From contig JACRIR010000130.1 in NCBI GenBank assembly GCA_016215705.1, forward strand, positions 1,456-65,455: a stretch of 64,000 bases of DNA. Direction: 5' to 3'. The DNA comes from Candidatus Poribacteria bacterium. GTDB taxonomy: Bacteria > Abyssobacteria > SURF-5. Shown one piece after another: positions 1 to 64,000 of the stretch. The notes beneath the pieces are model-generated. The model ran no database searches and was not told where the DNA came from. It worked only from the letters and a program-made list of their open reading frames with translations. The position numbers and the translations under genes were made by a program. Positions within the stretch are counted from its first letter, which is position 1; each line of letters opens with the position of its first letter.

Positions 1-692
1 ACGCGCCGAATGTTGCCGTACTTATTGAGATTAAAGACGATAATTGGAAGGTTGTTGTCCATGCACAGAGTGATGGCCGAATTGTCCATCACTCTCAAGC
101 CGCGTTTCAATACGTCGAGGTAACCAAGCCGCGAGAACTTGCGCGCCTTTTTGTCTTTCTCCGGGTCGGCGTTGTAAACCCCGTCCACCTTTGTCCCCTT
201 GAGGATGACCTCGGCGCCTATTTCGCTCGCTCGCAAAGCCGAAGCCGTATCGGTCGAAAAATACGGATTGCCGGTGCCGCCGGCAAAGATAACAATGCGC
301 CCTTTTTCGAGATGGCGAATGGCCCTGCGGCGTATGTAAGGCTCGGCCAGTTCCTTCATCTCGATGGCCGACATTACACGCGTGACGACACCGGCCTTCT
401 CGAGGCCGTCCTGAAGCGCGAGCGCATTCAGGATGGTGGCCAGCATTCCCATATAGTCGGCCGTCGAGCGGTCCATTCCCTCGGCGGCAGCCTGGATTCC
501 TCTGAAGATGTTTCCGCCGCCGATGACGATTGCGATTTCCGTCGGAATCTCGGCCAGGACGTCCTTTATCTGACCCGAAATGCTTGTGATGACTTTCGTG
601 TCGATGCCGTACTGTTGCGAGCCCTGCATCGCTTCTCCACTCAGTTTGAGAAGCACTCGCCGGTAAACCGCTTTCCTCACGGGCTTTGTCAT
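1..692 (-). CDS. pyrH: UMP kinase, C-terminus truncated by window edge
   Basis: Reverse-complement translation starts [21 protein letters not shown]...[11 protein letters not shown]...[12 protein letters not shown], the classic amino-acid kinase motifs. Start codon ATG lies at 690-692 on the minus strand, in conserved rpsB-tsf-pyrH synteny. Confidence 0.9.
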
Positions 693-699
693 GTTCTTC

Positions 700-1299
700 T
701 CAGAGTTCCTCCCCGAGTTGGAATCGGACAAACCGCCTCACCACGACGTTTTCTCCGATTTTGGCTATCACGGAGGTTACGAAATCCTGAACGGTCATAT
801 TGCGGTCGCGGATGAATTCCTGCTCGAGCAGGCATGCGCGCGAGTAAAAAGTCTCGAGTTTGCCGGCGACTATCTTCTCGATTACTTTTTCCGGCTTGCC
901 GGTCTGGCGGGCCTGTGTCTCGGCAATCTGCTTCTCCTTTTCGAGCAGGTCAGCGGGCACTTCCTCACGGCGCACGCAGATCGGATTTTCCGAGCAAACC
1001 TGCATCGCCAGGTTCTTCGCCAGGTCCCTGAATTCATCCGTGCGGGCCACGAAATCGGTTTCGCAGTTGACCTCGACGAGCACGCCTATCTTCGAGCCCG
1101 CGTGCACGTATGAGCCGATGATGCCTTCGCTTGCGACGCGGCCTGCCCGCTTCGAGGCGTCGGCAATTCCCTTCTCACGAAGGTACTGAACAGCGGCATC
1201 GAAGTCTCCACCTTTTTCGGTAAGGGCCTTCTTGCAGTCCATCATTCCGGCGCCCGTCTTCTCCCGAAGCTCTTTTACCATCTGCGCAGTTATCGTCAT
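700..1299 (-). CDS. tsf: Translation elongation factor Ts
   Basis: ORF-track protein contains [26 protein letters not shown]...[15 protein letters not shown], the EF-Ts UBA-like N-terminus and core. Start taken at the internal Met (MTITAQ); the upstream extension is unlikely to be real. Confidence 0.9.
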
Positions 1300-1344
1300 G
1301 AAGCCTTCTCCAATCTTTTTTGGGATGCGTCCTATGCAGAGAAG

Positions 1345-1400
1345 CGCACATATGAGCTTATTCAGAGACGCCATGCAGCATGGCGTCCCCGAACAAGCGC
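1345..1400. repeat. REP-1 palindromic repeat copy (variant: GCTTATTCAGAGACGCCATGCAGCATGGCGTCCCCGAACAAGCGC)
   Basis: Imperfect palindrome between tsf and rpsB, sharing the arms and CATGC-GCATG centre with 10 other copies in the window. Confidence 0.7.
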
Positions 1401-1467
1401 GGGTTTCTTACGAGAAACGTGTGTCTTCTTGGGGTTGCTCTACAAACCGCGGGAAAGAGGCCGCGCC

Positions 1468-2280
1468 TCATTTGACGTCCGGGTCATTCTCTGGCTCTTC
1501 GGGAATTGCAGATGACGGACGGGTCGATGAAGCGACCGTTTCTTCCGCGCGTGTTTCCGCGCCCAGCTCGGTTCCCGGAACTTCGCGTCCCTCGAGGGCG
1601 CGCGCCTTTGCGTCGAGCACGGCGTCGGCAATGAAAGTAGTGAACAGCTTTATGGAGCGAATAGCGTCGTCGTTACCGGGTATCGGGTAGGTAACGTCGT
1701 CGGGGTCACAGTTTGTGTCAACAACTCCCACAGCGGGGATTTCCAGTTTCTTCGCCTCAGCGACTCCGATTGTTTCCTTTTTCGTGTCGATGATGAAAAT
1801 TGCGGAGGGTAGTTCCCCCATGTCCTTAATGCCAGACAGGTTTCTGTCCAGCTTGCTCTTTTCCTTCATGAGTTTGGCGATTTCCTTCTTCGTCATGTTG
1901 CCGAACTCGCCGTCCTGCTCCATCTTCTCGATCTTCTTGAGGCGGCGAATGCTCTTTTTGATGGTCTCAAAATTGGTCAATGTGCCGCCAAGCCAGCGGT
2001 TGGTCATGTAGAACATGCCGCAGCGCACGGCCTGCTCGCGCACCACTTCCTGGGCCTGCCTCTTCGTGCCTACAAAGAGGACGGTTCCTCCGCCTTCGAC
2101 GGTCTCGCGGATGAAATGATACACGGCATTCACCTGCTGAATAGTTTTCTGCAGGTCGATTATGTACACCCCATTGCGCTCGCCGAAAATGAACTTTTTC
2201 ATTTTCGGGTTCCACCTGCGCGCCTGATGGCCGAAATGCACGCCGGCCTCAAGCAACTGTTTCATGGTCACTATCGCCAT
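1468..2280 (-). CDS. rpsB: 30S ribosomal protein S2
   Basis: [46 protein letters not shown]...VDTNCDPD, the canonical S2 sequence. Start taken at MAIVTM; the N-terminal extension in the ORF track is rejected. Confidence 0.92.
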
Positions 2281-2650
2281 TCGATGAACCTCCCTGATTT
2301 TGGTTTGTCCACGGCTGCTGCGCCCGCGGGCAATCACGCCAAGAGCGTGACACCAGCCCGACAAGTTGTCTCACACCCTGAGACCGCAGAGCCTGTGTTT
2401 TGGTTAACAAATAATATAGCATATCGGGCTCCTTCATGGCAACTTCGGCCTTGACTTTGAAACTGTTCCCTTTGCTTTGTGCTTTTTGGTCGGCAAGTCA
2501 AACCACTGCGCGAGAAAAATCCGGCTTGAAATTCGGCCTGAAAATTGCTATGATAACAAATGATATTGTTAACCGTGGCTGGCACAACAATAATCAAGAC
2601 AATCTGAAGGAAAGACCCCGCTTTATGTGTCTTAAGGGAAAAAGTCTGTC

Positions 2651-3118
2651 TTGGAACTATACATCTTCGCGTGTCAGCACCGTGTCCCCGATGAGTGGCG
2701 TCCCCCGTTCTCGCCAGAGGAAATCAGCGGTCACAGAGTACGCCTGATCCAACTTCCTTGTTCCGCGAAGCTTAGTACCGTCCAGTTGCTCCGACCGTTT
2801 GAAAAAGGGATTGGTGGCATCATTGTATTGGCCTGCAGTGAATCGGGCTGCCGGTCGCTCGAGGGCAGTCGTCGCGCCCGATTGCGTGTTCTCGAGGCCA
2901 ACAATGTTCTCGACGAACTCGGCATGAGCGGCGCCCGCGTGCTCATAAAACAGGCAGACGAGCGAGACAAAATGCCTATTATTGAGGCAGTGAACGAGCT
3001 TTCGGACCGGATAGAAAAGCTTGGGCCAAGCGAGGAAGTCCGAAGAGAGAAGGGTGAAGGCTCAGAGCAGATGGAAAAGCCGGGCTTGAACCCGGCAAAG
3101 GGAAGTATCAAGAAATGA
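2651..3118 (+). CDS. MvhD/FlpD-like (methyl-viologen-reducing hydrogenase delta subunit family) electron-transfer protein
   Basis: Layout ...IQLPCSAKL...GIGGIIVLACSESGCRSLEGS...IEKLG matches the FlpD/MvhD domain pattern. The stop overlaps the metV start, so the two are translationally coupled. Confidence 0.6.
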   Translation: MELYIFACQHRVPDEWRPPFSPEEISGHRVRLIQLPCSAKLSTVQLLRPFEKGIGGIIVLACSESGCRSLEGSRRARLRVLEANNVLDELGMSGARVLIKQADERDKMPIIEAVNELSDRIEKLGPSEEVRREKGEGSEQMEKPGLNPAKGSIKK

Positions 3119-3795
3119 TTATTGCAGAACGTAAACCGTTGGAAGAGATATTGAGCATGATCGGCCAAGCTCGGTCGGTACTGATAGCCGGTTGCGCCAC
3201 GTGTGTGGCCGATTGCATGGCCGGCGGTGAGCGAGAGGTCGGCATCCTGGCGTCGGCCTTGCGCATAGCGCAGAGGCAGAGAAACGGGGATGTTGAGTTT
3301 GTCGAGGCGACCGTCGAGCGCCAGTGCGAACGTGAATTCATTGACCGCATCCGCGAACTGGTTGAGAAAGCCGACATTGTGATCTCGACTGCGTGCGGAA
3401 TCGGAGTGCAGGCAATGGCCGAGCGCTACGGCACAAAGCCCATCTATCCGGGCGTCAACACCAGGTTTCTCGGGCTTCGCGAGGAGGAGGGTTTGTGGAC
3501 CGAACGCTGCGGGGCGTGCGGCGATTGCACGCTCCATTTGACCGGCGGCGTCTGTCCCGTGGCACGTTGCTCGAAGAGCCTGCTCAATGGCCCGTGCGGC
3601 GGCTCGACAAAGGGCAAGTGCGAGGTCTCCGACGAGATTGATTGCGGCTGGCAACTGATTGTGGACCGTCTGAAGGCACTGGGCCAACTTGACCTGTTGG
3701 AAGTAAACATTCCGCCGAAGAACTGGGCCTCCGGTCGCCACGGTGGACCGCGGAAAGTAATAAAGAAAGAGCTGAGAGATGAAAAGCGGAAGTAA
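3115..3795 (+). CDS. metV: Methylene-THF reductase C-terminal-domain (zinc-ribbon) protein MetV
   Basis: Cys-rich motifs AGCATCVADC, CGACGDC, GPCGG...KCEV are typical of the MTHFR_C/MetV family. It lies immediately upstream of metF. Confidence 0.7.
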   Translation: MIIAERKPLEEILSMIGQARSVLIAGCATCVADCMAGGEREVGILASALRIAQRQRNGDVEFVEATVERQCEREFIDRIRELVEKADIVISTACGIGVQAMAERYGTKPIYPGVNTRFLGLREEEGLWTERCGACGDCTLHLTGGVCPVARCSKSLLNGPCGGSTKGKCEVSDEIDCGWQLIVDRLKALGQLDLLEVNIPPKNWASGRHGGPRKVIKKELRDEKRK

Positions 3796-4714
3796 CCTGG
3801 AGAAGGTGTTGCAGGCCGGCCACTTTGCGGTCACCGCCGAATTGGGGCCCCCGATGGGCTGCAACGCCGAAGTGGTTCAAAAGAAAATCCAACTGCTCGG
3901 GGGCGTTGCCGACGCTTATAACGTCACTGACTGCCAGACGGCGGTCGTTCGCATGAGCAGCATCGCGACGTCGATTTTTCTCGTTCAGTCGGGTTTGGAG
4001 CCTGTCATGCAGATGACGTGTCGCGATCGTAACCGGATCGCGATGCAGAGCGATATTCTCGGCGCGGCTGCGCACGGAATCAAGAATTGTCTTTGCATCG
4101 CAGGCGACCACCAGTCGTTCGGTGCAGCGGGCAAGCTCAAGGGGCATCCGGGCGCGAAGAACGTCTACGATGTTGACTCGATCCAACTGGTAGGGATACT
4201 GAAAGGCCTCCGCGACGAAGCGCGGCAGCAGGGAGGCGACCCGCTCGACGGGCGCGCGCCGCTGTTTATCGGAGCGGCTTGGACTCCTCTCGGCGACCCG
4301 GTTGAAATCCGTACAATGCGACTGGCTAAGAAAGTCAACGCAGGCGCCGATTTCGTCCAGACCCAGGCGGTCTTCGATATTGAGCGCTTTTCGGAAGCGA
4401 TGAAGAAAGCGCGCGACCGAGGATTGCACGAGCGCGTGGCTATTCTGGCCGGTATTATTGTGCCGAAGAGCGGGGGAATGCTTGCATATATGAACGAGTC
4501 GGTCCCCGGCGTGACTGTGCCGGAAGGGTTGATTCGCCGCATGAAAGGCGCGTCTGATCCGAAGGCCGAGGGCGTGGCCATCGCGATCGAGCTTGTGCAA
4601 CAGATCAAGCAGATAGAAGGCGTCCGCGGCGTTCATATCCAGGCGATTGAGTGGGAAGCCGCAGTGAGATCGGTCGTTGAAGGCGCAGGGCTTCTGCCCC
4701 GCCCAAAGCTGTAG
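3779..4714 (+). CDS. metF: 5,10-methylenetetrahydrofolate reductase (MetF, acetogen/anaerobe type)
   Basis: VTAELGPP...VTDCQTAVVRMS...QMTCRDRNR...GIKNCLCIAGDH...VQTQAVFD are the MetF TIM-barrel motifs. Confidence 0.85.
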   Translation: MKSGSNLEKVLQAGHFAVTAELGPPMGCNAEVVQKKIQLLGGVADAYNVTDCQTAVVRMSSIATSIFLVQSGLEPVMQMTCRDRNRIAMQSDILGAAAHGIKNCLCIAGDHQSFGAAGKLKGHPGAKNVYDVDSIQLVGILKGLRDEARQQGGDPLDGRAPLFIGAAWTPLGDPVEIRTMRLAKKVNAGADFVQTQAVFDIERFSEAMKKARDRGLHERVAILAGIIVPKSGGMLAYMNESVPGVTVPEGLIRRMKGASDPKAEGVAIAIELVQQIKQIEGVRGVHIQAIEWEAAVRSVVEGAGLLPRPKL

Positions 4715-4750
4715 GCGCCGATTTATTCGCACAGGGAAAAGAACAAGCAA

Positions 4751-6220
4751 ATGCCAAAGAAATATCATATAACCGCACAGGTGATGCCGCCCCGTTTTGC
4801 GCCTGTGCCCAAATACTCGATGATCGAGAAAGAGGGGTGTCTCGGGTGTCTCCAGTGCGCCAAGCGCGAATGCGTCTATGACGTCTATAAGAATCGGAAA
4901 TTCGATCCCGAGCAGATGATCGATTCTATAGACTATCTCTGCAAGAATTGCCTGCGCTGTATCCAGGGCTGCAAGAACCAGATTATATCAAAGATGTGCA
5001 ATCCTGATTACCAGGCGCTTGGCGACGAATACTGGAAGCCTGCCCTCATCTCGAGCCTGTGGGACCAGGCCACCAGCGGCAAGATTCCGGTCTCCGGCGC
5101 AGGATACCGCGGGCCGTTCTCGGGTCCGGGGTTTGACTCGATGTGGACCGATATGTCGGAGATTGTGCGGCCCACCCGCGACGGGATTCACGGCCGCGAA
5201 TACATCAGCACGTCCGTCGATATTGGCCGCAAGCTTGCGCAACTCGATTTCGGTCCGCGCGGCGAATTGCTCTCCGTAGCCCCACCGCTTGTCGAGATTC
5301 CCGTTCCGTTCATATTTGACAAGCTCCCGTTCGGCGTCATGAACGAGAATGTGCGGACCGGTTTGGTGCGCGCCGCCGAGATAGTTGGAACGATGTTGGT
5401 CATTCCGCAAAGCGACATTGACTGGAAACTGATGGCGCACATTGACAACATAATTCCGTTGATTACGGCTTTGACGCCTATCCGGGAACATGATGCGGCA
5501 TCACGTCCCCAAACAGGCGAGAGTCTTTTGGGAGAAATCATCGCGCGAGCGAGAATGATCGAACTGGAGGATGGCCCGGACGTCGCGAAGCAGATGGCGG
5601 CGGTTAAGGGAATCAATCCGTCGGTGGTGACGTGCATTCGCATGCCTGCGAGCAAGACCGTGGCCGGTCGCGTCGAGGAACTCACCCGTTCGGGCGCGGA
5701 AGTCATTCATATTATTGCCGATTGGCAGGGCGAAGAAACATGCGACCCTGCGGAGACAGGGCATGCTGCGCCCTCTCCCAGATTCATCAAAGAAGTGTTG
5801 CGCGAGGTTCATTTGAACCTGATAGACAAAGCGTTGCGTGATGAGGTCACTATCATAGCCGGCGGCGGCATCGCGATGGCCGAACACGTGGCCAAGGCGA
5901 TCATATGCGGGGCCGATCTCGTTGGCGTAGACATGGCGCTCGAGGTTGCGCTGGAGTGCCGGATGTGCAAGCGATGTCTGCATGGGCTGAGCTGTCCCGT
6001 GACCATTGAGGCGGTTGACTCCGAGTGGGCTGCTCTGCGAATTCGCAACCTGATTTGTTCGTGGCATTCACAGTTGATAGAGGTGCTCGGCGCGATGGGA
6101 ATCCGCGAAGTTCGACGGCTTCGAGGCGAAGTCGGCCGGGCGTTGTTCTTTGAAGATCTTGAAAAGGAGGCGTTCGGGGATGTCAGAATCGCCCCAGACA
6201 CTTACTATTCAACAAGATAG
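4751..6220 (+). CDS. Glutamate-synthase domain-2 (FMN TIM-barrel)-like protein with N-terminal Cys-cluster (ferredoxin-like) region; divergent paralog
   Basis: N-terminus carries CLGCLQCAKREC...CKNCLRCIQGC. C-terminus carries TIIAGGGIAMAEHVAKAIICGADLVGVD...CRMCKRC, resembling the GltS FMN-domain end but lacking the canonical GG(S/T)GA. Confidence 0.6.
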   Translation: MPKKYHITAQVMPPRFAPVPKYSMIEKEGCLGCLQCAKRECVYDVYKNRKFDPEQMIDSIDYLCKNCLRCIQGCKNQIISKMCNPDYQALGDEYWKPALISSLWDQATSGKIPVSGAGYRGPFSGPGFDSMWTDMSEIVRPTRDGIHGREYISTSVDIGRKLAQLDFGPRGELLSVAPPLVEIPVPFIFDKLPFGVMNENVRTGLVRAAEIVGTMLVIPQSDIDWKLMAHIDNIIPLITALTPIREHDAASRPQTGESLLGEIIARARMIELEDGPDVAKQMAAVKGINPSVVTCIRMPASKTVAGRVEELTRSGAEVIHIIADWQGEETCDPAETGHAAPSPRFIKEVLREVHLNLIDKALRDEVTIIAGGGIAMAEHVAKAIICGADLVGVDMALEVALECRMCKRCLHGLSCPVTIEAVDSEWAALRIRNLICSWHSQLIEVLGAMGIREVRRLRGEVGRALFFEDLEKEAFGDVRIAPDTYYSTR

Positions 6221-7694
6221 TTACGCGCATCTGAGGGGACGCGAGGCTATGGACACGCCTTCGCGTTTCCGGAACCGCGTGTCCAAATATCGGGTGTTCC
6301 GCAGCAGCGCATGCACCGCGTGCAACAAATGCGCCGAGTTGTGCCCTTACGGAGTCCACGTCCGCAGCGGCGACCGGATGCTTCGGCCCCGGGAGGCGTT
6401 TTGTATCGGGCTTGCATGCCGAAGCAACGACTTCTATTGCATATCCCAATGCCCTGAGAAAGCCTTGTCGATGGCGCTCAATCCTCTGTTTGAAACAATG
6501 GGCGACGCACGCTGGTCGGCCGATATGATACTCGCGACGTGGGTGATGGCCGAAACCGGGGACGTCCCTTCCGGCGGTCTTGAATATGAATTCGGCCGCT
6601 CAGGCGGGGGCTTCGACAAGCTGGCATTCGATTTTCCAAAAAAGCCGGCGATCAGTCTCGACGAGGAGGAGATAGACCTCAGTGTTGAGCTAAACCGCAG
6701 CGGCGACGAAGCCGAGCGGATAAGCATTGATATCCCGGTTTACGGCGGCGGCATGTCGTTCGGCTCGGTGAGCGAGCACACGATTCTTGGCCGCTGCATT
6801 GCCGCTCGCAACTGGAACACTTTCACGTGCACGGGAGAGGGCGGCTATATCGAGTCGATAGTCCCGTTTGCGAAACACGTGATCACGCAGGTGGCCACGG
6901 GCCTTTTCGGCGTGCGCGAAGAGACGATTCAGCGAGCGCGCATTATTGAGTTTAAATACGCACAAGGGGCCAAACCCGGCCTGGGCGGCCATCTTCTCGG
7001 AGACAAAGTGACGCCGCAGGTGGCCCGAATGCGGGAAGCGGTCGCAGGCAGTTCGCTGTTCTCGCCGTTCCCGTTCCATTCAGTGTATTCGGTCGAAGAC
7101 CATAAGAAACACGTCGACTGGATAAAAGCAATAACTCCGAGGTCGCTCATCTCGGTGAAAGTCTCGACGCCGACCGACGTGGACATGGTGGCCGTGGGCA
7201 GTTACTATGCAGGCGCACACATCGTGCACATAGACGGAAGCTATGGCGGCACGGGCGCGGCCCCCGACATCGCGAAGAAGAACATCGCGATGCCGATTGA
7301 ATACGCGATCCCGAAGGTTCATAAATTCCTCCGAGAGGAGGGCGTCCGCGACCGAATCGTCCTGGTCGCGTCCGGCGGCCTGCGCAACCCGTGGGACATT
7401 GCGAAGGCGATAGCTTTGGGCGCCGACGCAGTAGTGATCGGAACGGCTGAAATGGTTGCGCTCGAATGCATCCGCTGCGCCAATTGCGAGAGCGGCAGGG
7501 GATGCGCGCGAGGTATCGCCACGACTGACCCCGAATTGACGGAATTGATCCAGGTTGACTACGCTGCGCGGCGACTGAGCAATCTCTACCTGGCCTGGAG
7601 CAAAGAACTGAAACGCATACTAAAGCGGTTGGGAATGAGAAGCATACGCGAGTTGGTTGGCCGAACCGATTGTTTGATGCGTTTGAGGTCCTAA
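6180..7694 (+). CDS. gltB: Archaeal-type glutamate synthase FMN-binding subunit (GltB domain 2) with N-terminal 4Fe-4S ferredoxin domain
   Basis: CTACNKCAELCPYGV, then YGGGMSFGSVS...KYAQGAKPGLGGHL...DGSYGGTGAAP...LVASGGLRNPWDIAKAIALGAD...ALECIRCANC. Start chosen at MSESPQ (ATG 6180), 13 nt after a perfect AAGGAGG. Confidence 0.85.
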   Translation: MSESPQTLTIQQDSYAHLRGREAMDTPSRFRNRVSKYRVFRSSACTACNKCAELCPYGVHVRSGDRMLRPREAFCIGLACRSNDFYCISQCPEKALSMALNPLFETMGDARWSADMILATWVMAETGDVPSGGLEYEFGRSGGGFDKLAFDFPKKPAISLDEEEIDLSVELNRSGDEAERISIDIPVYGGGMSFGSVSEHTILGRCIAARNWNTFTCTGEGGYIESIVPFAKHVITQVATGLFGVREETIQRARIIEFKYAQGAKPGLGGHLLGDKVTPQVARMREAVAGSSLFSPFPFHSVYSVEDHKKHVDWIKAITPRSLISVKVSTPTDVDMVAVGSYYAGAHIVHIDGSYGGTGAAPDIAKKNIAMPIEYAIPKVHKFLREEGVRDRIVLVASGGLRNPWDIAKAIALGADAVVIGTAEMVALECIRCANCESGRGCARGIATTDPELTELIQVDYAARRLSNLYLAWSKELKRILKRLGMRSIRELVGRTDCLMRLRS

Positions 7695-7859
7695 GAAAGG
7701 GGAAAGGAGCAAGGCGAAAGGGGAAGAGCCAAGAAACAGAAAGATTGCTTCGCTCCGCTCGCAATGACCCGATGGGTATGCTGTTTCTCCAATGATTAAT
7801 CCTGCTGCAGACGGGCTGGGCGCTTGAAATACCAGCGAAGGGCTCGGTTAGGAACAAGG

Positions 7860-10475
7860 ATGATGGACAAGAAGGCTGAAAAGATACTCAATTCGCGGGC
7901 AAGGCTGCTCGATGGTCTTTCCCGTACAGAATCCCGCAAAGACGCGGAGGAAGGCGGCTGCGGCGTTGTCGGGTTCGCCTGCAACATCCCCGTCCGTGGC
8001 AAACACATCTATGAGCCCTCCTGCCAGATGCACAACAGGGGAAATGGAAAGGGAGGCGGGATTGCGGCGGTCGGCTTTGTGCCCGAGCAACTTGACGTGA
8101 GCCGCGAGGTTCTCGACTCGCACTATATGCTCCAGATCGGACTGCTCGATCCGACTGCCCGGACCGCTGTCGAAAAGGAATATGTTCTGCCTCATTTCGC
8201 CATAGCGAGCGCCGGCATGGTTCCGACGGTTGGCGACTATCGCGAAGTCGAGGGACTCGACGTCAGACCTCCCGACGTGCTCCGCTACTTTGTCAGGGTC
8301 AAGCCGGACGCACTCGATCAATTCATCCGCGAAAACAAGCTTGAGGCGCTCGAGCGGGACGACGCCGAAGACGAGTTCGTTCATCAGAACAGCTTCAAGT
8401 TGAACCGCGCGTACTACGCCTCGCTGGGCGACAAAAAGGCGTTTGTGCTGTCGCACGGCAAGAACATGATGATTCTGAAAATCGTGGGCTTCGCCGAAAA
8501 AGTGGCCCAATACTATCTGCTCGATGAGTTCAAGGCGCACTGCTGGATAGCGCATCAACGCTATCCCACCAAGGGGCGCGTTTGGCATCCTGGCGGCGCG
8601 CATCCGTTCATCGGGATGAACGAAGCGCTCGTGCACAACGGCGATTTCGCCAATTATCTTTCGGTCAGCGAATACCTCAAAATGCGCAACGTCTATCCGC
8701 TGTTTCTGACCGACACCGAGGTTTCCGTCCTGCTGTTCGACCTCTGGAAGCGCGTGTACGGATACCCGCTCGAGTACGTGATCGAGGCGATGGCGCCCAC
8801 AACCGAGTTGGATTTCGACCGGCTGCCTCCGGAGAAGCAGCGCGTCTATCGGCACATTCAGTCATCTCATATACATGGGTCGCCCGACGGCCCGTGGTTC
8901 TTCATCATCGCGCGAAACAATACGACTCAGAAGCAGTTCCAGCTTATCGGCATCACGGATACGGCGATGCTGCGGCCGCAGGTGTTTGCTCTCTCTAAAG
9001 GCGAAGTCGAGATCGGCCTGTGCTGTTCGGAGAAGCAGGCCATCGACGCCACGCTTCACTCACTGGCGGAGGAAGACCCTCGTTTCCATCCGATAGCGGA
9101 CAAATACTGGAACGCTCGCGGCGGGAGCCACACCGACGGCGGCGCCTTCATATTCACGCTTTCCGGCGACGGCGACGTGAAGAAGCTGACTTGCACCGAC
9201 AAATTCGGTTTCGAGGTGACGCTGCCATCGAACAAGAAGCATCGGAATAGGGGAGTCGAGGTTGCGACGCCGCAGGGCTCACACGAGTTGGCCGCTGAGA
9301 TCGACGAACTGGTCAAAGCGGGAGACGCCGACGCGCTTTTCGGTTGGTTGTCAGGAGGACTGCGCGTATGGCAGTATGACACGCTCGGATGCGCGCTGAA
9401 TAAAACTGTGCGCGCAGCCGGCGCAAACGACGAAAAGCGCACCACCGTTATCAAGGCGCTCACGCTTCTCAATGACCGCCGCTATCCCACGGGGGACAAG
9501 AAGCGGAGTTCGGTCCTCGAGCTTGTGAGGAGCGCGCTCAGGTCGGTCTTCGAGGGCTGTCTCCCTATCACAGCGGATGGGATATCGCGGTTCCGTTTCA
9601 TCGATTGGCATACGCGCCATCAACTGCGGGCGCCGCGTGACGGCGAGCAGACTCTCGTGCTCAACGCGGCCGGATTCAGCGCCGAAGGACCTTTGTGTCA
9701 TTCGCGCCTGTTCGTGGACGCATACCGCCTGGGCTGGAAGAGATTTATCGCGTACGGACTCAAGGGAGAGCGGTTTTCGGGCTGCGGTTTCGGGTCAGGG
9801 ACGGAAGGCGTGGTCATTGACTTATATGACAGCGTCGGCGATTACGTCGCCTCGGGAATCGACGGCATGGAGATTTACATCCACGGCAATGGCCAGGACC
9901 AACTGGCCCAGATAATCAAAGCCGGAAAGCTCGTTGTGTATGGGGACGTGGGGCAGACGTTCATGTATGGCGCCAAGGGCGGCGCCGTCTACGTAATGGG
10001 TAACGCCGCCGGGCGTCCTCTCATAAACGCAGTCGGAAAGCCACGCGTGATCATCAACGGCACGTGCCTCGACTTCCTGGCCGAATCGTTCATGGCCGGC
10101 GACGCGCTCAACGGAGGCGGTTTCGTGGTTCTCAATGGAATGGAGATTGACGACGACGGCAACGTTCATGAAATGCCCCTGCCTTATCCCGGCTCGAATT
10201 TGTTCTCTCTCGCATCAGGCGGCGCCATTTACGTGCGGGACCCGCGTCGTTGCGTGATCGACGAACAATTGAACGGCGGCGAGCTCGTTTCCATGACCGA
10301 GAAAGACTGGCGGCTGATCCTTCCCATGCTGGAGGAAAACGAGCGCCTCTTCGGCGTCTCGGTGAAAGAACACTTGCTCAAGGTCAACGGCCGGCCGATG
10401 CGCCCGGAAGACGTCTACCGCAAAGTTCGGCCTGTCAAGTTGGCGGTCCTGGCAAAGAAGGATGACACGGAATGA
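7860..10475 (+). CDS. Fused glutamine amidotransferase class-II domain + glutamate synthase GXGXG (alpha-subunit C-terminal) domain protein
   Basis: N-terminal part has GGCGVVGFAC and the Ntn amidotransferase fold motifs (HQRYPTKG, HNGDF). C-terminal part has GCGFGSGTEGVVIDLYDSVGDYVASGIDG...YGDVGQTFMYGAKGGAVYVMGNAAG, the GXGXG domain. Start taken at MMDKK (7860). Confidence 0.8.
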   Translation: MMDKKAEKILNSRARLLDGLSRTESRKDAEEGGCGVVGFACNIPVRGKHIYEPSCQMHNRGNGKGGGIAAVGFVPEQLDVSREVLDSHYMLQIGLLDPTARTAVEKEYVLPHFAIASAGMVPTVGDYREVEGLDVRPPDVLRYFVRVKPDALDQFIRENKLEALERDDAEDEFVHQNSFKLNRAYYASLGDKKAFVLSHGKNMMILKIVGFAEKVAQYYLLDEFKAHCWIAHQRYPTKGRVWHPGGAHPFIGMNEALVHNGDFANYLSVSEYLKMRNVYPLFLTDTEVSVLLFDLWKRVYGYPLEYVIEAMAPTTELDFDRLPPEKQRVYRHIQSSHIHGSPDGPWFFIIARNNTTQKQFQLIGITDTAMLRPQVFALSKGEVEIGLCCSEKQAIDATLHSLAEEDPRFHPIADKYWNARGGSHTDGGAFIFTLSGDGDVKKLTCTDKFGFEVTLPSNKKHRNRGVEVATPQGSHELAAEIDELVKAGDADALFGWLSGGLRVWQYDTLGCALNKTVRAAGANDEKRTTVIKALTLLNDRRYPTGDKKRSSVLELVRSALRSVFEGCLPITADGISRFRFIDWHTRHQLRAPRDGEQTLVLNAAGFSAEGPLCHSRLFVDAYRLGWKRFIAYGLKGERFSGCGFGSGTEGVVIDLYDSVGDYVASGIDGMEIYIHGNGQDQLAQIIKAGKLVVYGDVGQTFMYGAKGGAVYVMGNAAGRPLINAVGKPRVIINGTCLDFLAESFMAGDALNGGGFVVLNGMEIDDDGNVHEMPLPYPGSNLFSLASGGAIYVRDPRRCVIDEQLNGGELVSMTEKDWRLILPMLEENERLFGVSVKEHLLKVNGRPMRPEDVYRKVRPVKLAVLAKKDDTE

Positions 10476-10483
10476 ATTAGGGG

Positions 10484-10520
10484 CAAACGGGGAAAAGGGA
10501 AGCAAACCCGTTTGTTGTTT
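10484..10520 (+). terminator. Putative rho-independent terminator after the glt-like operon
   Basis: Hairpin CAAACGGG-gaaaagggaagcaaa-CCCGTTTG followed by TTGTTT. Confidence 0.5.
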
Positions 10521-10580
10521 CGTGTAGAATAGTTCCCGGGTTACGCCGCACTGTCATCGGGCGATATTCCGACAATAGCC

Positions 10581-10664
10581 GTCATTCTGCGCGAAACGAA
10601 GAAGCTACTGAAATGCAAAGGCTTCAAGACCGAAGACGAGATTCTTCGCTTCGCTCAGAATGAC
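10581..10664. repeat. MITE-like element with 25-bp terminal inverted repeats (GTCATTCTG[A/C]GCGAAGCGAAGAA[T]C family, here called REP-5)
   Basis: GTCATTCTGCGCGAAACGAAGAAGC ... GATTCTTCGCTTCGCTCAGAATGAC are near-perfect inverted arms. The same motif recurs at 21436, 31276 and 62495, with a partial copy at 26411-26458. Confidence 0.7.
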
Positions 10665-10782
10665 AATTTAATCTCCCTTTTTCGCTTTGTTCCTTTCGTT
10701 TTTCGTCTTCTTTTGCTTTTTCTCTTTTTGATCTTTCCTTCTCATGAAGCTTGCATGATTTCTCTCCGCCCGTTAGAATATC

Positions 10783-11445
10783 GTGACAATGAAGACGCGA
10801 CTGTGCCGGATCATTGATTTGGGGCTCTGCTCCTTCGAGGAAGCGTACTCGCTTCAGAAGAAGGTCGTTCAGTCGAAAATCGGCGGATCGACTGAAGACA
10901 CGCTCATACTTGTCGAGCATCTTCCTATTATCACCATGGGACGCCGGGGCCGCTTCGAACATGTCTGCGCACCACCTGAGAGGTTGAAGGCAGAAGGAAT
11001 AGAGGTGCAAAGCACGGACAGGGGCGGGGATGTAACCTATCACGGTCCGGGCCAACTCGTCGGATATCCCATAATCGATCTGAGGGCTCACAAACAGGAT
11101 GTCGACTGGATTCTCAGGCAGTTGGAGGCTGTCATCATCAGTTCGCTCAAACGCTTGAATATCGACGCCTGCGCGATACCCGGGCTGACGGGCGTGTGGG
11201 TGGGCGGCGCCAAGATAGCGGCTATTGGAATCGGTGTCAGCCATTGGATAACGTTTCACGGGTTCGCCCTCAACGTTGACCCTCGCATGAAACATTTCGA
11301 TCTCATTATTCCTTGCGGACTCAAGAACAAGCCTGTCACGTGCTTGCGCGACGTGCTCCGTGATATGCCTTCGATGGGCGGTGTGAAGCAGATCATCATC
11401 GAGAGCTTTTGCGAAACCTTCGGTTTGGAGCGGATTTGCGCTTGA
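10783..11445 (+). CDS. lipB: Octanoyltransferase (lipoyl(octanoyl) transferase)
   Basis: LILVEHLPIITMGRRG...GGDVTYHGPGQLVGYPI...KIAAIGIGVS matches the LipB catalytic region. Confidence 0.88.
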   Translation: MTMKTRLCRIIDLGLCSFEEAYSLQKKVVQSKIGGSTEDTLILVEHLPIITMGRRGRFEHVCAPPERLKAEGIEVQSTDRGGDVTYHGPGQLVGYPIIDLRAHKQDVDWILRQLEAVIISSLKRLNIDACAIPGLTGVWVGGAKIAAIGIGVSHWITFHGFALNVDPRMKHFDLIIPCGLKNKPVTCLRDVLRDMPSMGGVKQIIIESFCETFGLERICA

Positions 11446-11474
11446 TTTTCCCCACTTTTCACGTTATTATATGA

Positions 11475-12605
11475 GTGAGTTTGCATATGAAAACTGAAAA
11501 CGCGATGCTCCCTAAATTAGGCGATATTCTCGAGCAGATGGTACTGGTCCGGGCCTCCGACTGCTACCTGAAGGTGGGGGAAAAACCGTTCTTTCGCGTG
11601 AACGGCAGGATACAAAAGCACAAGTTCAGCACGGTTACAGACGAGGACATGGCGTCGTACATGCGAACAGTGATGACTGATTTCCAGAGTGAACGCTTCG
11701 CGAAGGACCCGGATCTCGACCTGGCTTACGACACGAAAGAGGGGCAGAGATTCAGAGTTAACGTGTTCAGGCAGCGCGGCCACATCGGCATGGTCATTCG
11801 ACTCATTCCCTCCGAGAACCTCAGCTTCGATTTTCTCCTGCTGCCTTCCGTCGTGAGAGAATTTGCCGAATTGCCACGAGGGCTCATCATCGTTTCCGGC
11901 GCGACCGGCAGCGGGAAAACGACCACCCTGGCCGCCATGATCGACCACATAAACAGCAACTTCCACAGGCACATTGTCACGATTGAGGACCCTATCGAGT
12001 TCATCCACTACAACAAGAAAAGCATCATAAATCAGCGAGAGGTGGGCTTCGACACGAATTCATTCGCCGATGCTCTGAAACACGTGGTCAGACAAAGCCC
12101 TGACGTTGTCCTTATAGGCGAAATGAGAGACCTGGAAACGATGCTCGTTGCGCTTTCCGCCGCGCAGACGGGTCACCTCGTCCTCACGACTCTCCATAAC
12201 ATCGACACCGCCCAGACACTCGACAGAATCATCAACTATTTCCCGGAATACATGAGACATCAGGTGAGACTCGAGTTGTCTCTGTGCCTCATGGGGGTTG
12301 TCTGCATGCGCCTTATTCCTCGCAAGGACGGCCGAGGCCGTGTCCCGGCAGTCGAAGTCATGCGCGCAACGCCGCTGATAAGAAAGCTGCTCCTCGAGGG
12401 CAACACCAAGGGGATACCGGACTACATAAAAGAGGGGCGCGAATTCGGAATGCAGACTTTCAACCAGGCGCTGCTCGATCTCTTCCAGAAGGGCCTGGTC
12501 AGTTATGAAGACGCCCTGCTTAACGCCTCAAATCCGGACGAGTTCAAACTCAACGCGCAAGGGATGTTCACGGGCACGGATTCCTTGAGGGCACGAGAGT
12601 TCTAA
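11475..12605 (+). CDS. pilT: Type IV pilus retraction ATPase PilT
   Basis: Walker A GATGSGKTTTLAAM, Asp box IEDPIEF, Walker B DVVLIGEMRD and His box GHLVLTTLH. Confidence 0.88.
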   Translation: MSLHMKTENAMLPKLGDILEQMVLVRASDCYLKVGEKPFFRVNGRIQKHKFSTVTDEDMASYMRTVMTDFQSERFAKDPDLDLAYDTKEGQRFRVNVFRQRGHIGMVIRLIPSENLSFDFLLLPSVVREFAELPRGLIIVSGATGSGKTTTLAAMIDHINSNFHRHIVTIEDPIEFIHYNKKSIINQREVGFDTNSFADALKHVVRQSPDVVLIGEMRDLETMLVALSAAQTGHLVLTTLHNIDTAQTLDRIINYFPEYMRHQVRLELSLCLMGVVCMRLIPRKDGRGRVPAVEVMRATPLIRKLLLEGNTKGIPDYIKEGREFGMQTFNQALLDLFQKGLVSYEDALLNASNPDEFKLNAQGMFTGTDSLRAREF

Positions 12606-12623
12606 CCGCACGAGGAGGGAAAT

Positions 12624-13727
12624 ATGGAAGTTCAGCATTCTGAGCCAATGATCCCGGAGACGTTGAAAACGGATGCCCGCGCCGACATGAAGAATCTTTT
12701 CGACCTGGTCATGGTCCGAAAGGCCTCCGATCTGCTGTTAACTGCGGGTGCGCCGCCATTGCTCAGAATCAACGGCGAACTCAAGGCGACCGAATATCCC
12801 GAGATGACACCCGACGAAAACAAGAGGCTCGTCTACAGCATTCTTACCGACAAACAGAGGGAGAAATTCGAGGAAACACGCGAACTCGATATGTCCATCG
12901 GAGTCACCGGCGGACACCGTTTCAGGGTCAACGTCTACATGCAAAAGGGCTGCGTCACCGCAGCGCTCAGGGCGATCGCCGAGCAGATACCGACACTCGA
13001 AGAACTCGGCTTACCCAAGATAATCGCGAAGTTGGCGTTCAGGCCGCAAGGATTGATCCTGGTTACCGGACCCACCGGCCACGGGAAGACCACGACCCAG
13101 GCCGCGATGCTCGACCTCATTAACTCGCACAAACGCTGTCACATCATCACCGTGGAAGACCCCATCGAGTACGTGCACCACCATAAGAAGTCGGTTATCG
13201 ACCAGCGCGAGATCGGGAGCGACACGCTTTCCTTCCCGGCGGCTCTCAAGTATGTCCTGCGGCAGGACCCGGACGTAATACTCATCGGAGAAATGCGCGA
13301 CCTCGAGACCATCTCCTCGGCGCTCACCGCCGCCGAGACCGGCCACCTCGTCATAGCCACCCTTCATACTAACGACGCCATTCAGACGGTTGACCGCATC
13401 GTGGACGTCTTTCCCTCGAGCCAGCAGCAGCAAATCCGGATGCAGCTCGCCCTCAGTATGCTCGCCGTCGTTTCGCAACGCCTGCTTCCCCGCGCGAACG
13501 GGAAAGGCCGCGTGCTCGCCGCCGAAATACTCAGAAACAACTCGGCCGTCGGGAATCTTGTTCGTGAGGCCAAGACCCATCAGATTTACAGCATCATGGA
13601 GACCCACTCGAAAGACGGGATGATTACGCTCGATTCGTCCATCAAACAGCTCTATCTCCGGGGCATCATTTCGTATGACGTCGCGGTCAATCACGTGCGC
13701 AATCCGCAAAGCATAGCAAACGCGTAA
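12624..13727 (+). CDS. pilU: PilT/PilU-family twitching-motility ATPase (second paralog)
   Basis: GPTGHGKTTTQAAM, VEDPIEYVH, DVILIGEMRD, GHLVIATLH. Tandem to pilT as in many Proteobacteria. Confidence 0.8.
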   Translation: MEVQHSEPMIPETLKTDARADMKNLFDLVMVRKASDLLLTAGAPPLLRINGELKATEYPEMTPDENKRLVYSILTDKQREKFEETRELDMSIGVTGGHRFRVNVYMQKGCVTAALRAIAEQIPTLEELGLPKIIAKLAFRPQGLILVTGPTGHGKTTTQAAMLDLINSHKRCHIITVEDPIEYVHHHKKSVIDQREIGSDTLSFPAALKYVLRQDPDVILIGEMRDLETISSALTAAETGHLVIATLHTNDAIQTVDRIVDVFPSSQQQQIRMQLALSMLAVVSQRLLPRANGKGRVLAAEILRNNSAVGNLVREAKTHQIYSIMETHSKDGMITLDSSIKQLYLRGIISYDVAVNHVRNPQSIANA

Positions 13728-13747
13728 TCACAGGGAATCCAAAATAC

Positions 13748-13800
13748 GCACTTGACAGTCCCCTCTTTTTGTGGTATATGTATACTTGAGCATTTGTTCA
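13748..13800 (+). promoter_or_regulatory. Candidate sigma70 promoter with overlapping ArsR/SmtB-type operator
   Basis: TTGACA-17-TATATG, followed by the imperfect inverted repeat TTGAGCAtttGTTCAA just upstream of the arsR-family gene. Confidence 0.45.
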
Positions 13801-13817
13801 ACTGAAGGAGCACGCGA

Positions 13818-14192
13818 ATGCCGCGCAGAACGACGGTCACCAGAGAAGACGATATCTGCGAAGTCGAGTTCGTGAACAAGGAATCCGTGAACGCCGTTCG
13901 CGGCCGCATGCCCGACGCCTCGACCATTGAGGACCTGGCGGAGATTTTCAAGGTTCTCGGGGACCCCACCCGCCTTCGCATAGTCTCCGCGCTTGCCGTC
14001 AAGGAACTATGCGTGTGCGATGTTGCAAATCTTCTGGGAACGAGCATATCCGCCGTTTCACATCAACTCAGGGTCCTCCGGAACCTGAAGCTTGTCAAGC
14101 ACAGGAAAGACGGGAAGATGGTCTATTATTCCCTTGACGATGAATGTGTTGAGACTTTGCTTAAAGAGGGGCTCAAGCACATAGAGGAGTGA
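13818..14192 (+). CDS. ArsR/SmtB-family metalloregulatory transcriptional repressor
   Basis: Winged-HTH LGDPTRLRIVSALAVKELCVCDVANLLGTSISAVSHQLRVL with the Cys pair in alpha3 typical of metal sensors. Directly upstream of the P1B ATPase. Confidence 0.85.
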   Translation: MPRRTTVTREDDICEVEFVNKESVNAVRGRMPDASTIEDLAEIFKVLGDPTRLRIVSALAVKELCVCDVANLLGTSISAVSHQLRVLRNLKLVKHRKDGKMVYYSLDDECVETLLKEGLKHIEE

Positions 14193-14238
14193 TTTTCTTT
14201 TTGCGCACAAGCTTGAACGATTGCTCAAGTGTGGTCAT

Positions 14239-14274
14239 ATTTGGGGACACCATGTGGCATGGCGTCCCCGAATT
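14239..14274. repeat. REP-1 palindromic repeat copy
   Basis: ATTTGGGGACACCATGTGGCATGGCGTCCCCGAATT. Confidence 0.75.
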
Positions 14275-14317
14275 AAGGGCGCCAGGCATTTTCTGGAATG
14301 AAGAGATTTGAACACAA

Positions 14318-16708
14318 TTGAGTAAGAGGAAGGTGGGTTCGCAAGGGGGATACGCTATGATCGATCACGCGGTGGCAGAAATAGAGATAAGAGTGAACGG
14401 GATGGACTGCCCGTCGTGCGCCGAAAAAATTGAGAAGGCAGTAGCGGGGATGGAAGGGGTGGAGGGAGCTGCCATAAACTTCGCAGGCGGCAAGCTGACT
14501 GTCAGGCTTGTGGAGGGGAAGGCAAGCGTGGCCAAGATTGAAGAGCAGATACAGAATCTCGGCTTCCAGGTAGGGAAGGCGGCGGGCGAAGTAACGGAGA
14601 AGTTTCACGTCGAGGGAATGGATTGTCCGGATGAATCCACGCTGATCGAAAAAAAGCTTGCTGAACTTAAAGGAGTGACGAGCTTCAAGTTCAACTTGCT
14701 GTCGGCGGAAGTCATCGTTTCCTACGACAGTCGCACCGTCAGCCGCGACAAAATTATGGGCGCAATCGCGGAAACGGGCATGAAGGCGATGCTGGTGGGA
14801 GAGTCGGCCTCGGTCAGTGCGAAAGCCAGTCAGCGCAGCCACATGATCGTCACCCTGGTGTCCGGCATACTCATCGCGACGGGTTTTGCTCTGTCCCGCT
14901 CCGGCTTGTCCGAGTGGTTCGCCACCGCTCTTTACTTTTTCGCAATGATTGTCGGCGGATTTCACATTGCGAGGAAGGCCGTTTATTCCGTACGGAATCT
15001 TACGTTCGACATGAATTTTCTTATGGCGACGGCTGTGGTTGGGGCGGCTTCTATTGGCGAGTGGCTGGAAGGAGCTTCGGTCGTTTTCCTCTTCTCGTTG
15101 GCCCAGTATCTTGAAATGCACAGCATGGACAGAGCGCGCAACGCCATACAGTCGCTGATGAAACTGGCTCCCGACAACGCGCTCGTCCGGCGCGGGGAGA
15201 AGGAAGTCGTCGTGCCGGTGAGCGAAGTCGAGTTGGGAGAAACGTTTGTCATTCGCCCCGGAGACAAGGTTCCGCTCGACGGGAAAGTTCTCAGCGGCCT
15301 GAGCGCCGTGAACCAGGCGCCCATCACGGGCGAATCCGCGCCGGCGGTAAAAAAGCGTGGCGACACTGTTTTTGCAGGCACCATCAATGGCGACGGTTCT
15401 CTTGTGGTGAAGGCCACGCATAGGGCGGACGATACGACTCTTGCCCGCATAATCCACATGGTTGAAGAAGCTCAGGCGCAAAGGGCGCCCATGCAGAACT
15501 TTGTCGATACTTTCGCAAAGTACTACACTCCGGCGGTGATAAGCCTTGCGGCCCTGGTTGTCATTCTGCCTCCGCTCGCATTAGGCCAACCATTTGCAAC
15601 GTGGCTCTATCGGGGACTTGTTCTGCTTGTCATTTCGTGTCCCTGCGCGCTTGTCATCTCGACGCCGGTGTCCATTGTATCGGGTCTGGCGAGCGCAGCG
15701 CGGCATGGTGTGCTCATAAAGGGTGGCATCTATCTCGAGAAGGCGGGCTCCCTCAAGGCTATCGCCTTTGATAAGACCGGCACGCTCACCATCGGACATC
15801 CGTGCGTAAAGGAGATCATCTCACTCGACAGCCGCCCGGCGGAAGACGTGCTCGGCATCGCCGCCGCCATCGAGGGGCACTCCGAGCATCACCTGGGTCG
15901 TTCGATCGTGGAGGAAGCATGTCGCCGAGGAATCCCAGCGCGCCGCATCGAGTCATTTCAGGCGATTCCCGGCAAAGGCGCCTGCGCCGCCATCGACGGC
16001 GAAACCTATTATGTGGGCAGCCATAGGCTGTTCGAGGAAATGCAATTCTGCACACCCGAGCTCGATAAGCGGATGGAGAATCTCGAGAAGGAGACGCGCA
16101 CGCTCGTGCTCGTGGGGAACAAGTCTGCGCCGCTCGGCGTCATCGTAATGATTGACGCGGTTCGCAAGAGTTCCAGGGACGCGCTCAGGCTGCTTCGTGA
16201 AACGGGCATACACAAAATGATAATGCTCACGGGCGACAACAAGGGCACTGCGGCCGCGATAGCGAAGGAATTGGATATCGAATATCGCGCAGAGCTTCTC
16301 CCGCAGGACAAGGTCACTACCATGCACGAGCTCGTGGAACGGCACGGACACGTGGCGATGGTCGGTGACGGCGTCAATGACGCGCCCGCGATGGCCGCAT
16401 CCACGATCGGCGTCGCCATGGGAACCGCCGGCACTGACACCGCGCTCGAGACTGCCGACATTGCGCTCATGGCCGACGACCTGCTCAAGCTGCCGTTTGC
16501 GATTTGTCTGAGCCGCAAGACCCTCTCGGTCATCCGGCAGAATATCGCTCTCTCGATAGCCATAAAACTCGTATTCCTGGCCCTTGCGATCCCCGGCATG
16601 GCGACGCTTTGGATGGCCGTTTTCGCGGACATGGGCGCATCTCTCCTCGTCACCTTCAACGGTATGCGACTTTTCGCCGTCAAAGAGACCCTTCGCTGCA
16701 CGGAGTAA
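14318..16708 (+). CDS. Heavy-metal (Cd/Zn/Pb-type) translocating P1B-type ATPase
   Basis: Two HMA domains (GMDCPSCAEK, GMDCPDEST), the CPC motif in TM6 (SCPCALVIS), DKTGTLT phosphorylation site and GDGVNDAP hinge. Confidence 0.9.
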   Translation: MSKRKVGSQGGYAMIDHAVAEIEIRVNGMDCPSCAEKIEKAVAGMEGVEGAAINFAGGKLTVRLVEGKASVAKIEEQIQNLGFQVGKAAGEVTEKFHVEGMDCPDESTLIEKKLAELKGVTSFKFNLLSAEVIVSYDSRTVSRDKIMGAIAETGMKAMLVGESASVSAKASQRSHMIVTLVSGILIATGFALSRSGLSEWFATALYFFAMIVGGFHIARKAVYSVRNLTFDMNFLMATAVVGAASIGEWLEGASVVFLFSLAQYLEMHSMDRARNAIQSLMKLAPDNALVRRGEKEVVVPVSEVELGETFVIRPGDKVPLDGKVLSGLSAVNQAPITGESAPAVKKRGDTVFAGTINGDGSLVVKATHRADDTTLARIIHMVEEAQAQRAPMQNFVDTFAKYYTPAVISLAALVVILPPLALGQPFATWLYRGLVLLVISCPCALVISTPVSIVSGLASAARHGVLIKGGIYLEKAGSLKAIAFDKTGTLTIGHPCVKEIISLDSRPAEDVLGIAAAIEGHSEHHLGRSIVEEACRRGIPARRIESFQAIPGKGACAAIDGETYYVGSHRLFEEMQFCTPELDKRMENLEKETRTLVLVGNKSAPLGVIVMIDAVRKSSRDALRLLRETGIHKMIMLTGDNKGTAAAIAKELDIEYRAELLPQDKVTTMHELVERHGHVAMVGDGVNDAPAMAASTIGVAMGTAGTDTALETADIALMADDLLKLPFAICLSRKTLSVIRQNIALSIAIKLVFLALAIPGMATLWMAVFADMGASLLVTFNGMRLFAVKETLRCTE

Positions 16709-16951
16709 TCCTTGTGCTCCTTTCGGGTATTCTTCCCGGCGCCTTCCCGCGTCTCCCGCATTGAACGATTGGTTTCGGGTTTGCGGAAGATTGCAAAAGA
16801 CCGGCCTGTTCAAATATAATTGTTCGACGTATTGGACGGATTCGCGGTACAAGTAGGCATGGTCGAACGAATTCGACACTGCGGGATGCCACAAGCGTAT
16901 TGTGGGCGCGAATTCATCCGCACGGAATGCTCTTGAGGATGTAAGGACCAA

Positions 16952-18409
16952 ATGCGTCGAACAAAAATAGTCGCCACAATCGGGCCGAGCTCGAACAAGG
17001 AAGAAACGCTGCGCCAGATGATCGAGGCCGGTATGGACGTTGCCAGGCTGAATTTCTCTCATGGAACGCATGCCGACCACGAGCGCAGTTTCCGGATGAT
17101 TCGGAAGCTGAGCGAGAAGCTCGGGAAGCCCATCGGCATAATAGGCGATTTGCAGGGCCCAAAGATTCGAACCGGCGAACTGGCCGATGGGCCGCTGACT
17201 CTGCGCCGGGGCGGAGTCCTTATTATTACAACCCGCAAGATGAACGGGGCGGGCGACACAATCTCAACTACGTATACGCGGCTTCCCCATGATGTCAGGC
17301 ACGGCGACAGGATTCTCCTGGATGACGGCTCCATCGAGGTAAGAGTTCTCAGGGTCGAGAACCGTGACATTCACTGTCGCGTCGTCTACGGCGGCGCATT
17401 GAGCGCGCACAAGGGCATCAACCTTCCGGGAGTCAAGATATCCGCGCCGTCTCTCACGCCGAAAGACAAAGAAGACGTCCGGTTTGCGGTCAAACTCAGG
17501 ATGGACTATCTCGCAATGAGCTTCATACGGCAGCCGGAGGACATCATCCGGTTAAAAAAGCTTCTCAAAACGCTCGGGGCGGAGATTCCCATTATTGCGA
17601 AAGTCGAGAAACCCGATGCTCTCGCTAATATCGACGGCATAATCTCGGTGGCCGACGGAGTTATGATCGCGCGAGGCGATCTCGGGGTCGAAATGGCGCG
17701 CGAAAAGGTCCCGCAGATTCAAAAGGACCTGATAATGCGCTGCATCGAGGCCGGCAAACCGGTGATTACGGCCACGCAGATGCTCGAATCCATGATTCGC
17801 CAGCCGACACCGACGCGCGCCGAGGCGTCCGACGTGGTCAACGCCATATACGACGGCACAGGAGCGGTCATGCTGTCGGGCGAGACCGCCGTCGGAGACT
17901 ATCCGGTGCATGCAGTCAGGATGATGGCGCGCATAGCCGAGGAAGCGGACACCCACGTGGTCGAAAGAGAGAAGAAGGTCTTCCGACACTCGGGCGTCAT
18001 CGACAGTTTTGAGGATGCGATAGGACAGGCGACTGACACGACTGCGCGGCACCTGCGCACCCGCTACATCGTATGCTTCACTTCGTCCGGATTTACCGCG
18101 CAGCAGGTATCCAGCTACCGACCCGAGACGCCGATAATAGCCGCGACGCAAAACGTTGAGATAGTGCCGCGAATGAGCTTATGCTGGGGGGTGCAACCAA
18201 TCTGTGTTCGGAAAGCAGAAACGGTTGATTCGATGATTGCCAACATCGAGGACGAGCTTCTCATGCGGAAGATGGTTCGGAGGGGCGACAGCATAATCAT
18301 CACCTCAGGCTATCCCTTGGGCGTGCGCGGCACAACGAACATGATGCAACTCGTCAAAGTGGGTGAACACAAGATGCATCCGACGCCGGCCGGCCGAAAG
18401 AGAGGCTAG
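16952..18409 (+). CDS. pyk: Pyruvate kinase
   Basis: MRRTKIVATIGP...MDVARLNFSHG...IAKVEKPDA...MIARGDLGVE...MLSGETA. Confidence 0.92.
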   Translation: MRRTKIVATIGPSSNKEETLRQMIEAGMDVARLNFSHGTHADHERSFRMIRKLSEKLGKPIGIIGDLQGPKIRTGELADGPLTLRRGGVLIITTRKMNGAGDTISTTYTRLPHDVRHGDRILLDDGSIEVRVLRVENRDIHCRVVYGGALSAHKGINLPGVKISAPSLTPKDKEDVRFAVKLRMDYLAMSFIRQPEDIIRLKKLLKTLGAEIPIIAKVEKPDALANIDGIISVADGVMIARGDLGVEMAREKVPQIQKDLIMRCIEAGKPVITATQMLESMIRQPTPTRAEASDVVNAIYDGTGAVMLSGETAVGDYPVHAVRMMARIAEEADTHVVEREKKVFRHSGVIDSFEDAIGQATDTTARHLRTRYIVCFTSSGFTAQQVSSYRPETPIIAATQNVEIVPRMSLCWGVQPICVRKAETVDSMIANIEDELLMRKMVRRGDSIIITSGYPLGVRGTTNMMQLVKVGEHKMHPTPAGRKRG

Positions 18410-18411
18410 CC

Positions 18412-20010
18412 GTGGCGCAGACGCGTGAACTGTTCGCCGACTATTGCAGCGGATTTGAAAGGCTGCGCCATTTTTTTCGTTATGATCCTCGTGATCTGTC
18501 CGGGGCTATGAGCGAACTCCGAGGAACGCAGCAGCGGCGTTTCAGCGAGAACCAGCTCAATGAAATCAGGCTCTACAACAAGAGAATGGATTGCAGCAAT
18601 GAGACGCTCGCAAACATCGACAAGCTCGGTGTGGATGGAACGCTGGCCGTTGTCACCGGCCAGCAGCCGGGCATCTTCACAGGACCTCTCTATACAATCT
18701 ACAAGACGCTCACCGCAATAAAACTCGCGAAACACATCACGGATCGCTTTGGCGTCGCTGCCGTGCCCGTGTTCTGGAATGCATCCGAGGATCACGACTT
18801 TCAGGAAGTGCGGCATGCGGAGATCATAAACCGCGACAGTCGCGTGATAAGCCTGCTCTATGAGCCGAAGACCGATATAGAAGGCAAATCCATATTCGAC
18901 ATTCCTCTCGAGCCTTCGATCAACTTCCTGATAGACCTTATGGCGGGAGACACAAACGAGAGCGAATTCAAGACGTATCTCGTCGATTTGCTTCGGAACT
19001 CTCTCGGGCGCTGTTATTCGCTCGCCGACTGGTTCTCGCACCTCATGCAGGCGCTCTTCAATTCCTACGGGCTGATCATATTCGACGCCCACCTGCCGCC
19101 GTGCCGCGAGCTTGCGCGCCCGATCATAGGACGCGAGATAAAGATACCGGTGCGCTCATCGCGCCTGATCAACGAGGCAGGCGCACAGCTCAAGTCATTG
19201 GCCTATCACCAGCAAATAGCGCGGAACGCGGACGATGTGAATTTCTTCTTTTACGCGCAAGGAAGACGGAACAAGGTTCGGTTCAAAAAAAACAAATTCC
19301 TTGTGGATCGCGTCGGGCTGGAGTATGATCAGAATGAGATGCTCGACATGCTGGCTGAAGAGCCACAGCGCTTCAGCCCCAGCGCGGTGTTGAGACCGCT
19401 CATACAGGACCATATTCTCCCGACGGTCGCTTACGTGGCCGGTCCGGGTGAGATAGCGTACTTCGCGCAGATGCGCAACACTTACGTGTTCTTTGAGCTC
19501 GTCATGCCCGTGATATATCCCCGGAGCCGGGCGGTGCTCATCGAACCCAGGATCGCGAAGATTCTGCGGAGATACGGACTCCGCGTGGACGACGCATTCA
19601 AAAACAGAAGAGACCTGCTCAAAGCAATCGTGTCGCAGGGGGCGCCGTCTGCCGTTGTGCAATCATGCGACCGGAATCTCGAGGGCATACAGATCATTCT
19701 CGACGAGTTCAGGCGCGAAGTGAGCGAATTCGAGCCGACTCTTGTGGACCCCGTAGACAAGCTCAAGAGGAAGATCGGCTCCGAGATGGATAATCTGCGG
19801 GACAAACTGGCGCAAGCGGGAAAGCTCGACACCGAGGTAGTCGAGCAGCAAGTGGAAAAACTCAAGGCCCACCTCTTCCCCGAGGGAAAAGAGCAGGAGA
19901 GGGTATTCAATATCTTTCCTTACCTCTTTTCGAACGGGATTCAATTCATATCGCGATTGGAAAAAACACTCGATATCGCGAACTTCGACAGGCAGGAGAT
20001 ATACGTGTGA
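18412..20010 (+). CDS. bshC: Bacillithiol biosynthesis cysteine-adding enzyme BshC-family protein
   Basis: Signature VVTGQQPGIFTGPLYTIYKTLTAI near the N-terminus and AYVAGPGEIAYFAQ later; about 530 aa. GTG start immediately after the pyk stop. Confidence 0.7.
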   Translation: MAQTRELFADYCSGFERLRHFFRYDPRDLSGAMSELRGTQQRRFSENQLNEIRLYNKRMDCSNETLANIDKLGVDGTLAVVTGQQPGIFTGPLYTIYKTLTAIKLAKHITDRFGVAAVPVFWNASEDHDFQEVRHAEIINRDSRVISLLYEPKTDIEGKSIFDIPLEPSINFLIDLMAGDTNESEFKTYLVDLLRNSLGRCYSLADWFSHLMQALFNSYGLIIFDAHLPPCRELARPIIGREIKIPVRSSRLINEAGAQLKSLAYHQQIARNADDVNFFFYAQGRRNKVRFKKNKFLVDRVGLEYDQNEMLDMLAEEPQRFSPSAVLRPLIQDHILPTVAYVAGPGEIAYFAQMRNTYVFFELVMPVIYPRSRAVLIEPRIAKILRRYGLRVDDAFKNRRDLLKAIVSQGAPSAVVQSCDRNLEGIQIILDEFRREVSEFEPTLVDPVDKLKRKIGSEMDNLRDKLAQAGKLDTEVVEQQVEKLKAHLFPEGKEQERVFNIFPYLFSNGIQFISRLEKTLDIANFDRQEIYV

Positions 20011-20122
20011 GAAAATAGGGAGAAAAGGTTAAAAGGGGAAAAGGGCAAAAGGGGTTTTTCCCGTTCAAGAATATAAGACTGATTTCTGCAACTGGGTGAT
20101 AGACACGTTCTTTCCATAAGTG

Positions 20123-20151
20123 GCCCCGCTGTGAGCGGGGCTGGCTTTTTT
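20123..20151 (+). terminator. Rho-independent terminator downstream of bshC
   Basis: GCCCCGCTgtgaGCGGGGCtggCTTTTTT: a GC-rich hairpin followed by a T-tract. Confidence 0.7.
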
Positions 20152-20167
20152 GAGGGTCCTTAAATAC

Positions 20168-21328
20168 ATGAATCACCGCTTTGTTCATTACTCAATGGCT
20201 TTCTTGATGCAGTTGTTCATATCGGTCGGAGCGCTGGCGGCGCCGTTGCTCGCGACGAGACTGGGCGCCTCCAGTTTCGAGCTCGGAATGATGGGTGCGC
20301 TCGGAGCGGCCACGTACGCGTTCACCGTGATCTTCGCGGGTACGCTTTCCGACAAGTTCGGCCGCAAACAAGTGATCCTTGCAGGAACGCTCTTCACGGG
20401 ATTCGCATTCGGAATCATGCCATTGAGCCGCATTCCACTTCATTTGATCATCCTTACCGGCTTGAGCGGCATTGCAATGGCCTTCTATTGGCCGGTGCTC
20501 GAGGCATGGATGTCCGAGGAAGGCGATCCGGAACACGTCCGGCAGGAGATGAGCGCATTTAATGTGAGTTGGAGCACCGGCGGCTTCATTGGTCCGCTCG
20601 TGGGAGGTTTTCTCTTCACGTTCAGCAGCACGCTCGCATTCCTGTTTGCGGCAGCGGGCGTCTTACCTGTCGCGTATTTGGCTTTGAGCCACACGAGACC
20701 GACCTCCTGTGTTTCCCCCTCGCCCGAAACAGCCGCCACAGCCGCTGAAAATGGCGCCGCGATTGTCAAACGCTCTTTTCTGTACGTCATATGGATAGCA
20801 AACTTTGCGAGTTGGTTCGCAATATCCGAAATCAGGGTTCTATTCCCCAAGCTCGGCCTGGCGGAATTAGGAATGCAGCCGTGGCTCATTGGAATCCTCA
20901 TATTCATCCTCAGCCTGGCTCTGGCCGCCATGTTTTATGCGCTGAGCGTTTTGAAGCGTTGGCACAACACCGTTGCTCCATTGCTGTACTCGCAAATCGT
21001 CATCTTCGTCTTGCTGCTCGTCACCGCCGCCTCTGACTCGCCGGTTGTTTTAGGACTGGCGTTTGCCGGACTCGGCGCGGGCTTTGCAGTGCCTTATTCA
21101 TACAGCCTCTATTTCAGCGTAGTGGGAAGCGCCAACAAAGGGGCTGCAAGCGGCAGGCATGAGATGGTGCTCGGAACCGGCGGGCTGCTCGGTCCTCTGC
21201 TTGGCGGAGTCGCCGCTGAAATTCTCCGAAACCAGCGTGCACCCTATGTCCTGGGAGCGGCGTTTATCCTCATCTCTCTTATTGTCCAGGGTTTCGTGTT
21301 GTCATCGCGCCGCGGGTCTCAGGCGTAA
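20168..21328 (+). CDS. Major facilitator superfamily transporter
   Basis: About 12 predicted hydrophobic segments and the MFS signature GTLSDKFGRKQVILAG between TM2 and TM3. Start taken at MNHRF, after the upstream terminator. Confidence 0.8.
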   Translation: MNHRFVHYSMAFLMQLFISVGALAAPLLATRLGASSFELGMMGALGAATYAFTVIFAGTLSDKFGRKQVILAGTLFTGFAFGIMPLSRIPLHLIILTGLSGIAMAFYWPVLEAWMSEEGDPEHVRQEMSAFNVSWSTGGFIGPLVGGFLFTFSSTLAFLFAAAGVLPVAYLALSHTRPTSCVSPSPETAATAAENGAAIVKRSFLYVIWIANFASWFAISEIRVLFPKLGLAELGMQPWLIGILIFILSLALAAMFYALSVLKRWHNTVAPLLYSQIVIFVLLLVTAASDSPVVLGLAFAGLGAGFAVPYSYSLYFSVVGSANKGAASGRHEMVLGTGGLLGPLLGGVAAEILRNQRAPYVLGAAFILISLIVQGFVLSSRRGSQA

Positions 21329-21344
21329 TGGGGCACTCCCGGAT

Positions 21345-21374
21345 TGTCAACCGCTGGAGTTTGTGAGGTTGACA
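21345..21374. promoter_or_regulatory. Candidate BirA operator (bioO) upstream of bioB
   Basis: TGTCAACC-N14-GGTTGACA is a perfect 8-bp inverted repeat with a 14-bp spacer. It matches the widespread TGTnAACC-N14-16-GGTTnACA BirA box architecture and sits about 195 bp upstream of the bioB start. Confidence 0.6.
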
Positions 21375-21568
21375 TTTCCCGCAACAACTGGTAGCATTGG
21401 CGAAGACGGATTCCCCCGAGATGGTAATGGAATACGCCGTTCTGAGCGAAGCGAAGGGTCTCCGAGTGGCGCCTTGCTGCAAAGACGGTGAGGGGAAATC
21501 GTGGCAGGAATTCAAGATATCGAACCTGAGTAGTACAGAACGACACCGGAAACAGGGACTGCAAAGAA

Positions 21569-22576
21569 ATGAAACCACACAAGTTTTTTAATGAATACGC
21601 CGCCCGTGTGATTGACGGCGACAGACTCGGCCGCGATGAAGCCGCCAAAATGCTCGCCACTCCACACGAGGACGTGCTTCATTTGGTTGCTGCGGCGAAC
21701 GACGTTCGCCTCCACTTTAAAAATGACCGCGTGGATTTCTGCGCCATCGTCAACACGAAATCGGGGTCGTGCAGCGAAGACTGCGCCTTTTGCGCGCAGT
21801 CAGCGCATCACGAAACCGGCGCGTCCGTGTACCCTCTGATGGAGGAGCGAGAAATTCTCAGGCGGGCGAAGGAAGCCGAGGCGATGGGCGCCAACAAGCT
21901 CTGCTTTGTTACAAGTGGGAGGGGCATCGAAAGCGACGACGACCTTGACAAGGTCTGTTCGGCAATCAGATCCATCGCCCGCGAGACCGCGCTCGACAGG
22001 TGCGCGTCTCTCGGCGCTCTCGGGCGTCGCCAGCTCGACAGGCTCAAGGCGGCGGGGTTGCAGAGCTTGCACCACAATATCGAGACTGCCGAAAGTTTCT
22101 TTGGTGGAATCTGCACCACGCACACGTATGCCGACAGAATCGATACAATCAACCTGGCGAAGGAACTGGGTTTTTATGTTTGCTGCGGCGGCATATTCGG
22201 GATGGGCGAATCGGAGGAGCAGCGAATCGAGATGGCTCTTGCCATAAGAGAATTGGACATTGACTCGGTCCCGATGAATTTTCTGAATCCCATTCGCGGG
22301 ACGCCGTTGGAACATGCCAGGCCTCTTCAACCACTCGATATATTGAAAACGATAGCAGTGTTCAGATTCCTGCTGCCCGACAAAGACATAAGGGTTTGCG
22401 GGGGGCGCGAGAAAAACCTGCGTTCATTGCAGCCTTTCATATATCTGGCCGGCGCAAATTGCGCTGTGCTCGGGAACTATCTGACGACTCAGGGACGTGA
22501 CTACCGGGAAGACCTCGAGATGATAGCCGACCTTGGCCTGCGAGCGGCGCGCGGAGGAACCCTAGTGGGCGGTTGA
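21569..22576 (+). CDS. bioB: Biotin synthase
   Basis: Radical-SAM CxxxCxxC (GSCSEDCAFCAQS), plus YHHNIETA and the NLAKELGFYVCCGGIFGMGES region. Confidence 0.92.
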   Translation: MKPHKFFNEYAARVIDGDRLGRDEAAKMLATPHEDVLHLVAAANDVRLHFKNDRVDFCAIVNTKSGSCSEDCAFCAQSAHHETGASVYPLMEEREILRRAKEAEAMGANKLCFVTSGRGIESDDDLDKVCSAIRSIARETALDRCASLGALGRRQLDRLKAAGLQSLHHNIETAESFFGGICTTHTYADRIDTINLAKELGFYVCCGGIFGMGESEEQRIEMALAIRELDIDSVPMNFLNPIRGTPLEHARPLQPLDILKTIAVFRFLLPDKDIRVCGGREKNLRSLQPFIYLAGANCAVLGNYLTTQGRDYREDLEMIADLGLRAARGGTLVGG

Positions 22577-22611
22577 GCGCGTTCGCATCGAATGGCTCTT
22601 GCGGAGAAACT

Positions 22612-22646
22612 TCCTCCACCCCCTTTGCCAAAGGGGGGATTTCCCC
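22612..22646. repeat. REP-2 palindromic repeat copy (CCCCCTTTGC-AAAGGGGG family)
   Basis: CCTCCACCCCCTTTGCCAAAGGGGGGATTTCCCC in the bioB-bioF intergenic space. Confidence 0.7.
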
Positions 22647-22695
22647 AATGAACGACGCAATGCTGATTTGTCCAAATGAACACTAGAAGACAATT

Positions 22696-23898
22696 ATGAC
22701 AATTCGACAACGAGATTCCACGTCGCAGGGACGATGCGCGTTCGAGGTTGAGCTCGCGGAGATCGAGGCCCAAGGGCTTCTCCGCAAGACAAAGCTCATC
22801 GACGGCGCCATCGGGCCGCGGGTTTCACTTGATGGCCGCGAGACCGTGCTGTTGTGCACGAACGACTACCTTGGACTTGCAAACCATCCATCCGTAAAAC
22901 AAGCTGCCAGAGAAGCCCTTGAAAAATATGGGGCTGGGGCGGGCGCGTCACGGCTGGTGTCGGGCACTCTGCCACCGCATGCCAAACTCGAGGCCGCGCT
23001 CGCACGGTTCAAGGGAACAGAGGCCGCGCTCGTATTCGGCTCGGGTTATCTGGCTAATTTGGGGATCGTCTCCGCCCTGGAGACTCAAGGAGACGTTATC
23101 TACAGCGATGAACTCAATCATGCGAGCATCGTTGACGCCTGCCGGCTCAGCCGGGCGACGACTAAGGTTTTCCGGCATGCGGACACCGATGCGCTCGAGG
23201 CAATGCTTGCCAACGACCTCGCGTATGGCCGAAGGCTGATTGCGACCGACGGGATATTCAGCATGGACGGGGACATTGCGCCACTCCCCAAGCTTGCGGC
23301 GCTTGCCGCCGAGTACGACTGCTGCTTGATGGTGGATGACGCGCACGCCACCGGCGTCATCGGTCCGGGAGGAAAGGGAACCGCAGCCCATTTCGGACTC
23401 GGAGGCAGCATCGACATTCAGATGGGAACTCTCAGCAAGGCCCTTGGCAGTTACGGCGCTTTCGTTGCAGGCTCGCGCGACCTCGTGGATTTCCTGGTGA
23501 ATCGCGCGCGCAGCTTCATCTTCACTACCGCGCTCCCCCCCGCCTCAGCGGCGGCCGCCTTCGAAGCGCTCAACATCATCGAGCGCGAACCGGAGAGAAG
23601 CGAGAGACTATGGCAAAACGCCTCTCTCCTCAAGGATGGGCTCGTATCCGGTGGGTTCGATGCCGGCGCTTCCGAGACTTTCATTATTCCAGTGATAATC
23701 GGCGACGCGAGGCAATGCGTCCGAATGGCGGAAGCTCTCCTCGAAGAGGGCGTCTTCGCTCAGGCCATAAGACCGCCCTCAGTGCCGGAAGGAACTTCCA
23801 GGCTGAGAGTTGTTCCCACGTCGGAACATCTGCCGAGTGATATCGGATTTGCGATTGAAGCGTTCAAACGCGCAGGGAAACGATGCGGCATCGTCTAG
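22696..23898 (+). CDS. bioF: 8-amino-7-oxononanoate synthase
   Basis: PLP-dependent acyl-CoA transferase family: GSGYLANLG, DDAHATGVIG, GTLSKALGSYGAFVAG. Confidence 0.88.
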   Translation: MTIRQRDSTSQGRCAFEVELAEIEAQGLLRKTKLIDGAIGPRVSLDGRETVLLCTNDYLGLANHPSVKQAAREALEKYGAGAGASRLVSGTLPPHAKLEAALARFKGTEAALVFGSGYLANLGIVSALETQGDVIYSDELNHASIVDACRLSRATTKVFRHADTDALEAMLANDLAYGRRLIATDGIFSMDGDIAPLPKLAALAAEYDCCLMVDDAHATGVIGPGGKGTAAHFGLGGSIDIQMGTLSKALGSYGAFVAGSRDLVDFLVNRARSFIFTTALPPASAAAAFEALNIIEREPERSERLWQNASLLKDGLVSGGFDAGASETFIIPVIIGDARQCVRMAEALLEEGVFAQAIRPPSVPEGTSRLRVVPTSEHLPSDIGFAIEAFKRAGKRCGIV

Positions 23899-23908
23899 AC
23901 GAAAACTA

Positions 23909-23959
23909 GATCCCCACTTCCCCCCTTTTCAAGAAAAGAGGGGAGCAAGGGGGAATTTG
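23909..23959. repeat. REP-2 palindromic repeat copy
   Basis: CCCCACTTCCCCCCTTTTCAAGAAAAGAGGGGAGCAAGGGGG. Confidence 0.65.
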
Positions 23960-23962
23960 TAA

Positions 23963-24757
<795 letters not shown>

Positions 24758-24790
24758 GTTGAAATGGGAACAGAGAGTTTACAGGGCAAA

Positions 24791-24820
24791 CCTCCCCCGC
24801 CCCCTTTGCGAAAAGAGGAG
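24791..24820. repeat. REP-2 palindromic repeat copy
   Basis: CCTCCCCCGCCCCCTTTGCGAAAAGAGGAG. Confidence 0.6.
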
Positions 24821-24877
24821 AAAACAACTTCGTTTTCGAGCAACTATTCGCCCCTCTCTCATGAGGGGTATCCTGAT

Positions 24878-24912
24878 GACCCCCCTCTTGCAAAGGGGGC
24901 AGGGGGGGATTC
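24878..24912. repeat. REP-2 palindromic repeat copy
   Basis: GACCCCCCTCTTGCAAAGGGGGCAGGGGGGGATTC. Confidence 0.7.
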
Positions 24913-24964
24913 AGCAAAATCAGTATTGTGCCCCCGGAATCCTCCGCGATTCGAGGAGAATATC

Positions 24965-26374
24965 ATGCAAAGGAACAAGCGCGCGCGAAACGACGCCGAC
25001 CAACTCGAGATAGACGACCGGAAGTTCATCTGGCACCCTTTCACACAGATGCAGGATTATGTGGCGGAGACGCCACTGATCATTGAGCGCGCGAAGGGCT
25101 CTTATCTATACGACATTCGCGGCAGAAGATATCTCGACGGAGTATCTTCGCTATGGGTTACGGTTCACGGCCACAGGAAGCGCGCGCTCGACTCCGCCGT
25201 CAGGAAGCAGATCAGCATGGTCGCCCATTCGACGTTGCTCGGGATATCGAATGTGCCGGCGGTCAAACTCGCGAAAATGCTTGCTGAGCGAGCGCCAAAG
25301 GGGCTCACAAAAGTTTTCTATTCCGACAACGGCTCGACCGCTGTCGAGGTCGGCCTCAAGATGGCCTTTCAGTATTGGCGACAACACAGGAGCGGTTCGC
25401 ACAAGAAGCGGACGAAATTCATCTGCTTCGAGAATGCTTATCACGGCGACACTATCGGGAGTGTTGGCGTAGGCGGTATCGATCTTTTCCATGAAATGTA
25501 CCGTCCGTTGCTTATGGAATCGATACGTGTGCCCGCGCCGTATTGTTATCGGTGTGAGAAAAACAGGAACAGACCCCATTCTTCTGAAGAGAAAAATGGA
25601 GTCTGTTCCTGTTTTTCGTGTATCCAGGCTGTCGAACAGGCGCTCAGGGAGCATGCCGGCGAGGTTGCCGCACTTGTGATCGAGCCGCTCGTGCACGCGG
25701 CGGGCGGAATAATTGTTCAGCCTCCGGGCTACCTCAAGCGGATTCGCGAGCTTTGCACGCGCTACGGAGTTCTCATGATCACGGACGAGGTCGCGGTCGG
25801 CATCGGGCGCACCGGAACGATGTTCGCATGCGAGCGCGAGGATATCTCGCCTGACATTTTGGCGATTGCGAAGGGTTTGACCGGCGGATACTTGCCGGTC
25901 GCAGCCACGCTGACAACCGAGGAAATTTACTCCGGTTTCCTCGGCGCGTACGACGAGTTTCGGACACTTTTTCATGGCCACACATACACTGGCAACCCGC
26001 TGGGCTGCGCTGCCGCAATTGCAAACCTGGAGATTTTCGACCGGGAGCAGACCCTCAAGAAAGTGCGGAAGAAGGCGGAATTGCTTGAGAGATTATTGCG
26101 ACCGCTCGCAGAGCTTCATCATGTCGGCGACATAAGGCAGTGCGGCCTCATGGTCGGTATCGAACTTGTCAAAGACAAGAATTCCCGCGAGCCTTATGAC
26201 TACAGCGAGAAAATGGGCATAAGGGTCATCATGGAGGCCAGGCGCCGCGGCATGATAATTCGCCCGCTCGGCAACGTTATCGTACTGATGCCGCATCTCA
26301 CATTCAGTCCCGCCCAACTGGAGCGCATGGTCGCTATCACACGCGTCTCAATTGAAACAGTAACACAAACGTAG
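24965..26374 (+). CDS. bioA: Adenosylmethionine-8-amino-7-oxononanoate aminotransferase
   Basis: Class-III aminotransferase: FIWHPFTQ, DGVSSLWVTVHGH, ITDEVAVGIGRTGTMFA, FHGHTYTGNP. Start taken at MQRNK; the upstream ORF-track extension is REP-2 repeat sequence. Confidence 0.88.
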   Translation: MQRNKRARNDADQLEIDDRKFIWHPFTQMQDYVAETPLIIERAKGSYLYDIRGRRYLDGVSSLWVTVHGHRKRALDSAVRKQISMVAHSTLLGISNVPAVKLAKMLAERAPKGLTKVFYSDNGSTAVEVGLKMAFQYWRQHRSGSHKKRTKFICFENAYHGDTIGSVGVGGIDLFHEMYRPLLMESIRVPAPYCYRCEKNRNRPHSSEEKNGVCSCFSCIQAVEQALREHAGEVAALVIEPLVHAAGGIIVQPPGYLKRIRELCTRYGVLMITDEVAVGIGRTGTMFACEREDISPDILAIAKGLTGGYLPVAATLTTEEIYSGFLGAYDEFRTLFHGHTYTGNPLGCAAAIANLEIFDREQTLKKVRKKAELLERLLRPLAELHHVGDIRQCGLMVGIELVKDKNSREPYDYSEKMGIRVIMEARRRGMIIRPLGNVIVLMPHLTFSPAQLERMVAITRVSIETVTQT

Positions 26375-26706
26375 GCCTATCGTGGCGTCTCTTGAATAAT
26401 CATCGCACGGCATTCCGACAATAGCCTCCAATTTGAGTCCTTCGGCTGCGCTCAGAATAAAGGCAAAGGGCCGGAAAGATCGCACGTCCGTGTTTGAAAT
26501 CTGCCCCCTCTCTTCTTCAGCGTCACGCCTCGGCAACTCTGCGCTCCCGTTTGACAATGACTGCACCCTTTGTTATGTTTATGGGTAAAATGGACTTAAC
26601 AACAATGAAGGGCAAACAGAGAAAAACCGGAAAAGGCGTTTTGTTTGTTTCTTCTTTTTTCCTATTTCCTATTTCCCCCGCTTTTGCACGAGAAGGAGGG
26701 TAAGTC

Positions 26707-27669
26707 TTGGATTCTGATCTCCGGTTGGAACTGTATCGAAAGATGATTTTGATTCGCCGGTTCGAAGAGAAAACAAACCAGATGTATCAAAAAGGCAAGA
26801 TTACCGGCTTCTGCCACCTGTATATCGGCGAAGAAGCCGTTGGAGTAGGCGCAATCTCGGCCATCCGCGAAACCGACTACGTAGTCACCGGCTACCGCGA
26901 CCACGGCCAGGCGATTGCGAAGGGCGTTGACCCGAAGCGAGTCATGGCCGAACTGTTCGGAAAGGAAGCCGGCGTTTCCAAGGGCAAAGGCGGCTCGATG
27001 CATATGTTTGACAAGGAAAAACGCTTCATGGGCGGCGACGCCATCGTCGGAGGCGACCTCCCGCTGGCAGTCGGCATCGGCTTCGCCATAAAATATCAGA
27101 AGATCGACGACATCGTGCTCTGTTTTTTTGGCGACGGGGCGGCCAATGAAGGCGCCTTCCACGAATCGTTCAACCTTGCCTCGTTGTGGAACTTGCCCGT
27201 TCTTTTTTTCTGTGAGAACAATAAATATGGTATGGGCACTTCCATCGAACGAGCATCTTCCATCGAGGACCTCGCGAAACGAGCGGCTTGTTACAACATC
27301 GAGTGGCAGATAATCGACGGCATGGATGTCGTCGAAGTCTACGAGGCGACCCGGAAGACCGCCGGGCGCGTGCGCTCTCAGAAAAGACCGGAGATGATTG
27401 AGGCCAAGACGTATCGGTTCAAAGGCCATTCGGTCGCCGACCCCGAAGTGTACCGCACCAAAGAGGAGGTCGAACAGTGGAAGGTGCGCGACCCGATTGA
27501 CAGGCTTCGCAACAAACTCAAGGGCGAAGGCATCCTTACCGACGAGAAAATCAAACAGATCGACGACGAGGTCGAAAGCGTCTGCGGCGAGGCAATCGAG
27601 TTCGCCGATAAGTCGCCATTTCCGCCGGCATCGGCGGTGTGCGAGCACGTGTACGCAGGGAAATTCTGA
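26707..27669 (+). CDS. pdhA: 2-oxoacid (pyruvate/acetoin) dehydrogenase E1 component alpha subunit
   Basis: TPP-binding GDGAANEGAFHESFN...FFCENNKYGMGT and the phosphorylation-loop-like YRFKGHS. Confidence 0.88.
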   Translation: MDSDLRLELYRKMILIRRFEEKTNQMYQKGKITGFCHLYIGEEAVGVGAISAIRETDYVVTGYRDHGQAIAKGVDPKRVMAELFGKEAGVSKGKGGSMHMFDKEKRFMGGDAIVGGDLPLAVGIGFAIKYQKIDDIVLCFFGDGAANEGAFHESFNLASLWNLPVLFFCENNKYGMGTSIERASSIEDLAKRAACYNIEWQIIDGMDVVEVYEATRKTAGRVRSQKRPEMIEAKTYRFKGHSVADPEVYRTKEEVEQWKVRDPIDRLRNKLKGEGILTDEKIKQIDDEVESVCGEAIEFADKSPFPPASAVCEHVYAGKF

Positions 27670-27677
27670 TGACGCGC

Positions 27678-27720
27678 GCATATTCGAGAACACCATGCGG
27701 CATGGTGTCCCCGAATATGC
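27678..27720. repeat. REP-1 palindromic repeat copy
   Basis: GCATATTCGAGAACACCATGCGGCATGGTGTCCCCGAATATGC between pdhA and pdhB. Confidence 0.75.
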
Positions 27721-27764
27721 GCAAATTCCGGTAGTGACGACTATCAAAGGAGCAGCAGACTAAC

Positions 27765-36753: not shown

Positions 36754-36797
36754 GCTTATTCGGGGACACCATGCGGCATGGCGTCCCCGAATAAGCG
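36754..36797. repeat. REP-1 palindromic repeat copy (consensus-length)
   Basis: GCTTATTCGGGGACACCATGCGGCATGGCGTCCCCGAATAAGCGGG. Confidence 0.8.
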
Positions 36798-36832
36798 GGC
36801 CGTTTCGCAGTAGAAGCGGAAGGAGGCTTTCC

Positions 36833-37195
36833 ATGCCACAAGACTATCAAACGAATTCAGAGGCAGCCGTAATTTTTATTCGCGCAGAGACTATCGGGCG
36901 CGGCGATGACGAGATGGGTCTGAACTTGATGATGAATTTCATCCACCACCTGAGCAAGGCCGAACCCGGGCCGGGCGCACTCATCGTAATGAACGCGGGC
37001 GTCAAACTCGTCATCGAAGGCTCTGAGGTACTGGATGATTTGCGCGAACTCGAAAGCAAGGGAACTCGAATTCTCGCCTGCGGGACTTGCCTGAATTTCT
37101 ATGACGTCAAAGAAAAGCAAAAAGTGGGAATCGCATCCAACATGGTTGAAATAACGAAGACACTGCTGGAAGCCAGGAAGGTTGTCACCATCTGA
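36833..37195 (+). CDS. DsrE/DsrF/YchN-like sulfur-relay family protein
   Basis: About 120 aa with ALIVMNAGVKLV and ACGTCLNFY motifs, reminiscent of the DsrE-like / YedF C-terminal fold. Assignment is tentative. Confidence 0.4.
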   Translation: MPQDYQTNSEAAVIFIRAETIGRGDDEMGLNLMMNFIHHLSKAEPGPGALIVMNAGVKLVIEGSEVLDDLRELESKGTRILACGTCLNFYDVKEKQKVGIASNMVEITKTLLEARKVVTI

Positions 37196-37324
37196 ATAGG
37201 CGAAAACGTTCCCTGTTCTTGGAATATGACAGCCGATGCTGTATACTTCGGGGACGGCGGCGGCCCAAAGGTGCGGCTAAGAAACCTGTGCGGTCTCATG
37301 CACGGAAGAAACAGAAGAAATATT

Positions 37325-38569
37325 ATGAACGACCAATACAAAATGCCTGAAAACTGGGGTTATCTGAGCCAGATCAGTCTTAATTATCTCGGCTGGTTCT
37401 TTTGCTGGACTGTCGCCACGTCATACATGATGCCCAACGCGCTGTTGAGGATGGTTGATGATTCCATTAAGAACACCCGCCTCGGGCTGATGGCCGGCGC
37501 CGCAAACGTGTTGTTGCTCATTTTGCTCCCGCTCGTCGGAACTTTGAGTGATAGATCGCGATGGCGAATCGGACGTCGCCGTCCGTTTTATCTGCTGGCC
37601 GCCCTGAGTATGGTATTGCTTGCCTCGCTGGTTGTCCGATGTCGATATTATCCGATGCTGCTCACGCTGTTAGTCGCGATGCACGCGGCGGAAGCCTGCT
37701 GGTTCACCAATTATGCTTTGCTGAGGGATGTTGTCCCCCTAAGTCGCCGCGGGCGCATATCCGGATTGACCAATGTCACGGGCACGCTCGGCGTGATGTT
37801 CGGCCATATTCTGTCGCCGTGGTTCATCGGTAACGGACGAATGCTGGCTCTGGCGCTCATTGCCGGCGGCGCCAATCTCCTCTCGAATCTTTGGGTTGCA
37901 GTGAAAATCCGGGAGAAACCGCCGGTCGCCGCGCCGGTTCAGGCGATCAAGTCATGGAGAGAAATATATTTTCCGACACTCCGGAACTCGCGCAGTCTCA
38001 TTTGGCTGGCGGCGTCCAATCTCCTGACTCAGATGGGGGCGGTCGCAATGTTGTGTTTCCTCATGTATTTCATAAAAGACCAGATCGACTCCGCCCATTT
38101 CAATGAGACCTATCGCAATACCAACCTGCTCGGCACAGGCGCCGGCGTCTTCTCCGCGCTTACAGCGGGTTGGATCGCCGACCGCTTCGGCCGCAAACGA
38201 GTATTGGTCGTGGCCTGCCTTCTCCAGATTTGGTGCATGGCCAACTTTGTGCTCCTGCCGTGGGTTCATTCGACGCTTTACCTGAGCGGCTTCCTTTTCG
38301 GACTTGGCAATGCGGCATACTGGAGCATTTACTGGACGCTTCTTTCGGACCTGGTTCCTGAGGGGGAAACGAGCAAGTACATCGGATTGATTCAATACAC
38401 AAGTATGCTTCCGTGGGCCGTCGTGCCTGCCACACTCGGACCGATCGTAGACAACTTCGGGGCCGCTTCAGGACGCGGATACAGCATTCTGTTTTCCATT
38501 ATTATTGTTATATTGATCGGCGGGATGATTCTTGTTCGCGGGATTCCGGAAACACTGAAAAAAGCATAG
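37325..38569 (+). CDS. MFS-family transporter
   Basis: Multiple TM segments and GTLSDRSRWRIGRRRP (MFS loop 2-3 signature). Start taken at MNDQYK; the ORF track begins upstream at 37226. Confidence 0.75.
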   Translation: MNDQYKMPENWGYLSQISLNYLGWFFCWTVATSYMMPNALLRMVDDSIKNTRLGLMAGAANVLLLILLPLVGTLSDRSRWRIGRRRPFYLLAALSMVLLASLVVRCRYYPMLLTLLVAMHAAEACWFTNYALLRDVVPLSRRGRISGLTNVTGTLGVMFGHILSPWFIGNGRMLALALIAGGANLLSNLWVAVKIREKPPVAAPVQAIKSWREIYFPTLRNSRSLIWLAASNLLTQMGAVAMLCFLMYFIKDQIDSAHFNETYRNTNLLGTGAGVFSALTAGWIADRFGRKRVLVVACLLQIWCMANFVLLPWVHSTLYLSGFLFGLGNAAYWSIYWTLLSDLVPEGETSKYIGLIQYTSMLPWAVVPATLGPIVDNFGAASGRGYSILFSIIIVILIGGMILVRGIPETLKKA

Positions 38570-39014
38570 TCAGATCGGTCTGGAGCGGCACGTCCCTATA
38601 GTAAATGATTTCCCTTCTGGGTTGGGGTAAATTGTCGATATAGCCGCTTCTTCTGAATCCGAGCGCCTCGTGCATCTTTATTGAAATCTCGTTATCTTCC
38701 TCGGTCGAGCTGAACAGTTTCCCGTTCTTTGAATGAGCGGCCACTTTCTCGATCATCCTTCGAGCGATTCCTTTGCGCCTCAATTCCGCATGCACGGAGA
38801 GAAGAGATATGAACAAACATCCGATGAAATTAGTCTCGAAGGCTATGAATCCCACGACCCGGCCCTCATGCTCGGTTACATACATCCTCGTGTCTTCGAT
38901 TCTTTGTCGCAGAAATTCCGGCCACTTGCCCTTTCCGTAAAGAGCCTTGTTCAGGTTTATGCAAGGCTCCAAATCATTTGGTCTGGCGATTCTTATTTCC
39001 ATGACACGTATCAA
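38508..39014 (-). CDS. GNAT-family N-acetyltransferase
   Basis: Acetyl-CoA binding motif A-like region VHAELRRKGIARRMI and the GFR motif of the GNAT fold. The 3' end overlaps the convergent MFS gene by about 60 bp. Confidence 0.6.
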   Translation of the reverse strand: MIRVMEIRIARPNDLEPCINLNKALYGKGKWPEFLRQRIEDTRMYVTEHEGRVVGFIAFETNFIGCLFISLLSVHAELRRKGIARRMIEKVAAHSKNGKLFSSTEEDNEISIKMHEALGFRRSGYIDNLPQPRREIIYYRDVPLQTDLTMLFSVFPESREQESSRRSI

Positions 39015-39137
39015 TCAGGATCCAAGAGGCTGTTCCCTGGTTTTGGTTCGCACATTACAGGACGTCTCTCTAATTCCAAATAAGGTCGTCTTGCCAATCA
39101 ACGAGAGACAGCGGATTCTGCGGACAAAAAAATTCGT

Positions 39138-40529
39138 TCAGAATTTCTTGAACCTCTTCGGAATGATGCGTTGGGCCGCGTGAAGCATCTCGTCGCTCGA
39201 AATCTCGGCGGTGCGTCCGTTCTCGTATTGCTCCATGACCCACTTGTATAGCTGTTTCACACCCTCATCCCGTTTGTCGAGTCGCTTGTCACCTCTCAGA
39301 TCCAGCATCGAGTTGACCCAGAACGCAATGCCTGCGAGGCCGCTCTTGTCATTGATGGCGACGACCAGCGGTCTGTGCAGAAACTTCTCCGTGTTGAAGA
39401 TGTTATAGATTTCCTCGTTCTTGAGCACGCCGTCGGCATGTATGCCCGCCTTTGTGGTATTAAACTCCGAGCCGATGAACGGAAAGTTCGGCGGAATATG
39501 GTGGCCGATCTCCGAGCGGAAATAGTGCGCTATTTCGGTTATGACGGGCGTGTGCATCCCGTCGAGCGTTCCCCTCAATCCCGCATATTCCAGCGCCAGT
39601 GCCTCGATCGGCGGGTTACCTGTGCGCTCACCGAGCCCGAGCAATGTGCCATTGGCAGCCGCGCAGCCATAGAGCCACGCAGTCGAAGCGTTAATGAGCA
39701 CCTTGTGGAAATCGTTGTGCCCGTGCCACTCGAGCCATTCGCTCGGCACGCCGCTGTAGTAAAGCATATTGTACATGATCTGCTGGATGCCGCGCGGAGT
39801 GGACGCGCCATCGTAGGGCACTCCGTATCCCATCGTGTCGCATATGCGGATTTTCACGGGCATGCCATACTGTTTGGAAAGTTTCATCAGTTCCTGCGCG
39901 AACGGTATGACGAAACCGAAGAAATCCGCCCGCGTCGCATCCTCGAAATGGCACCGGGGGATTATTCCCATATCGAGTGCCGCCTTTACGACGTCGAGAT
40001 ACTCCTGCAACGCCTGCTTTCGCGTTTTTTTCAGTTTCAGGAATATGTGATAGTCCGAGCATGAAGTGAGCATGCCGGTCTCTTTCAGCTCCATCTCCTT
40101 GACGAGTTCGAGGTCTTTGCGGTTGGCGCGAATCCAGCCCGTTATCTCCGGAAACTTGTACTCGAGTTCCTGACACGCCCTGACGGCTTCGCGATCCTTT
40201 TCCGAGTACAGGAAGAACTCTGTCTGCCGGATTTTTCCTTTAGGTCCGCCCAGGCGATGCAAGAACTTGTATAAATGCACTATCTGGTCCACCGTGTAAG
40301 GCGGGCGAGCCTGTTGGCCGTCGCGAAATGTCGTGTCCGTTATCCAGATTTCCTTGGGCATAGCGATGGGCACATGCCGGTGATTGAAAGGTATTTTCGG
40401 AATCTCTTCATAAGAGAATATTGTCCTGTGGAGATTCGGGGCGTCTACGTCCCTCAATTCGTACCGGTAATAGTCCTGTTCGAGTACGTAAGTTCTTTTC
40501 CCAAGTTTTAGTTTTCGTTTCTTCGGCAT
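39138..40529 (-). CDS. DRE-TIM metallolyase family synthase (homocitrate / isopropylmalate / Re-citrate synthase-like)
   Basis: ITDTTFRDGQQ, followed by HFEDATRAD, ICDTMGYGVP, HGHNDF. About 460 aa with no LeuA regulatory domain. Confidence 0.7.
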   Translation of the reverse strand: MPKKRKLKLGKRTYVLEQDYYRYELRDVDAPNLHRTIFSYEEIPKIPFNHRHVPIAMPKEIWITDTTFRDGQQARPPYTVDQIVHLYKFLHRLGGPKGKIRQTEFFLYSEKDREAVRACQELEYKFPEITGWIRANRKDLELVKEMELKETGMLTSCSDYHIFLKLKKTRKQALQEYLDVVKAALDMGIIPRCHFEDATRADFFGFVIPFAQELMKLSKQYGMPVKIRICDTMGYGVPYDGASTPRGIQQIMYNMLYYSGVPSEWLEWHGHNDFHKVLINASTAWLYGCAAANGTLLGLGERTGNPPIEALALEYAGLRGTLDGMHTPVITEIAHYFRSEIGHHIPPNFPFIGSEFNTTKAGIHADGVLKNEEIYNIFNTEKFLHRPLVVAINDKSGLAGIAFWVNSMLDLRGDKRLDKRDEGVKQLYKWVMEQYENGRTAEISSDEMLHAAQRIIPKRFKKF

Positions 40530-40926
40530 CAGAGTTTCTCCTTAACACTTCCCCCCCATGCGGGAGTGGAATACTCCATCTAGAGGCCCTCCCATGATTG
40601 GGCCTCGTCGAATAAACTCAAACCCTCCGGAGAATCGGCGCCAAAGACGGTACGTTCCATCCATCCGAACTTTGGATACGCCTAAACACTCTATTTAAGG
40701 GAGTAAATAGACCCTATTGCGCTCCAACTATAACACATTTTCTGGAAACATTCAAAAGGGACGAGGGAAAAGCTTAGAGCTAAGTTGTAGAAGCATGCTA
40801 ATGAATTCGCATGCTTTCGAGGCCGCCTCGGAAATGGGAATATGGAAGCTCAACACAAGATTTAGAATAATCCATCTTTTTGTCGAGAAAACCCACAATA
40901 TTTTGTGTTGTCGTACTCAGGATTCC

Positions 40927-40956
40927 TTGACAAGCTCTCAAACCGGATGGTATACT
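40927..40956 (+). promoter_or_regulatory. Strong sigma70-like promoter upstream of fliQ
   Basis: TTGACA-18-TATACT located about 125 nt upstream of the fliQ ATG, in an AT-rich 550-bp intergenic region. Confidence 0.5.
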
Positions 40957-41081
40957 TTAACAACAATTGCGATAATGGGTTTTGTGTCTCTTGAGGTCAG
41001 GGTGACATTGCAAAACGGATTCTCGCGCTCTCACACGAATGACAGGCAAACACAACACGTGAAAATGGCGGTGATTGAGGT

Positions 41082-41351
41082 ATGACTCCACAAGATGTAG
41101 TAGACATGGGACGTGACGCACTATTGATGACATTGCTGATTTCCGCGCCGCCACTCCTTGCAGGTCTTGCCGTCGGTTTAATCATTAGCATATTTCAGGC
41201 AGTTACCCAGATACAGGAGTTCACGCTCACATTTATCCCGAAAATTCTGGCTGTTTTCGTGGCAACTATGATATTCCTCCCGTGGATGCTACAGGTTTTT
41301 CTTGGATATACGACGAACCTTTTCTTACAGATACCGATGCTGGCGAAATGA
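41082..41351 (+). CDS. fliQ: Flagellar biosynthetic protein FliQ
   Basis: 89 aa with two TM helices; LLAGLAVGLIISIFQAVTQIQEFTLTFIPKI is canonical FliQ. Confidence 0.88.
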   Translation: MTPQDVVDMGRDALLMTLLISAPPLLAGLAVGLIISIFQAVTQIQEFTLTFIPKILAVFVATMIFLPWMLQVFLGYTTNLFLQIPMLAK

Positions 41352-41370
41352 ACAAGTTTTTCGGGATGAG

Positions 41371-42174
41371 GTGGCGGATCGCCGAGGGCATTGCGTGGAA
41401 AACCCGCTCTTATTCACCGCGCTGAAGTTTCAGGCGTTTCTTCTTATCTTTATGCGCGTGGGCGCGATGTTGTTTGTTGCGCCGGTGTTTGGCGGCGCGA
41501 CGGTTCCGACGCAGACGAGGATTCTTTTCTCGATGATTATTTCTCTGGTCTTGCTGCCGATAGTGAGATTCGAGAACGCGACATTGCCTCTCGACGTGCT
41601 GCCACTGGCTTTTCTGGCCATCAACGAATTGCTGGTGGGGCTGATACTTGGAGCATCGCTCGTTTTCGCGTTTGCCGCTATCCAGTATGCGGGTCAGATC
41701 GTTGATTTCCAGATGGGATTCAGCATCGTGAACCTGATAGACCCAACACAGGACGTGCAGATTCCGATCATGGGATTCTTCCACTTTCTCGTCGCGGTCC
41801 TGATCTTCCTGGCGATGGACGCGCATCACTGGATAATCCGCGCCCTCGTGGACAGTTTTGAAATCGTACCGCTCATGCAAGCGGGTTTCTCGGGACTGGT
41901 CGTAAAGGAGATTGCCAGAGGTTTCGGCGACTTGTTCGTGGTTGCCATGAGGATTGCGGCGCCCGCCATCGCAGTGCTGATGCTGTACAACGCTGCGCTC
42001 GGAATCATTGCCAAAACGGTGCCGCAGATTAACCTGCTGATTGTCGGCTTCCCGGCCCGTATAGCTCTTGGCATGATTGTGGTGGGTCTCTCGATGACAT
42101 TCTTTTATCCGTATCTGACACATGTCTTCGACATGATGATCGCGAATGCGTATTCGATAATGAAGCGGTTTTGA
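41371..42174 (+). CDS. fliR: Flagellar biosynthetic protein FliR
   Basis: FLLIFMRVGAMLFVAPVFG...LINELLVGLILG; polytopic. Start reassigned to an in-frame GTG at 41371 after the fliQ stop; the ORF-track start overlaps fliQ. Confidence 0.8.
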   Translation: MADRRGHCVENPLLFTALKFQAFLLIFMRVGAMLFVAPVFGGATVPTQTRILFSMIISLVLLPIVRFENATLPLDVLPLAFLAINELLVGLILGASLVFAFAAIQYAGQIVDFQMGFSIVNLIDPTQDVQIPIMGFFHFLVAVLIFLAMDAHHWIIRALVDSFEIVPLMQAGFSGLVVKEIARGFGDLFVVAMRIAAPAIAVLMLYNAALGIIAKTVPQINLLIVGFPARIALGMIVVGLSMTFFYPYLTHVFDMMIANAYSIMKRF

Positions 42175-42199
42175 GTGACCGACCCCGCCGCGCGGGGTC

Positions 42200-42245
42200 G
42201 CTTATTCGGGGACACGATGCCGCATCGTGTCCCCGAATAAGCGCG
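42200..42245. repeat. REP-1 palindromic repeat copy (GATGC centre variant)
   Basis: GCTTATTCGGGGACACGATGCCGCATCGTGTCCCCGAATAAGCGCG between fliR and flhB. Confidence 0.8.
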
Positions 42246-42280
42246 TCTTTGTCAAGCGCGCTTTTGTCAGGAGGTGATCG

Positions 42281-43396
42281 ATGCCCGAACCATACGGTGG
42301 CGAGAAGACGGAGCCTGCAACCCCGCGCCGGCGCGAGGAAGTGCGGAAGAAGGGACAAGTTGCGCGGAGCGTCGACCTGACTTCCTCCATCATGCTTCTG
42401 GCGTCGATGCTTGCGCTCTACTTTCTCACGCCCACCTTGATGCGCGAACTGATGGATGTGACTCGCTCATACCTGGCAAATGCCGCCACTACACGGGTCG
42501 ACGTCGATTCCGCGCCCGTACTCCTGATAGGAATGGCGCTGCAGGTGAGCGGTTTTTTCGTTCCCTTCATGCTCATAATTCTTTCCGCCGCTCTAGTGGC
42601 AAACATGGCGCAAGTCGGTTTCAGTCTTAGCGGTTATCCTCTGGTTCCCCGCATCGAGAAGATCAGTCCGGGCGCCGGCTTCAGGCGACTCTTTTCGGCC
42701 CGTTCGTTCGCCGAGCTCGTGAAGTCGATTTTCAAGATTGCCATAGTCGGCCTGATAGCATATTTCACTATCCGGCGCGAGTTCGACCGGCTGATGGGAT
42801 TGATGAACGTGGACGTGTGGGGCGCATGGGTCTTTTTCGGCAGGTTGTCTTTTACGCTCGGTATGAGGGTCGCGATCGCGTTTCTCGTGCTCGGGCTTGC
42901 CGATTACGGATTCCAGCGCTATCAGTTCGAGCAAGACATAAGGATGACGAAAGAGGAAGTTCGTCAAGAGATAAAGGACTTCGAGGGCGACCCGCAAATC
43001 CGTGCGCGCATCCGGCGCGTGCGCAGGCAGATGGCGATAAGCCGCATGATGGCGGAAGTGCCGCGTGCGCACGTCGTGGTGACCAACCCGACATCTCTCG
43101 CGGTTGCTCTTAAGTATGAGATGCGCGAAATGCCGGCGCCTGTGGTTGTTGCAAAAGGGGCGCGTTTGATGGCGGAACGCATTCGGGAGGTGGCAGCCTC
43201 CAATGGCGTGCCCATTGTCGAGAACGTGCCGCTTGCACAAATGCTTTTCAAATCGGTCGAGATAGGGTCGCCGATTCCGGAAAGACTCTACCGCGCGGTC
43301 GCAGAGGTGCTCGCATACGTTTATCAGATTGACACGCGGAGCCGACAACGGTGGGTGTCGCTCGGAGCATCGGCCGCGAGTGGCGCAGCAAAATGA
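42281..43396 (+). CDS. flhB: Flagellar biosynthetic protein FlhB
   Basis: N-terminal GEKTEPATPRRREEVRKKGQVARS and the autocleavage motif NPTSLAVAL (NPTH-like). Confidence 0.9.
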   Translation: MPEPYGGEKTEPATPRRREEVRKKGQVARSVDLTSSIMLLASMLALYFLTPTLMRELMDVTRSYLANAATTRVDVDSAPVLLIGMALQVSGFFVPFMLIILSAALVANMAQVGFSLSGYPLVPRIEKISPGAGFRRLFSARSFAELVKSIFKIAIVGLIAYFTIRREFDRLMGLMNVDVWGAWVFFGRLSFTLGMRVAIAFLVLGLADYGFQRYQFEQDIRMTKEEVRQEIKDFEGDPQIRARIRRVRRQMAISRMMAEVPRAHVVVTNPTSLAVALKYEMREMPAPVVVAKGARLMAERIREVAASNGVPIVENVPLAQMLFKSVEIGSPIPERLYRAVAEVLAYVYQIDTRSRQRWVSLGASAASGAAK

Positions 43397-43440
43397 CGAG
43401 AGCAAGGGGCGAGAGCCCGTGTCACAGTGCGCAAATGGGA

Positions 43441-43484
43441 GCTTATTCGGGGACACCATGCGGCATGGTGTCCCCGAATAAGCG
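43441..43484. repeat. REP-1 palindromic repeat copy (consensus)
   Basis: GCTTATTCGGGGACACCATGCGGCATGGTGTCCCCGAATAAGCG between flhB and flhA. Confidence 0.85.
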
Positions 43485-43576
43485 TGGCTTTCTTAGGCGC
43501 GGGACGCGTTCTCTGAAGGGTTGAATTCATTCGATCACGTTGAATTGCCGGACGGATTCGTTGAGGGTATTCTTAG

Positions 43577-45676
43577 ATGGCTCAAGCAACGGTAACGCCG
43601 AGATTACAGCGGATGGCTCGCAATCAGGACCTGATTGTCGCGGTCATCATCATCGGCATACTGTTCGTGATGCTCGTGCGAGTGCCTCCATGGATGCTCG
43701 ACTTGCTGCTCACCTTGAACATCTCCATCTCAGTTCTGATTATTCTCGTGACCATGTACGTTCGTGAGCCGCTCCAGTTCTCCGTCTTCCCATCCCTTCT
43801 GCTCATAACCACGCTGTTCCGCCTGTCGCTCAATGTTGCCTCGACAAGGCTTATCCTTCTTGAGGCGTACGCGGGCCAGGTCATACAGGCGTTTGGCACA
43901 TTCGTAGTGGGCGGCAATTACGTCGTCGGAATGATCATCTTCCTCATACTGGTCGTCATCCAATTCGTCGTAATAACGCGCGGCGCCGGCCGCATCTCGG
44001 AGGTCGCGGCCAGGTTCACGCTTGACGCAATGCCCGGCAAGCAGATGAGCATCGACGCGGACTTGAACGCCGGACTGGTTACCGAAGATCAGGCGCGTGC
44101 GCGCCGCCGCGGCATCGAAGACGAAGCCGATTTCTACGGCGCCATGGACGGCGCCACCAAGTTTATACGAGGTGACGCGATAGCCGGCTTAATCATCACG
44201 GTCATCAACATAGTCGGCGGCCTGATAATAGGCGTGCTCCAGCAGGGTTTCTCGCTGACTGAAGCGGCGCAAAGATACACCATCCTGACCGTTGGCGATG
44301 GTCTCGTTGCGCAAGTTCCCGCGCTTTTCATCTCGACTGCAGCCGGTATAATAATCACGCGTACGGTGTCGGAAACTAATCTCGGCGCCGACGTGACGCG
44401 GCAGATGCTCAGTTTCCCGAGGGCCGTCGCGATCTCGGCGCTGCTCCTCGTAGTGTTCGCGCTCGTTCCCGGGCTTCCGACGATTCCGTTCTTGATGATA
44501 GCCGCGGGCGCTGGTTTCGTGTGGTTTCAACTGAACCGGTCGCAGGCGCAAGCGAAAGTCACGGAGGAGCGCGAGCGGAAAACGCGAGAGGCCGCAACGC
44601 CGAAAGCGCCGGAAAGCGTCGAGGGCCTTCTCAAGATTGACGCGATGGAAATTGAGATAGGTTACGGGCTTATTCCGCTGGCCGACCCGAAGCAGGGCGG
44701 CGACCTGCTAAACAGAATTTCAGACATCCGTCGTCGCATGGCGCTCAAGATGGGCATCGTCGTTCCTCCGATACGCATTCGGGACAACATGGCGCTCAAG
44801 CCCAATGAGTACACCATCCGGATCAGGGGAAACGAGGTTGCGCGCGGCGAGCTTTTGACCGACCACCTGCTCATCATGAACCCCGGGAAGGTGATGGAGA
44901 AGATTCCGGGAATCGAAACGAGGGAGCCGACGTTCGGGCTCGAGGCCACGTGGATAACCGAGTCCCAGCGCGCGCGGGCTGAACAACTGGGCTACACCAT
45001 TGTTGATCCGCCGTCAGTGCTTGCCACGCATCTGACCGAGATAATCCAGGCGCGAGCGCATGAGCTTCTGGGGCGGCAAGAAGTGAACAATCTCATAGAA
45101 AACGTCAAGAAGACTGCTCCCGTGGTCGTGGAAGAATTGATACCCAACCTGATCACGATGGGCGATATTCAAAAGGTGTTGCGCAATCTTCTGAAGGAGA
45201 GGATTCCTGTTCGAAACCTCGAAGTGATACTGGAAACACTTGCCGACTACGCGCGCCGCACAAAGGACACAGCCGTTCTGACGGAATACGTCAGACAGGC
45301 GCTCGGGCGCACCATCTGCCAGGAGCACATGGACGAGAAGGGCCAGATATTTGCCGCCACTCTCGACCCGAGGCTCGAGCAGAAAATCACGGAGTCGCTG
45401 AGAGAATCGGACGCCGGCACGTATGTTGCCCTTGATCCGGTGACGGTTCAGAAAATAATAGCCGCCGCAACGGCGGAATCCAAACGCATGGTGAGCGAAG
45501 GTCGTCAGCCCATTGTTGTTTGTTCTCCCAGGGTGCGGCCCTATTTCAAACAGTTGGTGCAGGGCTCTCTTCCCGGGCTCGTTGTGCTGAGTTTTGCCGA
45601 GGTTGTGCAGGAGGCTAGGCTCCATGCCGAAAGGATGGTGAGCATCGAAAGTGGAACTGAAACGGTTTCGCGCTAA
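43577..45676 (+). CDS. flhA: Flagellar biosynthesis protein FlhA
   Basis: 699 aa with FHIPR-family motifs (GLVTEDQARARRRGIEDEADFYGAMDGATKFIRGDAIAG) and an N-terminal 8-TM domain. Confidence 0.92.
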   Translation: MAQATVTPRLQRMARNQDLIVAVIIIGILFVMLVRVPPWMLDLLLTLNISISVLIILVTMYVREPLQFSVFPSLLLITTLFRLSLNVASTRLILLEAYAGQVIQAFGTFVVGGNYVVGMIIFLILVVIQFVVITRGAGRISEVAARFTLDAMPGKQMSIDADLNAGLVTEDQARARRRGIEDEADFYGAMDGATKFIRGDAIAGLIITVINIVGGLIIGVLQQGFSLTEAAQRYTILTVGDGLVAQVPALFISTAAGIIITRTVSETNLGADVTRQMLSFPRAVAISALLLVVFALVPGLPTIPFLMIAAGAGFVWFQLNRSQAQAKVTEERERKTREAATPKAPESVEGLLKIDAMEIEIGYGLIPLADPKQGGDLLNRISDIRRRMALKMGIVVPPIRIRDNMALKPNEYTIRIRGNEVARGELLTDHLLIMNPGKVMEKIPGIETREPTFGLEATWITESQRARAEQLGYTIVDPPSVLATHLTEIIQARAHELLGRQEVNNLIENVKKTAPVVVEELIPNLITMGDIQKVLRNLLKERIPVRNLEVILETLADYARRTKDTAVLTEYVRQALGRTICQEHMDEKGQIFAATLDPRLEQKITESLRESDAGTYVALDPVTVQKIIAAATAESKRMVSEGRQPIVVCSPRVRPYFKQLVQGSLPGLVVLSFAEVVQEARLHAERMVSIESGTETVSR

Positions 45677-46871
45677 CTCGATGCAAGCGGCTCTGGCTCA
45701 GGTGAAGCAGGAACTTGGCGCCGAGGCCGTCATTCTGAACACAAAGACTTTCTACCAGGGCGGCTTCTTCGGAATCGGGAAACGGGAAGTGGTGGAAATC
45801 CTGGCCTCGAAGGACGTCAATATCTGCGATAGCGCTCCCCTGTTAGCGCGACGCGAGGAAGCGTATGCGCGCCAGCAGCCGTCGAGAAGGAGCCGGAACT
45901 CGGCTCAGCCCAAGCAGGGTTCTGTCGGCGCGGATGCCGACAAAGCACGCGGCGCCGAAGCTCATCCCGGCGCTGCGAGGACTGACTCCGCGCGTCCCGA
46001 GGAGATTCTGCGAGAGCTTGCCTCCTTAAAGTCGCAGGTGGAGTTGCTCACACGAGAATACGTGCAGGACCCGAGTTGTCCGCAGGTGCTTGAGAAGTAC
46101 TACCGGAACTTGTTGAAGGCCGGGGTCTCGAAGCTCCTTGCAAAAACAATTGCAGGCAGCGTGCACACCGAGTTGAGCAAGGCCGACCTTGAAAATGATC
46201 AGGTTGTGCAGAAAAAGATAGGCGAAGAGCTCGGCAGGTTGATAAAACTCAGAGGACCCATTATGTGCGACGGCCGGAAAGCCCGTAAGATAGTCATGAC
46301 CGGCCCGACCGGCGTGGGCAAGACGACGACTATCGCCAAACTGGCGGCGCAGTATTCCATCAAAGAGAGACGCAAAGTCGGCCTTATTACAGCCGACACG
46401 TATCGCATCGCCGCCGTCGAGCAACTGAAGGTGTACGCGGACATCATCGGTGTCACTCTCGACGTTGTCCTGACGCCGAAGGAACTTCGTGAGGCCATCA
46501 AACGGCGCAGTGACAAGGAGATTGTTTTCATAGACACCGCCGGCCGGAGCCAACAGAACCAGACGAGAATTGCGGAGTTGAAGAGCTTTGTCGAGGCCGC
46601 CGAGCCGGACGAGAATCATCTGCTGATAAGCGCTACCACGGACGCGGACGAAGTGTTCAATATAATAGATAAATTCAGCGCAGCCGAGGTCACGAGCTTC
46701 ATTTTCTCGAAGGTGGACGAGTGTGTGAAGCCGGGGATGCTCTTCAACGTGCTTTCGAGCTGCGGGAAACCCGTTTCTTACGTTACAACAGGTCAGGATG
46801 TCCCTGACGACATCGAGGTTGCCACCGAATCCGGACTTCTTGCTCTTTTGTTCGGGAACGGCGAAAAATGA
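45651..46871 (+). CDS. flhF: Flagellar biosynthesis GTPase FlhF (SRP-type)
   Basis: SRP-GTPase motifs MTGPTGVGKTTTIAKLAA, DTAGR, and FSKVDE (TKxD-like). Confidence 0.85.
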   Translation: MELKRFRANSMQAALAQVKQELGAEAVILNTKTFYQGGFFGIGKREVVEILASKDVNICDSAPLLARREEAYARQQPSRRSRNSAQPKQGSVGADADKARGAEAHPGAARTDSARPEEILRELASLKSQVELLTREYVQDPSCPQVLEKYYRNLLKAGVSKLLAKTIAGSVHTELSKADLENDQVVQKKIGEELGRLIKLRGPIMCDGRKARKIVMTGPTGVGKTTTIAKLAAQYSIKERRKVGLITADTYRIAAVEQLKVYADIIGVTLDVVLTPKELREAIKRRSDKEIVFIDTAGRSQQNQTRIAELKSFVEAAEPDENHLLISATTDADEVFNIIDKFSAAEVTSFIFSKVDECVKPGMLFNVLSSCGKPVSYVTTGQDVPDDIEVATESGLLALLFGNGEK

Positions 46872-47731
46872 CTGACCAGGCACAGAAACTGCGCGAACTG
46901 GCCGCGGCATTCAAGGCGCAGCCCCGCATCATAACCGTCACGAGCGGAAAAGGCGGCGTCGGCAAGTCGAATCTCGTCATTAACCTCGCCATCACCATTT
47001 CCCAGATGGGCAAGCGAGCGCTCGTGATCGACGCCGACCTCGGGCTCGCGAACGTGGACATTCTGCTGGGCTTGAGAAACAAGTTCAATCTTCAGCACGT
47101 CATTGAAGGCCAAATGAAGCTGAAGGACATCGTGGTGTATGGGCCGGCGGGGATAAAGGTAATCCCGGGAAGCTCAGGCATTCCCCGGATTGCAAACATG
47201 AGCAGCCGCAAACGGCAGGAATTCATAGCTTCGTTCAAGGAACTGGAGGGCGAGGCCGACATCATCCTCATCGACACTTCGGCCGGCATGACGAAGAATG
47301 TTGTGACGTTCGCACTGCTTGCCGACGAAATAATACTTATCACAACTCCCGAGCCCTCCGCCATCACCGACGCTTATGCAATGGTAAAGGTGATCCATAC
47401 AGAAAAACCCGATGCCAAGGTCGGCCTTGTTGTGAACATGGCGCGAACGGATGCGCAGGCCCTGGATGTTGCCAACAAGATATCGCAGGTCGCCCGCCAG
47501 TTTCTTAATTTCCATATTCTTGTGCTTGGCACACTGCCTGTCGACCCGCACGTGCCAAGAGCGGTGATGCAGCGTCGTCCGTGGGCCGAGCTTTACCCCC
47601 GCTCACCAGCCACGCGCGCGGTCAAGGAGATAACCGCCCGAATACTCAACGGTGAGGCTCGGGCCCCCGTCCACGGAAACGGCTTCATACAGAGGATATC
47701 AGCCTACTTCAAGTCAGGCGGGGAAGAATAG
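46868..47731 (+). CDS. flhG: Flagellar number regulator MinD-like ATPase FlhG/FleN
   Basis: Deviant Walker A TSGKGGVGKSNLVINLA, the MinD/ParA family. Confidence 0.85.
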   Translation: MTDQAQKLRELAAAFKAQPRIITVTSGKGGVGKSNLVINLAITISQMGKRALVIDADLGLANVDILLGLRNKFNLQHVIEGQMKLKDIVVYGPAGIKVIPGSSGIPRIANMSSRKRQEFIASFKELEGEADIILIDTSAGMTKNVVTFALLADEIILITTPEPSAITDAYAMVKVIHTEKPDAKVGLVVNMARTDAQALDVANKISQVARQFLNFHILVLGTLPVDPHVPRAVMQRRPWAELYPRSPATRAVKEITARILNGEARAPVHGNGFIQRISAYFKSGGEE

Positions 47732-47737
47732 AAAGGC

Positions 47738-47784
47738 GCGCTTATTCGTGGACACCATGCGGCATGGTGTCCACGAATAAGCGC
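47738..47784. repeat. REP-1 palindromic repeat copy
   Basis: GCGCTTATTCGTGGACACCATGCGGCATGGTGTCCACGAATAAGCGC. Confidence 0.85.
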
Positions 47785-47886
47785 CGTGTCAATATCAGCG
47801 CCGTGTGGTATAATTATGTGTCTATACTTGCAACTTCAAGCGTGAGGGGAAACTGGCGCTCGTTTCCTTATGGGAAGACAAAGTAA

Positions 47887-48870
47887 ATGGCCGACATTCT
47901 AAGTCAGGAAGAAGTCGACGCCCTTCTTGCCGCTGTTTCTGAAGGCGAGGTCCAGGTTGAGAAGCCTGAAGCGCCCACGAAGCGGGCGCACGTCGCCAAA
48001 TATGACTTCAAGAGGCCGGAGCGGGTGTCCAAGGAACAGTTTCGCGGATTCCAAACGCTTTCGGAAGTTTTCGCGCGCGACTTGAGCACCGCGCTCGGCG
48101 GCTCGTTGAGGGCGGTAGCGCGCGTTTCCGTCGTCTCGGTCGACCAGATCACATACGACGAATACGTCCTTTCGATATCGAATCCGACCTCGTACAATGT
48201 GATCCAGCTTCCTCCGATCGAGGGCAACCTGATACTAGAGTTCAATCCCGCGCTCATTTTTCCGATAATAGACCGCCTGCTCGGAGGCCGGGGCGTAGCT
48301 ATCGCAAAGCCGAGAGAGCTTACCGAGATCGAGCAGAAGCTCGTGGCGAAAATCGTAGAGCTTGTGCTGACCACTCTAGTCAGGGCATGGCGGCATCTCG
48401 CCGAGTTCGCGTGGAAGCTTGTTGCCCAGGAGAACGATCCGCAGATCGTACAAATTGTCACGGGAAGCGAGATCGTTCTTGCGCTGAAGTTCGAGCTCAC
48501 GGTCGGTGATATTTCCGGCAGCATGAGCCTGTGTCTGCCCGTTGTCGCGATCGAACCGATGCTCGACAAGATCGGCGCCGAATACACGTTTTACGGCGCT
48601 CGGCCGCAGCATCGAGGCCCGCAGACGGCAAGGATGCTCGAGGAAATCGTAATGCGCACAAGAACACAGGTCGAGGCGTATATGGCCGGGTCGGTCATAG
48701 CCGTAAGTGACCTCCTGAAGCTGCAAGTGGGCGACATAGTCAGGCTCGACAACAATGTCATCGACGAGAGCTGCATCACGCTTGCCATTAACGGGATGCC
48801 GAAATTCAGCGCGAAACAGGGGCGCGTCGGAAACAGGCAAGCGATTCAAGTGGTGAACCGACTCGAGTGA
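47887..48870 (+). CDS. fliM: Flagellar motor switch protein FliM
   Basis: N-terminal CheY-P binding LSQEEVDALL, a middle CheC-like domain, and a C-terminal SpoA domain (LQVGDIVRLDNN...). Confidence 0.8.
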   Translation: MADILSQEEVDALLAAVSEGEVQVEKPEAPTKRAHVAKYDFKRPERVSKEQFRGFQTLSEVFARDLSTALGGSLRAVARVSVVSVDQITYDEYVLSISNPTSYNVIQLPPIEGNLILEFNPALIFPIIDRLLGGRGVAIAKPRELTEIEQKLVAKIVELVLTTLVRAWRHLAEFAWKLVAQENDPQIVQIVTGSEIVLALKFELTVGDISGSMSLCLPVVAIEPMLDKIGAEYTFYGARPQHRGPQTARMLEEIVMRTRTQVEAYMAGSVIAVSDLLKLQVGDIVRLDNNVIDESCITLAINGMPKFSAKQGRVGNRQAIQVVNRLE

Positions 48871-48898
48871 GGCCGGCAGGTTCGAGAGGTAATTTGTA

Positions 48899-49867
48899 AT
48901 GGATGCGAGCAATCATGGGCAGGAAACGCCCGAGAACGCAAATGCGATGTCGAGCCTTAACAGCGCGTTCGCCGGGGCCCTGGCGGCCATTCTTGAGTCT
49001 GCCGCAGCGGCGTTTCCGATTACTGAGGAGTCCGACATACGGTTTTCAGTCGCGCTTGTCGGCGAGATGGGGAAAGAAGAGTTCTTCAATCTGGCCCGCG
49101 AATTGCCTGTCGTTGCCGAAATCGCCCTTGACAAGGATATCGGCGATAGGGCCGCCATGTTGACGGATATTCCCACCGCCGCGGCGCTTGCAGGTTTTGT
49201 CTCGGGGGGAGAACCGACAGGGAAAGACAGACTGAGCGACGCCGATATCATCTCGCTCCACGAGGCATTGAATCCGATCCTCGATGCGCTTTCATCCGCG
49301 TGCGAGGAAGCGACGGGAAGGCCGTTCGGTTCGATAGAGAGCGTCGAGGTTCCGGATGCCGCCGCCCTCCGGCGCAAAATCGAGGAGTTGCCCGATTCGC
49401 TCTATCGTGCGACTGCATCGGTCAGTGTCGGCAGCGTTGCAAATGGGCGGATCGCCATCATTCTGCCTCTCAACTTGGCGGATGCCTTGGCCGAGGCGGC
49501 CTCGAGGAGCCGGAAGCCGGAAGAGCATCCATACGAACATATCGAACCCAAGGGAAAAGAAGATGTGAGCGTCCGCGCTCAAGGTCAGGCGACAAGGGAG
49601 CCCTCAATGGAGAACATCGATCTCATCCTGGACATTCAGCTTAGACTTTCCGCCCGGTTAGGACAAGTGGAAATGCCCATCGCCGAGATTCTCGACCTTG
49701 CTCCCGGCTCGGTCATCGATATCGACCGGTTTGTGGATGAGCCTGTCGAGCTGGTTGTGAACGATCACCTTATAGCGAGGGGCGAAATAGTCGTCGTCCA
49801 GGAGAACTTCGGCGTCAAGATAACTGAAATAGTCAGCCCGAAGGAACGAATTAAGAGTCTGAGATAG
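48899..49867 (+). CDS. fliN: Flagellar motor switch protein FliN/FliY-like (C-terminal SpoA domain)
   Basis: C-terminal LDIQLRLSARLGQVEMPIAEILDLAPGSVIDIDRFVDEPVELVVNDHLIARGEIVVV is the FliN/SpoA fold; the N-terminal extension is like FliY. Confidence 0.7.
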   Translation: MDASNHGQETPENANAMSSLNSAFAGALAAILESAAAAFPITEESDIRFSVALVGEMGKEEFFNLARELPVVAEIALDKDIGDRAAMLTDIPTAAALAGFVSGGEPTGKDRLSDADIISLHEALNPILDALSSACEEATGRPFGSIESVEVPDAAALRRKIEELPDSLYRATASVSVGSVANGRIAIILPLNLADALAEAASRSRKPEEHPYEHIEPKGKEDVSVRAQGQATREPSMENIDLILDIQLRLSARLGQVEMPIAEILDLAPGSVIDIDRFVDEPVELVVNDHLIARGEIVVVQENFGVKITEIVSPKERIKSLR

Positions 49868-49952
49868 TCAAGAAGCGGGAAAGTATGCCGTTGACCTCCG
49901 CGCCTGCCGGATTTGGTTCCGCACGCATTGCCCTTATCCCCCGGATTTCCCT

Positions 49953-49987
49953 TTTTGGGGACACTATGAGACATAGTGTCACCAATG
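49953..49987. repeat. Degenerate REP-1 copy
   Basis: TTTTTGGGGACACTATGAGACATAGTGTCACCAAT. Confidence 0.5.
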
Positions 49988-50069
49988 AAGGAATCCTGAA
50001 TGCCTGGCGTTTCAGAAGCAGAGCGAAGCAATCGTGGGAATACGGGCGATACTTCGGGTGTGACCTGGC

Positions 50070-50858
50070 ATGAAACAAGACGCTGCAACGGCAAAAGACC
50101 TCGCCGGACTTTGGAGAGATTATAAGCGAAACGGCAGCGCCCAGGCCAAAGACGCAATCATTGTCCAGTACCTTGGCCTGGTCAAGTTTATCGCCGGCAG
50201 AGTGGCGATGAATTCACCTCCTCATGTGGAGGAAGACGATCTCATCGGCTGGGGCGTTCTGGGATTGCTGGACGCCGTCGAAAAGTTCGACCTCGAGCAG
50301 AATGTAAGTTTCGAGACATATGCGTCCGTGAGGATTCGCGGCGCTATCATCGATCAGATACGTTCTCTTGATTGGGCTCCTCGCTCGCTCAGGCAGAAGG
50401 CGCGTCACATGGAACAGGCTACGGCAAAACTGAGGGAAAGCCTGGGGCGTGAGCCGACCGGAGGAGAGTTGGCTTCCGAAATGACAATTACTGAGGACGA
50501 GCTGTTTGGCCTCATAACAGAGATTCATGGCGCTTATGTGCTCTCACTCGACAGCGTCGTTTCCGGTGAGAGCGACGACGAGGTGACCCTCGAGGAGGTT
50601 ACAAGCGACTTGAAGAGCCCTTCTCCGGAAAGCTCGGCCCGCCGGAAAGAAGCGGAACAATGTCTCGCAACTGCAATAGCAAGACTGCCTGAGAACGAGC
50701 GCTATGTCATAACGCTTTATTACTACGACGAACTCACGCTCAAAGAGATCGGGAAAGTCATGGGATTGACGGAATCGCGCATTTGCCAGATTCATCGTGA
50801 AGTCATACGAAAACTGAAACAGACCCTGAAAGCGAGCTCCCATGATGCAATCTATTGA
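50070..50858 (+). CDS. fliA: Flagellar sigma factor FliA (sigma-28)
   Basis: Sigma-70 regions 2-4: YLGLVKFIAGR, IRSLDWAPRS, and the region 4 HTH LTLKEIGKVMGLTESRICQIHREV. Confidence 0.88.
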   Translation: MKQDAATAKDLAGLWRDYKRNGSAQAKDAIIVQYLGLVKFIAGRVAMNSPPHVEEDDLIGWGVLGLLDAVEKFDLEQNVSFETYASVRIRGAIIDQIRSLDWAPRSLRQKARHMEQATAKLRESLGREPTGGELASEMTITEDELFGLITEIHGAYVLSLDSVVSGESDDEVTLEEVTSDLKSPSPESSARRKEAEQCLATAIARLPENERYVITLYYYDELTLKEIGKVMGLTESRICQIHREVIRKLKQTLKASSHDAIY

Positions 50859-51378
50859 AATCCTTCTGATACTCGCAGGCGCTCTCTTGCTCGTTCTATC
50901 AGTTTATCTGGAAAGAAAACATCGAGCTGAGACGACGCCCCCGCCGCCAAAACAGGCGGCCTTCGGCCTAACTGCCGATAACGCGCTCAAACTCCAGGCG
51001 TCGTTGACCGAGTTGCTTCGTGAACTCCAGACGTTGGGACAGGATGTTGCGGTAGACCTGGAAGGGAAGCTGGGCGAACTAAAGGAATTGCTCCATCTCG
51101 CCGATAAGAAATTGGAGGAGTTGTCGGAGGCTGAGGATAAATGCGCGCCGCGGCAGTCCGAACAACCGCAAAAGGACAAACAGACTCCTCTGGCGATGAA
51201 GCCCGGCCCGGAACTGCAGATCACTGTGGAGGATGACTACCCTCCTCAGCCCACGAACCGCTACCGGGAGATATATCGAATGGCGGATGAGGGACTCTCC
51301 ATAGACGAAATCGCTCGACGCGCGCAATTGGGCAAGGGCGAAATCCAGCTCATTCTAAGCCTCCGCAAGAAAGACTGA
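50842..51378 (+). CDS. Hypothetical protein (N-terminal TM helix, coiled-coil, C-terminal HTH-like segment) in flagellar cluster
   Basis: No recognisable family. Overlaps the fliA stop. C-terminal YREIYRMADEGLSIDEIARRAQLGKGEI resembles a small HTH. Confidence 0.4.
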   Translation: MMQSIEILLILAGALLLVLSVYLERKHRAETTPPPPKQAAFGLTADNALKLQASLTELLRELQTLGQDVAVDLEGKLGELKELLHLADKKLEELSEAEDKCAPRQSEQPQKDKQTPLAMKPGPELQITVEDDYPPQPTNRYREIYRMADEGLSIDEIARRAQLGKGEIQLILSLRKKD

Positions 51379-51383
51379 GCAGT

Positions 51384-52940
51384 ATGTCTGTCCGCTTCAC
51401 ATCCTCGCTTCCGCTTCACACCACCGAAATGTCCGCCTCTAAGGGTCTCGCTCAACTCTCACACGGCGAGCTGGCGCTCGGAAAAGTCTCGAGCGTGTCA
51501 CCCGACGGCGTCGCAGTCATCAGCTTCCCTGAGTTTGAGGCACAGACCCAAACTGACTCCTCTCTGAAGCCGGGAGAACAGGTCTTCGCCGCTGTGCAAA
51601 AGACTCGTGACCAGACGCTCTTGAACCTGTTGCCCAATATCGAGGAGGGCGAGATTCTAAACGGCGCCGCCGGTGCGGCGCATCGAGAGTCGCTTTTTCG
51701 GTTCGGTGAGCGCGAATTCAAGATGCGTCTCCCCGCCGGTGAGGCCGCCATGCCGGCGGCAGGCGCACCCATTCGAGCACAGCTTCAGGTGATTGCAGGC
51801 AAGCCGTATCTGCAAATGCTCCCGGAGAGTTTGTCGGGGGATGTCATCGAAGGAATTGTCGCAACGGTGAAAAACGACGGCAGCGCGCTGCTGGACGTGG
51901 GCGGCACACCTGTTCTGGCAAAGGCGGCGGGAATCCTCAAAGCGGGAGAGATTATCGGCGTAACGTTGCGGCAGATTGGTGACAAGTTGACCCTGGAAAT
52001 CCTCCCCGGTTTCTCGGCGCCTTCATCGGTAGTCGGTACGGAAGCCTTGTCTGACGCCGGCGGAAGCGATCCCCTTTTGAAACTGTTGGCAGCGCCTCAG
52101 TATACGCGACTACTCCAGGCGCTTGCTTCAGGCGAGCTCAAGATCGGCGACACCGGCCGGGAACTCGCATTCCTTCTGCAACAAGCGCTCAACTCATCCA
52201 TGATCGACAGGGCCGGATGGTTACCCACGCTCGCGCGAGTTCTCGATGTGATTCTCCTTAGTCCGATGCACGACGGCTTCATCGAGCAGCTTAGCGCTGC
52301 GCTCAGAGACTCGGGCATTTTCTTCGAGTCTCGCGCACTTCAAGCGGCTGCGACGCAGAACATCGACCCGACTCTCTCCGGAGACCTGAAACCGGCTCTT
52401 CTCCTCGCGAATCAGAAGCTTTCCGAGATGATTCACGCCGCGCCGGGAGGAGCAGCGGAACCGCCTCCTCTCCTGGACGAGATCGCCGCGAGAGTCGGCC
52501 GGCTCCTTGACCTCGTCACGGCGGAGCAATTCCAGAATGTAAGGCTTTCGCCGACTGGCCAAATATACGTTCAACTTCCGTTTGCCGAGGGGGCCGACCT
52601 CGACCGCGTCGAAATTCGTATCTCGCCCCACGGGAAAAAAGAACAGAAAATCGATCCAAGGAATGTGTCTATCACGCTTGCGATAACGACATCAAGGCTG
52701 GGTCGCATAAAAGTTTCGGTTTCGATAGTGGAGGGGCAAGTAAGTTGCCAGTTCAGGGCGAGCCGAAAATCAGTGGCCGAACTGTTGGAAACCCACGCCG
52801 ACATGCTCCGACTGGGCCTCGAGAAACTGGACTATCGTGTCGCTCATATCGGCTGCCTTATAAGCAATAACGAAAAGGATTTCACGGTTTTCGATAACTC
52901 CGCAACGATTCCACACAGCGGACTCGATGTGCGCATATGA
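51384..52940 (+). CDS. fliK: Flagellar hook-length control protein FliK-like
   Basis: Long Ala/Leu/Pro/Gln-rich low-complexity protein. Its C-terminal roughly 100 aa resemble the FliK C-terminal (Flg_hook) domain, and it sits in the flagellar context upstream of a FlhB-C-like gene. Confidence 0.45.
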   Translation: MSVRFTSSLPLHTTEMSASKGLAQLSHGELALGKVSSVSPDGVAVISFPEFEAQTQTDSSLKPGEQVFAAVQKTRDQTLLNLLPNIEEGEILNGAAGAAHRESLFRFGEREFKMRLPAGEAAMPAAGAPIRAQLQVIAGKPYLQMLPESLSGDVIEGIVATVKNDGSALLDVGGTPVLAKAAGILKAGEIIGVTLRQIGDKLTLEILPGFSAPSSVVGTEALSDAGGSDPLLKLLAAPQYTRLLQALASGELKIGDTGRELAFLLQQALNSSMIDRAGWLPTLARVLDVILLSPMHDGFIEQLSAALRDSGIFFESRALQAAATQNIDPTLSGDLKPALLLANQKLSEMIHAAPGGAAEPPPLLDEIAARVGRLLDLVTAEQFQNVRLSPTGQIYVQLPFAEGADLDRVEIRISPHGKKEQKIDPRNVSITLAITTSRLGRIKVSVSIVEGQVSCQFRASRKSVAELLETHADMLRLGLEKLDYRVAHIGCLISNNEKDFTVFDNSATIPHSGLDVRI

Positions 52941-53251
52941 ATGACGAAGAAAAAGATACCCGCACTCCGTCCCACGGTGGCGGGGATTTCCGTCAGCGAG
53001 CGGTTGCCTTGCGTTACAACCGGGATAAAGAGCATGCTCCGCGAATTGTCGCGAAGGGGAGCGGCCAAATTGCCGAACGCATAATCGAAGTCGCACGCGC
53101 GCATGGTATTACGATTTATGAAGACAAGGATTTGATCGAACTCCTCTCAAAACTGGAATTGTACGAAGTGATACCCCCTCAGTTGTATCAGGTTATCGCA
53201 GAAATACTTGCCTTCGTTTACCGCCTGAACAAGAAAGCCTTCGAGGTCTAG
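52937..53251 (+). CDS. FlhB C-terminal-domain-like protein (EscU/YscU/FlhB-C family, YlqH-like)
   Basis: 104 aa, AVALRYNRDKEHAPRIVAKGSGQIAERIIEVARAHGITIYEDKDLIELL, matching the FlhB/EscU C-terminal autocleavage-domain family. Confidence 0.7.
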   Translation: MNDEEKDTRTPSHGGGDFRQRAVALRYNRDKEHAPRIVAKGSGQIAERIIEVARAHGITIYEDKDLIELLSKLELYEVIPPQLYQVIAEILAFVYRLNKKAFEV

Positions 53252-53261
53252 TGTCATGTCA

Positions 53262-53322
53262 CACTTGAGCCTGCAAGTGTGAGCGTATGGTTTTGTAGGG
53301 GCACGGCGCGCCGTGCCCCTAC
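53262..53322 (+). terminator. Tandem hairpins (terminator-like) including a REP-4 copy
   Basis: CACACTTGagcctgCAAGTGTG, then TTTTGTAGGGGCACGGCGCGCCGTGCCCCTACGGG. Confidence 0.5.
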
Positions 53323-53686
53323 GGGAACCGACAAAACAGAGTTGACAGAACACTAGCCTCTCATCGCTTTGCCACGTATTAGTCACTGCCTGAAATACCT
53401 CAAAAAGGGTGTCTCATAGTCTGTTTTGCGCCTCAAATTGTTATTCGATTGCAGGCATATCCTAATCCTGTCCACCACAAGATTTGCAAGTCTATTCGAG
53501 ACAATATGTTATAGCTTGAGCAAGGAGAATATCTGACTCTGGCAGATTTCTTGCATATATATTTCTCGTTCTTATCAGAACATAAGCTTGGCGATAAGAA
53601 GCGCCGAATCCTAAGCTGGATAAAGACACGCGTGGCTCTTAGAGACTCGTTCTAGCGAACGGCACTGTGTTCATAAGATTCGTTAA

Positions 53687-53998
53687 GTGAGCTTGGAGGA
53701 CGAGGCTATGCGAGCCATGACATGGTTGGTAATTGGTCTGTGTGTGGCGGTGGGCACATACATGTACGTAATGACACTCTGTTACCTCTGCGATGTGCAT
53801 GAGGAAAAGAAACGGGCGAAGCAAGACGCAGAGGACAAGAGGCGAAAGCAGGAATTGCATCGTGCTCTGGAACAGGTGGAAATGCAGCGCAAGCAAGAAG
53901 TTGAGCAGCGGAGACGCGCTGCCCAAGAGCAGAGACTGCGCATGCCTGGCGGTTCGGCTTTCAAGCGTTCGGCAACGACAAGCGCCGTCCCTTCCTGA
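53687..53998 (+). CDS. Hypothetical small membrane-anchored protein with Arg/Lys/Glu-rich coiled-coil tail
   Basis: A TM helix (WLVIGLCVAVGTYMYVMTLCYL) followed by a charged helical repeat. No homolog recognised. Lies in an AT-rich region. Confidence 0.3.
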   Translation: MSLEDEAMRAMTWLVIGLCVAVGTYMYVMTLCYLCDVHEEKKRAKQDAEDKRRKQELHRALEQVEMQRKQEVEQRRRAAQEQRLRMPGGSAFKRSATTSAVPS

Positions 53999-54343
53999 GG
54001 CCGGGTGGATTCGCGGACGCTTTATTGCGTCCGACAGCGATAGATGATAAAATTAAAAGGGATTGGAGAGATCAGGGAAAAAAAGAGGAGAGGCAAATCC
54101 CCAGATACTAACAACTCACAAATAGTTTGCGGGCAACCTTAATAGGTGTGGGTGGACGGTGGGCGTCGGTTAACGGGGACGACCGACGCCTATGCCCGCA
54201 AAATAAATAGATTTCGGGAAAGATATTCCGCACCTCCTAAAATAAAAAACGGGAGTCCCGCGTGCCAGTCGGAATACTTTCCCGAATTTTTTTGTCTCGG
54301 GAGCACCGAAAGACGAACGGGCGAGAATCCCGCGCACACGGGC

Positions 54344-54386
54344 GCTAATTTGGGGACACCATGCGGCATGGTGTCCCCAAATTAGC
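54344..54386. repeat. REP-1 palindromic repeat copy
   Basis: GCTAATTTGGGGACACCATGCGGCATGGTGTCCCCAAATTAGC. Confidence 0.85.
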
Positions 54387-54416
54387 TTGTCTTTACGCTA
54401 AGTATTCTTGCGCGGA

Positions 54417-54938
54417 TTATGTCAGGCGGGCTGTTTCGGAATAGCGTTTCGGCAGCGTCTGGTAGAGTTCGGTGGCGAATCTCCACAACTGCTCCTGCTC
54501 GGGGGTGACGTCGCCAACGATCTTACCCGGCACACCCATCAGAATCTTCATCGGTGGAACCTGCATCCGGACAGGAACCACGCAGCCGCTGCCGATGATG
54601 CAGTTATCGCCGATGTCGGCAAAGTCTTGAACGACTGCATTCATGCCTACGAGCACGTGCTCGTGGAGTATCACGCCATGCAGGATTGAACCGTGGCCGA
54701 CATGACTGTTCGGGCCGAGCACGACGGTGAAGTCGGGCCGCGCGTGGATGATGCAATTATCCTGCACATTCGAGCCGTCGCCGATCTCGATGGCGCACCA
54801 ATCTCCCCGAAGGCGCGCGCCCGGTCCGATAAAGCAATTCTTTCCGATCTTTACGCCTCCGATAACCGTCGCATCAGGATGAACGTACGAGCCCTCGCCT
54901 ATCTCAGGCGTTTTTCCCTCGAATTCGTAAATCGGCAT
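54417..54938 (-). CDS. Gamma-class carbonic anhydrase family / left-handed beta-helix (hexapeptide) protein
   Basis: YVHPDATVIGGVKIG, hexapeptide repeats, and the His ligands (HGVILHE) typical of gamma-CA/PaaY/YrdA proteins. Confidence 0.8.
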   Translation of the reverse strand: MPIYEFEGKTPEIGEGSYVHPDATVIGGVKIGKNCFIGPGARLRGDWCAIEIGDGSNVQDNCIIHARPDFTVVLGPNSHVGHGSILHGVILHEHVLVGMNAVVQDFADIGDNCIIGSGCVVPVRMQVPPMKILMGVPGKIVGDVTPEQEQLWRFATELYQTLPKRYSETARLT

Positions 54939-54962
54939 AAGCCTTCTCCTTTAGACCTCATA

Positions 54963-55092
54963 ATCAAACCGCAAAGGCGCAAAGTTCGCAAAGGGTAAGA
55001 AAGTCTAGACTGCGAATAACATCGAATCAAATGAAGGTTGTTTTCATTCTCACTTGTTCTTCTTTGCGAACTTTGCGCCTTTGCGGTTTGAT
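54963..55092. repeat. REP-3 MITE-like element with ~30-bp terminal inverted repeats
   Basis: ATCAAACCGCAAAGGCGCAAAGTTCGCAAAG ... CTTTGCGAACTTTGCGCCTTTGCGGTTTGAT flank about 65 bp of AT-rich core. Confidence 0.75.
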
Positions 55093-55113
55093 TTGCTCCT
55101 TTTCGCGTGTCGC

Positions 55114-55821
55114 CTACTTAAGGATGTATTCCTCACCCGGATTCAACGCCACGACTTTCACGCCTGGCGCTTTTTCCTTCGCGAGCTTCAAGAATTCGGA
55201 TGCGTCCGGCTCGAGGATGGGGAACGTCTGATAGTGCATGGGGATCACGGCTTTCGGTTTCAGCAACGTCAGCGCATGCGCCGCCTGGAATGGGTCCATG
55301 GTGAAAACGCTGCCGATGGGCAATAGCGCGAGGTCGAGCTTGTACATGTCGCCGAGTGTGGCCATTGTGGCAAATATGCCGGTGTCGCCTGAGTGATAAA
55401 TGGTCTTGCCGTTCTCAAGTTTGACAATGAAGCCGCATGGGCTGCCGCTCGCGGAGGAATGGAACGCCTGTGTCAGCGTAAACTTAATTCCGTCGAGATT
55501 CGCCGTGCCACCGATGTTCATCCCGTAGCCGCCGTTGACAACCTGCTCTTGAGGCACGCCGAAATCGCTCTGCAGTTTGGCGGCTGTTTCGACGAGCCCT
55601 ATGATCATCGCCTTGGTGGTCAATGCGATATCGACAGCGTTCCCCATGTGATCGAAATGGTCATGTGTGACGAGGATATAGTCGATGTTCTTCAGGTCCG
55701 CAAGCTGTGTGCTGCATGATGGATTGCCCTCGAACCAGGGGTCGATGAGAATGTTCTTGCCGTTTGCGCTCGTTATTTGAAAATTTGCGTGTCCGTGCCA
55801 CTTGACAATTACATCACCCAT
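55114..55821 (-). CDS. UPF0173-type metal-dependent hydrolase (metallo-beta-lactamase fold)
   Basis: HGHANF start, VTHDHFDH metal-binding motif, about 235 aa. Confidence 0.8.
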   Translation of the reverse strand: MGDVIVKWHGHANFQITSANGKNILIDPWFEGNPSCSTQLADLKNIDYILVTHDHFDHMGNAVDIALTTKAMIIGLVETAAKLQSDFGVPQEQVVNGGYGMNIGGTANLDGIKFTLTQAFHSSASGSPCGFIVKLENGKTIYHSGDTGIFATMATLGDMYKLDLALLPIGSVFTMDPFQAAHALTLLKPKAVIPMHYQTFPILEPDASEFLKLAKEKAPGVKVVALNPGEEYILK

Positions 55822-56018
55822 AACTCACCTCCGTGTTTTCAAGCCGACAGCTATCCGTGGGACTTTGTGGGGAGACAACCAAGCGTCGGGCGGAATTATA
55901 TCAGAGGGCGGAGACTATTTCAAAGGCGAGATTTGGTGTCTGCAGATTGCGCAGATTCGCACAGCGCGGCATGGCCGCAGCCAAACAGAGAGTCTCGGGC
56001 ACGATGAATCGCCCCTCA

Positions 56019-56060
56019 GAAAATCGGGGACACGATGCGACATCGTGTCCCCGATTTTCT
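56019..56060. repeat. REP-1 palindromic repeat copy (GATGC variant)
   Basis: GAAAATCGGGGACACGATGCGACATCGTGTCCCCGATTTTCT. Confidence 0.8.
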
Positions 56061-56073
56061 TCATTCTTGCCTG

Positions 56074-56100
56074 CAAGGGCGCAATTCATTGCGCCCTGCG
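56074..56100. repeat. REP-4 hairpin copy
   Basis: CAAGGGCGCAATTCATTGCGCCCTGCG. Confidence 0.6.
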
Positions 56101-56105
56101 CCTTC

Positions 56106-57368
56106 TCACCTGAAAAACACAAACGTAATAACGACAAAGATCGGAATGAGGATACCGCCGGACCAGAGCATGTAGCCGAAGAAAGAAGGGACTTTCACTT
56201 TCTGGTGTTCGCAGATGACTTTGACCATGAAGTTCGGGCCGTTGCCGATATAAGTGTTGGCGCCCATGAAGACGGCGCCGACGGAAATGGCCTCGAGATA
56301 TCGCGCGGGCATCCCAACAATCTCCGCTGGCAAGCCGACGTCCACAGTTAGCCCCTTTGCCAGGCTGAAAAACGTGAGGTACGTCGGAGTATTGTCGAGG
56401 AATGAGGAAAGACCGCCCGTTACCCAAAAGAAGTGCCACGGCTTGGTTATCCCGAACTCCGCGCCCCTGGCCTCTAGGATAAGCAGGACGGGCACCATGG
56501 TTATAAAAATGCCGGCGAACAGGACCGCCACTTCGATGATCGGAGCATAATTGAATTCATTGTCCTCACGGATGCCTTTTGGAGTGAACACGAGGGAAAG
56601 GATCGACATTGCGATCATCGTGCCTTCTCTCATCGGGGTCCGGAGCAGAATGACGCTTAACATTATTCCTATAATAAAAACGACGTTTATCTTTCCGCGC
56701 ATGCCTATGGGCGTGACCATCGTGACGTCCCACGTCTTCACTTCTTCGGATTCCTTGTTCCAAAAGTGGCGGTCCGTAAGATAGAAGACAAGCAACACAA
56801 TTCCTGTTCCGATCAACCATTGCGGAATGAGCCGCAAAGTCCAAAAAAACGGGACCCCTCTCAGGTAGCCCATGAACAGAGGCGGATCCCCGATTGGTGT
56901 AAGAAGTCCGCCGATATTGCACACGATAAAGATAAAGAAAATCGGGATATGATATACATAGTTCCTTTCACTATTTGTGCGCAGAACGGGCCTGATAAGA
57001 AGCATCGCAGCGCCGGTCGTGCCGAACAGATTTGCGATGACGGCCCCGATGGCGAGAAAAATCGTGTTATTCCTCGGCGTCGCCTGAATGTCGCCACTCA
57101 GGAATATCCCGCCAGAAATCACAAAGAGCGAGCCAAGCAGCACAATAAACGAGATGAACTCTTCGAGCGAATGAATAATGGGATGGAAATCGTTGTGATA
57201 GCCAAACAGAATAAGCACGGGTACTGACAAGATTCCCGCAATGATAGCCTTATTGCGATTGCTTTCCCAGAAATGCTCCAAAGCCAATGGGAACACCGCG
57301 ATGGCAAGCAACAAAGCAACGAAAAAACCCATCGACCAGAATGGCAGAGTCTTTCCTAATTCTTCCAT
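56106..57368 (-). CDS. Ion-transporter superfamily permease (ArsB/NhaD-like putative Na+/H+ antiporter)
   Basis: 420 aa with about 11-12 TM segments; the overall pattern resembles NhaD/ArsB-family antiporters. Confidence 0.6.
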   Translation of the reverse strand: MEELGKTLPFWSMGFFVALLLAIAVFPLALEHFWESNRNKAIIAGILSVPVLILFGYHNDFHPIIHSLEEFISFIVLLGSLFVISGGIFLSGDIQATPRNNTIFLAIGAVIANLFGTTGAAMLLIRPVLRTNSERNYVYHIPIFFIFIVCNIGGLLTPIGDPPLFMGYLRGVPFFWTLRLIPQWLIGTGIVLLVFYLTDRHFWNKESEEVKTWDVTMVTPIGMRGKINVVFIIGIMLSVILLRTPMREGTMIAMSILSLVFTPKGIREDNEFNYAPIIEVAVLFAGIFITMVPVLLILEARGAEFGITKPWHFFWVTGGLSSFLDNTPTYLTFFSLAKGLTVDVGLPAEIVGMPARYLEAISVGAVFMGANTYIGNGPNFMVKVICEHQKVKVPSFFGYMLWSGGILIPIFVVITFVFFR

Positions 57369-57940
57369 GATTTTTCTCTTTCCAATCTTGTTTTACTTTG
57401 TCGGGTGCGCGTACCATTTGTTCGACAACAGAGGCATGAAATGCGAGGGCATGGGGTGACTCATAGCCCACATTCTAACAGAGGCCCCAAGCGAATGTCA
57501 AACACAACATATTGGGGTTAATAATAATTTCGCCCCTTTATGTTGGTGTGACAGGGCATCGGGCATTTCTATGAGATTGTCTTACGGAAGGGTAAATGCA
57601 GGCGGGTCAATAAGAAGATTGTGGAAGCTTTGCGCTCATGCGTTGTCCTTCTTCCATTTCTCTATGAATAGGCGAGCCTCGGAATAACAGGAGGGGCAAT
57701 AAGTGTGCGTGACTTGTTTGGTTATCAGTTCAGCCTTGATCGGCTTTCTCCAGCCCTGCGGGCTCCGCACTTTCTGGCAGCTACAACATTGCACTGTCAT
57801 TTCTCTCAACTCCTTTGCGCGAACTCGATCCGACGTTGCTTCGGTGTCAGTGTTCCCGGATGCGCTTCATTCCGGGTTGCGTGTGGTCTTTCTGGAGGAA
57901 TTATCGGCAGGCTGGGTACGGAACTTTAGCCAGCGCGCAG

Positions 57941-59002
57941 TCAGGAGTTTAGGGCAGGAGGCGTCTCGGACTCAATTCGCGCGAACGCTTCGCTGAACTC
58001 ATCAAACAGATTCTTCTTGTACAGATCGGGAAGAAAACCGGCTCTGACACCATTGAGGCACAGAGTCTTGATTTCCTGCCAGTCGAGGCCGAGCATCTCA
58101 CTGGAGACTTTGTATTCATCGGTCAATGAAGAGCCGAACATGTCGGGGTCATCGCTGTTCAGGGTGATCAGCAATCCGCGGCGCAGATAATCGGGAAGCG
58201 GGTGGTCCGCGTATGAGCGCGTCGCGCCCGTCGCCACATTGCTGGTCGGACACATGTCGACCGCGATGTTGTGGATGCGCATATATTCGAGCAGTTGCTC
58301 ATCCGCGCGCGCGCCGAGGCCATGTCCTATGCGCTCGGCCCCGAGGGACGTGACTGCGCCCCACACGCTCGCCGATCCGACAACCTCACCCGCATGCGCG
58401 ACGACGTGCAAACCCTCCTTGCGCGCAAACTCGAATTGTTTAACGAATATCTCCGGCGAATAGTGCAGTTCGTCGCCTCCCAGCCCCACGGCGATAACCC
58501 CGCGCGCCTGATTCTCGAGCGCCTCGCGCACCGTCTGCCAGGCGTGTTCATGGCCAAACTGTCGCCCCACGTCGAATATGAAGCGAGCTTCTATTCCTTT
58601 CTCGCGGGCTACTCTTGTCGCGCCGGCATCGATCCCGCGCATCACCGTCTCCATGGAAATCCCGTATAGTCTGGACATCGTCGGAGCTATCGTTATTTCC
58701 GCGTACCGCACGTTTTGGGAGTGCAGATTCTCGAGCACGTCAACACAAGCTTCCTCGAAGTCCTCGACCTCTCGCAGACATTTGCATCGCAGCCGATATG
58801 AATCGAGGAAGTTGATGAGATGTCCGAAACGGTGGCGCCCTGTTTCCGGGTTGATCACCAGCCCGGCGACATCGATCGAGTTTCTTTGAGCGAGTCGCTC
58901 GATCGTCCGCGAAGGGATCGATCCCTCAAGATGCACGTGGAGCTCGACTTTCGGCATTTGCTCTATGGCGCGAAAAAGGTTGTCTTGCCGGCCTGCTTCC
59001 AT
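57941..59002 (-). CDS. add: Adenosine deaminase
   Basis: KVELHVHLEGS metal-binding motif, GHG, SLNSDDP and the catalytic HAGE region. Start taken at MEAGRQ; the ORF-track N-terminus runs into the REP-1 element. Confidence 0.85.
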   Translation of the reverse strand: MEAGRQDNLFRAIEQMPKVELHVHLEGSIPSRTIERLAQRNSIDVAGLVINPETGRHRFGHLINFLDSYRLRCKCLREVEDFEEACVDVLENLHSQNVRYAEITIAPTMSRLYGISMETVMRGIDAGATRVAREKGIEARFIFDVGRQFGHEHAWQTVREALENQARGVIAVGLGGDELHYSPEIFVKQFEFARKEGLHVVAHAGEVVGSASVWGAVTSLGAERIGHGLGARADEQLLEYMRIHNIAVDMCPTSNVATGATRSYADHPLPDYLRRGLLITLNSDDPDMFGSSLTDEYKVSSEMLGLDWQEIKTLCLNGVRAGFLPDLYKKNLFDEFSEAFARIESETPPALNS

Positions 59003-59034
59003 TTGTCTTCCTCCTGAGAAACTGGCGACTGTCG

Positions 59035-59081
59035 CCCCTAATTCGGGGACACGATGCGGCATCGTGTCCCCGAATTAGGGG
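59035..59081. repeat. REP-1 palindromic repeat copy, followed by a partial second copy to ~59104
   Basis: CCCCTAATTCGGGGACACGATGCGGCATCGTGTCCCCGAATTAGGGG, then GGCATCGTTTCCCTGAATAAGTG. Confidence 0.85.
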
Positions 59082-59222
59082 GGCATCGTTTCCCTGAATA
59101 AGTGTCCATCCGCCGTTGCGTAATTCATGCCAAACATGCAGAACACAGATTCATTGCAATCACAATCCTGATAATAATATAATGAATCAACTCTTGTGAA
59201 TGCAACATGGAAGGAGATGAGG

Positions 59223-60368
59223 ATGCCACAGGTCGACAAGAAACTCAGAATGCTCATCGTCTTCGGAACCAGGCCGGAAGCCATAAAACTGGCCCCTGTT
59301 GTTCGCGAGGCCGCGAAAAGACAGTGGGCGCAGCCCATTGTTTGTGTCACAGCTCAGCACAGGGAGATGCTTGACCAGATGCTCGCGGTCTTCGGCATCC
59401 GGCCGGATGTCGACCTTGGCATCATGACTCACAAACAGAGCCTGCACGCGATAACCGCCAAGATATTGACGGGCCTGCACAAGGTTATTGAGCAAACGCG
59501 CCCGCATCTTATTATTGCCCAGGGCGACACCACCACGACATTTGCCGCGAGCCTCGCAGCGTTCTATGCGAGGGTCCCGGTTGCCCACGTTGAAGCCGGT
59601 TTGAGAACGTATAGGAAGGATGAACCGTTTCCGGAAGAAGTAAACCGCAAACTCGCCGATGCGCTTGCCGACTTTTACTTTGCCGCCACCGAGGGGAATC
59701 GCAAGAATCTTCTGAGCGAAGGAACTGATCCCGGCCGAATATTCGTGGTCGGAAACACTGTTGTCGATGCCCTCCGGCGCATCTTGAGGGCCAATCGGGA
59801 AAAGAGCTCGTTTGACGATCTGCCTGTTTTCGAGCGACACAGAAAAATTGTTGTCGTTACCGCCCACAGGAGAGAGAGTTTCGGCGAACCGCTCATAAAC
59901 ATCTGTCAGGCGATAAGAAAAATCGCGGAGTCGAACGACGACGTGGAGGTCGTGTATCCGGTCCACCTGAATCCGAACGTGCTCATTCCCGTCCGCAGAA
60001 TGCTCGGAGGAAACAAGAGAATTCATTTGCTTCCGCCGCTCGACTACTTTTCATTTGTCGAACTGCTCCGGCGCTCTTCACTGATACTCACGGACTCGGG
60101 CGGCGTCCAGGAGGAAGCGCCCACGCTCGGGAAACCGGTCATCGTAATGCGTGAAGTCACCGAAAGACCCGAGGGCGTGGACGCCGGATTCGTGAGGATA
60201 GTCGGGACCGGTGGCAGCCCAATCGTGAAAGCCGCGCAAGAGCTTCTGGAAGACTCGTCCGCTCGTTCACGCCTGAAGAAGATTCCGAATCCATACGGCG
60301 ACGGACGCGCCGCACACAGGATTCTGAACGTAATCGGTAGGTATCGCGCATCGCTGCTCTCTGAATAA
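59223..60368 (+). CDS. wecB: UDP-N-acetylglucosamine 2-epimerase (non-hydrolysing)
   Basis: LRMLIVFGTRPEAIKLAPV...VTAQHREML...AQGDTTTTFA...HVEAGLRT...TDSGGVQEEAPTLGKPVIVMR. Start taken at MPQVDK, 7 nt after AAGGAG. Confidence 0.9.
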   Translation: MPQVDKKLRMLIVFGTRPEAIKLAPVVREAAKRQWAQPIVCVTAQHREMLDQMLAVFGIRPDVDLGIMTHKQSLHAITAKILTGLHKVIEQTRPHLIIAQGDTTTTFAASLAAFYARVPVAHVEAGLRTYRKDEPFPEEVNRKLADALADFYFAATEGNRKNLLSEGTDPGRIFVVGNTVVDALRRILRANREKSSFDDLPVFERHRKIVVVTAHRRESFGEPLINICQAIRKIAESNDDVEVVYPVHLNPNVLIPVRRMLGGNKRIHLLPPLDYFSFVELLRRSSLILTDSGGVQEEAPTLGKPVIVMREVTERPEGVDAGFVRIVGTGGSPIVKAAQELLEDSSARSRLKKIPNPYGDGRAAHRILNVIGRYRASLLSE

Positions 60369-60696
60369 TAGGCACAGAGCCGATGCGCGGGTCCGTCCGT
60401 GACTCGCGCTGCAACACCCCGTAGGCGCACGCGAGGCGCTCCTGTCAGAATTCCTGCCGGCATGTAAGAAAATGATACATTCTGCGCATTCTTTGTGCAT
60501 CAAAATGGAAGAATCCCTGTGAGGCCGAAGAATGAGCGATGGCCATATCAGCTTGATGCAGTTGGTGTTATGAACTTATTGCAGTTGATGGCACAGAAAG
60601 TGCTTGCCAAAGCAACCGTATAGGTGTTTTTATTTATTACTATCATCATTATCATTCATTCAATGACTGTCTGAGACAGCGGAAAGGGGTATCGTA

Positions 60697-61635
60697 ATGA
60701 GCAAAATCATCGCAATCGTGGAAGATGACCGCGACCTCGGCGAGATAATACGCACTCGCCTGCAGGGCGCCGGTTATCAATGCTTCCTCATCCCGGACAG
60801 CGAGAAGGCTTTCCCCATCCTCAAGAATAAGAAACCCGATCTCGCGATACTCGACGTCATGATGCCGAAGGTGAGCGGATACGAGTTGTGCCGTCATATC
60901 AGGCGCGACCCTTTGATCTTCATGATTCCCGTACTCATGTTATCGGCGCTCGGCGGGGAACCGGAGATTTCGCACGCTTTGGAGCAGGGGGCCGACGACT
61001 ATCTTGTGAAGCCTTTCGACCTCGGGGTCCTCTTCGCAAAGGTCAAGGCGCTCCTCGAAAAACAGGCGCGCACTTTGCAGAAAAATCCGCTCACTGATCT
61101 CTACGGAGGAGAATACCTCAAGAGATTGATCACGAACAAACTCTTTCGCGATGAACTCATAGCCGCGTGCTACTTCACGCTCACGCACTTCGGTCCTTAT
61201 GTCAAACTCTATGGCAGCCAGAAACGCGACGAAGCAGTGAAAGCCTTGTCCGACGCGCTGAAAGAAGTCACCCGCGATTCGGGCGTGTATGAATGCGCGA
61301 TCACGCATCTGGGTGGACCCGACTTCATAGTACTACTTTCCGTCAAGGATTTCGAGAGGTACTGCAAGGAAGTCATCTCGCGGTTTCAGCATCGGAGGAA
61401 TGCGCTGTACAATGCCGTGGACCTGAACCGGGGATCAATAGAGGTGGAGGCAAACGGCGGAACAAGGACCGATTATCCGATCATGTCGGTCTCAGTGGGA
61501 GTCGTCACGAACGAGCGCATCAAATTCCGCGAGAGCGCGCAGATGGTAAAGGTCGCGGGCGAAGTCAATAAGCGCGCACAGCAACAGCAGAACAATGGAC
61601 ACCTCGAGATATTGAGGGAAGCAATACTGCTGTAG
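60697..61635 (+). CDS. Response regulator: CheY-like receiver + degenerate GGDEF-like domain
   Basis: REC domain (IVEDDRDLGE...DLAILDVMMP...DDYLVKPF). The C-terminal domain has GGDEF-fold landmarks (LTDLYGGEYL), but the GG[DE]EF site reads GGPDF, so it is likely not a diguanylate cyclase. Confidence 0.7.
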   Translation: MSKIIAIVEDDRDLGEIIRTRLQGAGYQCFLIPDSEKAFPILKNKKPDLAILDVMMPKVSGYELCRHIRRDPLIFMIPVLMLSALGGEPEISHALEQGADDYLVKPFDLGVLFAKVKALLEKQARTLQKNPLTDLYGGEYLKRLITNKLFRDELIAACYFTLTHFGPYVKLYGSQKRDEAVKALSDALKEVTRDSGVYECAITHLGGPDFIVLLSVKDFERYCKEVISRFQHRRNALYNAVDLNRGSIEVEANGGTRTDYPIMSVSVGVVTNERIKFRESAQMVKVAGEVNKRAQQQQNNGHLEILREAILL

Positions 61636-61646
61636 CCCGAGGATGC

Positions 61647-61678
61647 TTTCACCGCAAAGGCGCAAAGAGCGCGAAGGA
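61647..61678. repeat. REP-3 repeat copy
   Basis: CTTTCACCGCAAAGGCGCAAAGAGCGCGAAGG. Confidence 0.6.
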
Positions 61679-61723
61679 ACCAACAAAAATTATTCAAGAG
61701 ACCAAGACACCGACGAGTATTTG

Positions 61724-61885
61724 AGATAGGGGCGGTTCGTGAACCGCCCCTACAACGAGTAAGGCGATTCACATCGCGGCATAGCCGCAACCAGCCAAAG
61801 AACGCGCATCGGGCGCGATGAATCGCGCCCCTACAGGGTTTCTCGATTCGTGCGTGTAGGGGCGCAATTCATTGCGCCCATGTGA
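61724..61885. repeat. Cluster of three REP-4 hairpins
   Basis: GGGGCGGTTCgtGAACCGCCCCTAC, GGGCGCGATgaATCGCGCCCCTACAG, GTAGGGGCGCAATtcATTGCGCCC. Confidence 0.7.
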
Positions 61886-62032
61886 TTATACAGAACGTCA
61901 CAAAAGATCGCGCATGTTCCGCGCTGCAATTCTTACGGATTCCCGTTTTTGCGGGAATGACGGGTGGTGATGTTCTTCGGCGCGCGCAAAGTACTTATGA
62001 CACGATGTATAATATGCGTGCCACGGCTCGCT

Positions 62033-62407
62033 TCAGACTCTGCCGCCTTCTTGCGAAAGCTCGATCATCACGCCGTCCGGGCCCGCGACAAATGCGATCT
62101 TGATGCCCTCTCCCAGGCTCATTGGCTCCAGCAGGAAATCCGCCCCTTTCTTCTTCAGCTCTTCGGCGGCAGCGTCTACGTCCGCAACCCTGAAACCGAT
62201 GTGGTCAATCGATGATCCGGCGGGCACGCTGCTTGGCGCTTTGTCATTTATAAGAACCCGGGTTCCCCCGAAGTCCACGATTACTATGTTCGTTCCCGCC
62301 ACCTCGAATTCGCCGGATTTCTTTCCCCCGAATTTCTCGACATAGAATCTCGCCGCAGCGTTAACATCCGCTGAACTAAGATGTACGTGATCAAACTCGA
62401 ATCTCAT
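62033..62407 (-). CDS. VOC-family (glyoxalase/bleomycin-resistance fold) protein
   Basis: MRFEFDHVHLSSADVNAAARFYVEKFG...IDHIGFRVADVD is a two-module VOC fold. Start taken at the internal Met (62405-62407). Confidence 0.75.
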   Translation of the reverse strand: MRFEFDHVHLSSADVNAAARFYVEKFGGKKSGEFEVAGTNIVIVDFGGTRVLINDKAPSSVPAGSSIDHIGFRVADVDAAAEELKKKGADFLLEPMSLGEGIKIAFVAGPDGVMIELSQEGGRV

Positions 62408-62494
62408 ATGTGCTCCTCCTTGTGCCTCTCCCCCACTCGTAGTTATCCGGAAACAATCCGGCGACGCGAATTCTAACAGAAGGACGGAGACCAA

Positions 62495-62524
62495 GTCAAT
62501 TCTGAGCAAGACGAAGAATCTCTG
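62495..62524. repeat. REP-5 variant copy
   Basis: GTCAATTCTGAGCAAGACGAAGAATCTCTG. Confidence 0.55.
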
Positions 62525-62587
62525 CACCACTCACGTTCGAAATCTTTCATTCCCATCGTGACTTCGCATGAAACCCCACATGGAAAT

Positions 62588-62620
62588 CATGAGGGCGCAA
62601 TGAATTGCGCCCCTACAGAC
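62588..62620. repeat. REP-4 hairpin copy
   Basis: CATGAGGGCGCAATGAATTGCGCCCCTACAGAC. Confidence 0.65.
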
Positions 62621-62818
62621 AAGAATGAAGACTCCGAATGCCGGCGGATGATTATGGCCGCAGAATCCAGAAAGTGTTTTGGCCGTTTGTGGGAAATAAG
62701 GGGAAACCTGAAGGGGTGGAAATTCGCCTTCGGGGACGTGGCTGTAAAGTTCATAAATCCCTTATTTGTCTATGAGATATTGTTTGTTGGAAAAGAGTTC
62801 TTGTGTCTGAGAAAGTGC

Positions 62819-62890
62819 TTGACAATAGGAGGGCTATGTGGTAAAATTTGGGGTAAACAGATAATAAAGTGGGAATAAGTGGGGACACCC
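62819..62890 (+). promoter_or_regulatory. Pmra-like sigma70 promoter with phased GTGGG direct repeats (candidate MraZ operator)
   Basis: TTGACA-17-TAAAAT (62819-62847). GTGG(G/T) repeats sit at 62838, 62849, 62869 and 62879 with spacing 11/20/10 bp, like the TGGGN direct repeats bound by MraZ. Confidence 0.55.
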
Positions 62891-63325
62891 GACGTGCTCC
62901 TGTTTTCCGGAAGCTACAAATACTCTCTGGACGACAAGAATCGGCTCATCATACCGGTGAAATTCCGAGAGATTCTGAGCGCTGAAGGTGTTGACAAGCT
63001 TTATGTGGTCAAAGGCGACTCTCACCTCTTCGCTTTTCCTCTTCCCATTTTTCTTGAGCTCTCCGAACGCCTGAAATCATGGGATTTTACGAAGGAGAGC
63101 AATCAGAACTACGTTCGGCTGTTTTTCTCCGATGCCTTCGATGTCGCCCCCGACAAGCAGGGCAGAATCATCTTGCCCAAAGAATTGTGCGAAAAAGTCG
63201 GTATTGACAGTGAAGTTGTCGTCATCGGCGTCTTGAACCGCATGGAAATCTGGTCACCGGAGAAGTGGACGGATTTTCGTGAAAAGGCCACACTCCGGGG
63301 ATTCTCGGCAAACCTCGAAATCTAA
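62879..63325 (+). CDS. mraZ: Division/cell-wall cluster transcriptional regulator MraZ
   Basis: Two DXXXR motifs (DDKNRLIIP and DKQGRIILP) in tandem SpoVT-AbrB-like halves. Start may instead be the GTG at 62894. Confidence 0.85.
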   Translation: MGTPDVLLFSGSYKYSLDDKNRLIIPVKFREILSAEGVDKLYVVKGDSHLFAFPLPIFLELSERLKSWDFTKESNQNYVRLFFSDAFDVAPDKQGRIILPKELCEKVGIDSEVVVIGVLNRMEIWSPEKWTDFREKATLRGFSANLEI

Positions 63326-63374
63326 GAAATAATACCATATTTGGGGGTGTAATGTCAAAGGAGGGCAAGTAAAA

Positions 63375-63749
63375 GTGGGAGCCGAATTTGAAAAGGTCGA
63401 ACATCAGAATGTCGCTGTTCTCAAGGTCTCGGGCAATCTCGATACCTCGACGTGTAAGCACCTCAAGAGAGCTCTAGTGACGCTTATCAAAGAGGAGCAT
63501 TACAACATCGTGGTCGATATGCGCAAGGTGGCTCAGATCAATTACACCGGCGTGGGGACGCTCCTCGAGCGTCTCCGGCAAGTCCGGAAATTAAGCGGCG
63601 ACCTGAAGTTGTCCGGCTTGAACAACATCACCCGCAAAGCCCTCAGCATGGTTGGCGCTTCAAAAGTGTTTGAAACGTACGAAAACGAAGATGCCGCAAT
63701 AGCCAGCTTTGCGGCCAAAGAAGAAACGAACGCTGTTGGCGTTCAATAG
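63375..63749 (+). CDS. STAS-domain anti-sigma-factor antagonist (SpoIIAA-like)
   Basis: VAVLKVSGNLDTSTCKHLKRAL...VVDMRKVAQINYTGVGTLLE...LKLSGLNN is the anti-anti-sigma fold with a conserved Ser/Thr-region. Confidence 0.7.
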   Translation: MGAEFEKVEHQNVAVLKVSGNLDTSTCKHLKRALVTLIKEEHYNIVVDMRKVAQINYTGVGTLLERLRQVRKLSGDLKLSGLNNITRKALSMVGASKVFETYENEDAAIASFAAKEETNAVGVQ

Positions 63750-64000
63750 CGATGGTTCCGGCGCTCCGGCCCACGTGCCGGTCCTGGCGGAAGTCGCCGT
63801 CGGATTCCTCGAGTGTTCGCCGGGAAAAGTGGTCTTGGACGCCACAATCGGAGCCGGCGGACACGCTGAACTGATTCTTTCGCGCCTGGGGGAGAACGGC
63901 CGTCTCATTGGAGTTGATTGGGACGAACGGGCTCTCGAGATTGCGCGCAAGCGCCTCGGATCGAGGCCAAACCTTTCGCTCGTCAGAGATAACTTCCGTA
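63737..64000 (+). CDS. rsmH: 16S rRNA (cytosine1402-N4)-methyltransferase RsmH/MraW, N-terminal part (runs off window)
   Basis: HVPVLAEVAVGFL...VLDATIGAGGHAELIL...GRLIGVDWDERAL matches the RsmH N-terminus. Start codon uncertain; TTG at 63737 proposed. Confidence 0.75.

Follow-up and report, generated by a model that had tools for sequence, protein, structure and literature searches.

The 64,000-nt stretch of DNA analysed here (the window), from a lineage labelled Poribacteria whose nearest homologues are found in Hydrogenedentota/Abyssobacteria, carries one short palindrome, REP-1, again and again, and this raises the question of what the sequence is and how it became so abundant. We conclude that REP-1 is a genuine family of short repeats that form hairpins and had not been described before, comparable, by analogy, to enterobacterial REP elements and Rickettsia palindromic elements (RPEs), and that it is probably a very short, non-autonomous and selfish family of REP/RPE-like palindromic repeats. 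The interpretation given in the initial annotation of the window is thereby partly supported, with departures concerning copies inside genes, the perfection of the palindrome and a partner transposase.

Pattern searches and direct reading of the window recovered all 11 intergenic copies listed previously, together with a degenerate 12th copy and a half-copy (Table 1). The number expected by chance is 0, with no match in dinucleotide-preserving shuffles as compared with 12 copies in the 64 kb, and the palindrome is thus, as had been proposed, a genuine abundant REP-like repeat. Ten of the intergenic copies lie shortly past stop codons in tandem spacers and one is in a convergent spacer. Six of the 11 are located within operons, and the flanking genes are confirmed by Pfam (rpsB/tsf, E1 alpha/E1 beta, fliR/flhB, flhB/flhA, flhG-like/fliM and fliN/fliA), which bears out the earlier statement that several copies are intercistronic. 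On the minus strand, copy 11 is followed by the tail GCGACAGTCGCCAGTTTCTCAGGAGG, which extends into the next gene's ribosome-binding site, and its ‘1.5-copy’ arrangement with the adjacent half-copy recurs in related genomes. A copy of a second repeat family, at 56077, adjoins copy 10, and the Logan contigs L095 (same organism) and L094 begin at the positions of copies 3 and 7, respectively.

Table 1. REP-1 copies and adjoining features in the window, with the start given in the initial annotation, the symmetry or variant, the genomic context and the predicted RNA fold.
Feature	Start given earlier	Coordinates	Sequence	Context	Fold (kcal/mol)
Copy 1	1345	1356–1398 (core 1364–1390)	imperfect	between rpsB and tsf (both minus strand)	−34.3
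Copy 12		5484–5510	degenerate core GGGAACATGATGCGGCATCACGTCCCC	in frame inside glutamate-synthase-like gene 4751–6220	−18 (z −2.6)
Copy 2	14239	14243–14269	imperfect; core with 2 mismatches	spacer between arsR-family gene and P-type ATPase gene	
Copy 3	27678	27678–27720	imperfect	8 nt past E1 alpha stop; 44 nt before E1 beta start	−30.2
Copy 4	36754	36754–36796	single mismatch	downstream of the retroelement's template repeat; 36 nt before DsrE-like ORF	
GC-rich hairpin		42181–42199	separate hairpin	directly before copy 5	
Copy 5	42200	42200–42242	perfect; G variant	between fliR and flhB	−53.8 (joint fold with GC-rich hairpin)
Copy 6	43441	43441–43483	perfect; C variant, exact consensus	flhB/flhA spacer	−37.9 (z −7.9)
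Copy 7	47738	47738–47784	perfect 47-nt palindrome; compensated G-to-T/C-to-A pair	6 nt past flhG-like gene stop, upstream of fliM	−41.1
Copy 8	49953	49957–49983	imperfect; degenerate core (T/A variant of covarying pair)	fliN/fliA spacer	−21.8
Copy 9	54344	54344–54386	perfect; outer arms GCTAATTT/AAATTAGC	convergent spacer; hexapeptide-transferase gene ends 30 nt away	
Copy 10	56019	56018–56060	imperfect; G variant, arms AGAAAATC/GATTTTCT	between two minus-strand genes	
Copy 11	59035	59035–59081	perfect 47-nt palindrome; arms CCCCTAATTC/GAATTAGGGG		−44
Half-copy		59082–59102	solo right half-copy GGCATCGTTTCCCTGAATAAG	abuts copy 11	

What is conserved is a 27-nt core, GGGGACAC[C/G]ATGC[G/C]GCAT[G/C]GTGTCCCC, composed of one central base flanked by two 13-nt arms. 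In the window's lineage, outer arms add ~8 bp, which vary in sequence (GCTTATTC, GCTAATTT, GAAAATC, CCCCTAATTC and others) yet remain complementary, giving a total of 43–47 nt. The earlier description as a 43-bp perfect palindrome holds for five of the 11 copies; the others are imperfect and the invariant part is the 27-nt core only. Conservation peaks at the centre and falls outward, and the bases beside the core differ among copies and lineages, with no conserved GTAG-like flank. The unit is a single palindrome, the 13-nt arms of which form no hairpins of their own, and in some cases lineage-specific tails or additional right half-arms are attached to it. Among 527 arms, 460 belong to full palindromes and 67 (~13%) are solo, and tandem right half-arms build up beside full copies. 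Variants and flanks are lineage-specific, and amplified subfamilies exist, each with distinct outer arms.

Several lines of evidence indicate that pairing is maintained. Within the core, one or two of the internal base pairs change in concert (C..G, G..C, T..A, CT..AG), and among 92 copies 91.8% of cells pair, compared with ~40% in slid controls. Covariation is strong: both sides change in 15 of 22 pairs, and there are 289 doubly changed cells versus 110 ± 8 in shuffles. The predicted hairpins are stable (z scores of −6 to −9), that of the degenerate copy 12 being weaker, and judged from these computed energies a role in mRNA stability is plausible. In a lax terminator scan four of seven copies are flagged, two of these solely on the antisense strand, and the T-rich tails are interrupted (e.g. 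GTCTTTGT, GCCTTTCT). The copies are not classical terminators, since in most of them no proper U-tract directly follows the stem; the intrinsic (Rho-independent) terminator was rejected as a candidate, in agreement with the original remark that the copies are not simply terminators. Nowhere in the window did an Rfam covariance model match at the gathering score.

All six frames of the core are free of stop codons and its length is exactly nine codons, so that copies also persist in frame inside genes. REP-1 had been thought to lie always between genes, which does not hold given copy 12 and many genic copies elsewhere. Copy 12 is seen in alignment as a 12-residue in-frame insertion, TPIREHDAASRP, missing from 11 homologues, and domain architecture places other in-frame copies in HypF, Hcp, a glycogen debranching enzyme, a Fer4+CCG protein and TauE, as well as in HemN-like, CysS, MiaB/RimO-like and SurA-like proteins. 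The suspicion that REP-1 inflates spurious ORF starts was justified: the minus-strand ORFs 700–1374, 42593–43459 and 57941–59062 each begin at an ATG within the core. Both strands were also said to encode the same peptide, and FGDTM.HGVPE is indeed common to them, but the central base is asymmetric and the middle residue is R on one strand and P on the other (FGDTMRHGVPE and FGDTMPHGVPE).

REP-1 is not a local artefact. In CAYVDS, the closest available genome (~78% nucleotide identity in coding DNA), at least 85 copies are present in sampled loci, and the spacers that contain them are tandem (31), convergent (20) or divergent (7), a preference for gene 3′ ends; copies in general are found mainly in tandem and convergent spacers, from a few to ~100 nt past stop codons. 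The exact 27-mer is found in species-representative genomes (at least 93 stretches) and on metagenome contigs (at least 120), and the genomes are MAGs labelled Elusimicrobia, Syntrophales/Deltaproteobacteria or unclassified. In MAGs with the first two labels the core is often in frame within real genes (e.g. cysS, hypF and hcp). The core is identical in uncultured bacteria of at least three distant phyla, by the submitters' taxonomic labels on which these assignments rest, and one copy is on a phage-like contig. Between genomes with 98–100% identical flanks, the number of copies at a site varies, and site polymorphism is also seen between orthologues. Comparison of filled and empty sites revealed a replacement of 15–17 nt of the empty allele, and target-site duplication was not seen. 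At some orthologous sites (L005/L076 and L035/L048) the core is exact while the flanks have diverged, so that the core may be under selection, and this could reflect a host function.

The search for a mobilising enzyme was based on profile searches. No RAYT-like ORF is present in the window, no Y1/RAYT gene flanked by REP-1 was found in 216 repeat-bearing loci (~1.3 Mb), and the RAYT partner envisaged in the initial annotation was not found beside any of the copies. The only RAYT-like ORF in these loci (L075, in the sister genome) matches Pfam Y1_Tnp with 29 bits and NCBIfam REP_Tyr_transpos with 61 bits, below the cutoff of 80; its homologues are named RayT by JGI, and the closest (55%), from Abyssobacteria, looks vertically inherited. 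It has no flanking REP-1, the nearest copies being 1.2–2.3 kb off. Group 2 RAYTs use a conserved tetranucleotide of the GTAG type next to the hairpin; the L075 gene carries a GTAG-type palindrome, which fits the second repeat family of the window better than REP-1, and GTAG in the window goes with a repeat other than REP-1. A parent insertion sequence with ends matching REP-1 was not found.

Dispersal by a RAYT whose single-copy gene lies elsewhere in the genome, the arrangement known from Escherichia and Pseudomonas, would account for a short high-copy palindrome at gene 3′ ends and for the RAYT-like gene of the sister genome with its RayT-named homologues. We regard it as unlikely, given that this gene is not REP-1-flanked and that its palindrome matches the second repeat family, that no flanked RAYT was found in the 216 loci, that REP-1 is a single palindrome with neither hairpin doublet nor conserved GTAG-like flank, and that many copies are intragenic. 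In addition, REPIN–RAYT inheritance is described as mostly vertical (PMC5581495; bioRxiv 10.1101/2022.05.22.493013), whereas the REP-1 core is identical across phyla. Another proposal is that hosts retain the hairpin as a control of mRNA between cistrons, through decay, processing or partial termination, which might set the stoichiometry of, for instance, flagellar export or E1 subunits. The six of 11 intergenic copies inside operons just past stop codons, the very stable and covarying stems, the weak T-rich tail after several copies and the core kept at orthologous sites agree with such a role, which is nonetheless distinctly unlikely as the explanation of the family: no significant bias in orientation with respect to transcription was found (the central base on the sense strand is C in 23 and G in 13 cases, and the T-rich tail is downstream-only in 13 and upstream-only in nine), many copies are in frame in unrelated housekeeping genes, copy number varies among near-identical genomes, and one core is shared by three phyla in which its gene contexts are unrelated.

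Spread without any transposase, in which breaks acquire nuclease-resistant hairpin fragments or ectopic copies, by capture or by copying, via template switching, slippage or end joining during repair or replication, would yield insertions with local replacement, half-copies and tandem arrays. This matches the 15–17 nt replaced at filled sites with no target-site duplication, the solo arms (~13% of all arms), the tandem right half-arms gathered beside full copies and the finding of no REP-1-flanked transposase in ~1.3 Mb of repeat-bearing DNA. We consider it very unlikely all the same, as exact 27-nt identity at hundreds of sites in several phyla is hard to explain in this way, and amplified subfamilies with distinct outer arms are hard to explain by repair capture alone. 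Highly improbable, finally, is a site recognised at the DNA level, be it an uptake-sequence-like motif or a nucleoid or gyrase binding site, that became abundant via biased uptake or binding. The density of REP-1, coding regions included, its occurrence in both orientations and its perfect dyad, the symmetry to be expected if a dimeric protein binds the DNA, would suit such a site. Known DNA uptake sequences act as single asymmetric 9–12-mers, in either orientation, and an uptake sequence was rejected as a candidate on two counts: the REP-1 unit is the full palindrome, solo arms being a minority (67/527), and the covariation of the outer arms preserves pairing, a property relevant to a hairpin and not to a duplex site. 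The spread over unrelated phyla also argues against a species-specific uptake tag.

The preferred reading thus remains a selfish palindromic repeat, new copies of which would be made in trans by an enzyme recognising the hairpin or palindrome. The leading candidate would be a single-strand-specific HUH/Y1 (RAYT-like) enzyme, none of which was linked to REP-1, and the repeat would have crossed phylum boundaries horizontally. In operon transcripts, the 20–22-bp stem (−30 to −41 kcal/mol) may form a barrier to 3′-exonucleases or, alternatively, a site for a double-strand RNase; an altered relative stability of the flanking cistrons would then be a side effect and not the reason for the existence of REP-1. 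Counting against selfish transposition, imprecise filled and empty sites without duplication are atypical for this process. A stronger version, which we put forward tentatively and consider doubtful, is that REP-1 is a nine-codon stop-free unit, copied by an enzyme or pathway distinct from the known REP-associated transposases, transferred between phyla and routinely colonising coding sequences. If this were true, REP-1 would be among the smallest mobile units known in bacteria, moving between Elusimicrobia, Syntrophales and a Hydrogenedentota/Abyssobacteria-like lineage, colonising even essential genes (e.g. cysS) and acting as a general source of short peptide insertions in the proteins of uncultured anaerobes.

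Among known systems, the REP/BIME sequences of Enterobacteria and Pseudomonas and the REPINs resemble REP-1 as short, high-copy, hairpin-forming palindromes (PMC3116915, PMC3337134, PMC5581495). Like REP-1, they are concentrated past stop codons and in intercistronic spacers, fall into subfamilies, combine with other motifs into clusters and mosaics, and cause both breaks in short-read assemblies and inflated ORF calls. REP repeats are ~20–40 nt long and mainly extragenic, and REP-1 is likewise short, high-copy and mainly extragenic, 11 of its 12 copies in the 64 kb lying between genes. A single-copy RAYT gene is characteristically associated with or flanked by REP repeats (PMC5581495); for REP-1, no copy-flanked RAYT gene was found in the 216 repeat-bearing loci. 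REP-1 has no GTAG-type flank, many of its copies are intragenic, it consists of one near-perfect 27-nt palindrome instead of the REPIN doublet of imperfect hairpins, in which two inverted REPs fold into a long hairpin, and its exact core across phyla (by submitters' labels) departs from the mostly vertical inheritance described for REPIN–RAYT systems. Rho-independent terminators and terminator-like repeats (SPRITE) share a G+C-rich stem-loop downstream of genes, whereas most REP-1 copies have no U-tract directly after the stem and REP-1 is also found inside read-through operons and coding regions. MITEs (PMC10969869), and palindrome-associated derivatives of IS200/IS605 as generally understood, are also non-autonomous, structured, multi-copy and strain-polymorphic; unlike MITEs, which have conserved terminal inverted repeats and a target-site duplication, REP-1 is most conserved at its centre and not at its termini, and no target-site duplication was seen. 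RPEs, like REP-1, occur between genes and also as in-frame insertions in unrelated housekeeping genes, the products of which thereby gain a conserved peptide, and they are ~150 bp long and confined to Rickettsia (PMC10969869). In contrast, the REP-1 core comprises 27 nt, or nine codons, occurs in several phyla of free-living anaerobes, and yields, in either orientation, one out of a common set of three peptide frames, with a variable residue at the centre.

REP-1 was seen by direct reading at each of the 11 positions listed in the initial annotation, including the more diverged copies at 1345/1356 and 49953. The core proposed there matched nine sites in the window when up to three mismatches were allowed and the full 43-mer matched four, and dinucleotide-preserving shuffles of the window gave no match to either. 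A position-weighted scan added a twelfth, degenerate copy, and a single-arm scan added a right half-copy immediately behind copy 59035. The description of the repeat as a perfect palindrome holds for copies 42200, 43441, 47738, 54344 and 59035; in the remaining copies there are one to four mismatches. Constant among the copies is a 27-nt core, GGGGACAC[C/G]ATGC[G/C]GCAT[G/C]GTGTCCCC, and the outer 8 bp on either side vary among copies with their complementarity kept.

Coordinates of REP-1 copies and other features (window positions unless a locus is named; flanking genes in the window assigned by Pfam)
Feature	Position	Context
REP-1 copy	1356	between rpsB and tsf
REP-1 copy, degenerate	5484-5510	within ORF 4751-6220
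REP-1 copy	14243	between an arsR-family gene and a P-type ATPase
REP-1 copy	27678	between E1 alpha and E1 beta of a 2-oxoacid dehydrogenase
REP-1 copy	36754	behind the retroelement, ahead of a DsrE-like ORF
REP-1 copy	42200	between fliR and flhB
REP-1 copy	43441	between flhB and flhA
REP-1 copy	47738	between an flhG-like gene and fliM
REP-1 copy	49957	between fliN and fliA
REP-1 copy	54344	convergent spacer, next to a hexapeptide transferase
REP-1 copies	56018, 59035	between - strand genes
G+C-rich hairpin	42181-42199	between the fliR stop codon and copy 42200
Second repeat family	56077, 61811, 61860, 62593	
Inverted pair of second family	~61805-61880	looks like a classical REPIN
Further short repeats	10581-10664; ~7740-7776	common to window and sister genome
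Diversity-generating retroelement	31561-36400	
Retroelement variable repeat	34706-34822	in target gene of 1089 residues
Retroelement Avd-like ORF	34861-35232	small ORF
Retroelement reverse transcriptase	35229-36323	Pfam RVT_1
Retroelement template repeat	36284-36400	
Logan contig L094	47749-53275 (match)	starts at REP-1 copy (47748)
Logan contig L095	27693-28907 (match)	starts at REP-1 copy (27686)
RAYT-like ORF	L075:4917-5531	sister genome, CAYVDS010000026.1
Core, G variant	L096:4652-4678	IMGVR_UViG_3300046652_000019

Pairing was assessed by aligning 92 different copies, taken from the window and from the nearest relative available, on the model of a 22-bp stem closed by a 3-nt loop. Standard pairs fill 91.8% of the cells versus 37-45% with the partner slid by 1-3 columns, both-sided changes are found at 15 of the 22 stem pairs, and 289 cells are doubly changed versus 110 +/- 8 in shuffles; within the core, 58 copies have G-C and 33 have C-G at columns 19/29, and columns 20/28 switch from A-U to U-A in seven. 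As the 92 copies are paralogues, this covariation signal is in part one of amplified subfamilies, not independent compensation; subfamilies with the arms CTTAATTC, GCTTATTC and GAAAATC can be distinguished. The RNA folding energies of the intergenic copies are -30 to -41 kcal/mol (z -6 to -9); the intragenic copy 5484 folds far more weakly, at -18 kcal/mol. No Rfam family matches REP-1, and Rfam and tRNA scans across the window gave no matches. The separate hairpin adjoining copy 42200 (GACCCCGCCGCGCGGGGTC) forms with it two adjacent stems of, combined, -53.8 kcal/mol.

The intergenic palindromes start 6-140 nt past the upstream stop codon (~137 nt for copy 36754, counting ORF 36326-36616) and end ~30-100 nt ahead of the downstream start, where this start is clear. 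A permissive terminator scan of 40-60 kb flagged four of seven copies, two of them solely antisense to genes, and all flagged copies have interrupted T-rich tails and no U-tract. REP-1 is thus not an ordinary terminator, in agreement with the earlier view that the copies are not simply terminators.

The initial annotation placed all copies between genes, which is incorrect: copy 5484 is an in-frame insertion in a gene for a glutamate-synthase-related protein (Pfam Glu_synthase). This protein exactly matches HZA56_10920 of NCBI, from a MAG labelled Candidatus Poribacteria, and the next homologues (72-75% identity) belong to Candidatus Hydrogenedentota and Candidatus Abyssobacteria, the latter lying inside Hydrogenedentota in the NCBI taxonomy. 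A 12-residue insertion, TPIREHDAASRP, sets the window protein apart from all 11 homologues aligned with it; the insertion is the REP-1 core translated in its second frame. The core lacks TAA, TAG and TGA in every frame, its 27 nt make up nine codons, and it encodes, depending on the frame, GDTM[R/P]H[G/R]VP, GH[H/D]AA[W/S]CP or GT[P/R]C[G/R][M/I]VS; its palindromic symmetry means that both orientations give these three peptide frames, with a difference only in the residue encoded at the central base. Many copies in other lineages are traversed by long ORFs, and the genic copies are in real genes, with Pfam domains on either side of the insert. These encode HypF (insert separating the acylphosphatase domain from the zinc fingers), a hybrid-cluster protein (one Prismane domain spans the insert), a glycogen debranching enzyme (three insert sites, one of them separating GDE_N from GDE_C), cysteinyl-tRNA synthetase (catalytic domain on one side of the insert, anticodon-binding domain on the other), a Fer4+CCG protein, TauE, a HemN-like radical SAM enzyme, a MiaB/RimO-like enzyme and a SurA-like chaperone.

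In species-representative genomes, the exact 27-mer is found in at least 93 stretches. Among the matches listed, about 60 are in CAYVDS, the unclassified MAG that is the sister genome (~78% nucleotide identity to the window where the two share coding DNA), which, like the window with its Poribacteria label, has both core variants. The unclassified MAG CAYVQZ (11 stretches) and several MAGs labelled Elusimicrobia, Elusimicrobiales or Elusimicrobiaceae have, among these matches, CACCATG only, and several labelled Syntrophaceae, Syntrophales, Syntrophobacterales or Deltaproteobacteria have CACGATG only. That the core spans phyla rests on submitters' taxonomic labels together with very different G+C contents (52-68%). 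Complementary outer arms are present in the window, CAYVDS and CAZEBC, and partially in CAYVQZ; for the MAGs labelled Elusimicrobia, pairing of the core flanks is at chance level only, and the unit there is thus the bare core. A metagenome scan found the core on at least 120 contigs, and a viral collection contained one contig with it. The latter is phage-like, with capsid-type genes, and its single G-variant core separates two structural genes, lying past the stop codon of the first and ahead of the ribosome-binding site of the second. The core sequence was not found in the searchable paper collection.

Repeat content differs at many orthologous sites when flanks are compared across all 216 repeat-bearing loci, and the family is therefore dynamic. 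In the debranching-enzyme genes of two deltaproteobacterial MAGs (88% protein identity), all three repeat sites differ, one being filled in one genome only and another holding one copy versus three tandem units, and every length difference is a multiple of three. Where two alleles have 98-100% identical flanks, one contains a copy and the other 15-17 unrelated nt instead, with no target-site duplication visible; more generally, alleles lacking a full copy have either such unrelated bases or a short sequence like the centre of the element (TGCGGATATCG). These differences are replacements, not clean insertions, and the junctions do not look like those of classical cut-and-paste or copy-and-paste transposition. 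Arrays extend via extra full copies and right half-arms. Polymorphic sites were seen between the loci L066 and L089, L117/L212 and L129, and L192 and L070/L133, and the exact core is retained within a diverged flanking spacer in L005/L076 (Elusimicrobia) and in L035/L048 and L027/L049 (Syntrophales). A sequencing or adapter artefact was ruled out by orthologous positions in independent assemblies and by the in-frame copies in conserved genes.

Unbiased clustering of ORFs near copies yielded no transposase among the recurrent families, which are ordinary paralogues (sigma-54 regulators, ABC ATPases, acyl-CoA dehydrogenases, aminotransferases). ORFs bracketed by two copies, checked as possible REPtrons, are all housekeeping genes: porphobilinogen deaminase, NifB/X-like proteins, MFS, MscS and, in the window, flhB. 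Searching the repeat-bearing loci with IS200 and RayT sequences, and with a profile of 120 RayT-like proteins, gave a single match, the L075 ORF of the sister genome, directly downstream of a sirtuin-like gene. It passes Pfam Y1_Tnp and scores 61 bits against NCBIfam REP_Tyr_transpos, under the cutoff of 80. This gene is not associated with REP-1, and the nearest copies are 1.2 and 2.3 kb away; a RAYT partner of REP-1 may yet be encoded elsewhere in the genomes. Its closest protein homologue (55%) is from Abyssobacteria, and since a homologue search found no near-identical relatives with Elusimicrobia or Syntrophales labels, there is no sign of co-transfer. Between its HUH and Tyr regions lies an in-frame GTAG-type palindrome pair, GTAGGGGCGAACCTTGTGTTCGCCC ... 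GGGCGAACACAAGGTTCGCCCCTAC, which resembles a second repeat family of the window (GTAG plus the hairpin GGGCGCAATTCATTGCGCCC) more than REP-1; one copy of that family adjoins REP-1 copy 56018. Two more short repeats are an inverted repeat, GTCATTCTGCGCGAAACGAAGAA...TTCTTCGCTTCGCTCAGAATGAC, pieces of which (AAGCGAAGAATCTC) also occur in tails joined to REP-1 copies in CAYVDS, and the motif GATTGCTTCGCTCCGCTCGCAATGAC. The window also contains a diversity-generating retroelement, in which 18 of 19 template/variable differences are on template adenines; a link to REP-1 was dropped, as the copy lies ~350 nt past the template repeat and not beside the variable repeat.

The best-supported reading is that REP-1 is a selfish, non-autonomous palindromic repeat with the 27-nt core as its minimal unit, tolerated in intercistronic spacers and coding sequence alike and spread across phyla. 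A primary host function, be it RNA regulation or DNA binding, is less likely, given that copies lie in genes, that orientation bias is lacking, that near-identical genomes are polymorphic and that contexts in different phyla are unrelated. In the sister genome, with genes called crudely as longest ORFs, 58 copies have genes called on both sides (31 tandem, 20 convergent and 7 divergent spacers) and 10 more lie inside called ORFs; as is typical of REP elements, gene 3' ends are preferred. There, the sense strand has C as its central base in 23 cases and G in 13, and the T-rich tail is found only downstream in 13 cases and only upstream in nine. Neither split is significant, and no significant strand bias relative to transcription emerges from these tests, which argues against a strictly strand-specific RNA role, yet the hairpin forms either way.

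As to how a selfish repeat of this type might be copied, the leading candidate, by analogy with REP-RAYT systems [PMC3116915, PMC5581495], would be an HUH/Y1 enzyme that is specific for hairpins and acts in trans. The untidy junctions and the half-copies leave room for a route based on repair or replication. In transcripts, the long stems are predicted to act, probably, as exonuclease barriers or as substrates of double-strand-specific RNases, and the very stable hairpins in the flagellar export and E1 dehydrogenase operons may alter expression. For annotation, REP-1 gives called genes false starts and extended N-termini, and the ORF inflation suspected earlier is borne out by several listed ORFs that begin at an ATG within a core; it also leads to 9-20-residue insertions in annotated proteins. 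Short-read assemblies are fragmented by the repeat: two Logan contigs of the same organism (SRR12113407) start exactly at copies.

Repeats of this kind are already known (REP, RPE and MITE-like repeats), and the REP-1 family itself appears to be undescribed. Its combination of features is unusual: the core is the same to the base in different phyla, it spans nine codons without a stop, it is often inserted in frame, even into an essential aminoacyl-tRNA synthetase, and no associated RAYT was found in the searched loci. If this reading is true, the cross-phylum identity of the core contradicts the vertical inheritance described for REPIN-RAYT systems and points to putative recognition machinery that spreads horizontally. 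Rickettsia palindromic elements occur as in-frame insertions inside protein-coding genes [PMC10969869]; REP-1 is likewise inserted in genes, but its unit is much shorter and it is found in unrelated phyla. Selfish palindromes of the Rickettsia type within coding genes would then extend to free-living bacteria of several phyla, in the form of an element five times shorter and, by construction, neutral to orientation and frame.

What the first reader, a model, noticed from the sequence alone, without database searches (positions are those of the whole stretch)
2651..10475. MvhD-like/MetV/MetF cluster immediately followed by three glutamate-synthase-domain proteins
The metVF genes preceded by a FlpD/MvhD-like gene indicate an electron-bifurcation-type methylene-THF reductase module, as in Wood-Ljungdahl or anaerobic C1 metabolism. 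Instead of the hdrABC genes that normally accompany mvhD-metVF in acetogens and sulfate reducers, the downstream genes encode Fd-domain plus FMN (GltS domain 2) proteins and a GATase plus GXGXG fusion. These may simply be an archaeal-type ferredoxin-dependent glutamate synthase. Alternatively, the GltS-like flavoproteins with Fe-S domains could serve as the electron-input module for MetF, an arrangement I do not recall being described.
Basis: inference. Interest (0 to 1): 0.6.

Follow-up and report, generated by a model that had tools for sequence, protein, structure and literature searches.

The report
Glutamate synthase operon wired to MetVF
Six co-transcribed genes join a split, iron-sulfur-rich glutamate synthase to an MvhD-MetV-MetF methylene-folate reductase module, and because this linkage recurs across many anaerobe phyla it probably marks an undescribed redox partnership between nitrogen and one-carbon assimilation.

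Summary
Window 2651-10475 (+) holds mvhD, metV, metF, then a degenerate GltS-FMN paralogue ("gltA'"), a catalytically intact Fd-domain + GltS-FMN subunit (gltB), and a GATase + GXGXG fusion (gltC). The genes overlap or lie close together, with one promoter-like site upstream and one terminator-like hairpin downstream.

The arrangement is not chance. Of the 65 related genome loci with enough upstream DNA, 39 keep mvhD-metV-metF-gltA'-gltB-gltC and 59 keep metV and/or metF next to the glt genes. These loci span Desulfobacterota, Chloroflexota, Planctomycetota, Verrucomicrobiota, Armatimonadota and Abyssobacteria. No hdrABC occurs in the window or among the recurrent genes of those flanks. The recurrent extra neighbours are glnA, glnK, amt and glutamine-using amidotransferases, so the context is nitrogen assimilation, not Wood-Ljungdahl.

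GltB and GltC keep every catalytic motif checked and are most likely a real GOGAT. GltA' has lost the substrate and FMN loops but keeps three 4-Cys motifs, and it is fused to GltB in two loci. Closely related MetFs instead pair with a GltD-like-MvhD fusion.

Best reading: one ferredoxin-level Fe-S wire (GltA'/MvhD/MetV) serves both GOGAT and MTHFR. The direction of electron flow is unresolved. I found no description of this arrangement in the literature. It lies outside MTHFR types I-IV.

The parts
2526..2594 (+). Two sigma-70-like promoter candidates: TTGAAA-17-TATGAT with an extended -10 TG at 2526-2554, and a second site at 2566-2594. They lie in the divergent intergenic region between rpsB (- strand) and mvhD.
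   Evidence: These are consensus matches only. No Rfam element or riboswitch was found in 2200-10900.
2651..3118 (+). mvhD. MvhD/FlpD-type [2Fe-2S] electron-transfer protein, 155 aa, TTG start.
   Evidence: PF02662, 71.8 bits. It matches solved MvhD chains 9sfi_K, 7bkb_F and 5odc_D. Four Cys (8, 37, 62, 67) are 100% conserved in 43 family members.
3115..3795 (+). metV. Cys-rich Fe-S subunit of MetVF-type MTHFR, 226 aa. Its start overlaps the mvhD stop (ATGA).
   Evidence: PF12225/DUF5981, 125 bits. Thirteen Cys are conserved, including CxxCxxxC and CxxCxxC. No solved homologue was found.
3779..4714 (+). metF. Methylene-tetrahydrofolate reductase TIM-barrel flavoprotein, 311 aa. It overlaps metV by 17 nt.
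   Evidence: PF02219, 111 bits. The best solved match is Thermus MTHFR 1v93. The motifs that I take to correspond to E. coli Glu28, Asp120 and Gln183 (E..PP, GD, TQ) are conserved in 49 members.
4751..6220 (+). gltA' (working name). Degenerate paralogue of the GltS FMN/synthase subunit, 489 aa. It has two N-terminal 4-Cys motifs and one CxxCxxCx5C motif in the barrel. The substrate and FMN loops are lost. Proposed role: Fe-S electron hub.
   Evidence: Glu_synthase, only 63 bits. 27% identical to GltB over the full length. Cys 30/33/36/41, 64/67/70/74 and 403/406/409/415 are 99-100% conserved, while residues ~200-300 are not conserved. The AF2 barrel is confident and the best folds are GltS alpha 1ofd/6s6s. 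It is fused to GltB in L081 and L087.
6249..7694 (+). gltB. Catalytic GltS FMN/synthase subunit with an N-terminal 2x4-Cys ferredoxin-like domain. The ORF opens at 6150; the probable start is ATG 6249.
   Evidence: Glu_synthase, 316 bits. 177 bits to A. brasilense GltS alpha residues 855-1170, with KYAQGAKPGLGGHLLG and the other loops intact. Cys 55/58/61/65, 85/90/97/101 and 440/443/446/452 are conserved.
7695..7859 (+). gltB-gltC spacer, 165 nt and purine-rich. It contains one copy of a REP-like intergenic motif (7749-7768). No significant structure is predicted.
   Evidence: Fold z-score -0.17. No Rfam hit. Motif search.
7860..10475 (+). gltC. Fusion of a class-II (Ntn) glutamine amidotransferase domain, a helical linker and a GXGXG beta-helix domain. 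The ORF opens at 7824; the probable start is ATG 7860. The catalytic Cys (Cys46 in ORF numbering) follows a ~33-residue propeptide.
   Evidence: GXGXG 37 bits, GATase_6 26 bits. EGGC46GV, MHNRGNGKGGG, AHQRYPT.GRVWHPGGAHPF, VHNGDFANY and TDTEV are >=90% conserved. The best folds for the AF2 model are GltS alpha chains 7mfm_G, 6s6s_A and 1ofe_A, then GlmS and PurF.
10482..10522 (+). Candidate intrinsic terminator of the operon. It has a 10-bp stem and a U-rich tail, and sits 7 nt after the gltC stop.
   Evidence: MFE -15 kcal/mol, z-score -2.3.

Best explanation
Window 2651-10475 is one operon for a composite iron-sulfur flavoenzyme system.

GltB (FMN/synthase subunit) and GltC (glutaminase + GXGXG) form a real, NAD(P)H-independent, split ('archaeal-type') glutamate synthase that works with glutamine synthetase in ammonium assimilation.

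GltA' is a duplicated GltB that has lost its substrate loops but kept three 4-Cys cluster motifs. It pairs with GltB and serves as an Fe-S hub. MvhD ([2Fe-2S]) and MetV (Fe-S) extend this wire to MetF.

Most likely scheme (inferred): electrons at ferredoxin level enter through the ferredoxin-like N-terminal domains of GltA'/GltB (and/or MetV). They are then delivered both to the GltB FMN (2-oxoglutarate + Gln -> 2 Glu) and, via MvhD-MetV, to MetF (methylene-THF -> methyl-THF). Two anabolic reductases would thus share one input module.

Shown: gene content, conserved catalytic and cluster motifs, conserved synteny, fusions and context.

Inferred: the physical complex, the identity of the donor and the direction of electron flow.
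For: Operon structure:
- Overlapping or closely spaced genes, a promoter-like site only upstream of mvhD, no terminator inside, and a hairpin after gltC.
- Locus L088 shows the same six genes with 0-nt gaps or overlaps.

Conserved linkage:
- Of 65 loci with enough upstream DNA, 39 are mvhD-metV-metF-gltA', 9 are mvhD-metF-gltA', 5 are mvhD-metV-gltA' and 5 are mvhD-gltA'. Two have metVF moved downstream but still linked. They span at least 8 phylum-level lineages.

Real GOGAT:
- GltB keeps all the GltS synthase loops checked.
- GltC keeps Cys1 and the Ntn-amidotransferase motifs.
- Recurrent neighbours are glnA (14 loci), PII (12), amt (10), gatA/gatB and carA. Examples are amt-glnK-glnA-mvhD-metV-gltA'BC in L043/L052 and guaA-pyrG-nadE-mvhD-gltA'BC in L010.

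GltA' as a non-catalytic Fe-S partner of GltB:
- Lost loops but conserved clusters, a GltS fold, and GltA'-GltB fusion proteins of 968 and 1014 aa.

MvhD-MetV as a general adaptor between an input module and MetF:
- MetFs 66-70% identical to the window's sit behind a GltD-like(NAD(P)H/FAD/Fe-S)-MvhD fusion plus MetV and lack glt genes.
- These close relatives need a dedicated NAD(P)H module, and purified MetVF enzymes use reduced ferredoxin, not NAD(P)H (PMC8760232). MetF itself is therefore unlikely to be an NAD(P)H entry point.

An input independent of MetF:
- Variants with MvhD or MvhD-MetV but no MetF show that the GltS part has an electron input that does not depend on MetF.
Against: - No experiment, transcript or protein-interaction data exist for any member.
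- Conserved operon membership can reflect co-regulation without a physical complex.
- There is no obvious physiological reason to co-regulate methionine-branch C1 reduction with nitrogen assimilation.
- The donor is unidentified. MvhD normally docks to a hydrogenase or to HdrA, so an unlinked partner (hydrogenase, or a GltD/NfnB-like protein) may be the true input.
- ANME-1 relatives carry a GlcD-like FAD/Fe-S dehydrogenase in the slot upstream of gltA'. That looks like a donor module and, by analogy, would favour MetVF acting as a donor.
- The AF2 models are only medium confidence (pLDDT 73), and the Fe-S regions are poorly modelled.
- I could not check whether these genomes carry a second metF or a gltBD.
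Confidence: 0.45

Rival explanations
1. Two independent enzymes are merely co-transcribed. One is a ferredoxin-dependent MvhD-MetVF MTHFR and the other is a split ferredoxin-dependent GOGAT. They share no subunits and do not exchange electrons.
For: Each half resembles a known self-sufficient enzyme. MetVF alone is active with reduced ferredoxin (PMC8760232). GltB and GltC carry every GOGAT motif checked. Variants without MetF or MetV exist.
Against: MvhD stays directly upstream of gltA' even when metVF is absent (5 loci). MetV stays there without MetF (5 loci). The median metF-gltA' gap is 29 bp across phyla, and the linkage survives rearrangement in L011/L012. A stand-alone MvhD has no known function except bridging two redox partners.
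Confidence: 0.2
2. MetVF-MvhD is the electron-donor module of the GOGAT and is the functional replacement of GltD. Methyl-THF is oxidised to methylene-THF, and the electrons pass through MetV-MvhD-GltA' to the GltB FMN. This would be a methyl-THF-dependent glutamate synthase.
For: The operon lacks any other dehydrogenase-type subunit. The slot upstream of gltA' holds interchangeable flavo-Fe-S modules, including a GlcD/D-lactate-dehydrogenase-like FAD + 2x[4Fe-4S] protein in ANME-1. In canonical GltS the beta subunit feeds the alpha subunit, and here GltD is absent. Methylene/methyl-THF has E0' = -200 mV (PMC8760232). From my own knowledge, reductive amination with glutamine hydrolysis is more positive and effectively irreversible, so the reaction is feasible. 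Many hosts are Desulfobacterota or Dehalococcoidia that may run C1 oxidation.
Against: Loci with MvhD only or MvhD-MetV only still need a donor, so MetF cannot be the general input. An anabolic glutamate flux is a poor sink for, or a poor consumer of, methyl groups. Many hosts (Verrucomicrobiota, Armatimonadota, Planctomycetota) have no evident methyl-THF source.
Confidence: 0.15
3. The complex is completed by an unlinked partner that docks on MvhD. Candidates are a GltD/NfnB-like NAD(P)H oxidoreductase, HdrA or a hydrogenase. This would make it NAD(P)H- or H2-dependent and possibly electron-bifurcating, with methylene-THF or 2-iminoglutarate as the high-potential acceptor.
For: In solved complexes MvhD bridges a hydrogenase or formate dehydrogenase to HdrA (hits 5odc, 7bkb, 9sfi). 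In sister clusters MvhD is covalently fused to a GltD-like NAD(P)H module. Type IV MTHFR uses HdrABC-MvhD (PMC8760232).
Against: No such partner occurs among the window ORFs annotated or among the recurrent genes of the 80 loci's flanks. Bifurcation needs a dedicated flavin with two diverging paths, for which there is no evidence.
Confidence: 0.12
4. The GltS-like proteins are not a glutamate synthase but only the electron-input module for MetF. One example would be glutamate oxidation driving methylene-THF reduction; another would be a purely structural role for the GATase and GXGXG parts.
For: GltA' is clearly non-catalytic. Pfam scores for the GATase and GXGXG domains are low.
Against: GltB and GltC are 60-65% identical across phyla, with all glutaminase and synthase motifs invariant. 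The glnA/amt/glnK context points to GOGAT. Some loci have gltA'BC with no metF at all. From my own knowledge of the potentials, glutamate to methylene-THF would be uphill.
Confidence: 0.05

Closest known systems
Split 'archaeal-type' glutamate synthase. Separate genes encode the amidotransferase, FMN and GXGXG domains. It is known from genome annotation and has not been biochemically characterised (Vanoni 2021, PMC8097209).
   Same: There is no GltD. The FMN subunit carries an N-terminal 2x[4Fe-4S]-type domain. The glutaminase and GXGXG parts are encoded apart from the FMN subunit. Catalytic motifs are intact.
   Different: The GATase and GXGXG domains are fused in one 870-aa protein. There is an additional, catalytically degenerate FMN-subunit paralogue (GltA'), sometimes fused to GltB. 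MvhD, and usually MetV and MetF, are encoded in the same operon. The barrel cluster motif has four Cys (CxxCxxCx5C) rather than the three-Cys [3Fe-4S] motif of bacterial GltS alpha.
Type IV MTHFR, MetFV-HdrABC-MvhD, of Moorella thermoacetica (Mock et al. 2014, as summarised in PMC8760232).
   Same: An mvhD-metV-metF module is encoded with additional Fe-S flavoproteins that are thought to supply or split electrons.
   Different: There is no hdrA, hdrB or hdrC in the window or among the recurrent genes of the related loci's flanks. The partners are GltS-type proteins. There is no NADH-binding subunit. The context is nitrogen assimilation, not Wood-Ljungdahl.
Type II MetVF MTHFR of Clostridium ljungdahlii, Thermoanaerobacter kivui and Eubacterium callanderi. 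It depends on reduced ferredoxin (PMC8760232, PMC8515935).
   Same: A MetF + MetV pair with overlapping genes. MetV has conserved Cys motifs. A ferredoxin-level donor is likely.
   Different: Here MvhD precedes metV and three GltS-type genes follow. In some relatives MetV occurs with GltA'BC without MetF.
Bacterial NADPH-glutamate synthase alpha-beta (GltB/GltD; structures 1ea0, 6s6s, 7mfm).
   Same: The same synthase chemistry and fold for GltB and GltC. The logic is an accessory Fe-S/flavin module feeding the FMN site.
   Different: The alpha chain is split. No central domain was detected above threshold. GltD is absent. Interestingly, the GltD-like module turns up fused to MvhD in the sister MetVF clusters that lack glt genes.
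N-methylglutamate synthase MgsABC (GATase-like, GXGXG and FMN subunits). This comparison rests on my own knowledge.
   Same: The same three domain types are encoded as separate proteins.
   Different: No match to an Mgs model among the NCBIfam hits. No gmaS or mgd genes appear among the recurrent neighbours. Conserved Fe-S motifs and ferredoxin-like domains indicate a redox enzyme.

Membership tests
MetVF-type methylenetetrahydrofolate reductase | MetF TIM-barrel MTHFR domain above the Pfam gathering score | tested here: met
   PF02219, 111 bits against a cut-off of 24. Matches Thermus, yeast and human MTHFR structures.
MetVF-type methylenetetrahydrofolate reductase | Catalytic residues equivalent to E. 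coli Glu28, Asp120 and Gln183 | tested here: met
   E..PP, GD and TQ motifs are conserved in 49 cluster-linked MetFs. The mapping to E. coli numbering is my own and was done by motif, not by structural superposition.
MetVF-type methylenetetrahydrofolate reductase | Adjacent MetV (PF12225) with conserved Cys clusters | tested here: met
   125 bits. Thirteen conserved Cys. The gene overlaps metF by 17 nt.
MetVF-type methylenetetrahydrofolate reductase | Methylene-THF reduction with reduced ferredoxin | not testable with these tools
   An enzyme assay is needed.
Type IV (Hdr-coupled, putatively bifurcating) MTHFR | hdrA, hdrB and hdrC in the cluster | tested here: not met
   There is no Hdr domain among the window ORFs annotated and no Hdr-type gene among the recurrent gene clusters of the 80 loci that I annotated.
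Type IV (Hdr-coupled, putatively bifurcating) MTHFR | MvhD present | tested here: met
   PF02662, 71.8 bits. Four Cys invariant.
Glutamate synthase (GOGAT), split/archaeal-type | Synthase/FMN domain with intact 2-oxoglutarate/FMN loops and a barrel Fe-S cluster | tested here: met
   GltB scores 316 bits to PF01645. The KYAQGAKPGLGGHLLG, GGMSFGS, DGSYGGTGAAP and ASGG motifs and Cys440/443/446/452 are >=90% conserved.
Glutamate synthase (GOGAT), split/archaeal-type | Class-II (Ntn) glutaminase with catalytic N-terminal Cys | tested here: met
   Cys46 in EGGCGV is 98% conserved, along with the Arg/Asn/Asp motifs. The fold matches GltS alpha, GlmS and PurF. Removal of the ~33-aa propeptide is assumed, not shown.
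Glutamate synthase (GOGAT), split/archaeal-type | GXGXG beta-helix domain | tested here: met
   PF01493, 37.1 bits against a cut-off of 32.5. A beta-helix is predicted at residues ~650-810.
Glutamate synthase (GOGAT), split/archaeal-type | Genomic association with ammonium assimilation (glnA, amt, glnK) | tested here: met
   This holds in related loci, not in this window. glnA is found in 14 loci, PII in 12 and amt in 10. L043/L052 are amt-glnK-glnA-mvhD-metV-gltA'BC.
Glutamate synthase (GOGAT), split/archaeal-type | Gln + 2-oxoglutarate + 2e- -> 2 Glu activity | not testable with these tools
   An enzyme assay or genetic complementation is needed.
NAD(P)H-glutamate synthase alpha-beta | GltD (Fer4_20 + Pyr_redox_2) beta subunit | tested here: not met
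   It is absent from the operon, from the window ORFs annotated and from the recurrent genes of the flanks. It is present only in sister MetVF clusters, as a fusion with MvhD.
N-methylglutamate synthase MgsABC | Non-redox three-subunit enzyme encoded with gmaS and mgdABCD | tested here: not met
   No such genes appear among the recurrent neighbours. Three conserved 4-Cys motifs per FMN-type subunit indicate redox function. No Mgs model appears among the NCBIfam hits.

The most novel reading that the evidence does not exclude
The six proteins form one supercomplex that is both a new class of glutamate synthase and a fifth type of MetVF methylene-THF reductase. A catalytically dead GltS paralogue (GltA') plus MvhD and MetV hard-wire the FMN site of GOGAT to the flavin of MetF. 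Either one ferredoxin-level input feeds nitrogen and C1 assimilation together, or methyl-THF oxidation directly pays for glutamate synthesis. The slot upstream of gltA' would then be a plug-in site for alternative redox modules: MvhD-MetVF, MvhD-MetV, MvhD, or a GlcD-like dehydrogenase in ANME-1.
Probability: 0.45. Interest if true: 0.78.

Novelty: new variant of a known kind. Interest (0 to 1): 0.64.

Why it matters
Two long-standing gaps meet here.

First, the physiological electron donor and partner of MetVF-type methylene-THF reductases is still debated (PMC8760232). Current schemes list only four architectures, and this one fits none of them.

Second, the electron donor and subunit composition of the split 'archaeal-type' glutamate synthases used by many strict anaerobes have never been established (PMC8097209).

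This gene cluster is very widespread. At least 548 species-level genomes and more than 8000 database proteins carry relatives, from Desulfobacterota and Chloroflexota to Planctomycetota, Verrucomicrobiota and ANME-1. It links the two enzymes through MvhD, MetV and a degenerate GltS paralogue. That gives a concrete, testable hypothesis and defines six proteins to co-express and purify. It would also change how metF and gltB are read in metagenome-based metabolic reconstructions. For example, a metVF-mvhD cluster is often taken as a marker of the Wood-Ljungdahl pathway.

Tried and rejected
- hdrABC, mvhAG and Wood-Ljungdahl genes. I annotated most window ORFs of at least 150 aa with Pfam and found none. 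None is among the recurrent genes in 80 related loci.
- Riboswitch or leader RNA (THF, SAM, glutamine) upstream of mvhD or in the 165-nt gltB-gltC spacer. There was no Rfam match at E <= 1, and the spacer fold is not better than shuffles.
- Sigma-54 (GG-N10-GC) promoter upstream of mvhD. By eye, TGGCAC at 2580-2585 lacks a -12 GC element, so I rejected it. This is a manual reading.
- N-methylglutamate synthase. Rejected (see membership test).
- GltA' as a second catalytic GltS. Rejected because the synthase loops are absent and residues ~200-300 are not conserved.
- MetF as an NAD(P)H entry point. Judged unlikely, because MetFs 66-70% identical to it carry a dedicated GltD-like NAD(P)H module and purified MetVF enzymes do not use NAD(P)H.
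- Literature. Eight full-text searches combining MetV/MetF/MetVF, MvhD, glutamate synthase/GltB and GXGXG, plus reading of hits. No description of this arrangement turned up. The nearest items are GltD-type genes drawn next to met genes in Actinobacteria (PMC7325909) and FrhB-linked GltS genes in ANME (PMC9012536).
- Cultured organisms carrying the cluster. I could not retrieve any, because only the best 80 loci (all MAGs) were returned. No transcriptome or proteome data could therefore be consulted.

Full report
**1. What is in the window**

ORF listing and profile searches confirm six same-strand genes.

| Gene | Coordinates | Domains and scores |
|---|---|---|
| mvhD | 2651-3118 | FlpD, 71.8 bits |
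| metV | 3115-3795 | PF12225, 125 bits |
| metF | 3779-4714 | MTHFR, 111 bits |
| gltA' (my name) | 4751-6220 | Glu_synthase, only 63 bits; Cys-rich N-terminus |
| gltB | ORF 6150-7694, probable start 6249 | 4Fe-4S dicluster + Glu_synthase, 316 bits |
| gltC | ORF 7824-10475, probable start 7860 | GATase_6, 26 bits; GXGXG, 37 bits |

- mvhD/metV overlap by 4 nt and metV/metF by 17 nt. The metF-gltA' gap is 36 nt.
- Sigma-70-like sites occur only upstream of mvhD. Nothing terminator-like lies between the genes.
- A 10-bp hairpin with a U-rich tail follows gltC.
- Upstream, on the other strand, are rpsB and tsf. Downstream are lipB and two pilT-like genes.
- Among the window ORFs I annotated (most ORFs of at least 150 aa) there is no hdrABC, mvhAG, CODH/ACS or folate-C1 gene.
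- The 4751 protein is identical to an NCBI 'hypothetical protein' of a MAG labelled Candidatus Poribacteria. The nearest relatives are Ca. Abyssobacteria/Hydrogenedentota, at 70-77% identity.

**2. Is the linkage more than chance?**

A scan of one genome per GTDB species found at least 548 loci encoding a GltA' relative, and the best 80 were fetched. I ran tblastn of the six window proteins against those loci. Arrangements directly upstream of gltA', for the 65 loci with at least 2.6 kb of upstream DNA, were:

| Arrangement | Loci |
|---|---|
| mvhD-metV-metF | 39 |
| mvhD-metF (Planctomycetota, Verrucomicrobiota, Armatimonadota, Dehalococcoidia) | 9 |
| mvhD only | 5 |
| mvhD-metV without metF | 5 |
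| metV-metF | 2 |
| metF only | 2 |
| mvhD upstream with metVF displaced to just downstream of gltC | 2 |
| none (ANME-1) | 1 |

- The median metF-to-gltA' gap is 29 bp.
- gltB and gltC follow wherever the contig allows, with one exception (ANME-1 locus L062).
- The hosts span Desulfobacterota (Syntrophorhabdaceae, Desulfomonilaceae, Syntrophaceae, Desulfarculaceae, Desulfobacteraceae), Chloroflexota, Planctomycetota, Verrucomicrobiota, Armatimonadota, Latescibacterota, Bacteroidota, Ca. Abyssobacteria and ANME-1 archaea.

Synteny kept across that much divergence (about 45-55% identity for GltA' and about 50% for MetF) is strong evidence of functional coupling.

**3. Context**

I clustered all ORFs of the 80 loci.

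- The six core genes are the only near-universal ones.
- The next most frequent neighbours are glutamine synthetase (14 loci), PII (12), ammonium transporter (10), a class-I GATase, gatA, gatB and carA.
- Explicit examples: L043/L052 are amt-glnK-glnA-mvhD-metV-gltA'-gltB-gltC. L010 is guaA-pyrG-nadE-mvhD-gltA'BC. ANME-1 L060 is glnA-[GlcD-like FAD + 2x4Fe-4S protein]-gltA'BC-carB-carA.

The setting is nitrogen and glutamine metabolism, not the Wood-Ljungdahl pathway.

**4. The proteins**

*GltB*
- It aligns to the synthase domain of A. brasilense GltS alpha (residues 855-1170, 177 bits).
- The KxAQGAKPGxGG loop and the other FMN/2-oxoglutarate motifs are intact and at least 90% conserved in 58 relatives.
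- Its barrel cluster motif is CxxCxxCx5C. That is one Cys more than the three-Cys [3Fe-4S] motif of bacterial GltS, which suggests a [4Fe-4S] cluster (inference).
- Two further 4-Cys motifs lie in the N-terminal domain.

*GltC*
- It has the Ntn-amidotransferase catalytic set. This comprises Cys46 in EGGCGV (98% conserved) and the MHNRGNGKGGG, AHQRYPT.GRVWHPGGAHPF, VHNGDFANY and TDTEV motifs.
- It also has a GXGXG beta-helix.
- The AF2 model (pLDDT 73) best matches whole GltS alpha chains, then GlmS and PurF.
- Cys46 follows a conserved ~33-residue leader that would have to be removed. Bacterial GltS alpha and PurF also mature by losing an N-terminal propeptide (my own knowledge).
- GltC is 60-65% identical across phyla, which indicates a strongly constrained enzyme.

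*GltA'*
- It is a full-length paralogue of GltB, 27% identical, with a confidently predicted GltS-type barrel.
- It lacks the GGMSFGS, CTGEGG, QVATGLFGV, KYAQGAKPGLGG, SPFPFHS and DGSYGGTGAAP motifs, and residues ~200-300 are not conserved.
- Twelve cluster Cys, the GGG/GAD phosphate-binding segment and a striking signature are invariant. The signature is GkIPVSGaGYxGpFxGpGFDsMWTDMSEIVRPTRDGIHGREY, at residues 110-151.
- I read it as a non-catalytic Fe-S subunit, possibly also binding flavin.

*MvhD, MetV and MetF*
- MvhD keeps its four Cys and MetV keeps thirteen.
- MetF keeps the motifs corresponding to the E. coli catalytic Glu, Asp and Gln.

**5. Reciprocal test from MetF**

The 120 closest MetF homologues fall into two length classes. 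I looked up eight of them, and length predicted context every time.

MetFs of 311-312 aa (3 of 3) sit in FlpD-MetV-MetF-GltA'(B)-GltC clusters:
- L081, Chloroflexi, MetF 75% identical.
- L087.
- L088, where all six genes abut or overlap.

In L081 and L087, GltA' and GltB are one polypeptide of 968 and 1014 aa. This Rosetta-stone fusion indicates that the two act together.

MetFs of 327-340 aa (5 of 5) are not Glt-linked:
- Four follow a 660-714-aa fusion of a GltD-like NAD(P)H/FAD/Fe-S module with MvhD, then MetV. These are L083, L085, L089 (next to an MttB-family methyltransferase) and L090 (near folD).
- One sits in a sensor/CCG/GltD-HdrA-like cluster.

So MvhD-MetV acts as an adaptor that connects MetF to alternative modules. 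The two halves of a classical alpha-beta glutamate synthase each turn up as partners: beta-like in one architecture and alpha-like in the other. A rough NJ ordering places the GltD-linked MetFs next to, or within, the Glt-linked ones. I did not test this further.

**6. Mechanism**

Published MetVF enzymes use reduced ferredoxin and not NAD(P)H. Four MTHFR architectures (I-IV) are recognised (PMC8760232), and the present one is none of them.

Three observations shape the model:
- Loci with only MvhD or MvhD-MetV still encode a complete GOGAT, so the GltA'BC(+MvhD) unit must have its own electron entry.
- The only candidates encoded are the ferredoxin-like domains of GltA' and GltB (and MetV).
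- Close MetF relatives need a dedicated NAD(P)H module, so MetF itself is unlikely to oxidise NAD(P)H.

The most economical scheme is therefore a ferredoxin-fed Fe-S wire that serves both the GltB FMN and, via MvhD-MetV, MetF. I give the full scheme 0.45. The sub-claims 'GltB/GltC are a real GOGAT' and 'the two halves are functionally coupled' each rate about 0.75-0.8.

Alternatives:
- Co-transcribed but independent enzymes (0.2).
- MetVF as the donor module, that is, methyl-THF-driven glutamate synthesis. The GlcD-like dehydrogenase in the same slot in ANME-1 favours this. The metF-less variants argue against it (0.15).
- An unlinked GltD-like, HdrA or hydrogenase partner docking on MvhD, possibly bifurcating (0.12).

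**7. Novelty**

Eight full-text searches and the papers read gave no description of an MvhD-MetVF-GltS cluster. A 2021 review still describes the split archaeal-type GltS only as ORFs (PMC8097209). Databases label the proteins 'hypothetical', 'ferredoxin', 'glutamate synthase-related' or simply 'glutamate synthase'.

I cannot exclude a mention in subscription journals or supplementary tables.

I rate it a new variant of known kinds (GOGAT; MetVF MTHFR), of real interest to anaerobe bioenergetics and to metagenome annotation.

**8. Limits**

- All evidence is comparative sequence analysis.
- No cultured carrier was retrieved, so no expression data could be consulted.
- Whole-genome co-occurrence (a second metF, gltD, WL genes) could not be checked.

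Noticed in passing
L081:9948-12854 and L087:9962-13006: GltA' and GltB are fused into single proteins of 968 and 1014 aa in a Chloroflexi MAG and another MAG. The N-terminal half is 42-48% identical to the window's GltA' and the C-terminal half is 61-66% identical to GltB.
   Followed up: yes
L083:6219-8294, L085:6207-8282, L089:2955-5042, L090:5256-7238: A sister architecture: a 660-714-aa fusion of a GltD-like module (Fer4_20 + Pyr_redox_2 + 2x4Fe-4S) with a C-terminal MvhD, followed by metV-metF and no glt genes. In L089 it lies next to an MttB-family methyltransferase, and in L090 it lies near folD. This is probably an NAD(P)H-linked MetVF reductase/dehydrogenase that also sits outside types I-IV.
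   Followed up: partly
L060:2516-4351 and L080:71-1981 (ANME-1 / Methanophagales): In ANME-1 the slot directly upstream of gltA'BC holds a 611-636-aa GlcD/D-lactate-dehydrogenase-like protein (FAD_binding_4 + FAD-oxidase_C + 2x[4Fe-4S]) instead of MvhD-MetVF. It is flanked by glnA and carBA. It may be an alternative electron-donor module.
   Followed up: partly
window 7749-7768, 10581-10600(-), 10645-10664, 21436-21455(-), 31276-31295(-): A REP-like intergenic motif, TTCGCTYCGCTCRSAATGAC, occurs five times against 0.07 expected. The copies at 10581-10606 and 10639-10664 form a 26-nt inverted repeat (88% complementary) downstream of gltC.
   Followed up: partly
window 31561-36323: A lower-GC stretch (about 0.49-0.51, against about 0.56 elsewhere). 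It holds a 1089-aa metallophosphatase + NACHT + FGE-sulfatase-domain protein (31561-34830) and a reverse transcriptase (RVT_1, 35229-36323). It may be a mobile or defence island.
   Followed up: no
window 10783-11445 and 26707-31150: lipB, together with a lipoate-dependent 2-oxoacid dehydrogenase E1alpha/E1beta/E2 set, occurs in a genome that also carries anaerobe-type MvhD/MetV Fe-S proteins. bshC (bacillithiol synthesis) lies at 18412-20010. Together these hint at a facultative or microaerotolerant lifestyle.
   Followed up: no
window 4751-6220 (P0001): The source MAG is labelled 'Candidatus Poribacteria' at NCBI. However, every close relative of these proteins (70-93% identity) comes from Ca. 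Abyssobacteria/Hydrogenedentota MAGs, so the taxonomic label may be wrong.
   Followed up: no
window 41302-52940: A flagellar export and regulation cluster (fliR, flhB, flhA, flhF, a MinD/FlhG-like gene, fliM, fliN, a sigma-28-type sigma factor, fliK). The biotin operon bioB-bioF-bioD-bioA lies at 21569-26374.
   Followed up: no
window 5054-5203 (GltA' residues 110-151): An almost invariant 40-residue signature (GkIPVSGaGYxGpFxGpGFDsMWTDMSEIVRPTRDGIHGREY) that AF2 models with very low confidence (pLDDT < 50). A weaker counterpart exists in GltB. It may be a subunit interface or a cofactor-binding segment. Its role is unexplained.
   Followed up: partly

What the first reader, a model, noticed from the sequence alone, without database searches (positions are those of the whole stretch)
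54963..55092. REP-3: a MITE-like element with 30-bp terminal inverted repeats and solo arms elsewhere
The 130-bp element at 54963-55092 has near-perfect TIRs (ATCAAACCGCAAAGGCGCAAAGTTCGCAAAG / reverse complement) around an AT-rich core. A shorter two-armed copy sits at 29471-29545, and solo arms at 31173 and 61647. No transposase is encoded, so this behaves like a non-autonomous miniature inverted-repeat element. It sits between convergent/tandem genes (gamma-CA and the MBL hydrolase).
Basis: seen in the sequence. Interest (0 to 1): 0.5.

Follow-up and report, generated by a model that had tools for sequence, protein, structure and literature searches.

The report
Cross-phylum heptamer-array hairpin repeat
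The 132-bp inverted repeat is real, but rather than a classical transposon-derived MITE it is one copy of an apparently undescribed non-coding hairpin repeat, built from CGCAAAG heptamers, that occurs in at least 15 bacterial phyla, an archaeon and phage contigs, and whose arms are held constant by selection at this site.

Summary
Window 54962-55093 is a perfect 32-nt inverted repeat around a 68-nt AT-rich spacer. It lies between two genes on the same (minus) strand, an MBL-fold hydrolase and a gamma-carbonic-anhydrase-like gene, in a Candidatus Poribacteria MAG. A decayed two-armed copy (29476-29544) and two solo arms (31176, 61651) are also real.

The MITE reading is only partly supported. 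Each arm is an oriented array of 2-5 CGCAAAG heptamers, consensus TTTC-ACCGCAAAG-G-CGCAAAG-RN-CGCAAAG-AAA. The same arm occurs in at least 15 phyla, a Methanoperedens archaeon, cyanobacterial plasmids and a tailed-phage contig. Interiors between genomes are unrelated.

Within some genomes the whole unit is copied, in one case in flipped orientation. A distant relative has an empty site.

Against a classical MITE: no target-site duplication appears even in young copies, and no transposase recurs among 672 ORFs next to 591 arms. Arrays also pair in both polarities.

At the orthologous site in a relative, 4-fold sites are 67% identical but the arms are 64/66 identical, so the arms are constrained. 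No strand-specific RNA signal, Rfam family or paper matches.

Best reading: a new REP/BIME/REPIN-like non-autonomous hairpin repeat with an unidentified partner.

The parts
54962..54993 (+). Left arm: AATCAA-ACCGCAAAG-G-CGCAAAG-TT-CGCAAAG, three CGCAAAG heptamers. On the gene (minus) strand this is the arm next to the gamma-CA start.
   Evidence: I25. It is 31/32 identical in ortholog L120.
54994..55061 (.). Variable AT-rich spacer or loop, 68 nt and 35% G+C. It has no conserved motif.
   Evidence: Against L120 it diverges at roughly the neutral rate and carries 36-nt and 123-nt indels. No k-mer is shared across the family other than further heptamers.
55062..55093 (+). Right arm, the exact reverse complement of the left arm. 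On the gene strand it lies 20 nt after the MBL hydrolase stop codon.
   Evidence: I25. It is 33/34 identical in L120.
54939..54961 (-). 23-nt leader between the element and the gamma-CA ATG, holding the ribosome-binding site (AAAGGAGAAGG). It is conserved together with the adjacent arm.
   Evidence: It is 23/23 identical in L120.
29476..29544 (+). Decayed two-armed copy (left arm 29476-29501, right arm 29519-29544). It ends 28 nt before the ATG of the E2 acyltransferase gene (29573).
   Evidence: The site is orthologously occupied in L141 (right arm only) and L143 (full ~300-nt element), and is empty in L144.
31176..31201 (+). Solo arm ACCGCAAATGCGCAAAGTGCGCAAAG, starting 25 nt after the E2 stop codon.
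   Evidence: It is absent from the 89%-identical relative L141, where gene order also differs.
61651..61676 (+). Solo arm ACCGCAAAGGCGCAAAGAGCGCGAAG, starting 15 nt after the stop of the gene at 60697-61635.
55114..55821 (-). Upstream flanking gene, an MBL-fold metal-dependent hydrolase. It is context, not part of the element.
   Evidence: It is 100% identical to a Candidatus Poribacteria bacterium protein.
54417..54938 (-). Downstream flanking gene, a hexapeptide-repeat gamma-carbonic-anhydrase-like protein. It is context, not part of the element.
   Evidence: Orthologs carry PF00132 (Hexapep).

Best explanation
The element is one copy of a non-autonomous repeat that forms a hairpin at the DNA level, of the REP/BIME/REPIN kind and not an IS-derived MITE.

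Shown:
- The unit is an oriented 26-40 nt module of 2-5 CGCAAAG heptamers separated by 1-3 nt. It usually starts (T)TC-ACC or GA-ACC and ends AAA.
- Two modules in inverted orientation around an arbitrary spacer of 0-300 nt give a long hairpin or cruciform.
- The paired unit can be copied as a whole to new intergenic sites in either orientation, without a target-site duplication.
- Solo modules exist.
- The family is present in some lineages and absent from close relatives. It is shared across phyla and carried on phage contigs.
- At this locus the arms have been kept almost unchanged while neutral sites diverged by about one third.

Inferred:
- Copying uses a trans-acting protein encoded elsewhere, which recognises the heptamer duplex or hairpin. 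By analogy with the single-copy RAYT of REPINs, this would work through single-stranded DNA without making duplications.
- Spread between phyla is horizontal, with phages as one vehicle.
- Solo arms are half-decayed pairs.
- In the MBL-to-gamma-CA transcript the 32-bp stem loops out the insertion. That brings the upstream stop codon and the downstream ribosome-binding site close together and offers a double-stranded RNA target. This would explain why the host keeps the arms.
For: Family and boundaries:
They include isolates from three phyla (Flavobacterium anhuiense, Thiobaca trueperi, Brasilonema) and a Methanoperedens MAG.
- 72% of hits carry an unseeded third heptamer, and 62% have an inverted partner within 480 nt.
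- The consensus from 215 arms has a sharp outer boundary.
- Interiors share nothing except further heptamers.

Copying of whole units:
- Two 224/226-bp copies in L004 have interiors 90% identical and lie in flipped orientation.
- Eight copies on one phage contig have interiors 77-93% identical.

Presence and absence:
- The OsmC-to-E2 spacer is 25 nt and empty in L144. It is filled in L143, L141 and the window.
- Genome GCA_964607485.1 has no arms in 16 kb, while closer relatives have 3-5 in 5-9 kb.

Arrangement and context:
- 90% of neighbouring arrays are inverted.
- Arms of the same element resemble each other more than arms of different elements, 54% against 39%, with 0 of 2000 permutations reaching this.
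- The number of heptamers matches between arms more often than chance.
- Copies are intergenic and thin in divergent promoter regions: 5 divergent against 12 convergent and 34 tandem.

DNA-level symmetry:
- G-U-compatible mismatches show no bias toward the transcribed strand.
- Solo arms show no strand bias, 11 against 15.
- Sense and antisense RNA folds are equally stable, p = 0.73.

Constraint at this locus:
- The arms are 64/66 identical between the window and L120, while 4-fold sites are 65-67% identical, including the codons right beside the element. P = 1.4e-9.

Phage carriage:
- A genuine tailed-phage structural module carries the elements.
Against: - No trans-acting enzyme was found. 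No recombinase or transposase family recurs among 150 neighbour ORFs scanned with Pfam or 672 neighbour ORFs clustered by BLAST.
- No clean insertion/empty-site pair at high flank identity was obtained, so mobility rests on repeated whole units and on a distant empty site.
- Purifying selection on one orthologous copy is not what a purely selfish repeat predicts.
- Exact arm conservation across at least 15 phyla is unlike REP/REPIN families, which are lineage-specific.
- The arm is not itself a palindrome, unlike a REP.
- 38 array pairs have the opposite polarity with a tight 28-35 nt gap. The outer ACC end is therefore not a fixed terminus.
- Spacer bases of the two arms agree barely above chance.
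Confidence: 0.5

Rival explanations
1. It is a host cis-acting RNA element. The long intercistronic hairpin would be an RNase III processing site, an mRNA-stabilising or insulating structure, or a device that keeps translation of neighbouring genes coupled. Its dispersal would be secondary.
For: - The arms and the 23-nt leader to the gamma-CA ATG are conserved far above the neutral rate.
- The RNA hairpin is very stable.
- In the phage contig, at least 8 elements sit exactly between the stop codon and the ribosome-binding site of consecutive late genes. From my own knowledge, this resembles the RNase III sites of the T7 polycistronic mRNAs.
- In the window, the arms begin 15-25 nt after stop codons and end 23-28 nt before start codons.
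Against: - There is no strand specificity of any kind.
- A structural hairpin does not need the same heptamer sequence in 15 phyla.
- Spacer bases of the two arms do not covary.
- 38% of arms are solo.
- No terminator-like U-tract follows the stem.
- No Rfam family matches.
Confidence: 0.2
2. It is a classical MITE: a deletion derivative of an insertion sequence, moved by a DDE transposase that binds the terminal inverted repeats.
For: - It is short, non-coding, AT-rich inside, intergenic and multi-copy, with terminal inverted repeats. This fits the definition in PMC10969869.
- Whole-unit copies and an empty site exist.
Against: - No target-site duplication was found in 65 copies at offsets 0-7 and lengths 2-8, nor by eye in 8 young phage copies.
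- No IS or transposase lies between or beside 591 arms.
- The number of heptamers varies and both polarities occur.
Confidence: 0.1
3. The heptamer arrays are binding sites on double-stranded DNA for a regulator or nucleoid-associated protein. The inverted pairs would be operator-like, and the hairpin incidental.
For: - The heptamer sequence is what is conserved, not the pairing of spacer bases.
- There is no strand bias.
- The arms are constrained in orthologs.
- From my own knowledge, arrays of 7-8 bp repeats are bound cooperatively by ribbon-helix-helix proteins such as MetJ and omega.
Against: - A duplex-DNA site needs no inverted partner, yet 90% of neighbouring arrays are inverted.
- The sites show no link to any gene class or to promoters.
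- No single DNA-binding protein is known that is shared by Poribacteria, Cyanobacteria, Bacteroidota, Chloroflexota, CPR bacteria, an archaeon and phages.
Confidence: 0.1

Closest known systems
REPINs and REP/BIME elements (REP doublets forming hairpins, mobilised by RAYT tyrosine transposases; PMC3116915, PMC3337134)
   Same: - Two conserved units lie in inverted orientation around a poorly conserved spacer and form a long hairpin in ssDNA or mRNA.
- Copies are extragenic and there are many per genome.
- Singlets coexist with doublets.
- There is no target-site duplication and no coding capacity.
- Copies persist at orthologous sites.
- Head-to-head and tail-to-tail arrangements both occur, as in BIMEs.
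   Different: - The unit here is a direct array of CGCAAAG heptamers. It is not a 20-40 nt imperfect palindrome with a GTAG or CGTC tag.
- No RAYT or other flanked single-copy gene was found.
- The same unit sequence is shared by at least 15 phyla and by phages, whereas REP families are lineage-specific.
Prokaryotic MITEs such as Correia/NEMIS, ERIC and Nezha (review PMC10969869)
   Same: - They are under 500 bp, non-coding, AT-rich inside and intergenic, with terminal inverted repeats that fold into a stable hairpin in transcripts.
- From my own knowledge, the hairpins of Correia elements are cut by RNase III and alter mRNA stability. That is a plausible model for what this copy does in its transcript.
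   Different: - There are no target-site duplications and no parent IS.
- The interior is unrelated between genomes.
- The repeat arms are modular and variable in length.
Foldback (FB) transposons of Drosophila and other eukaryotes (from my own knowledge)
   Same: The long inverted arms are built from tandem copies of a short motif. Arm length varies, and the central region is heterogeneous or absent.
   Different: They are eukaryotic, kilobase-scale, generate 9-bp duplications and have partner coding elements. The resemblance is architectural only.
Small dispersed repeats and heptameric STRR repeats of Nostocales (Elhai et al. 2008, Mazel et al. 1990; from my own knowledge, not read here)
   Same: These are very short mobile-looking intergenic repeat modules and heptamer-based tandem repeats. 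Nostocales plasmids do carry the present arm.
   Different: The sequences differ. STRR heptamers are contiguous and are not arranged as inverted arms. Those families are confined to cyanobacteria.

Membership tests
Classical MITE (IS-derived) | Short (<500 bp), non-coding, multi-copy, intergenic | tested here: met
   The element is 132 bp. Family lengths run 48-342 nt with a median of 125. There are 4 copies in the window. Copies are intergenic.
Classical MITE (IS-derived) | Terminal inverted repeats | tested here: met
   The window copy has a 32-nt perfect inverted repeat. In the family the arms are variable heptamer arrays, and both polarities occur.
Classical MITE (IS-derived) | Flanking direct repeats (target-site duplication), at least in young copies | tested here: not met
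   65 copies tested at offsets 0-7 and lengths 2-8 gave counts at control level. None is visible around 8 near-identical phage copies or around the window copy.
Classical MITE (IS-derived) | A related autonomous IS with the same ends, encoding a transposase | tested here: not met
   No transposase lies between or beside 591 arms in 258 loci. Whole genomes could not be read.
REPIN / REP-RAYT system | Two repeat units in inverted orientation plus a spacer, forming a hairpin, with the doublet as the replicating unit | tested here: met
   Of neighbouring array pairs, 139 are +- and 38 are -+, against 20 in direct orientation. Whole doublets are repeated within genomes.
REPIN / REP-RAYT system | Each unit is itself a short imperfect palindrome, usually tagged GTAG or CGTC | tested here: not met
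   The arm is a direct repeat of CGCAAAG and is not self-complementary. True GTAG-tagged REPs do exist elsewhere in the window, for example at 29390-29418.
REPIN / REP-RAYT system | A single-copy RAYT gene flanked by the repeats | not testable with these tools
   No Y1-transposase family appears among the neighbour ORFs. However, a one-per-genome gene would rarely be sampled in 8-kb loci, and whole genomes were not available.
REPIN / REP-RAYT system | Lineage-specific sequence, mostly inherited vertically | tested here: not met
   The same 17-26 nt arm is found in at least 15 phyla, an archaeon, cyanobacterial plasmids and phage contigs.
Intrinsic (Rho-independent) terminator | G+C-rich stem followed directly by a U-tract | tested here: not met
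   The scan found no terminator-like site at the element. In the family the stem is followed by GAAA and only then by a weakly T-rich flank.
Integron attC site | Imperfect inverted repeat bounded by the core sites RYYYAAC and GTTRRRY | tested here: not met
   The ends read (T)TCACCGCAAAGG and CCTTTGCGGTGA(A). There is no GTTRRRY at the boundary.
Any Rfam RNA family | Match to a curated covariance model | tested here: not met
   There were no gathering-score hits in the window or in 18 other loci. At E<=10 the only hits were generic long-hairpin matches to plant miRNA precursors, far below their cut-offs.

The most novel reading that the evidence does not exclude
The CGCAAAG-array hairpin is a previously undescribed, pan-prokaryotic class of repeat module. 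It is found in at least 15 bacterial phyla, an archaeon, plasmids and tailed phages. It would be moved or maintained by an unknown protein that recognises the heptamer duplex or hairpin. Once inserted between genes it is kept by purifying selection, so it acts as a horizontally spreading, exapted intercistronic element and not as a lineage-bound REP or an IS-derived MITE.
Probability: 0.35. Interest if true: 0.8.

Novelty: new variant of a known kind. Interest (0 to 1): 0.6.

Why it matters
REP-like repeats and MITEs are normally confined to a genus or family, and each is tied to its own transposase. A 26-nt module kept nearly identical from Poribacteria to Cyanobacteria, Bacteroidota, Chloroflexota, CPR bacteria, Methanoperedens and phages implies one of two things. 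Either an unusually promiscuous horizontally transferred system exists, or there is a recognition partner common to very different cells.

Neither is described in the literature I could search. It is easy to recognise, and it occurs in cultivable strains (Thiobaca trueperi DSM 13587, Flavobacterium anhuiense FLA4, Nostoc and Calothrix). The partner and any role in operon expression are therefore directly testable.

There is also a practical point. These arrays generate spurious ORFs and break assemblies in metagenomes.

Tried and rejected
- Rfam: gathering thresholds on the window and on 18 other loci gave nothing, and a permissive scan around the element gave only generic hairpin noise.
- Literature search for the arm sequence, its reverse complement and four heptamer variants: no relevant paper. 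A search on GxxExxY, four-helix-bundle and intervening-sequence genes gave nothing useful.
- Target-site duplications: none.
- Promoter and terminator scan at the element: none.
- Transposase or recombinase association: BLAST clustering and Pfam scans of neighbour ORFs found none.
- My initial idea that the arms flank small 'selfish' genes such as four-helix-bundle or GxxExxY proteins: only 3 GxxExxY-like ORFs among 672 neighbours, so this is not a general feature.
- Strand-specific RNA signal, tested three ways: none.
- attC, DNA-uptake-sequence, sigma-54, ops/RfaH and Csp-binding resemblances were considered from memory. I dropped them because the similarity is only a few bases or because the factor is not shared by all carrier phyla.
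- Cultured-phage and E. coli collections: no real copies.
- An exact-protein look-up of the gamma-CA-like product found nothing on record.
- My OsmC codon comparison used wrong coordinates and was discarded.

Full report
**1. The observation**

The sequence at 54962-55093 is a perfect inverted repeat. Its arms are 32 nt (AATCAAACCGCAAAGGCGCAAAGTTCGCAAAG) and its spacer is 68 nt. The spacer is 35% G+C, against 54.6% for the window.

The core 17-mer ACCGCAAAGGCGCAAAG occurs 6 times at up to 3 mismatches, against 0.35 expected, and none of 100 shuffles reached that count. The hits are:
- both arms of this element;
- a decayed pair at 29476-29544;
- solo arms at 31176 and 61651.

The element folds into one long hairpin: RNA -77.1 kcal/mol (z = -8.25) and DNA -45.5 kcal/mol (z = -12).

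It encodes nothing. It lies between two minus-strand genes, 20 nt after the stop of an MBL-fold hydrolase and 23 nt before the ATG of a gamma-carbonic-anhydrase-like gene. The hydrolase is 100% identical to a protein of a Candidatus Poribacteria MAG.

**2. Anatomy of the arm**

Each arm is a direct array of CGCAAAG heptamers separated by 1-3 nt. In 215 arms the consensus is aaaa..TTTC|ACCGCAAAG-G-CGCAAAG-RN-CGCAAAG-AAA. The outer boundary is sharp, and the third heptamer, which was not part of the search seed, is conserved.

- Arrays hold 2-5 heptamers.
- Elements are 48-342 nt long, with a median of 125.
- Interiors share no k-mer other than further heptamers.

**3. Distribution**

The hosts include:
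- Beta- and Gammaproteobacteria, Chloroflexota, Verrucomicrobiota, Bacteroidota and Planctomycetota;
- Cyanobacteriota, Desulfobacterota, Acidobacteriota, Fibrobacterota and Latescibacterota;
- Nitrospinota, Spirochaetota, Bacillota (Pelosinus) and Gracilibacteria;
- a Methanoperedens archaeon.

Clean copies occur in the isolates Thiobaca trueperi DSM 13587, Flavobacterium anhuiense FLA4 and Brasilonema. The Xenorhabdus hit looks like chance.

Other collections:
- Plasmids of Nostoc, Calothrix and Sphaerospermopsis carry unannotated solo arms.
- E. coli genomes and cultured phages have no real copy.
- About 12 of 17 IMG/VR stretches are real.

One 16-kb IMG/VR contig encodes terminase, portal, head-morphogenesis, protease-capsid and tail proteins. 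It carries at least 8 elements, each placed exactly between the stop codon and the ribosome-binding site of consecutive genes.

**4. Evidence that whole units are copied and can be absent**

- Two 224/226-bp copies in a Verrucomicrobiota contig have interiors 90% identical but flipped.
- The phage copies are 77-93% identical inside.
- Between genomes, interiors are at background similarity.
- At the OsmC-to-E2 site the spacer is 25 nt and empty in relative L144. It holds a full ~300-nt element in L143, only the start-proximal arm in L141, and a decayed pair in the window.
- The genome that gave L122 and L144 has no arm in 16 kb. Closer relatives have 3-5 arms in 5-9 kb.

**5. Evidence against a classical MITE**

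- No target-site duplication was found at any offset (0-7) or length (2-8) in 65 copies, nor by eye around the 8 young phage copies.
- No ORF family of transposase or recombinase type recurs next to the arms. This was tested on 276 ORFs, 150 ORFs by Pfam, and 672 ORFs beside 591 arms in 258 loci. The neighbours are ordinary housekeeping genes.
- The outer end is not a fixed terminus. Of neighbouring arrays within 400 nt, 139 face with the ACC ends outward, and 38 face the other way with a tight 28-35 nt gap. Only 20 are in direct orientation.
- The two arms of an element resemble each other more than arms of different elements: 54% against 39% beyond the seed, with 0 of 2000 permutations reaching this. 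They match in heptamer number more often than chance. Their spacer bases, however, agree barely above chance.

**6. RNA or DNA?**

Three tests for a strand-specific RNA signal were negative:
- Mismatches compatible with G-U pairing are equally frequent on both strands, whatever the gene orientation.
- Solo arms read CGCAAAG on the sense strand 11 times and CTTTGCG 15 times.
- Sense and antisense folds of 48 elements in tandem gene contexts are equally stable (26 against 22, p = 0.73).

There is no terminator or promoter signature and no Rfam family. Context is intergenic with a mild deficit in divergent regions: 34 tandem, 12 convergent and 5 divergent, against a background of 480, 153 and 148.

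**7. Constraint at this locus**

In relative L120 (94% amino-acid identity) the same element sits at the same place.
- 4-fold degenerate sites of the two flanking genes are 65-67% identical. In the codons directly beside the element they are 61-63% identical.
- The arms are 64/66 identical, and the 23-nt leader to the ATG is 23/23 identical.
- The interior has diverged and carries 36-nt and 123-nt indels, one of which holds a nested REP palindrome.
- The probability of 2 or fewer differences in 66 neutral sites is 1.4e-9.

In L121 (88%) only the start-proximal arm survives. In L122 (82%) a different long hairpin occupies the spacer. So the arms of this copy are under purifying selection. More broadly, this spacer always holds some long hairpin.

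**8. Interpretation**

The best fit is a non-autonomous repeat that forms a hairpin at the DNA level, of the REP/BIME/REPIN kind. It is a conserved unit, mostly paired in inversion around a free spacer, copied as a whole without duplications, and leaving singlets (definition read in PMC3116915; MITE definition in PMC10969869).

It is not a member of that family as defined:
- the unit is not a palindrome;
- no RAYT was seen;
- the sequence is shared across phyla.

I infer, and have not shown, three things:
- a trans-acting partner encoded elsewhere;
- horizontal spread with phages as one vehicle;
- exaptation of inserted copies as intercistronic hairpins.

In the window copy, the stem would bring the hydrolase stop codon and the gamma-CA ribosome-binding site to within about 45 nt of each other, instead of 175 nt.

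**9. Limits**

- Only 8-kb loci were available, not whole genomes, so a one-per-genome partner gene would be missed.
- Gene calls in the foreign loci are my own crude longest-ORF calls.
- Many carriers are MAGs. Isolates from three phyla and contigs of 0.5-1.2 Mb argue against binning artefacts.
- The literature search covers open-access text only.

Noticed in passing
window 1359-1395, 5479, 14238, 27681, 36757, 42203, 43444, 47743, 49952, 54347, 56021, 59040: Twelve copies of a separate 37-60 nt palindromic repeat, (C)TTATTCGGGGACACCATGCGGCATGGTGTCCCCGAATAAG. One copy is nested inside the orthologous element in L120, and another lies downstream of E2 in L141.
   Followed up: partly
window 29390-29418; 61811-61836; 62593-62618; 29862-29887; 55997-56022; 61725-61748: GTAG-tagged REP-type palindromes such as GTAGGGGCGACCCGCCGGGTCGCCC and GGGCGCGATGAATCGCGCCCCTAC. 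This is the kind of repeat usually linked to RAYT transposases. No RAYT was looked for.
   Followed up: no
window 21440-21462, 31280-31302, 62500-62522 (weaker at 10585 and 59710); L121 and L143 interiors: The motif GTCATTCTGAGCGAAGCGAAGAATCTC recurs in the window. It also sits inside the orthologous CGCAAAG elements of relatives L121 and L143. L122 has the related GTCATTGCGAGGAGCAAGGCGACGAAGCAATCC hairpin. This looks like another repeat module shared across lineages and nested in the same spacers.
   Followed up: partly
window 28781-28800, 28877-28896, 22618-22637, 24881-24900: Short palindromes CCCCCCTTTGCAAAGGGGG(A) occur in intergenic DNA. Two of them lie 96 nt apart between the E1-beta gene and a small OsmC-like gene.
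   Followed up: no
L130 and L140 (IMGVR_UViG_3300018080_000843): A tailed-phage structural module has at least 8 near-identical CGCAAAG/CGCAGAG hairpin elements, one in almost every gap between late genes. Each has a central G+C hairpin flanked by a T-run and an A-run. Three other viral contigs (L131, L136, L139) have arms next to their portal genes.
   Followed up: partly
L155 783-874, L202 1649-1741, L207 2351-2434, L224 30-121, L161: These are reverse-polarity hairpins, (CTTTGCG)x4-AGAAAC...GTTTCT-(CGCAAAG)x4, with a tight 28-35 nt gap. L155 and L207 are the same locus in related soil organisms.
   Followed up: partly
L090 2648-3028 (minus strand); also L189 566-967 and L054 5500-5733: Small GxxExxY-type (PD-(D/E)XK-like) ORFs lie directly beside or between arms in three unrelated loci. 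The family name is recognised from memory and was not confirmed by a profile search.
   Followed up: no
L031 1933-1956 (Candidatus Methanoperedens contig, 494 kb): A solo three-heptamer arm with the canonical GCGGTGA end sits in an archaeal MAG. It is the only archaeal instance seen.
   Followed up: no
L127 1600-1755 and L129 466-620: Two viral contigs are 75% identical over 2.2 kb. They share an orthologous four-heptamer solo arm that fills the whole gap between a stop codon (TGA, overlapping the arm's flank) and the next ATG. The purine-rich arm may itself supply the ribosome-binding site.
   Followed up: partly
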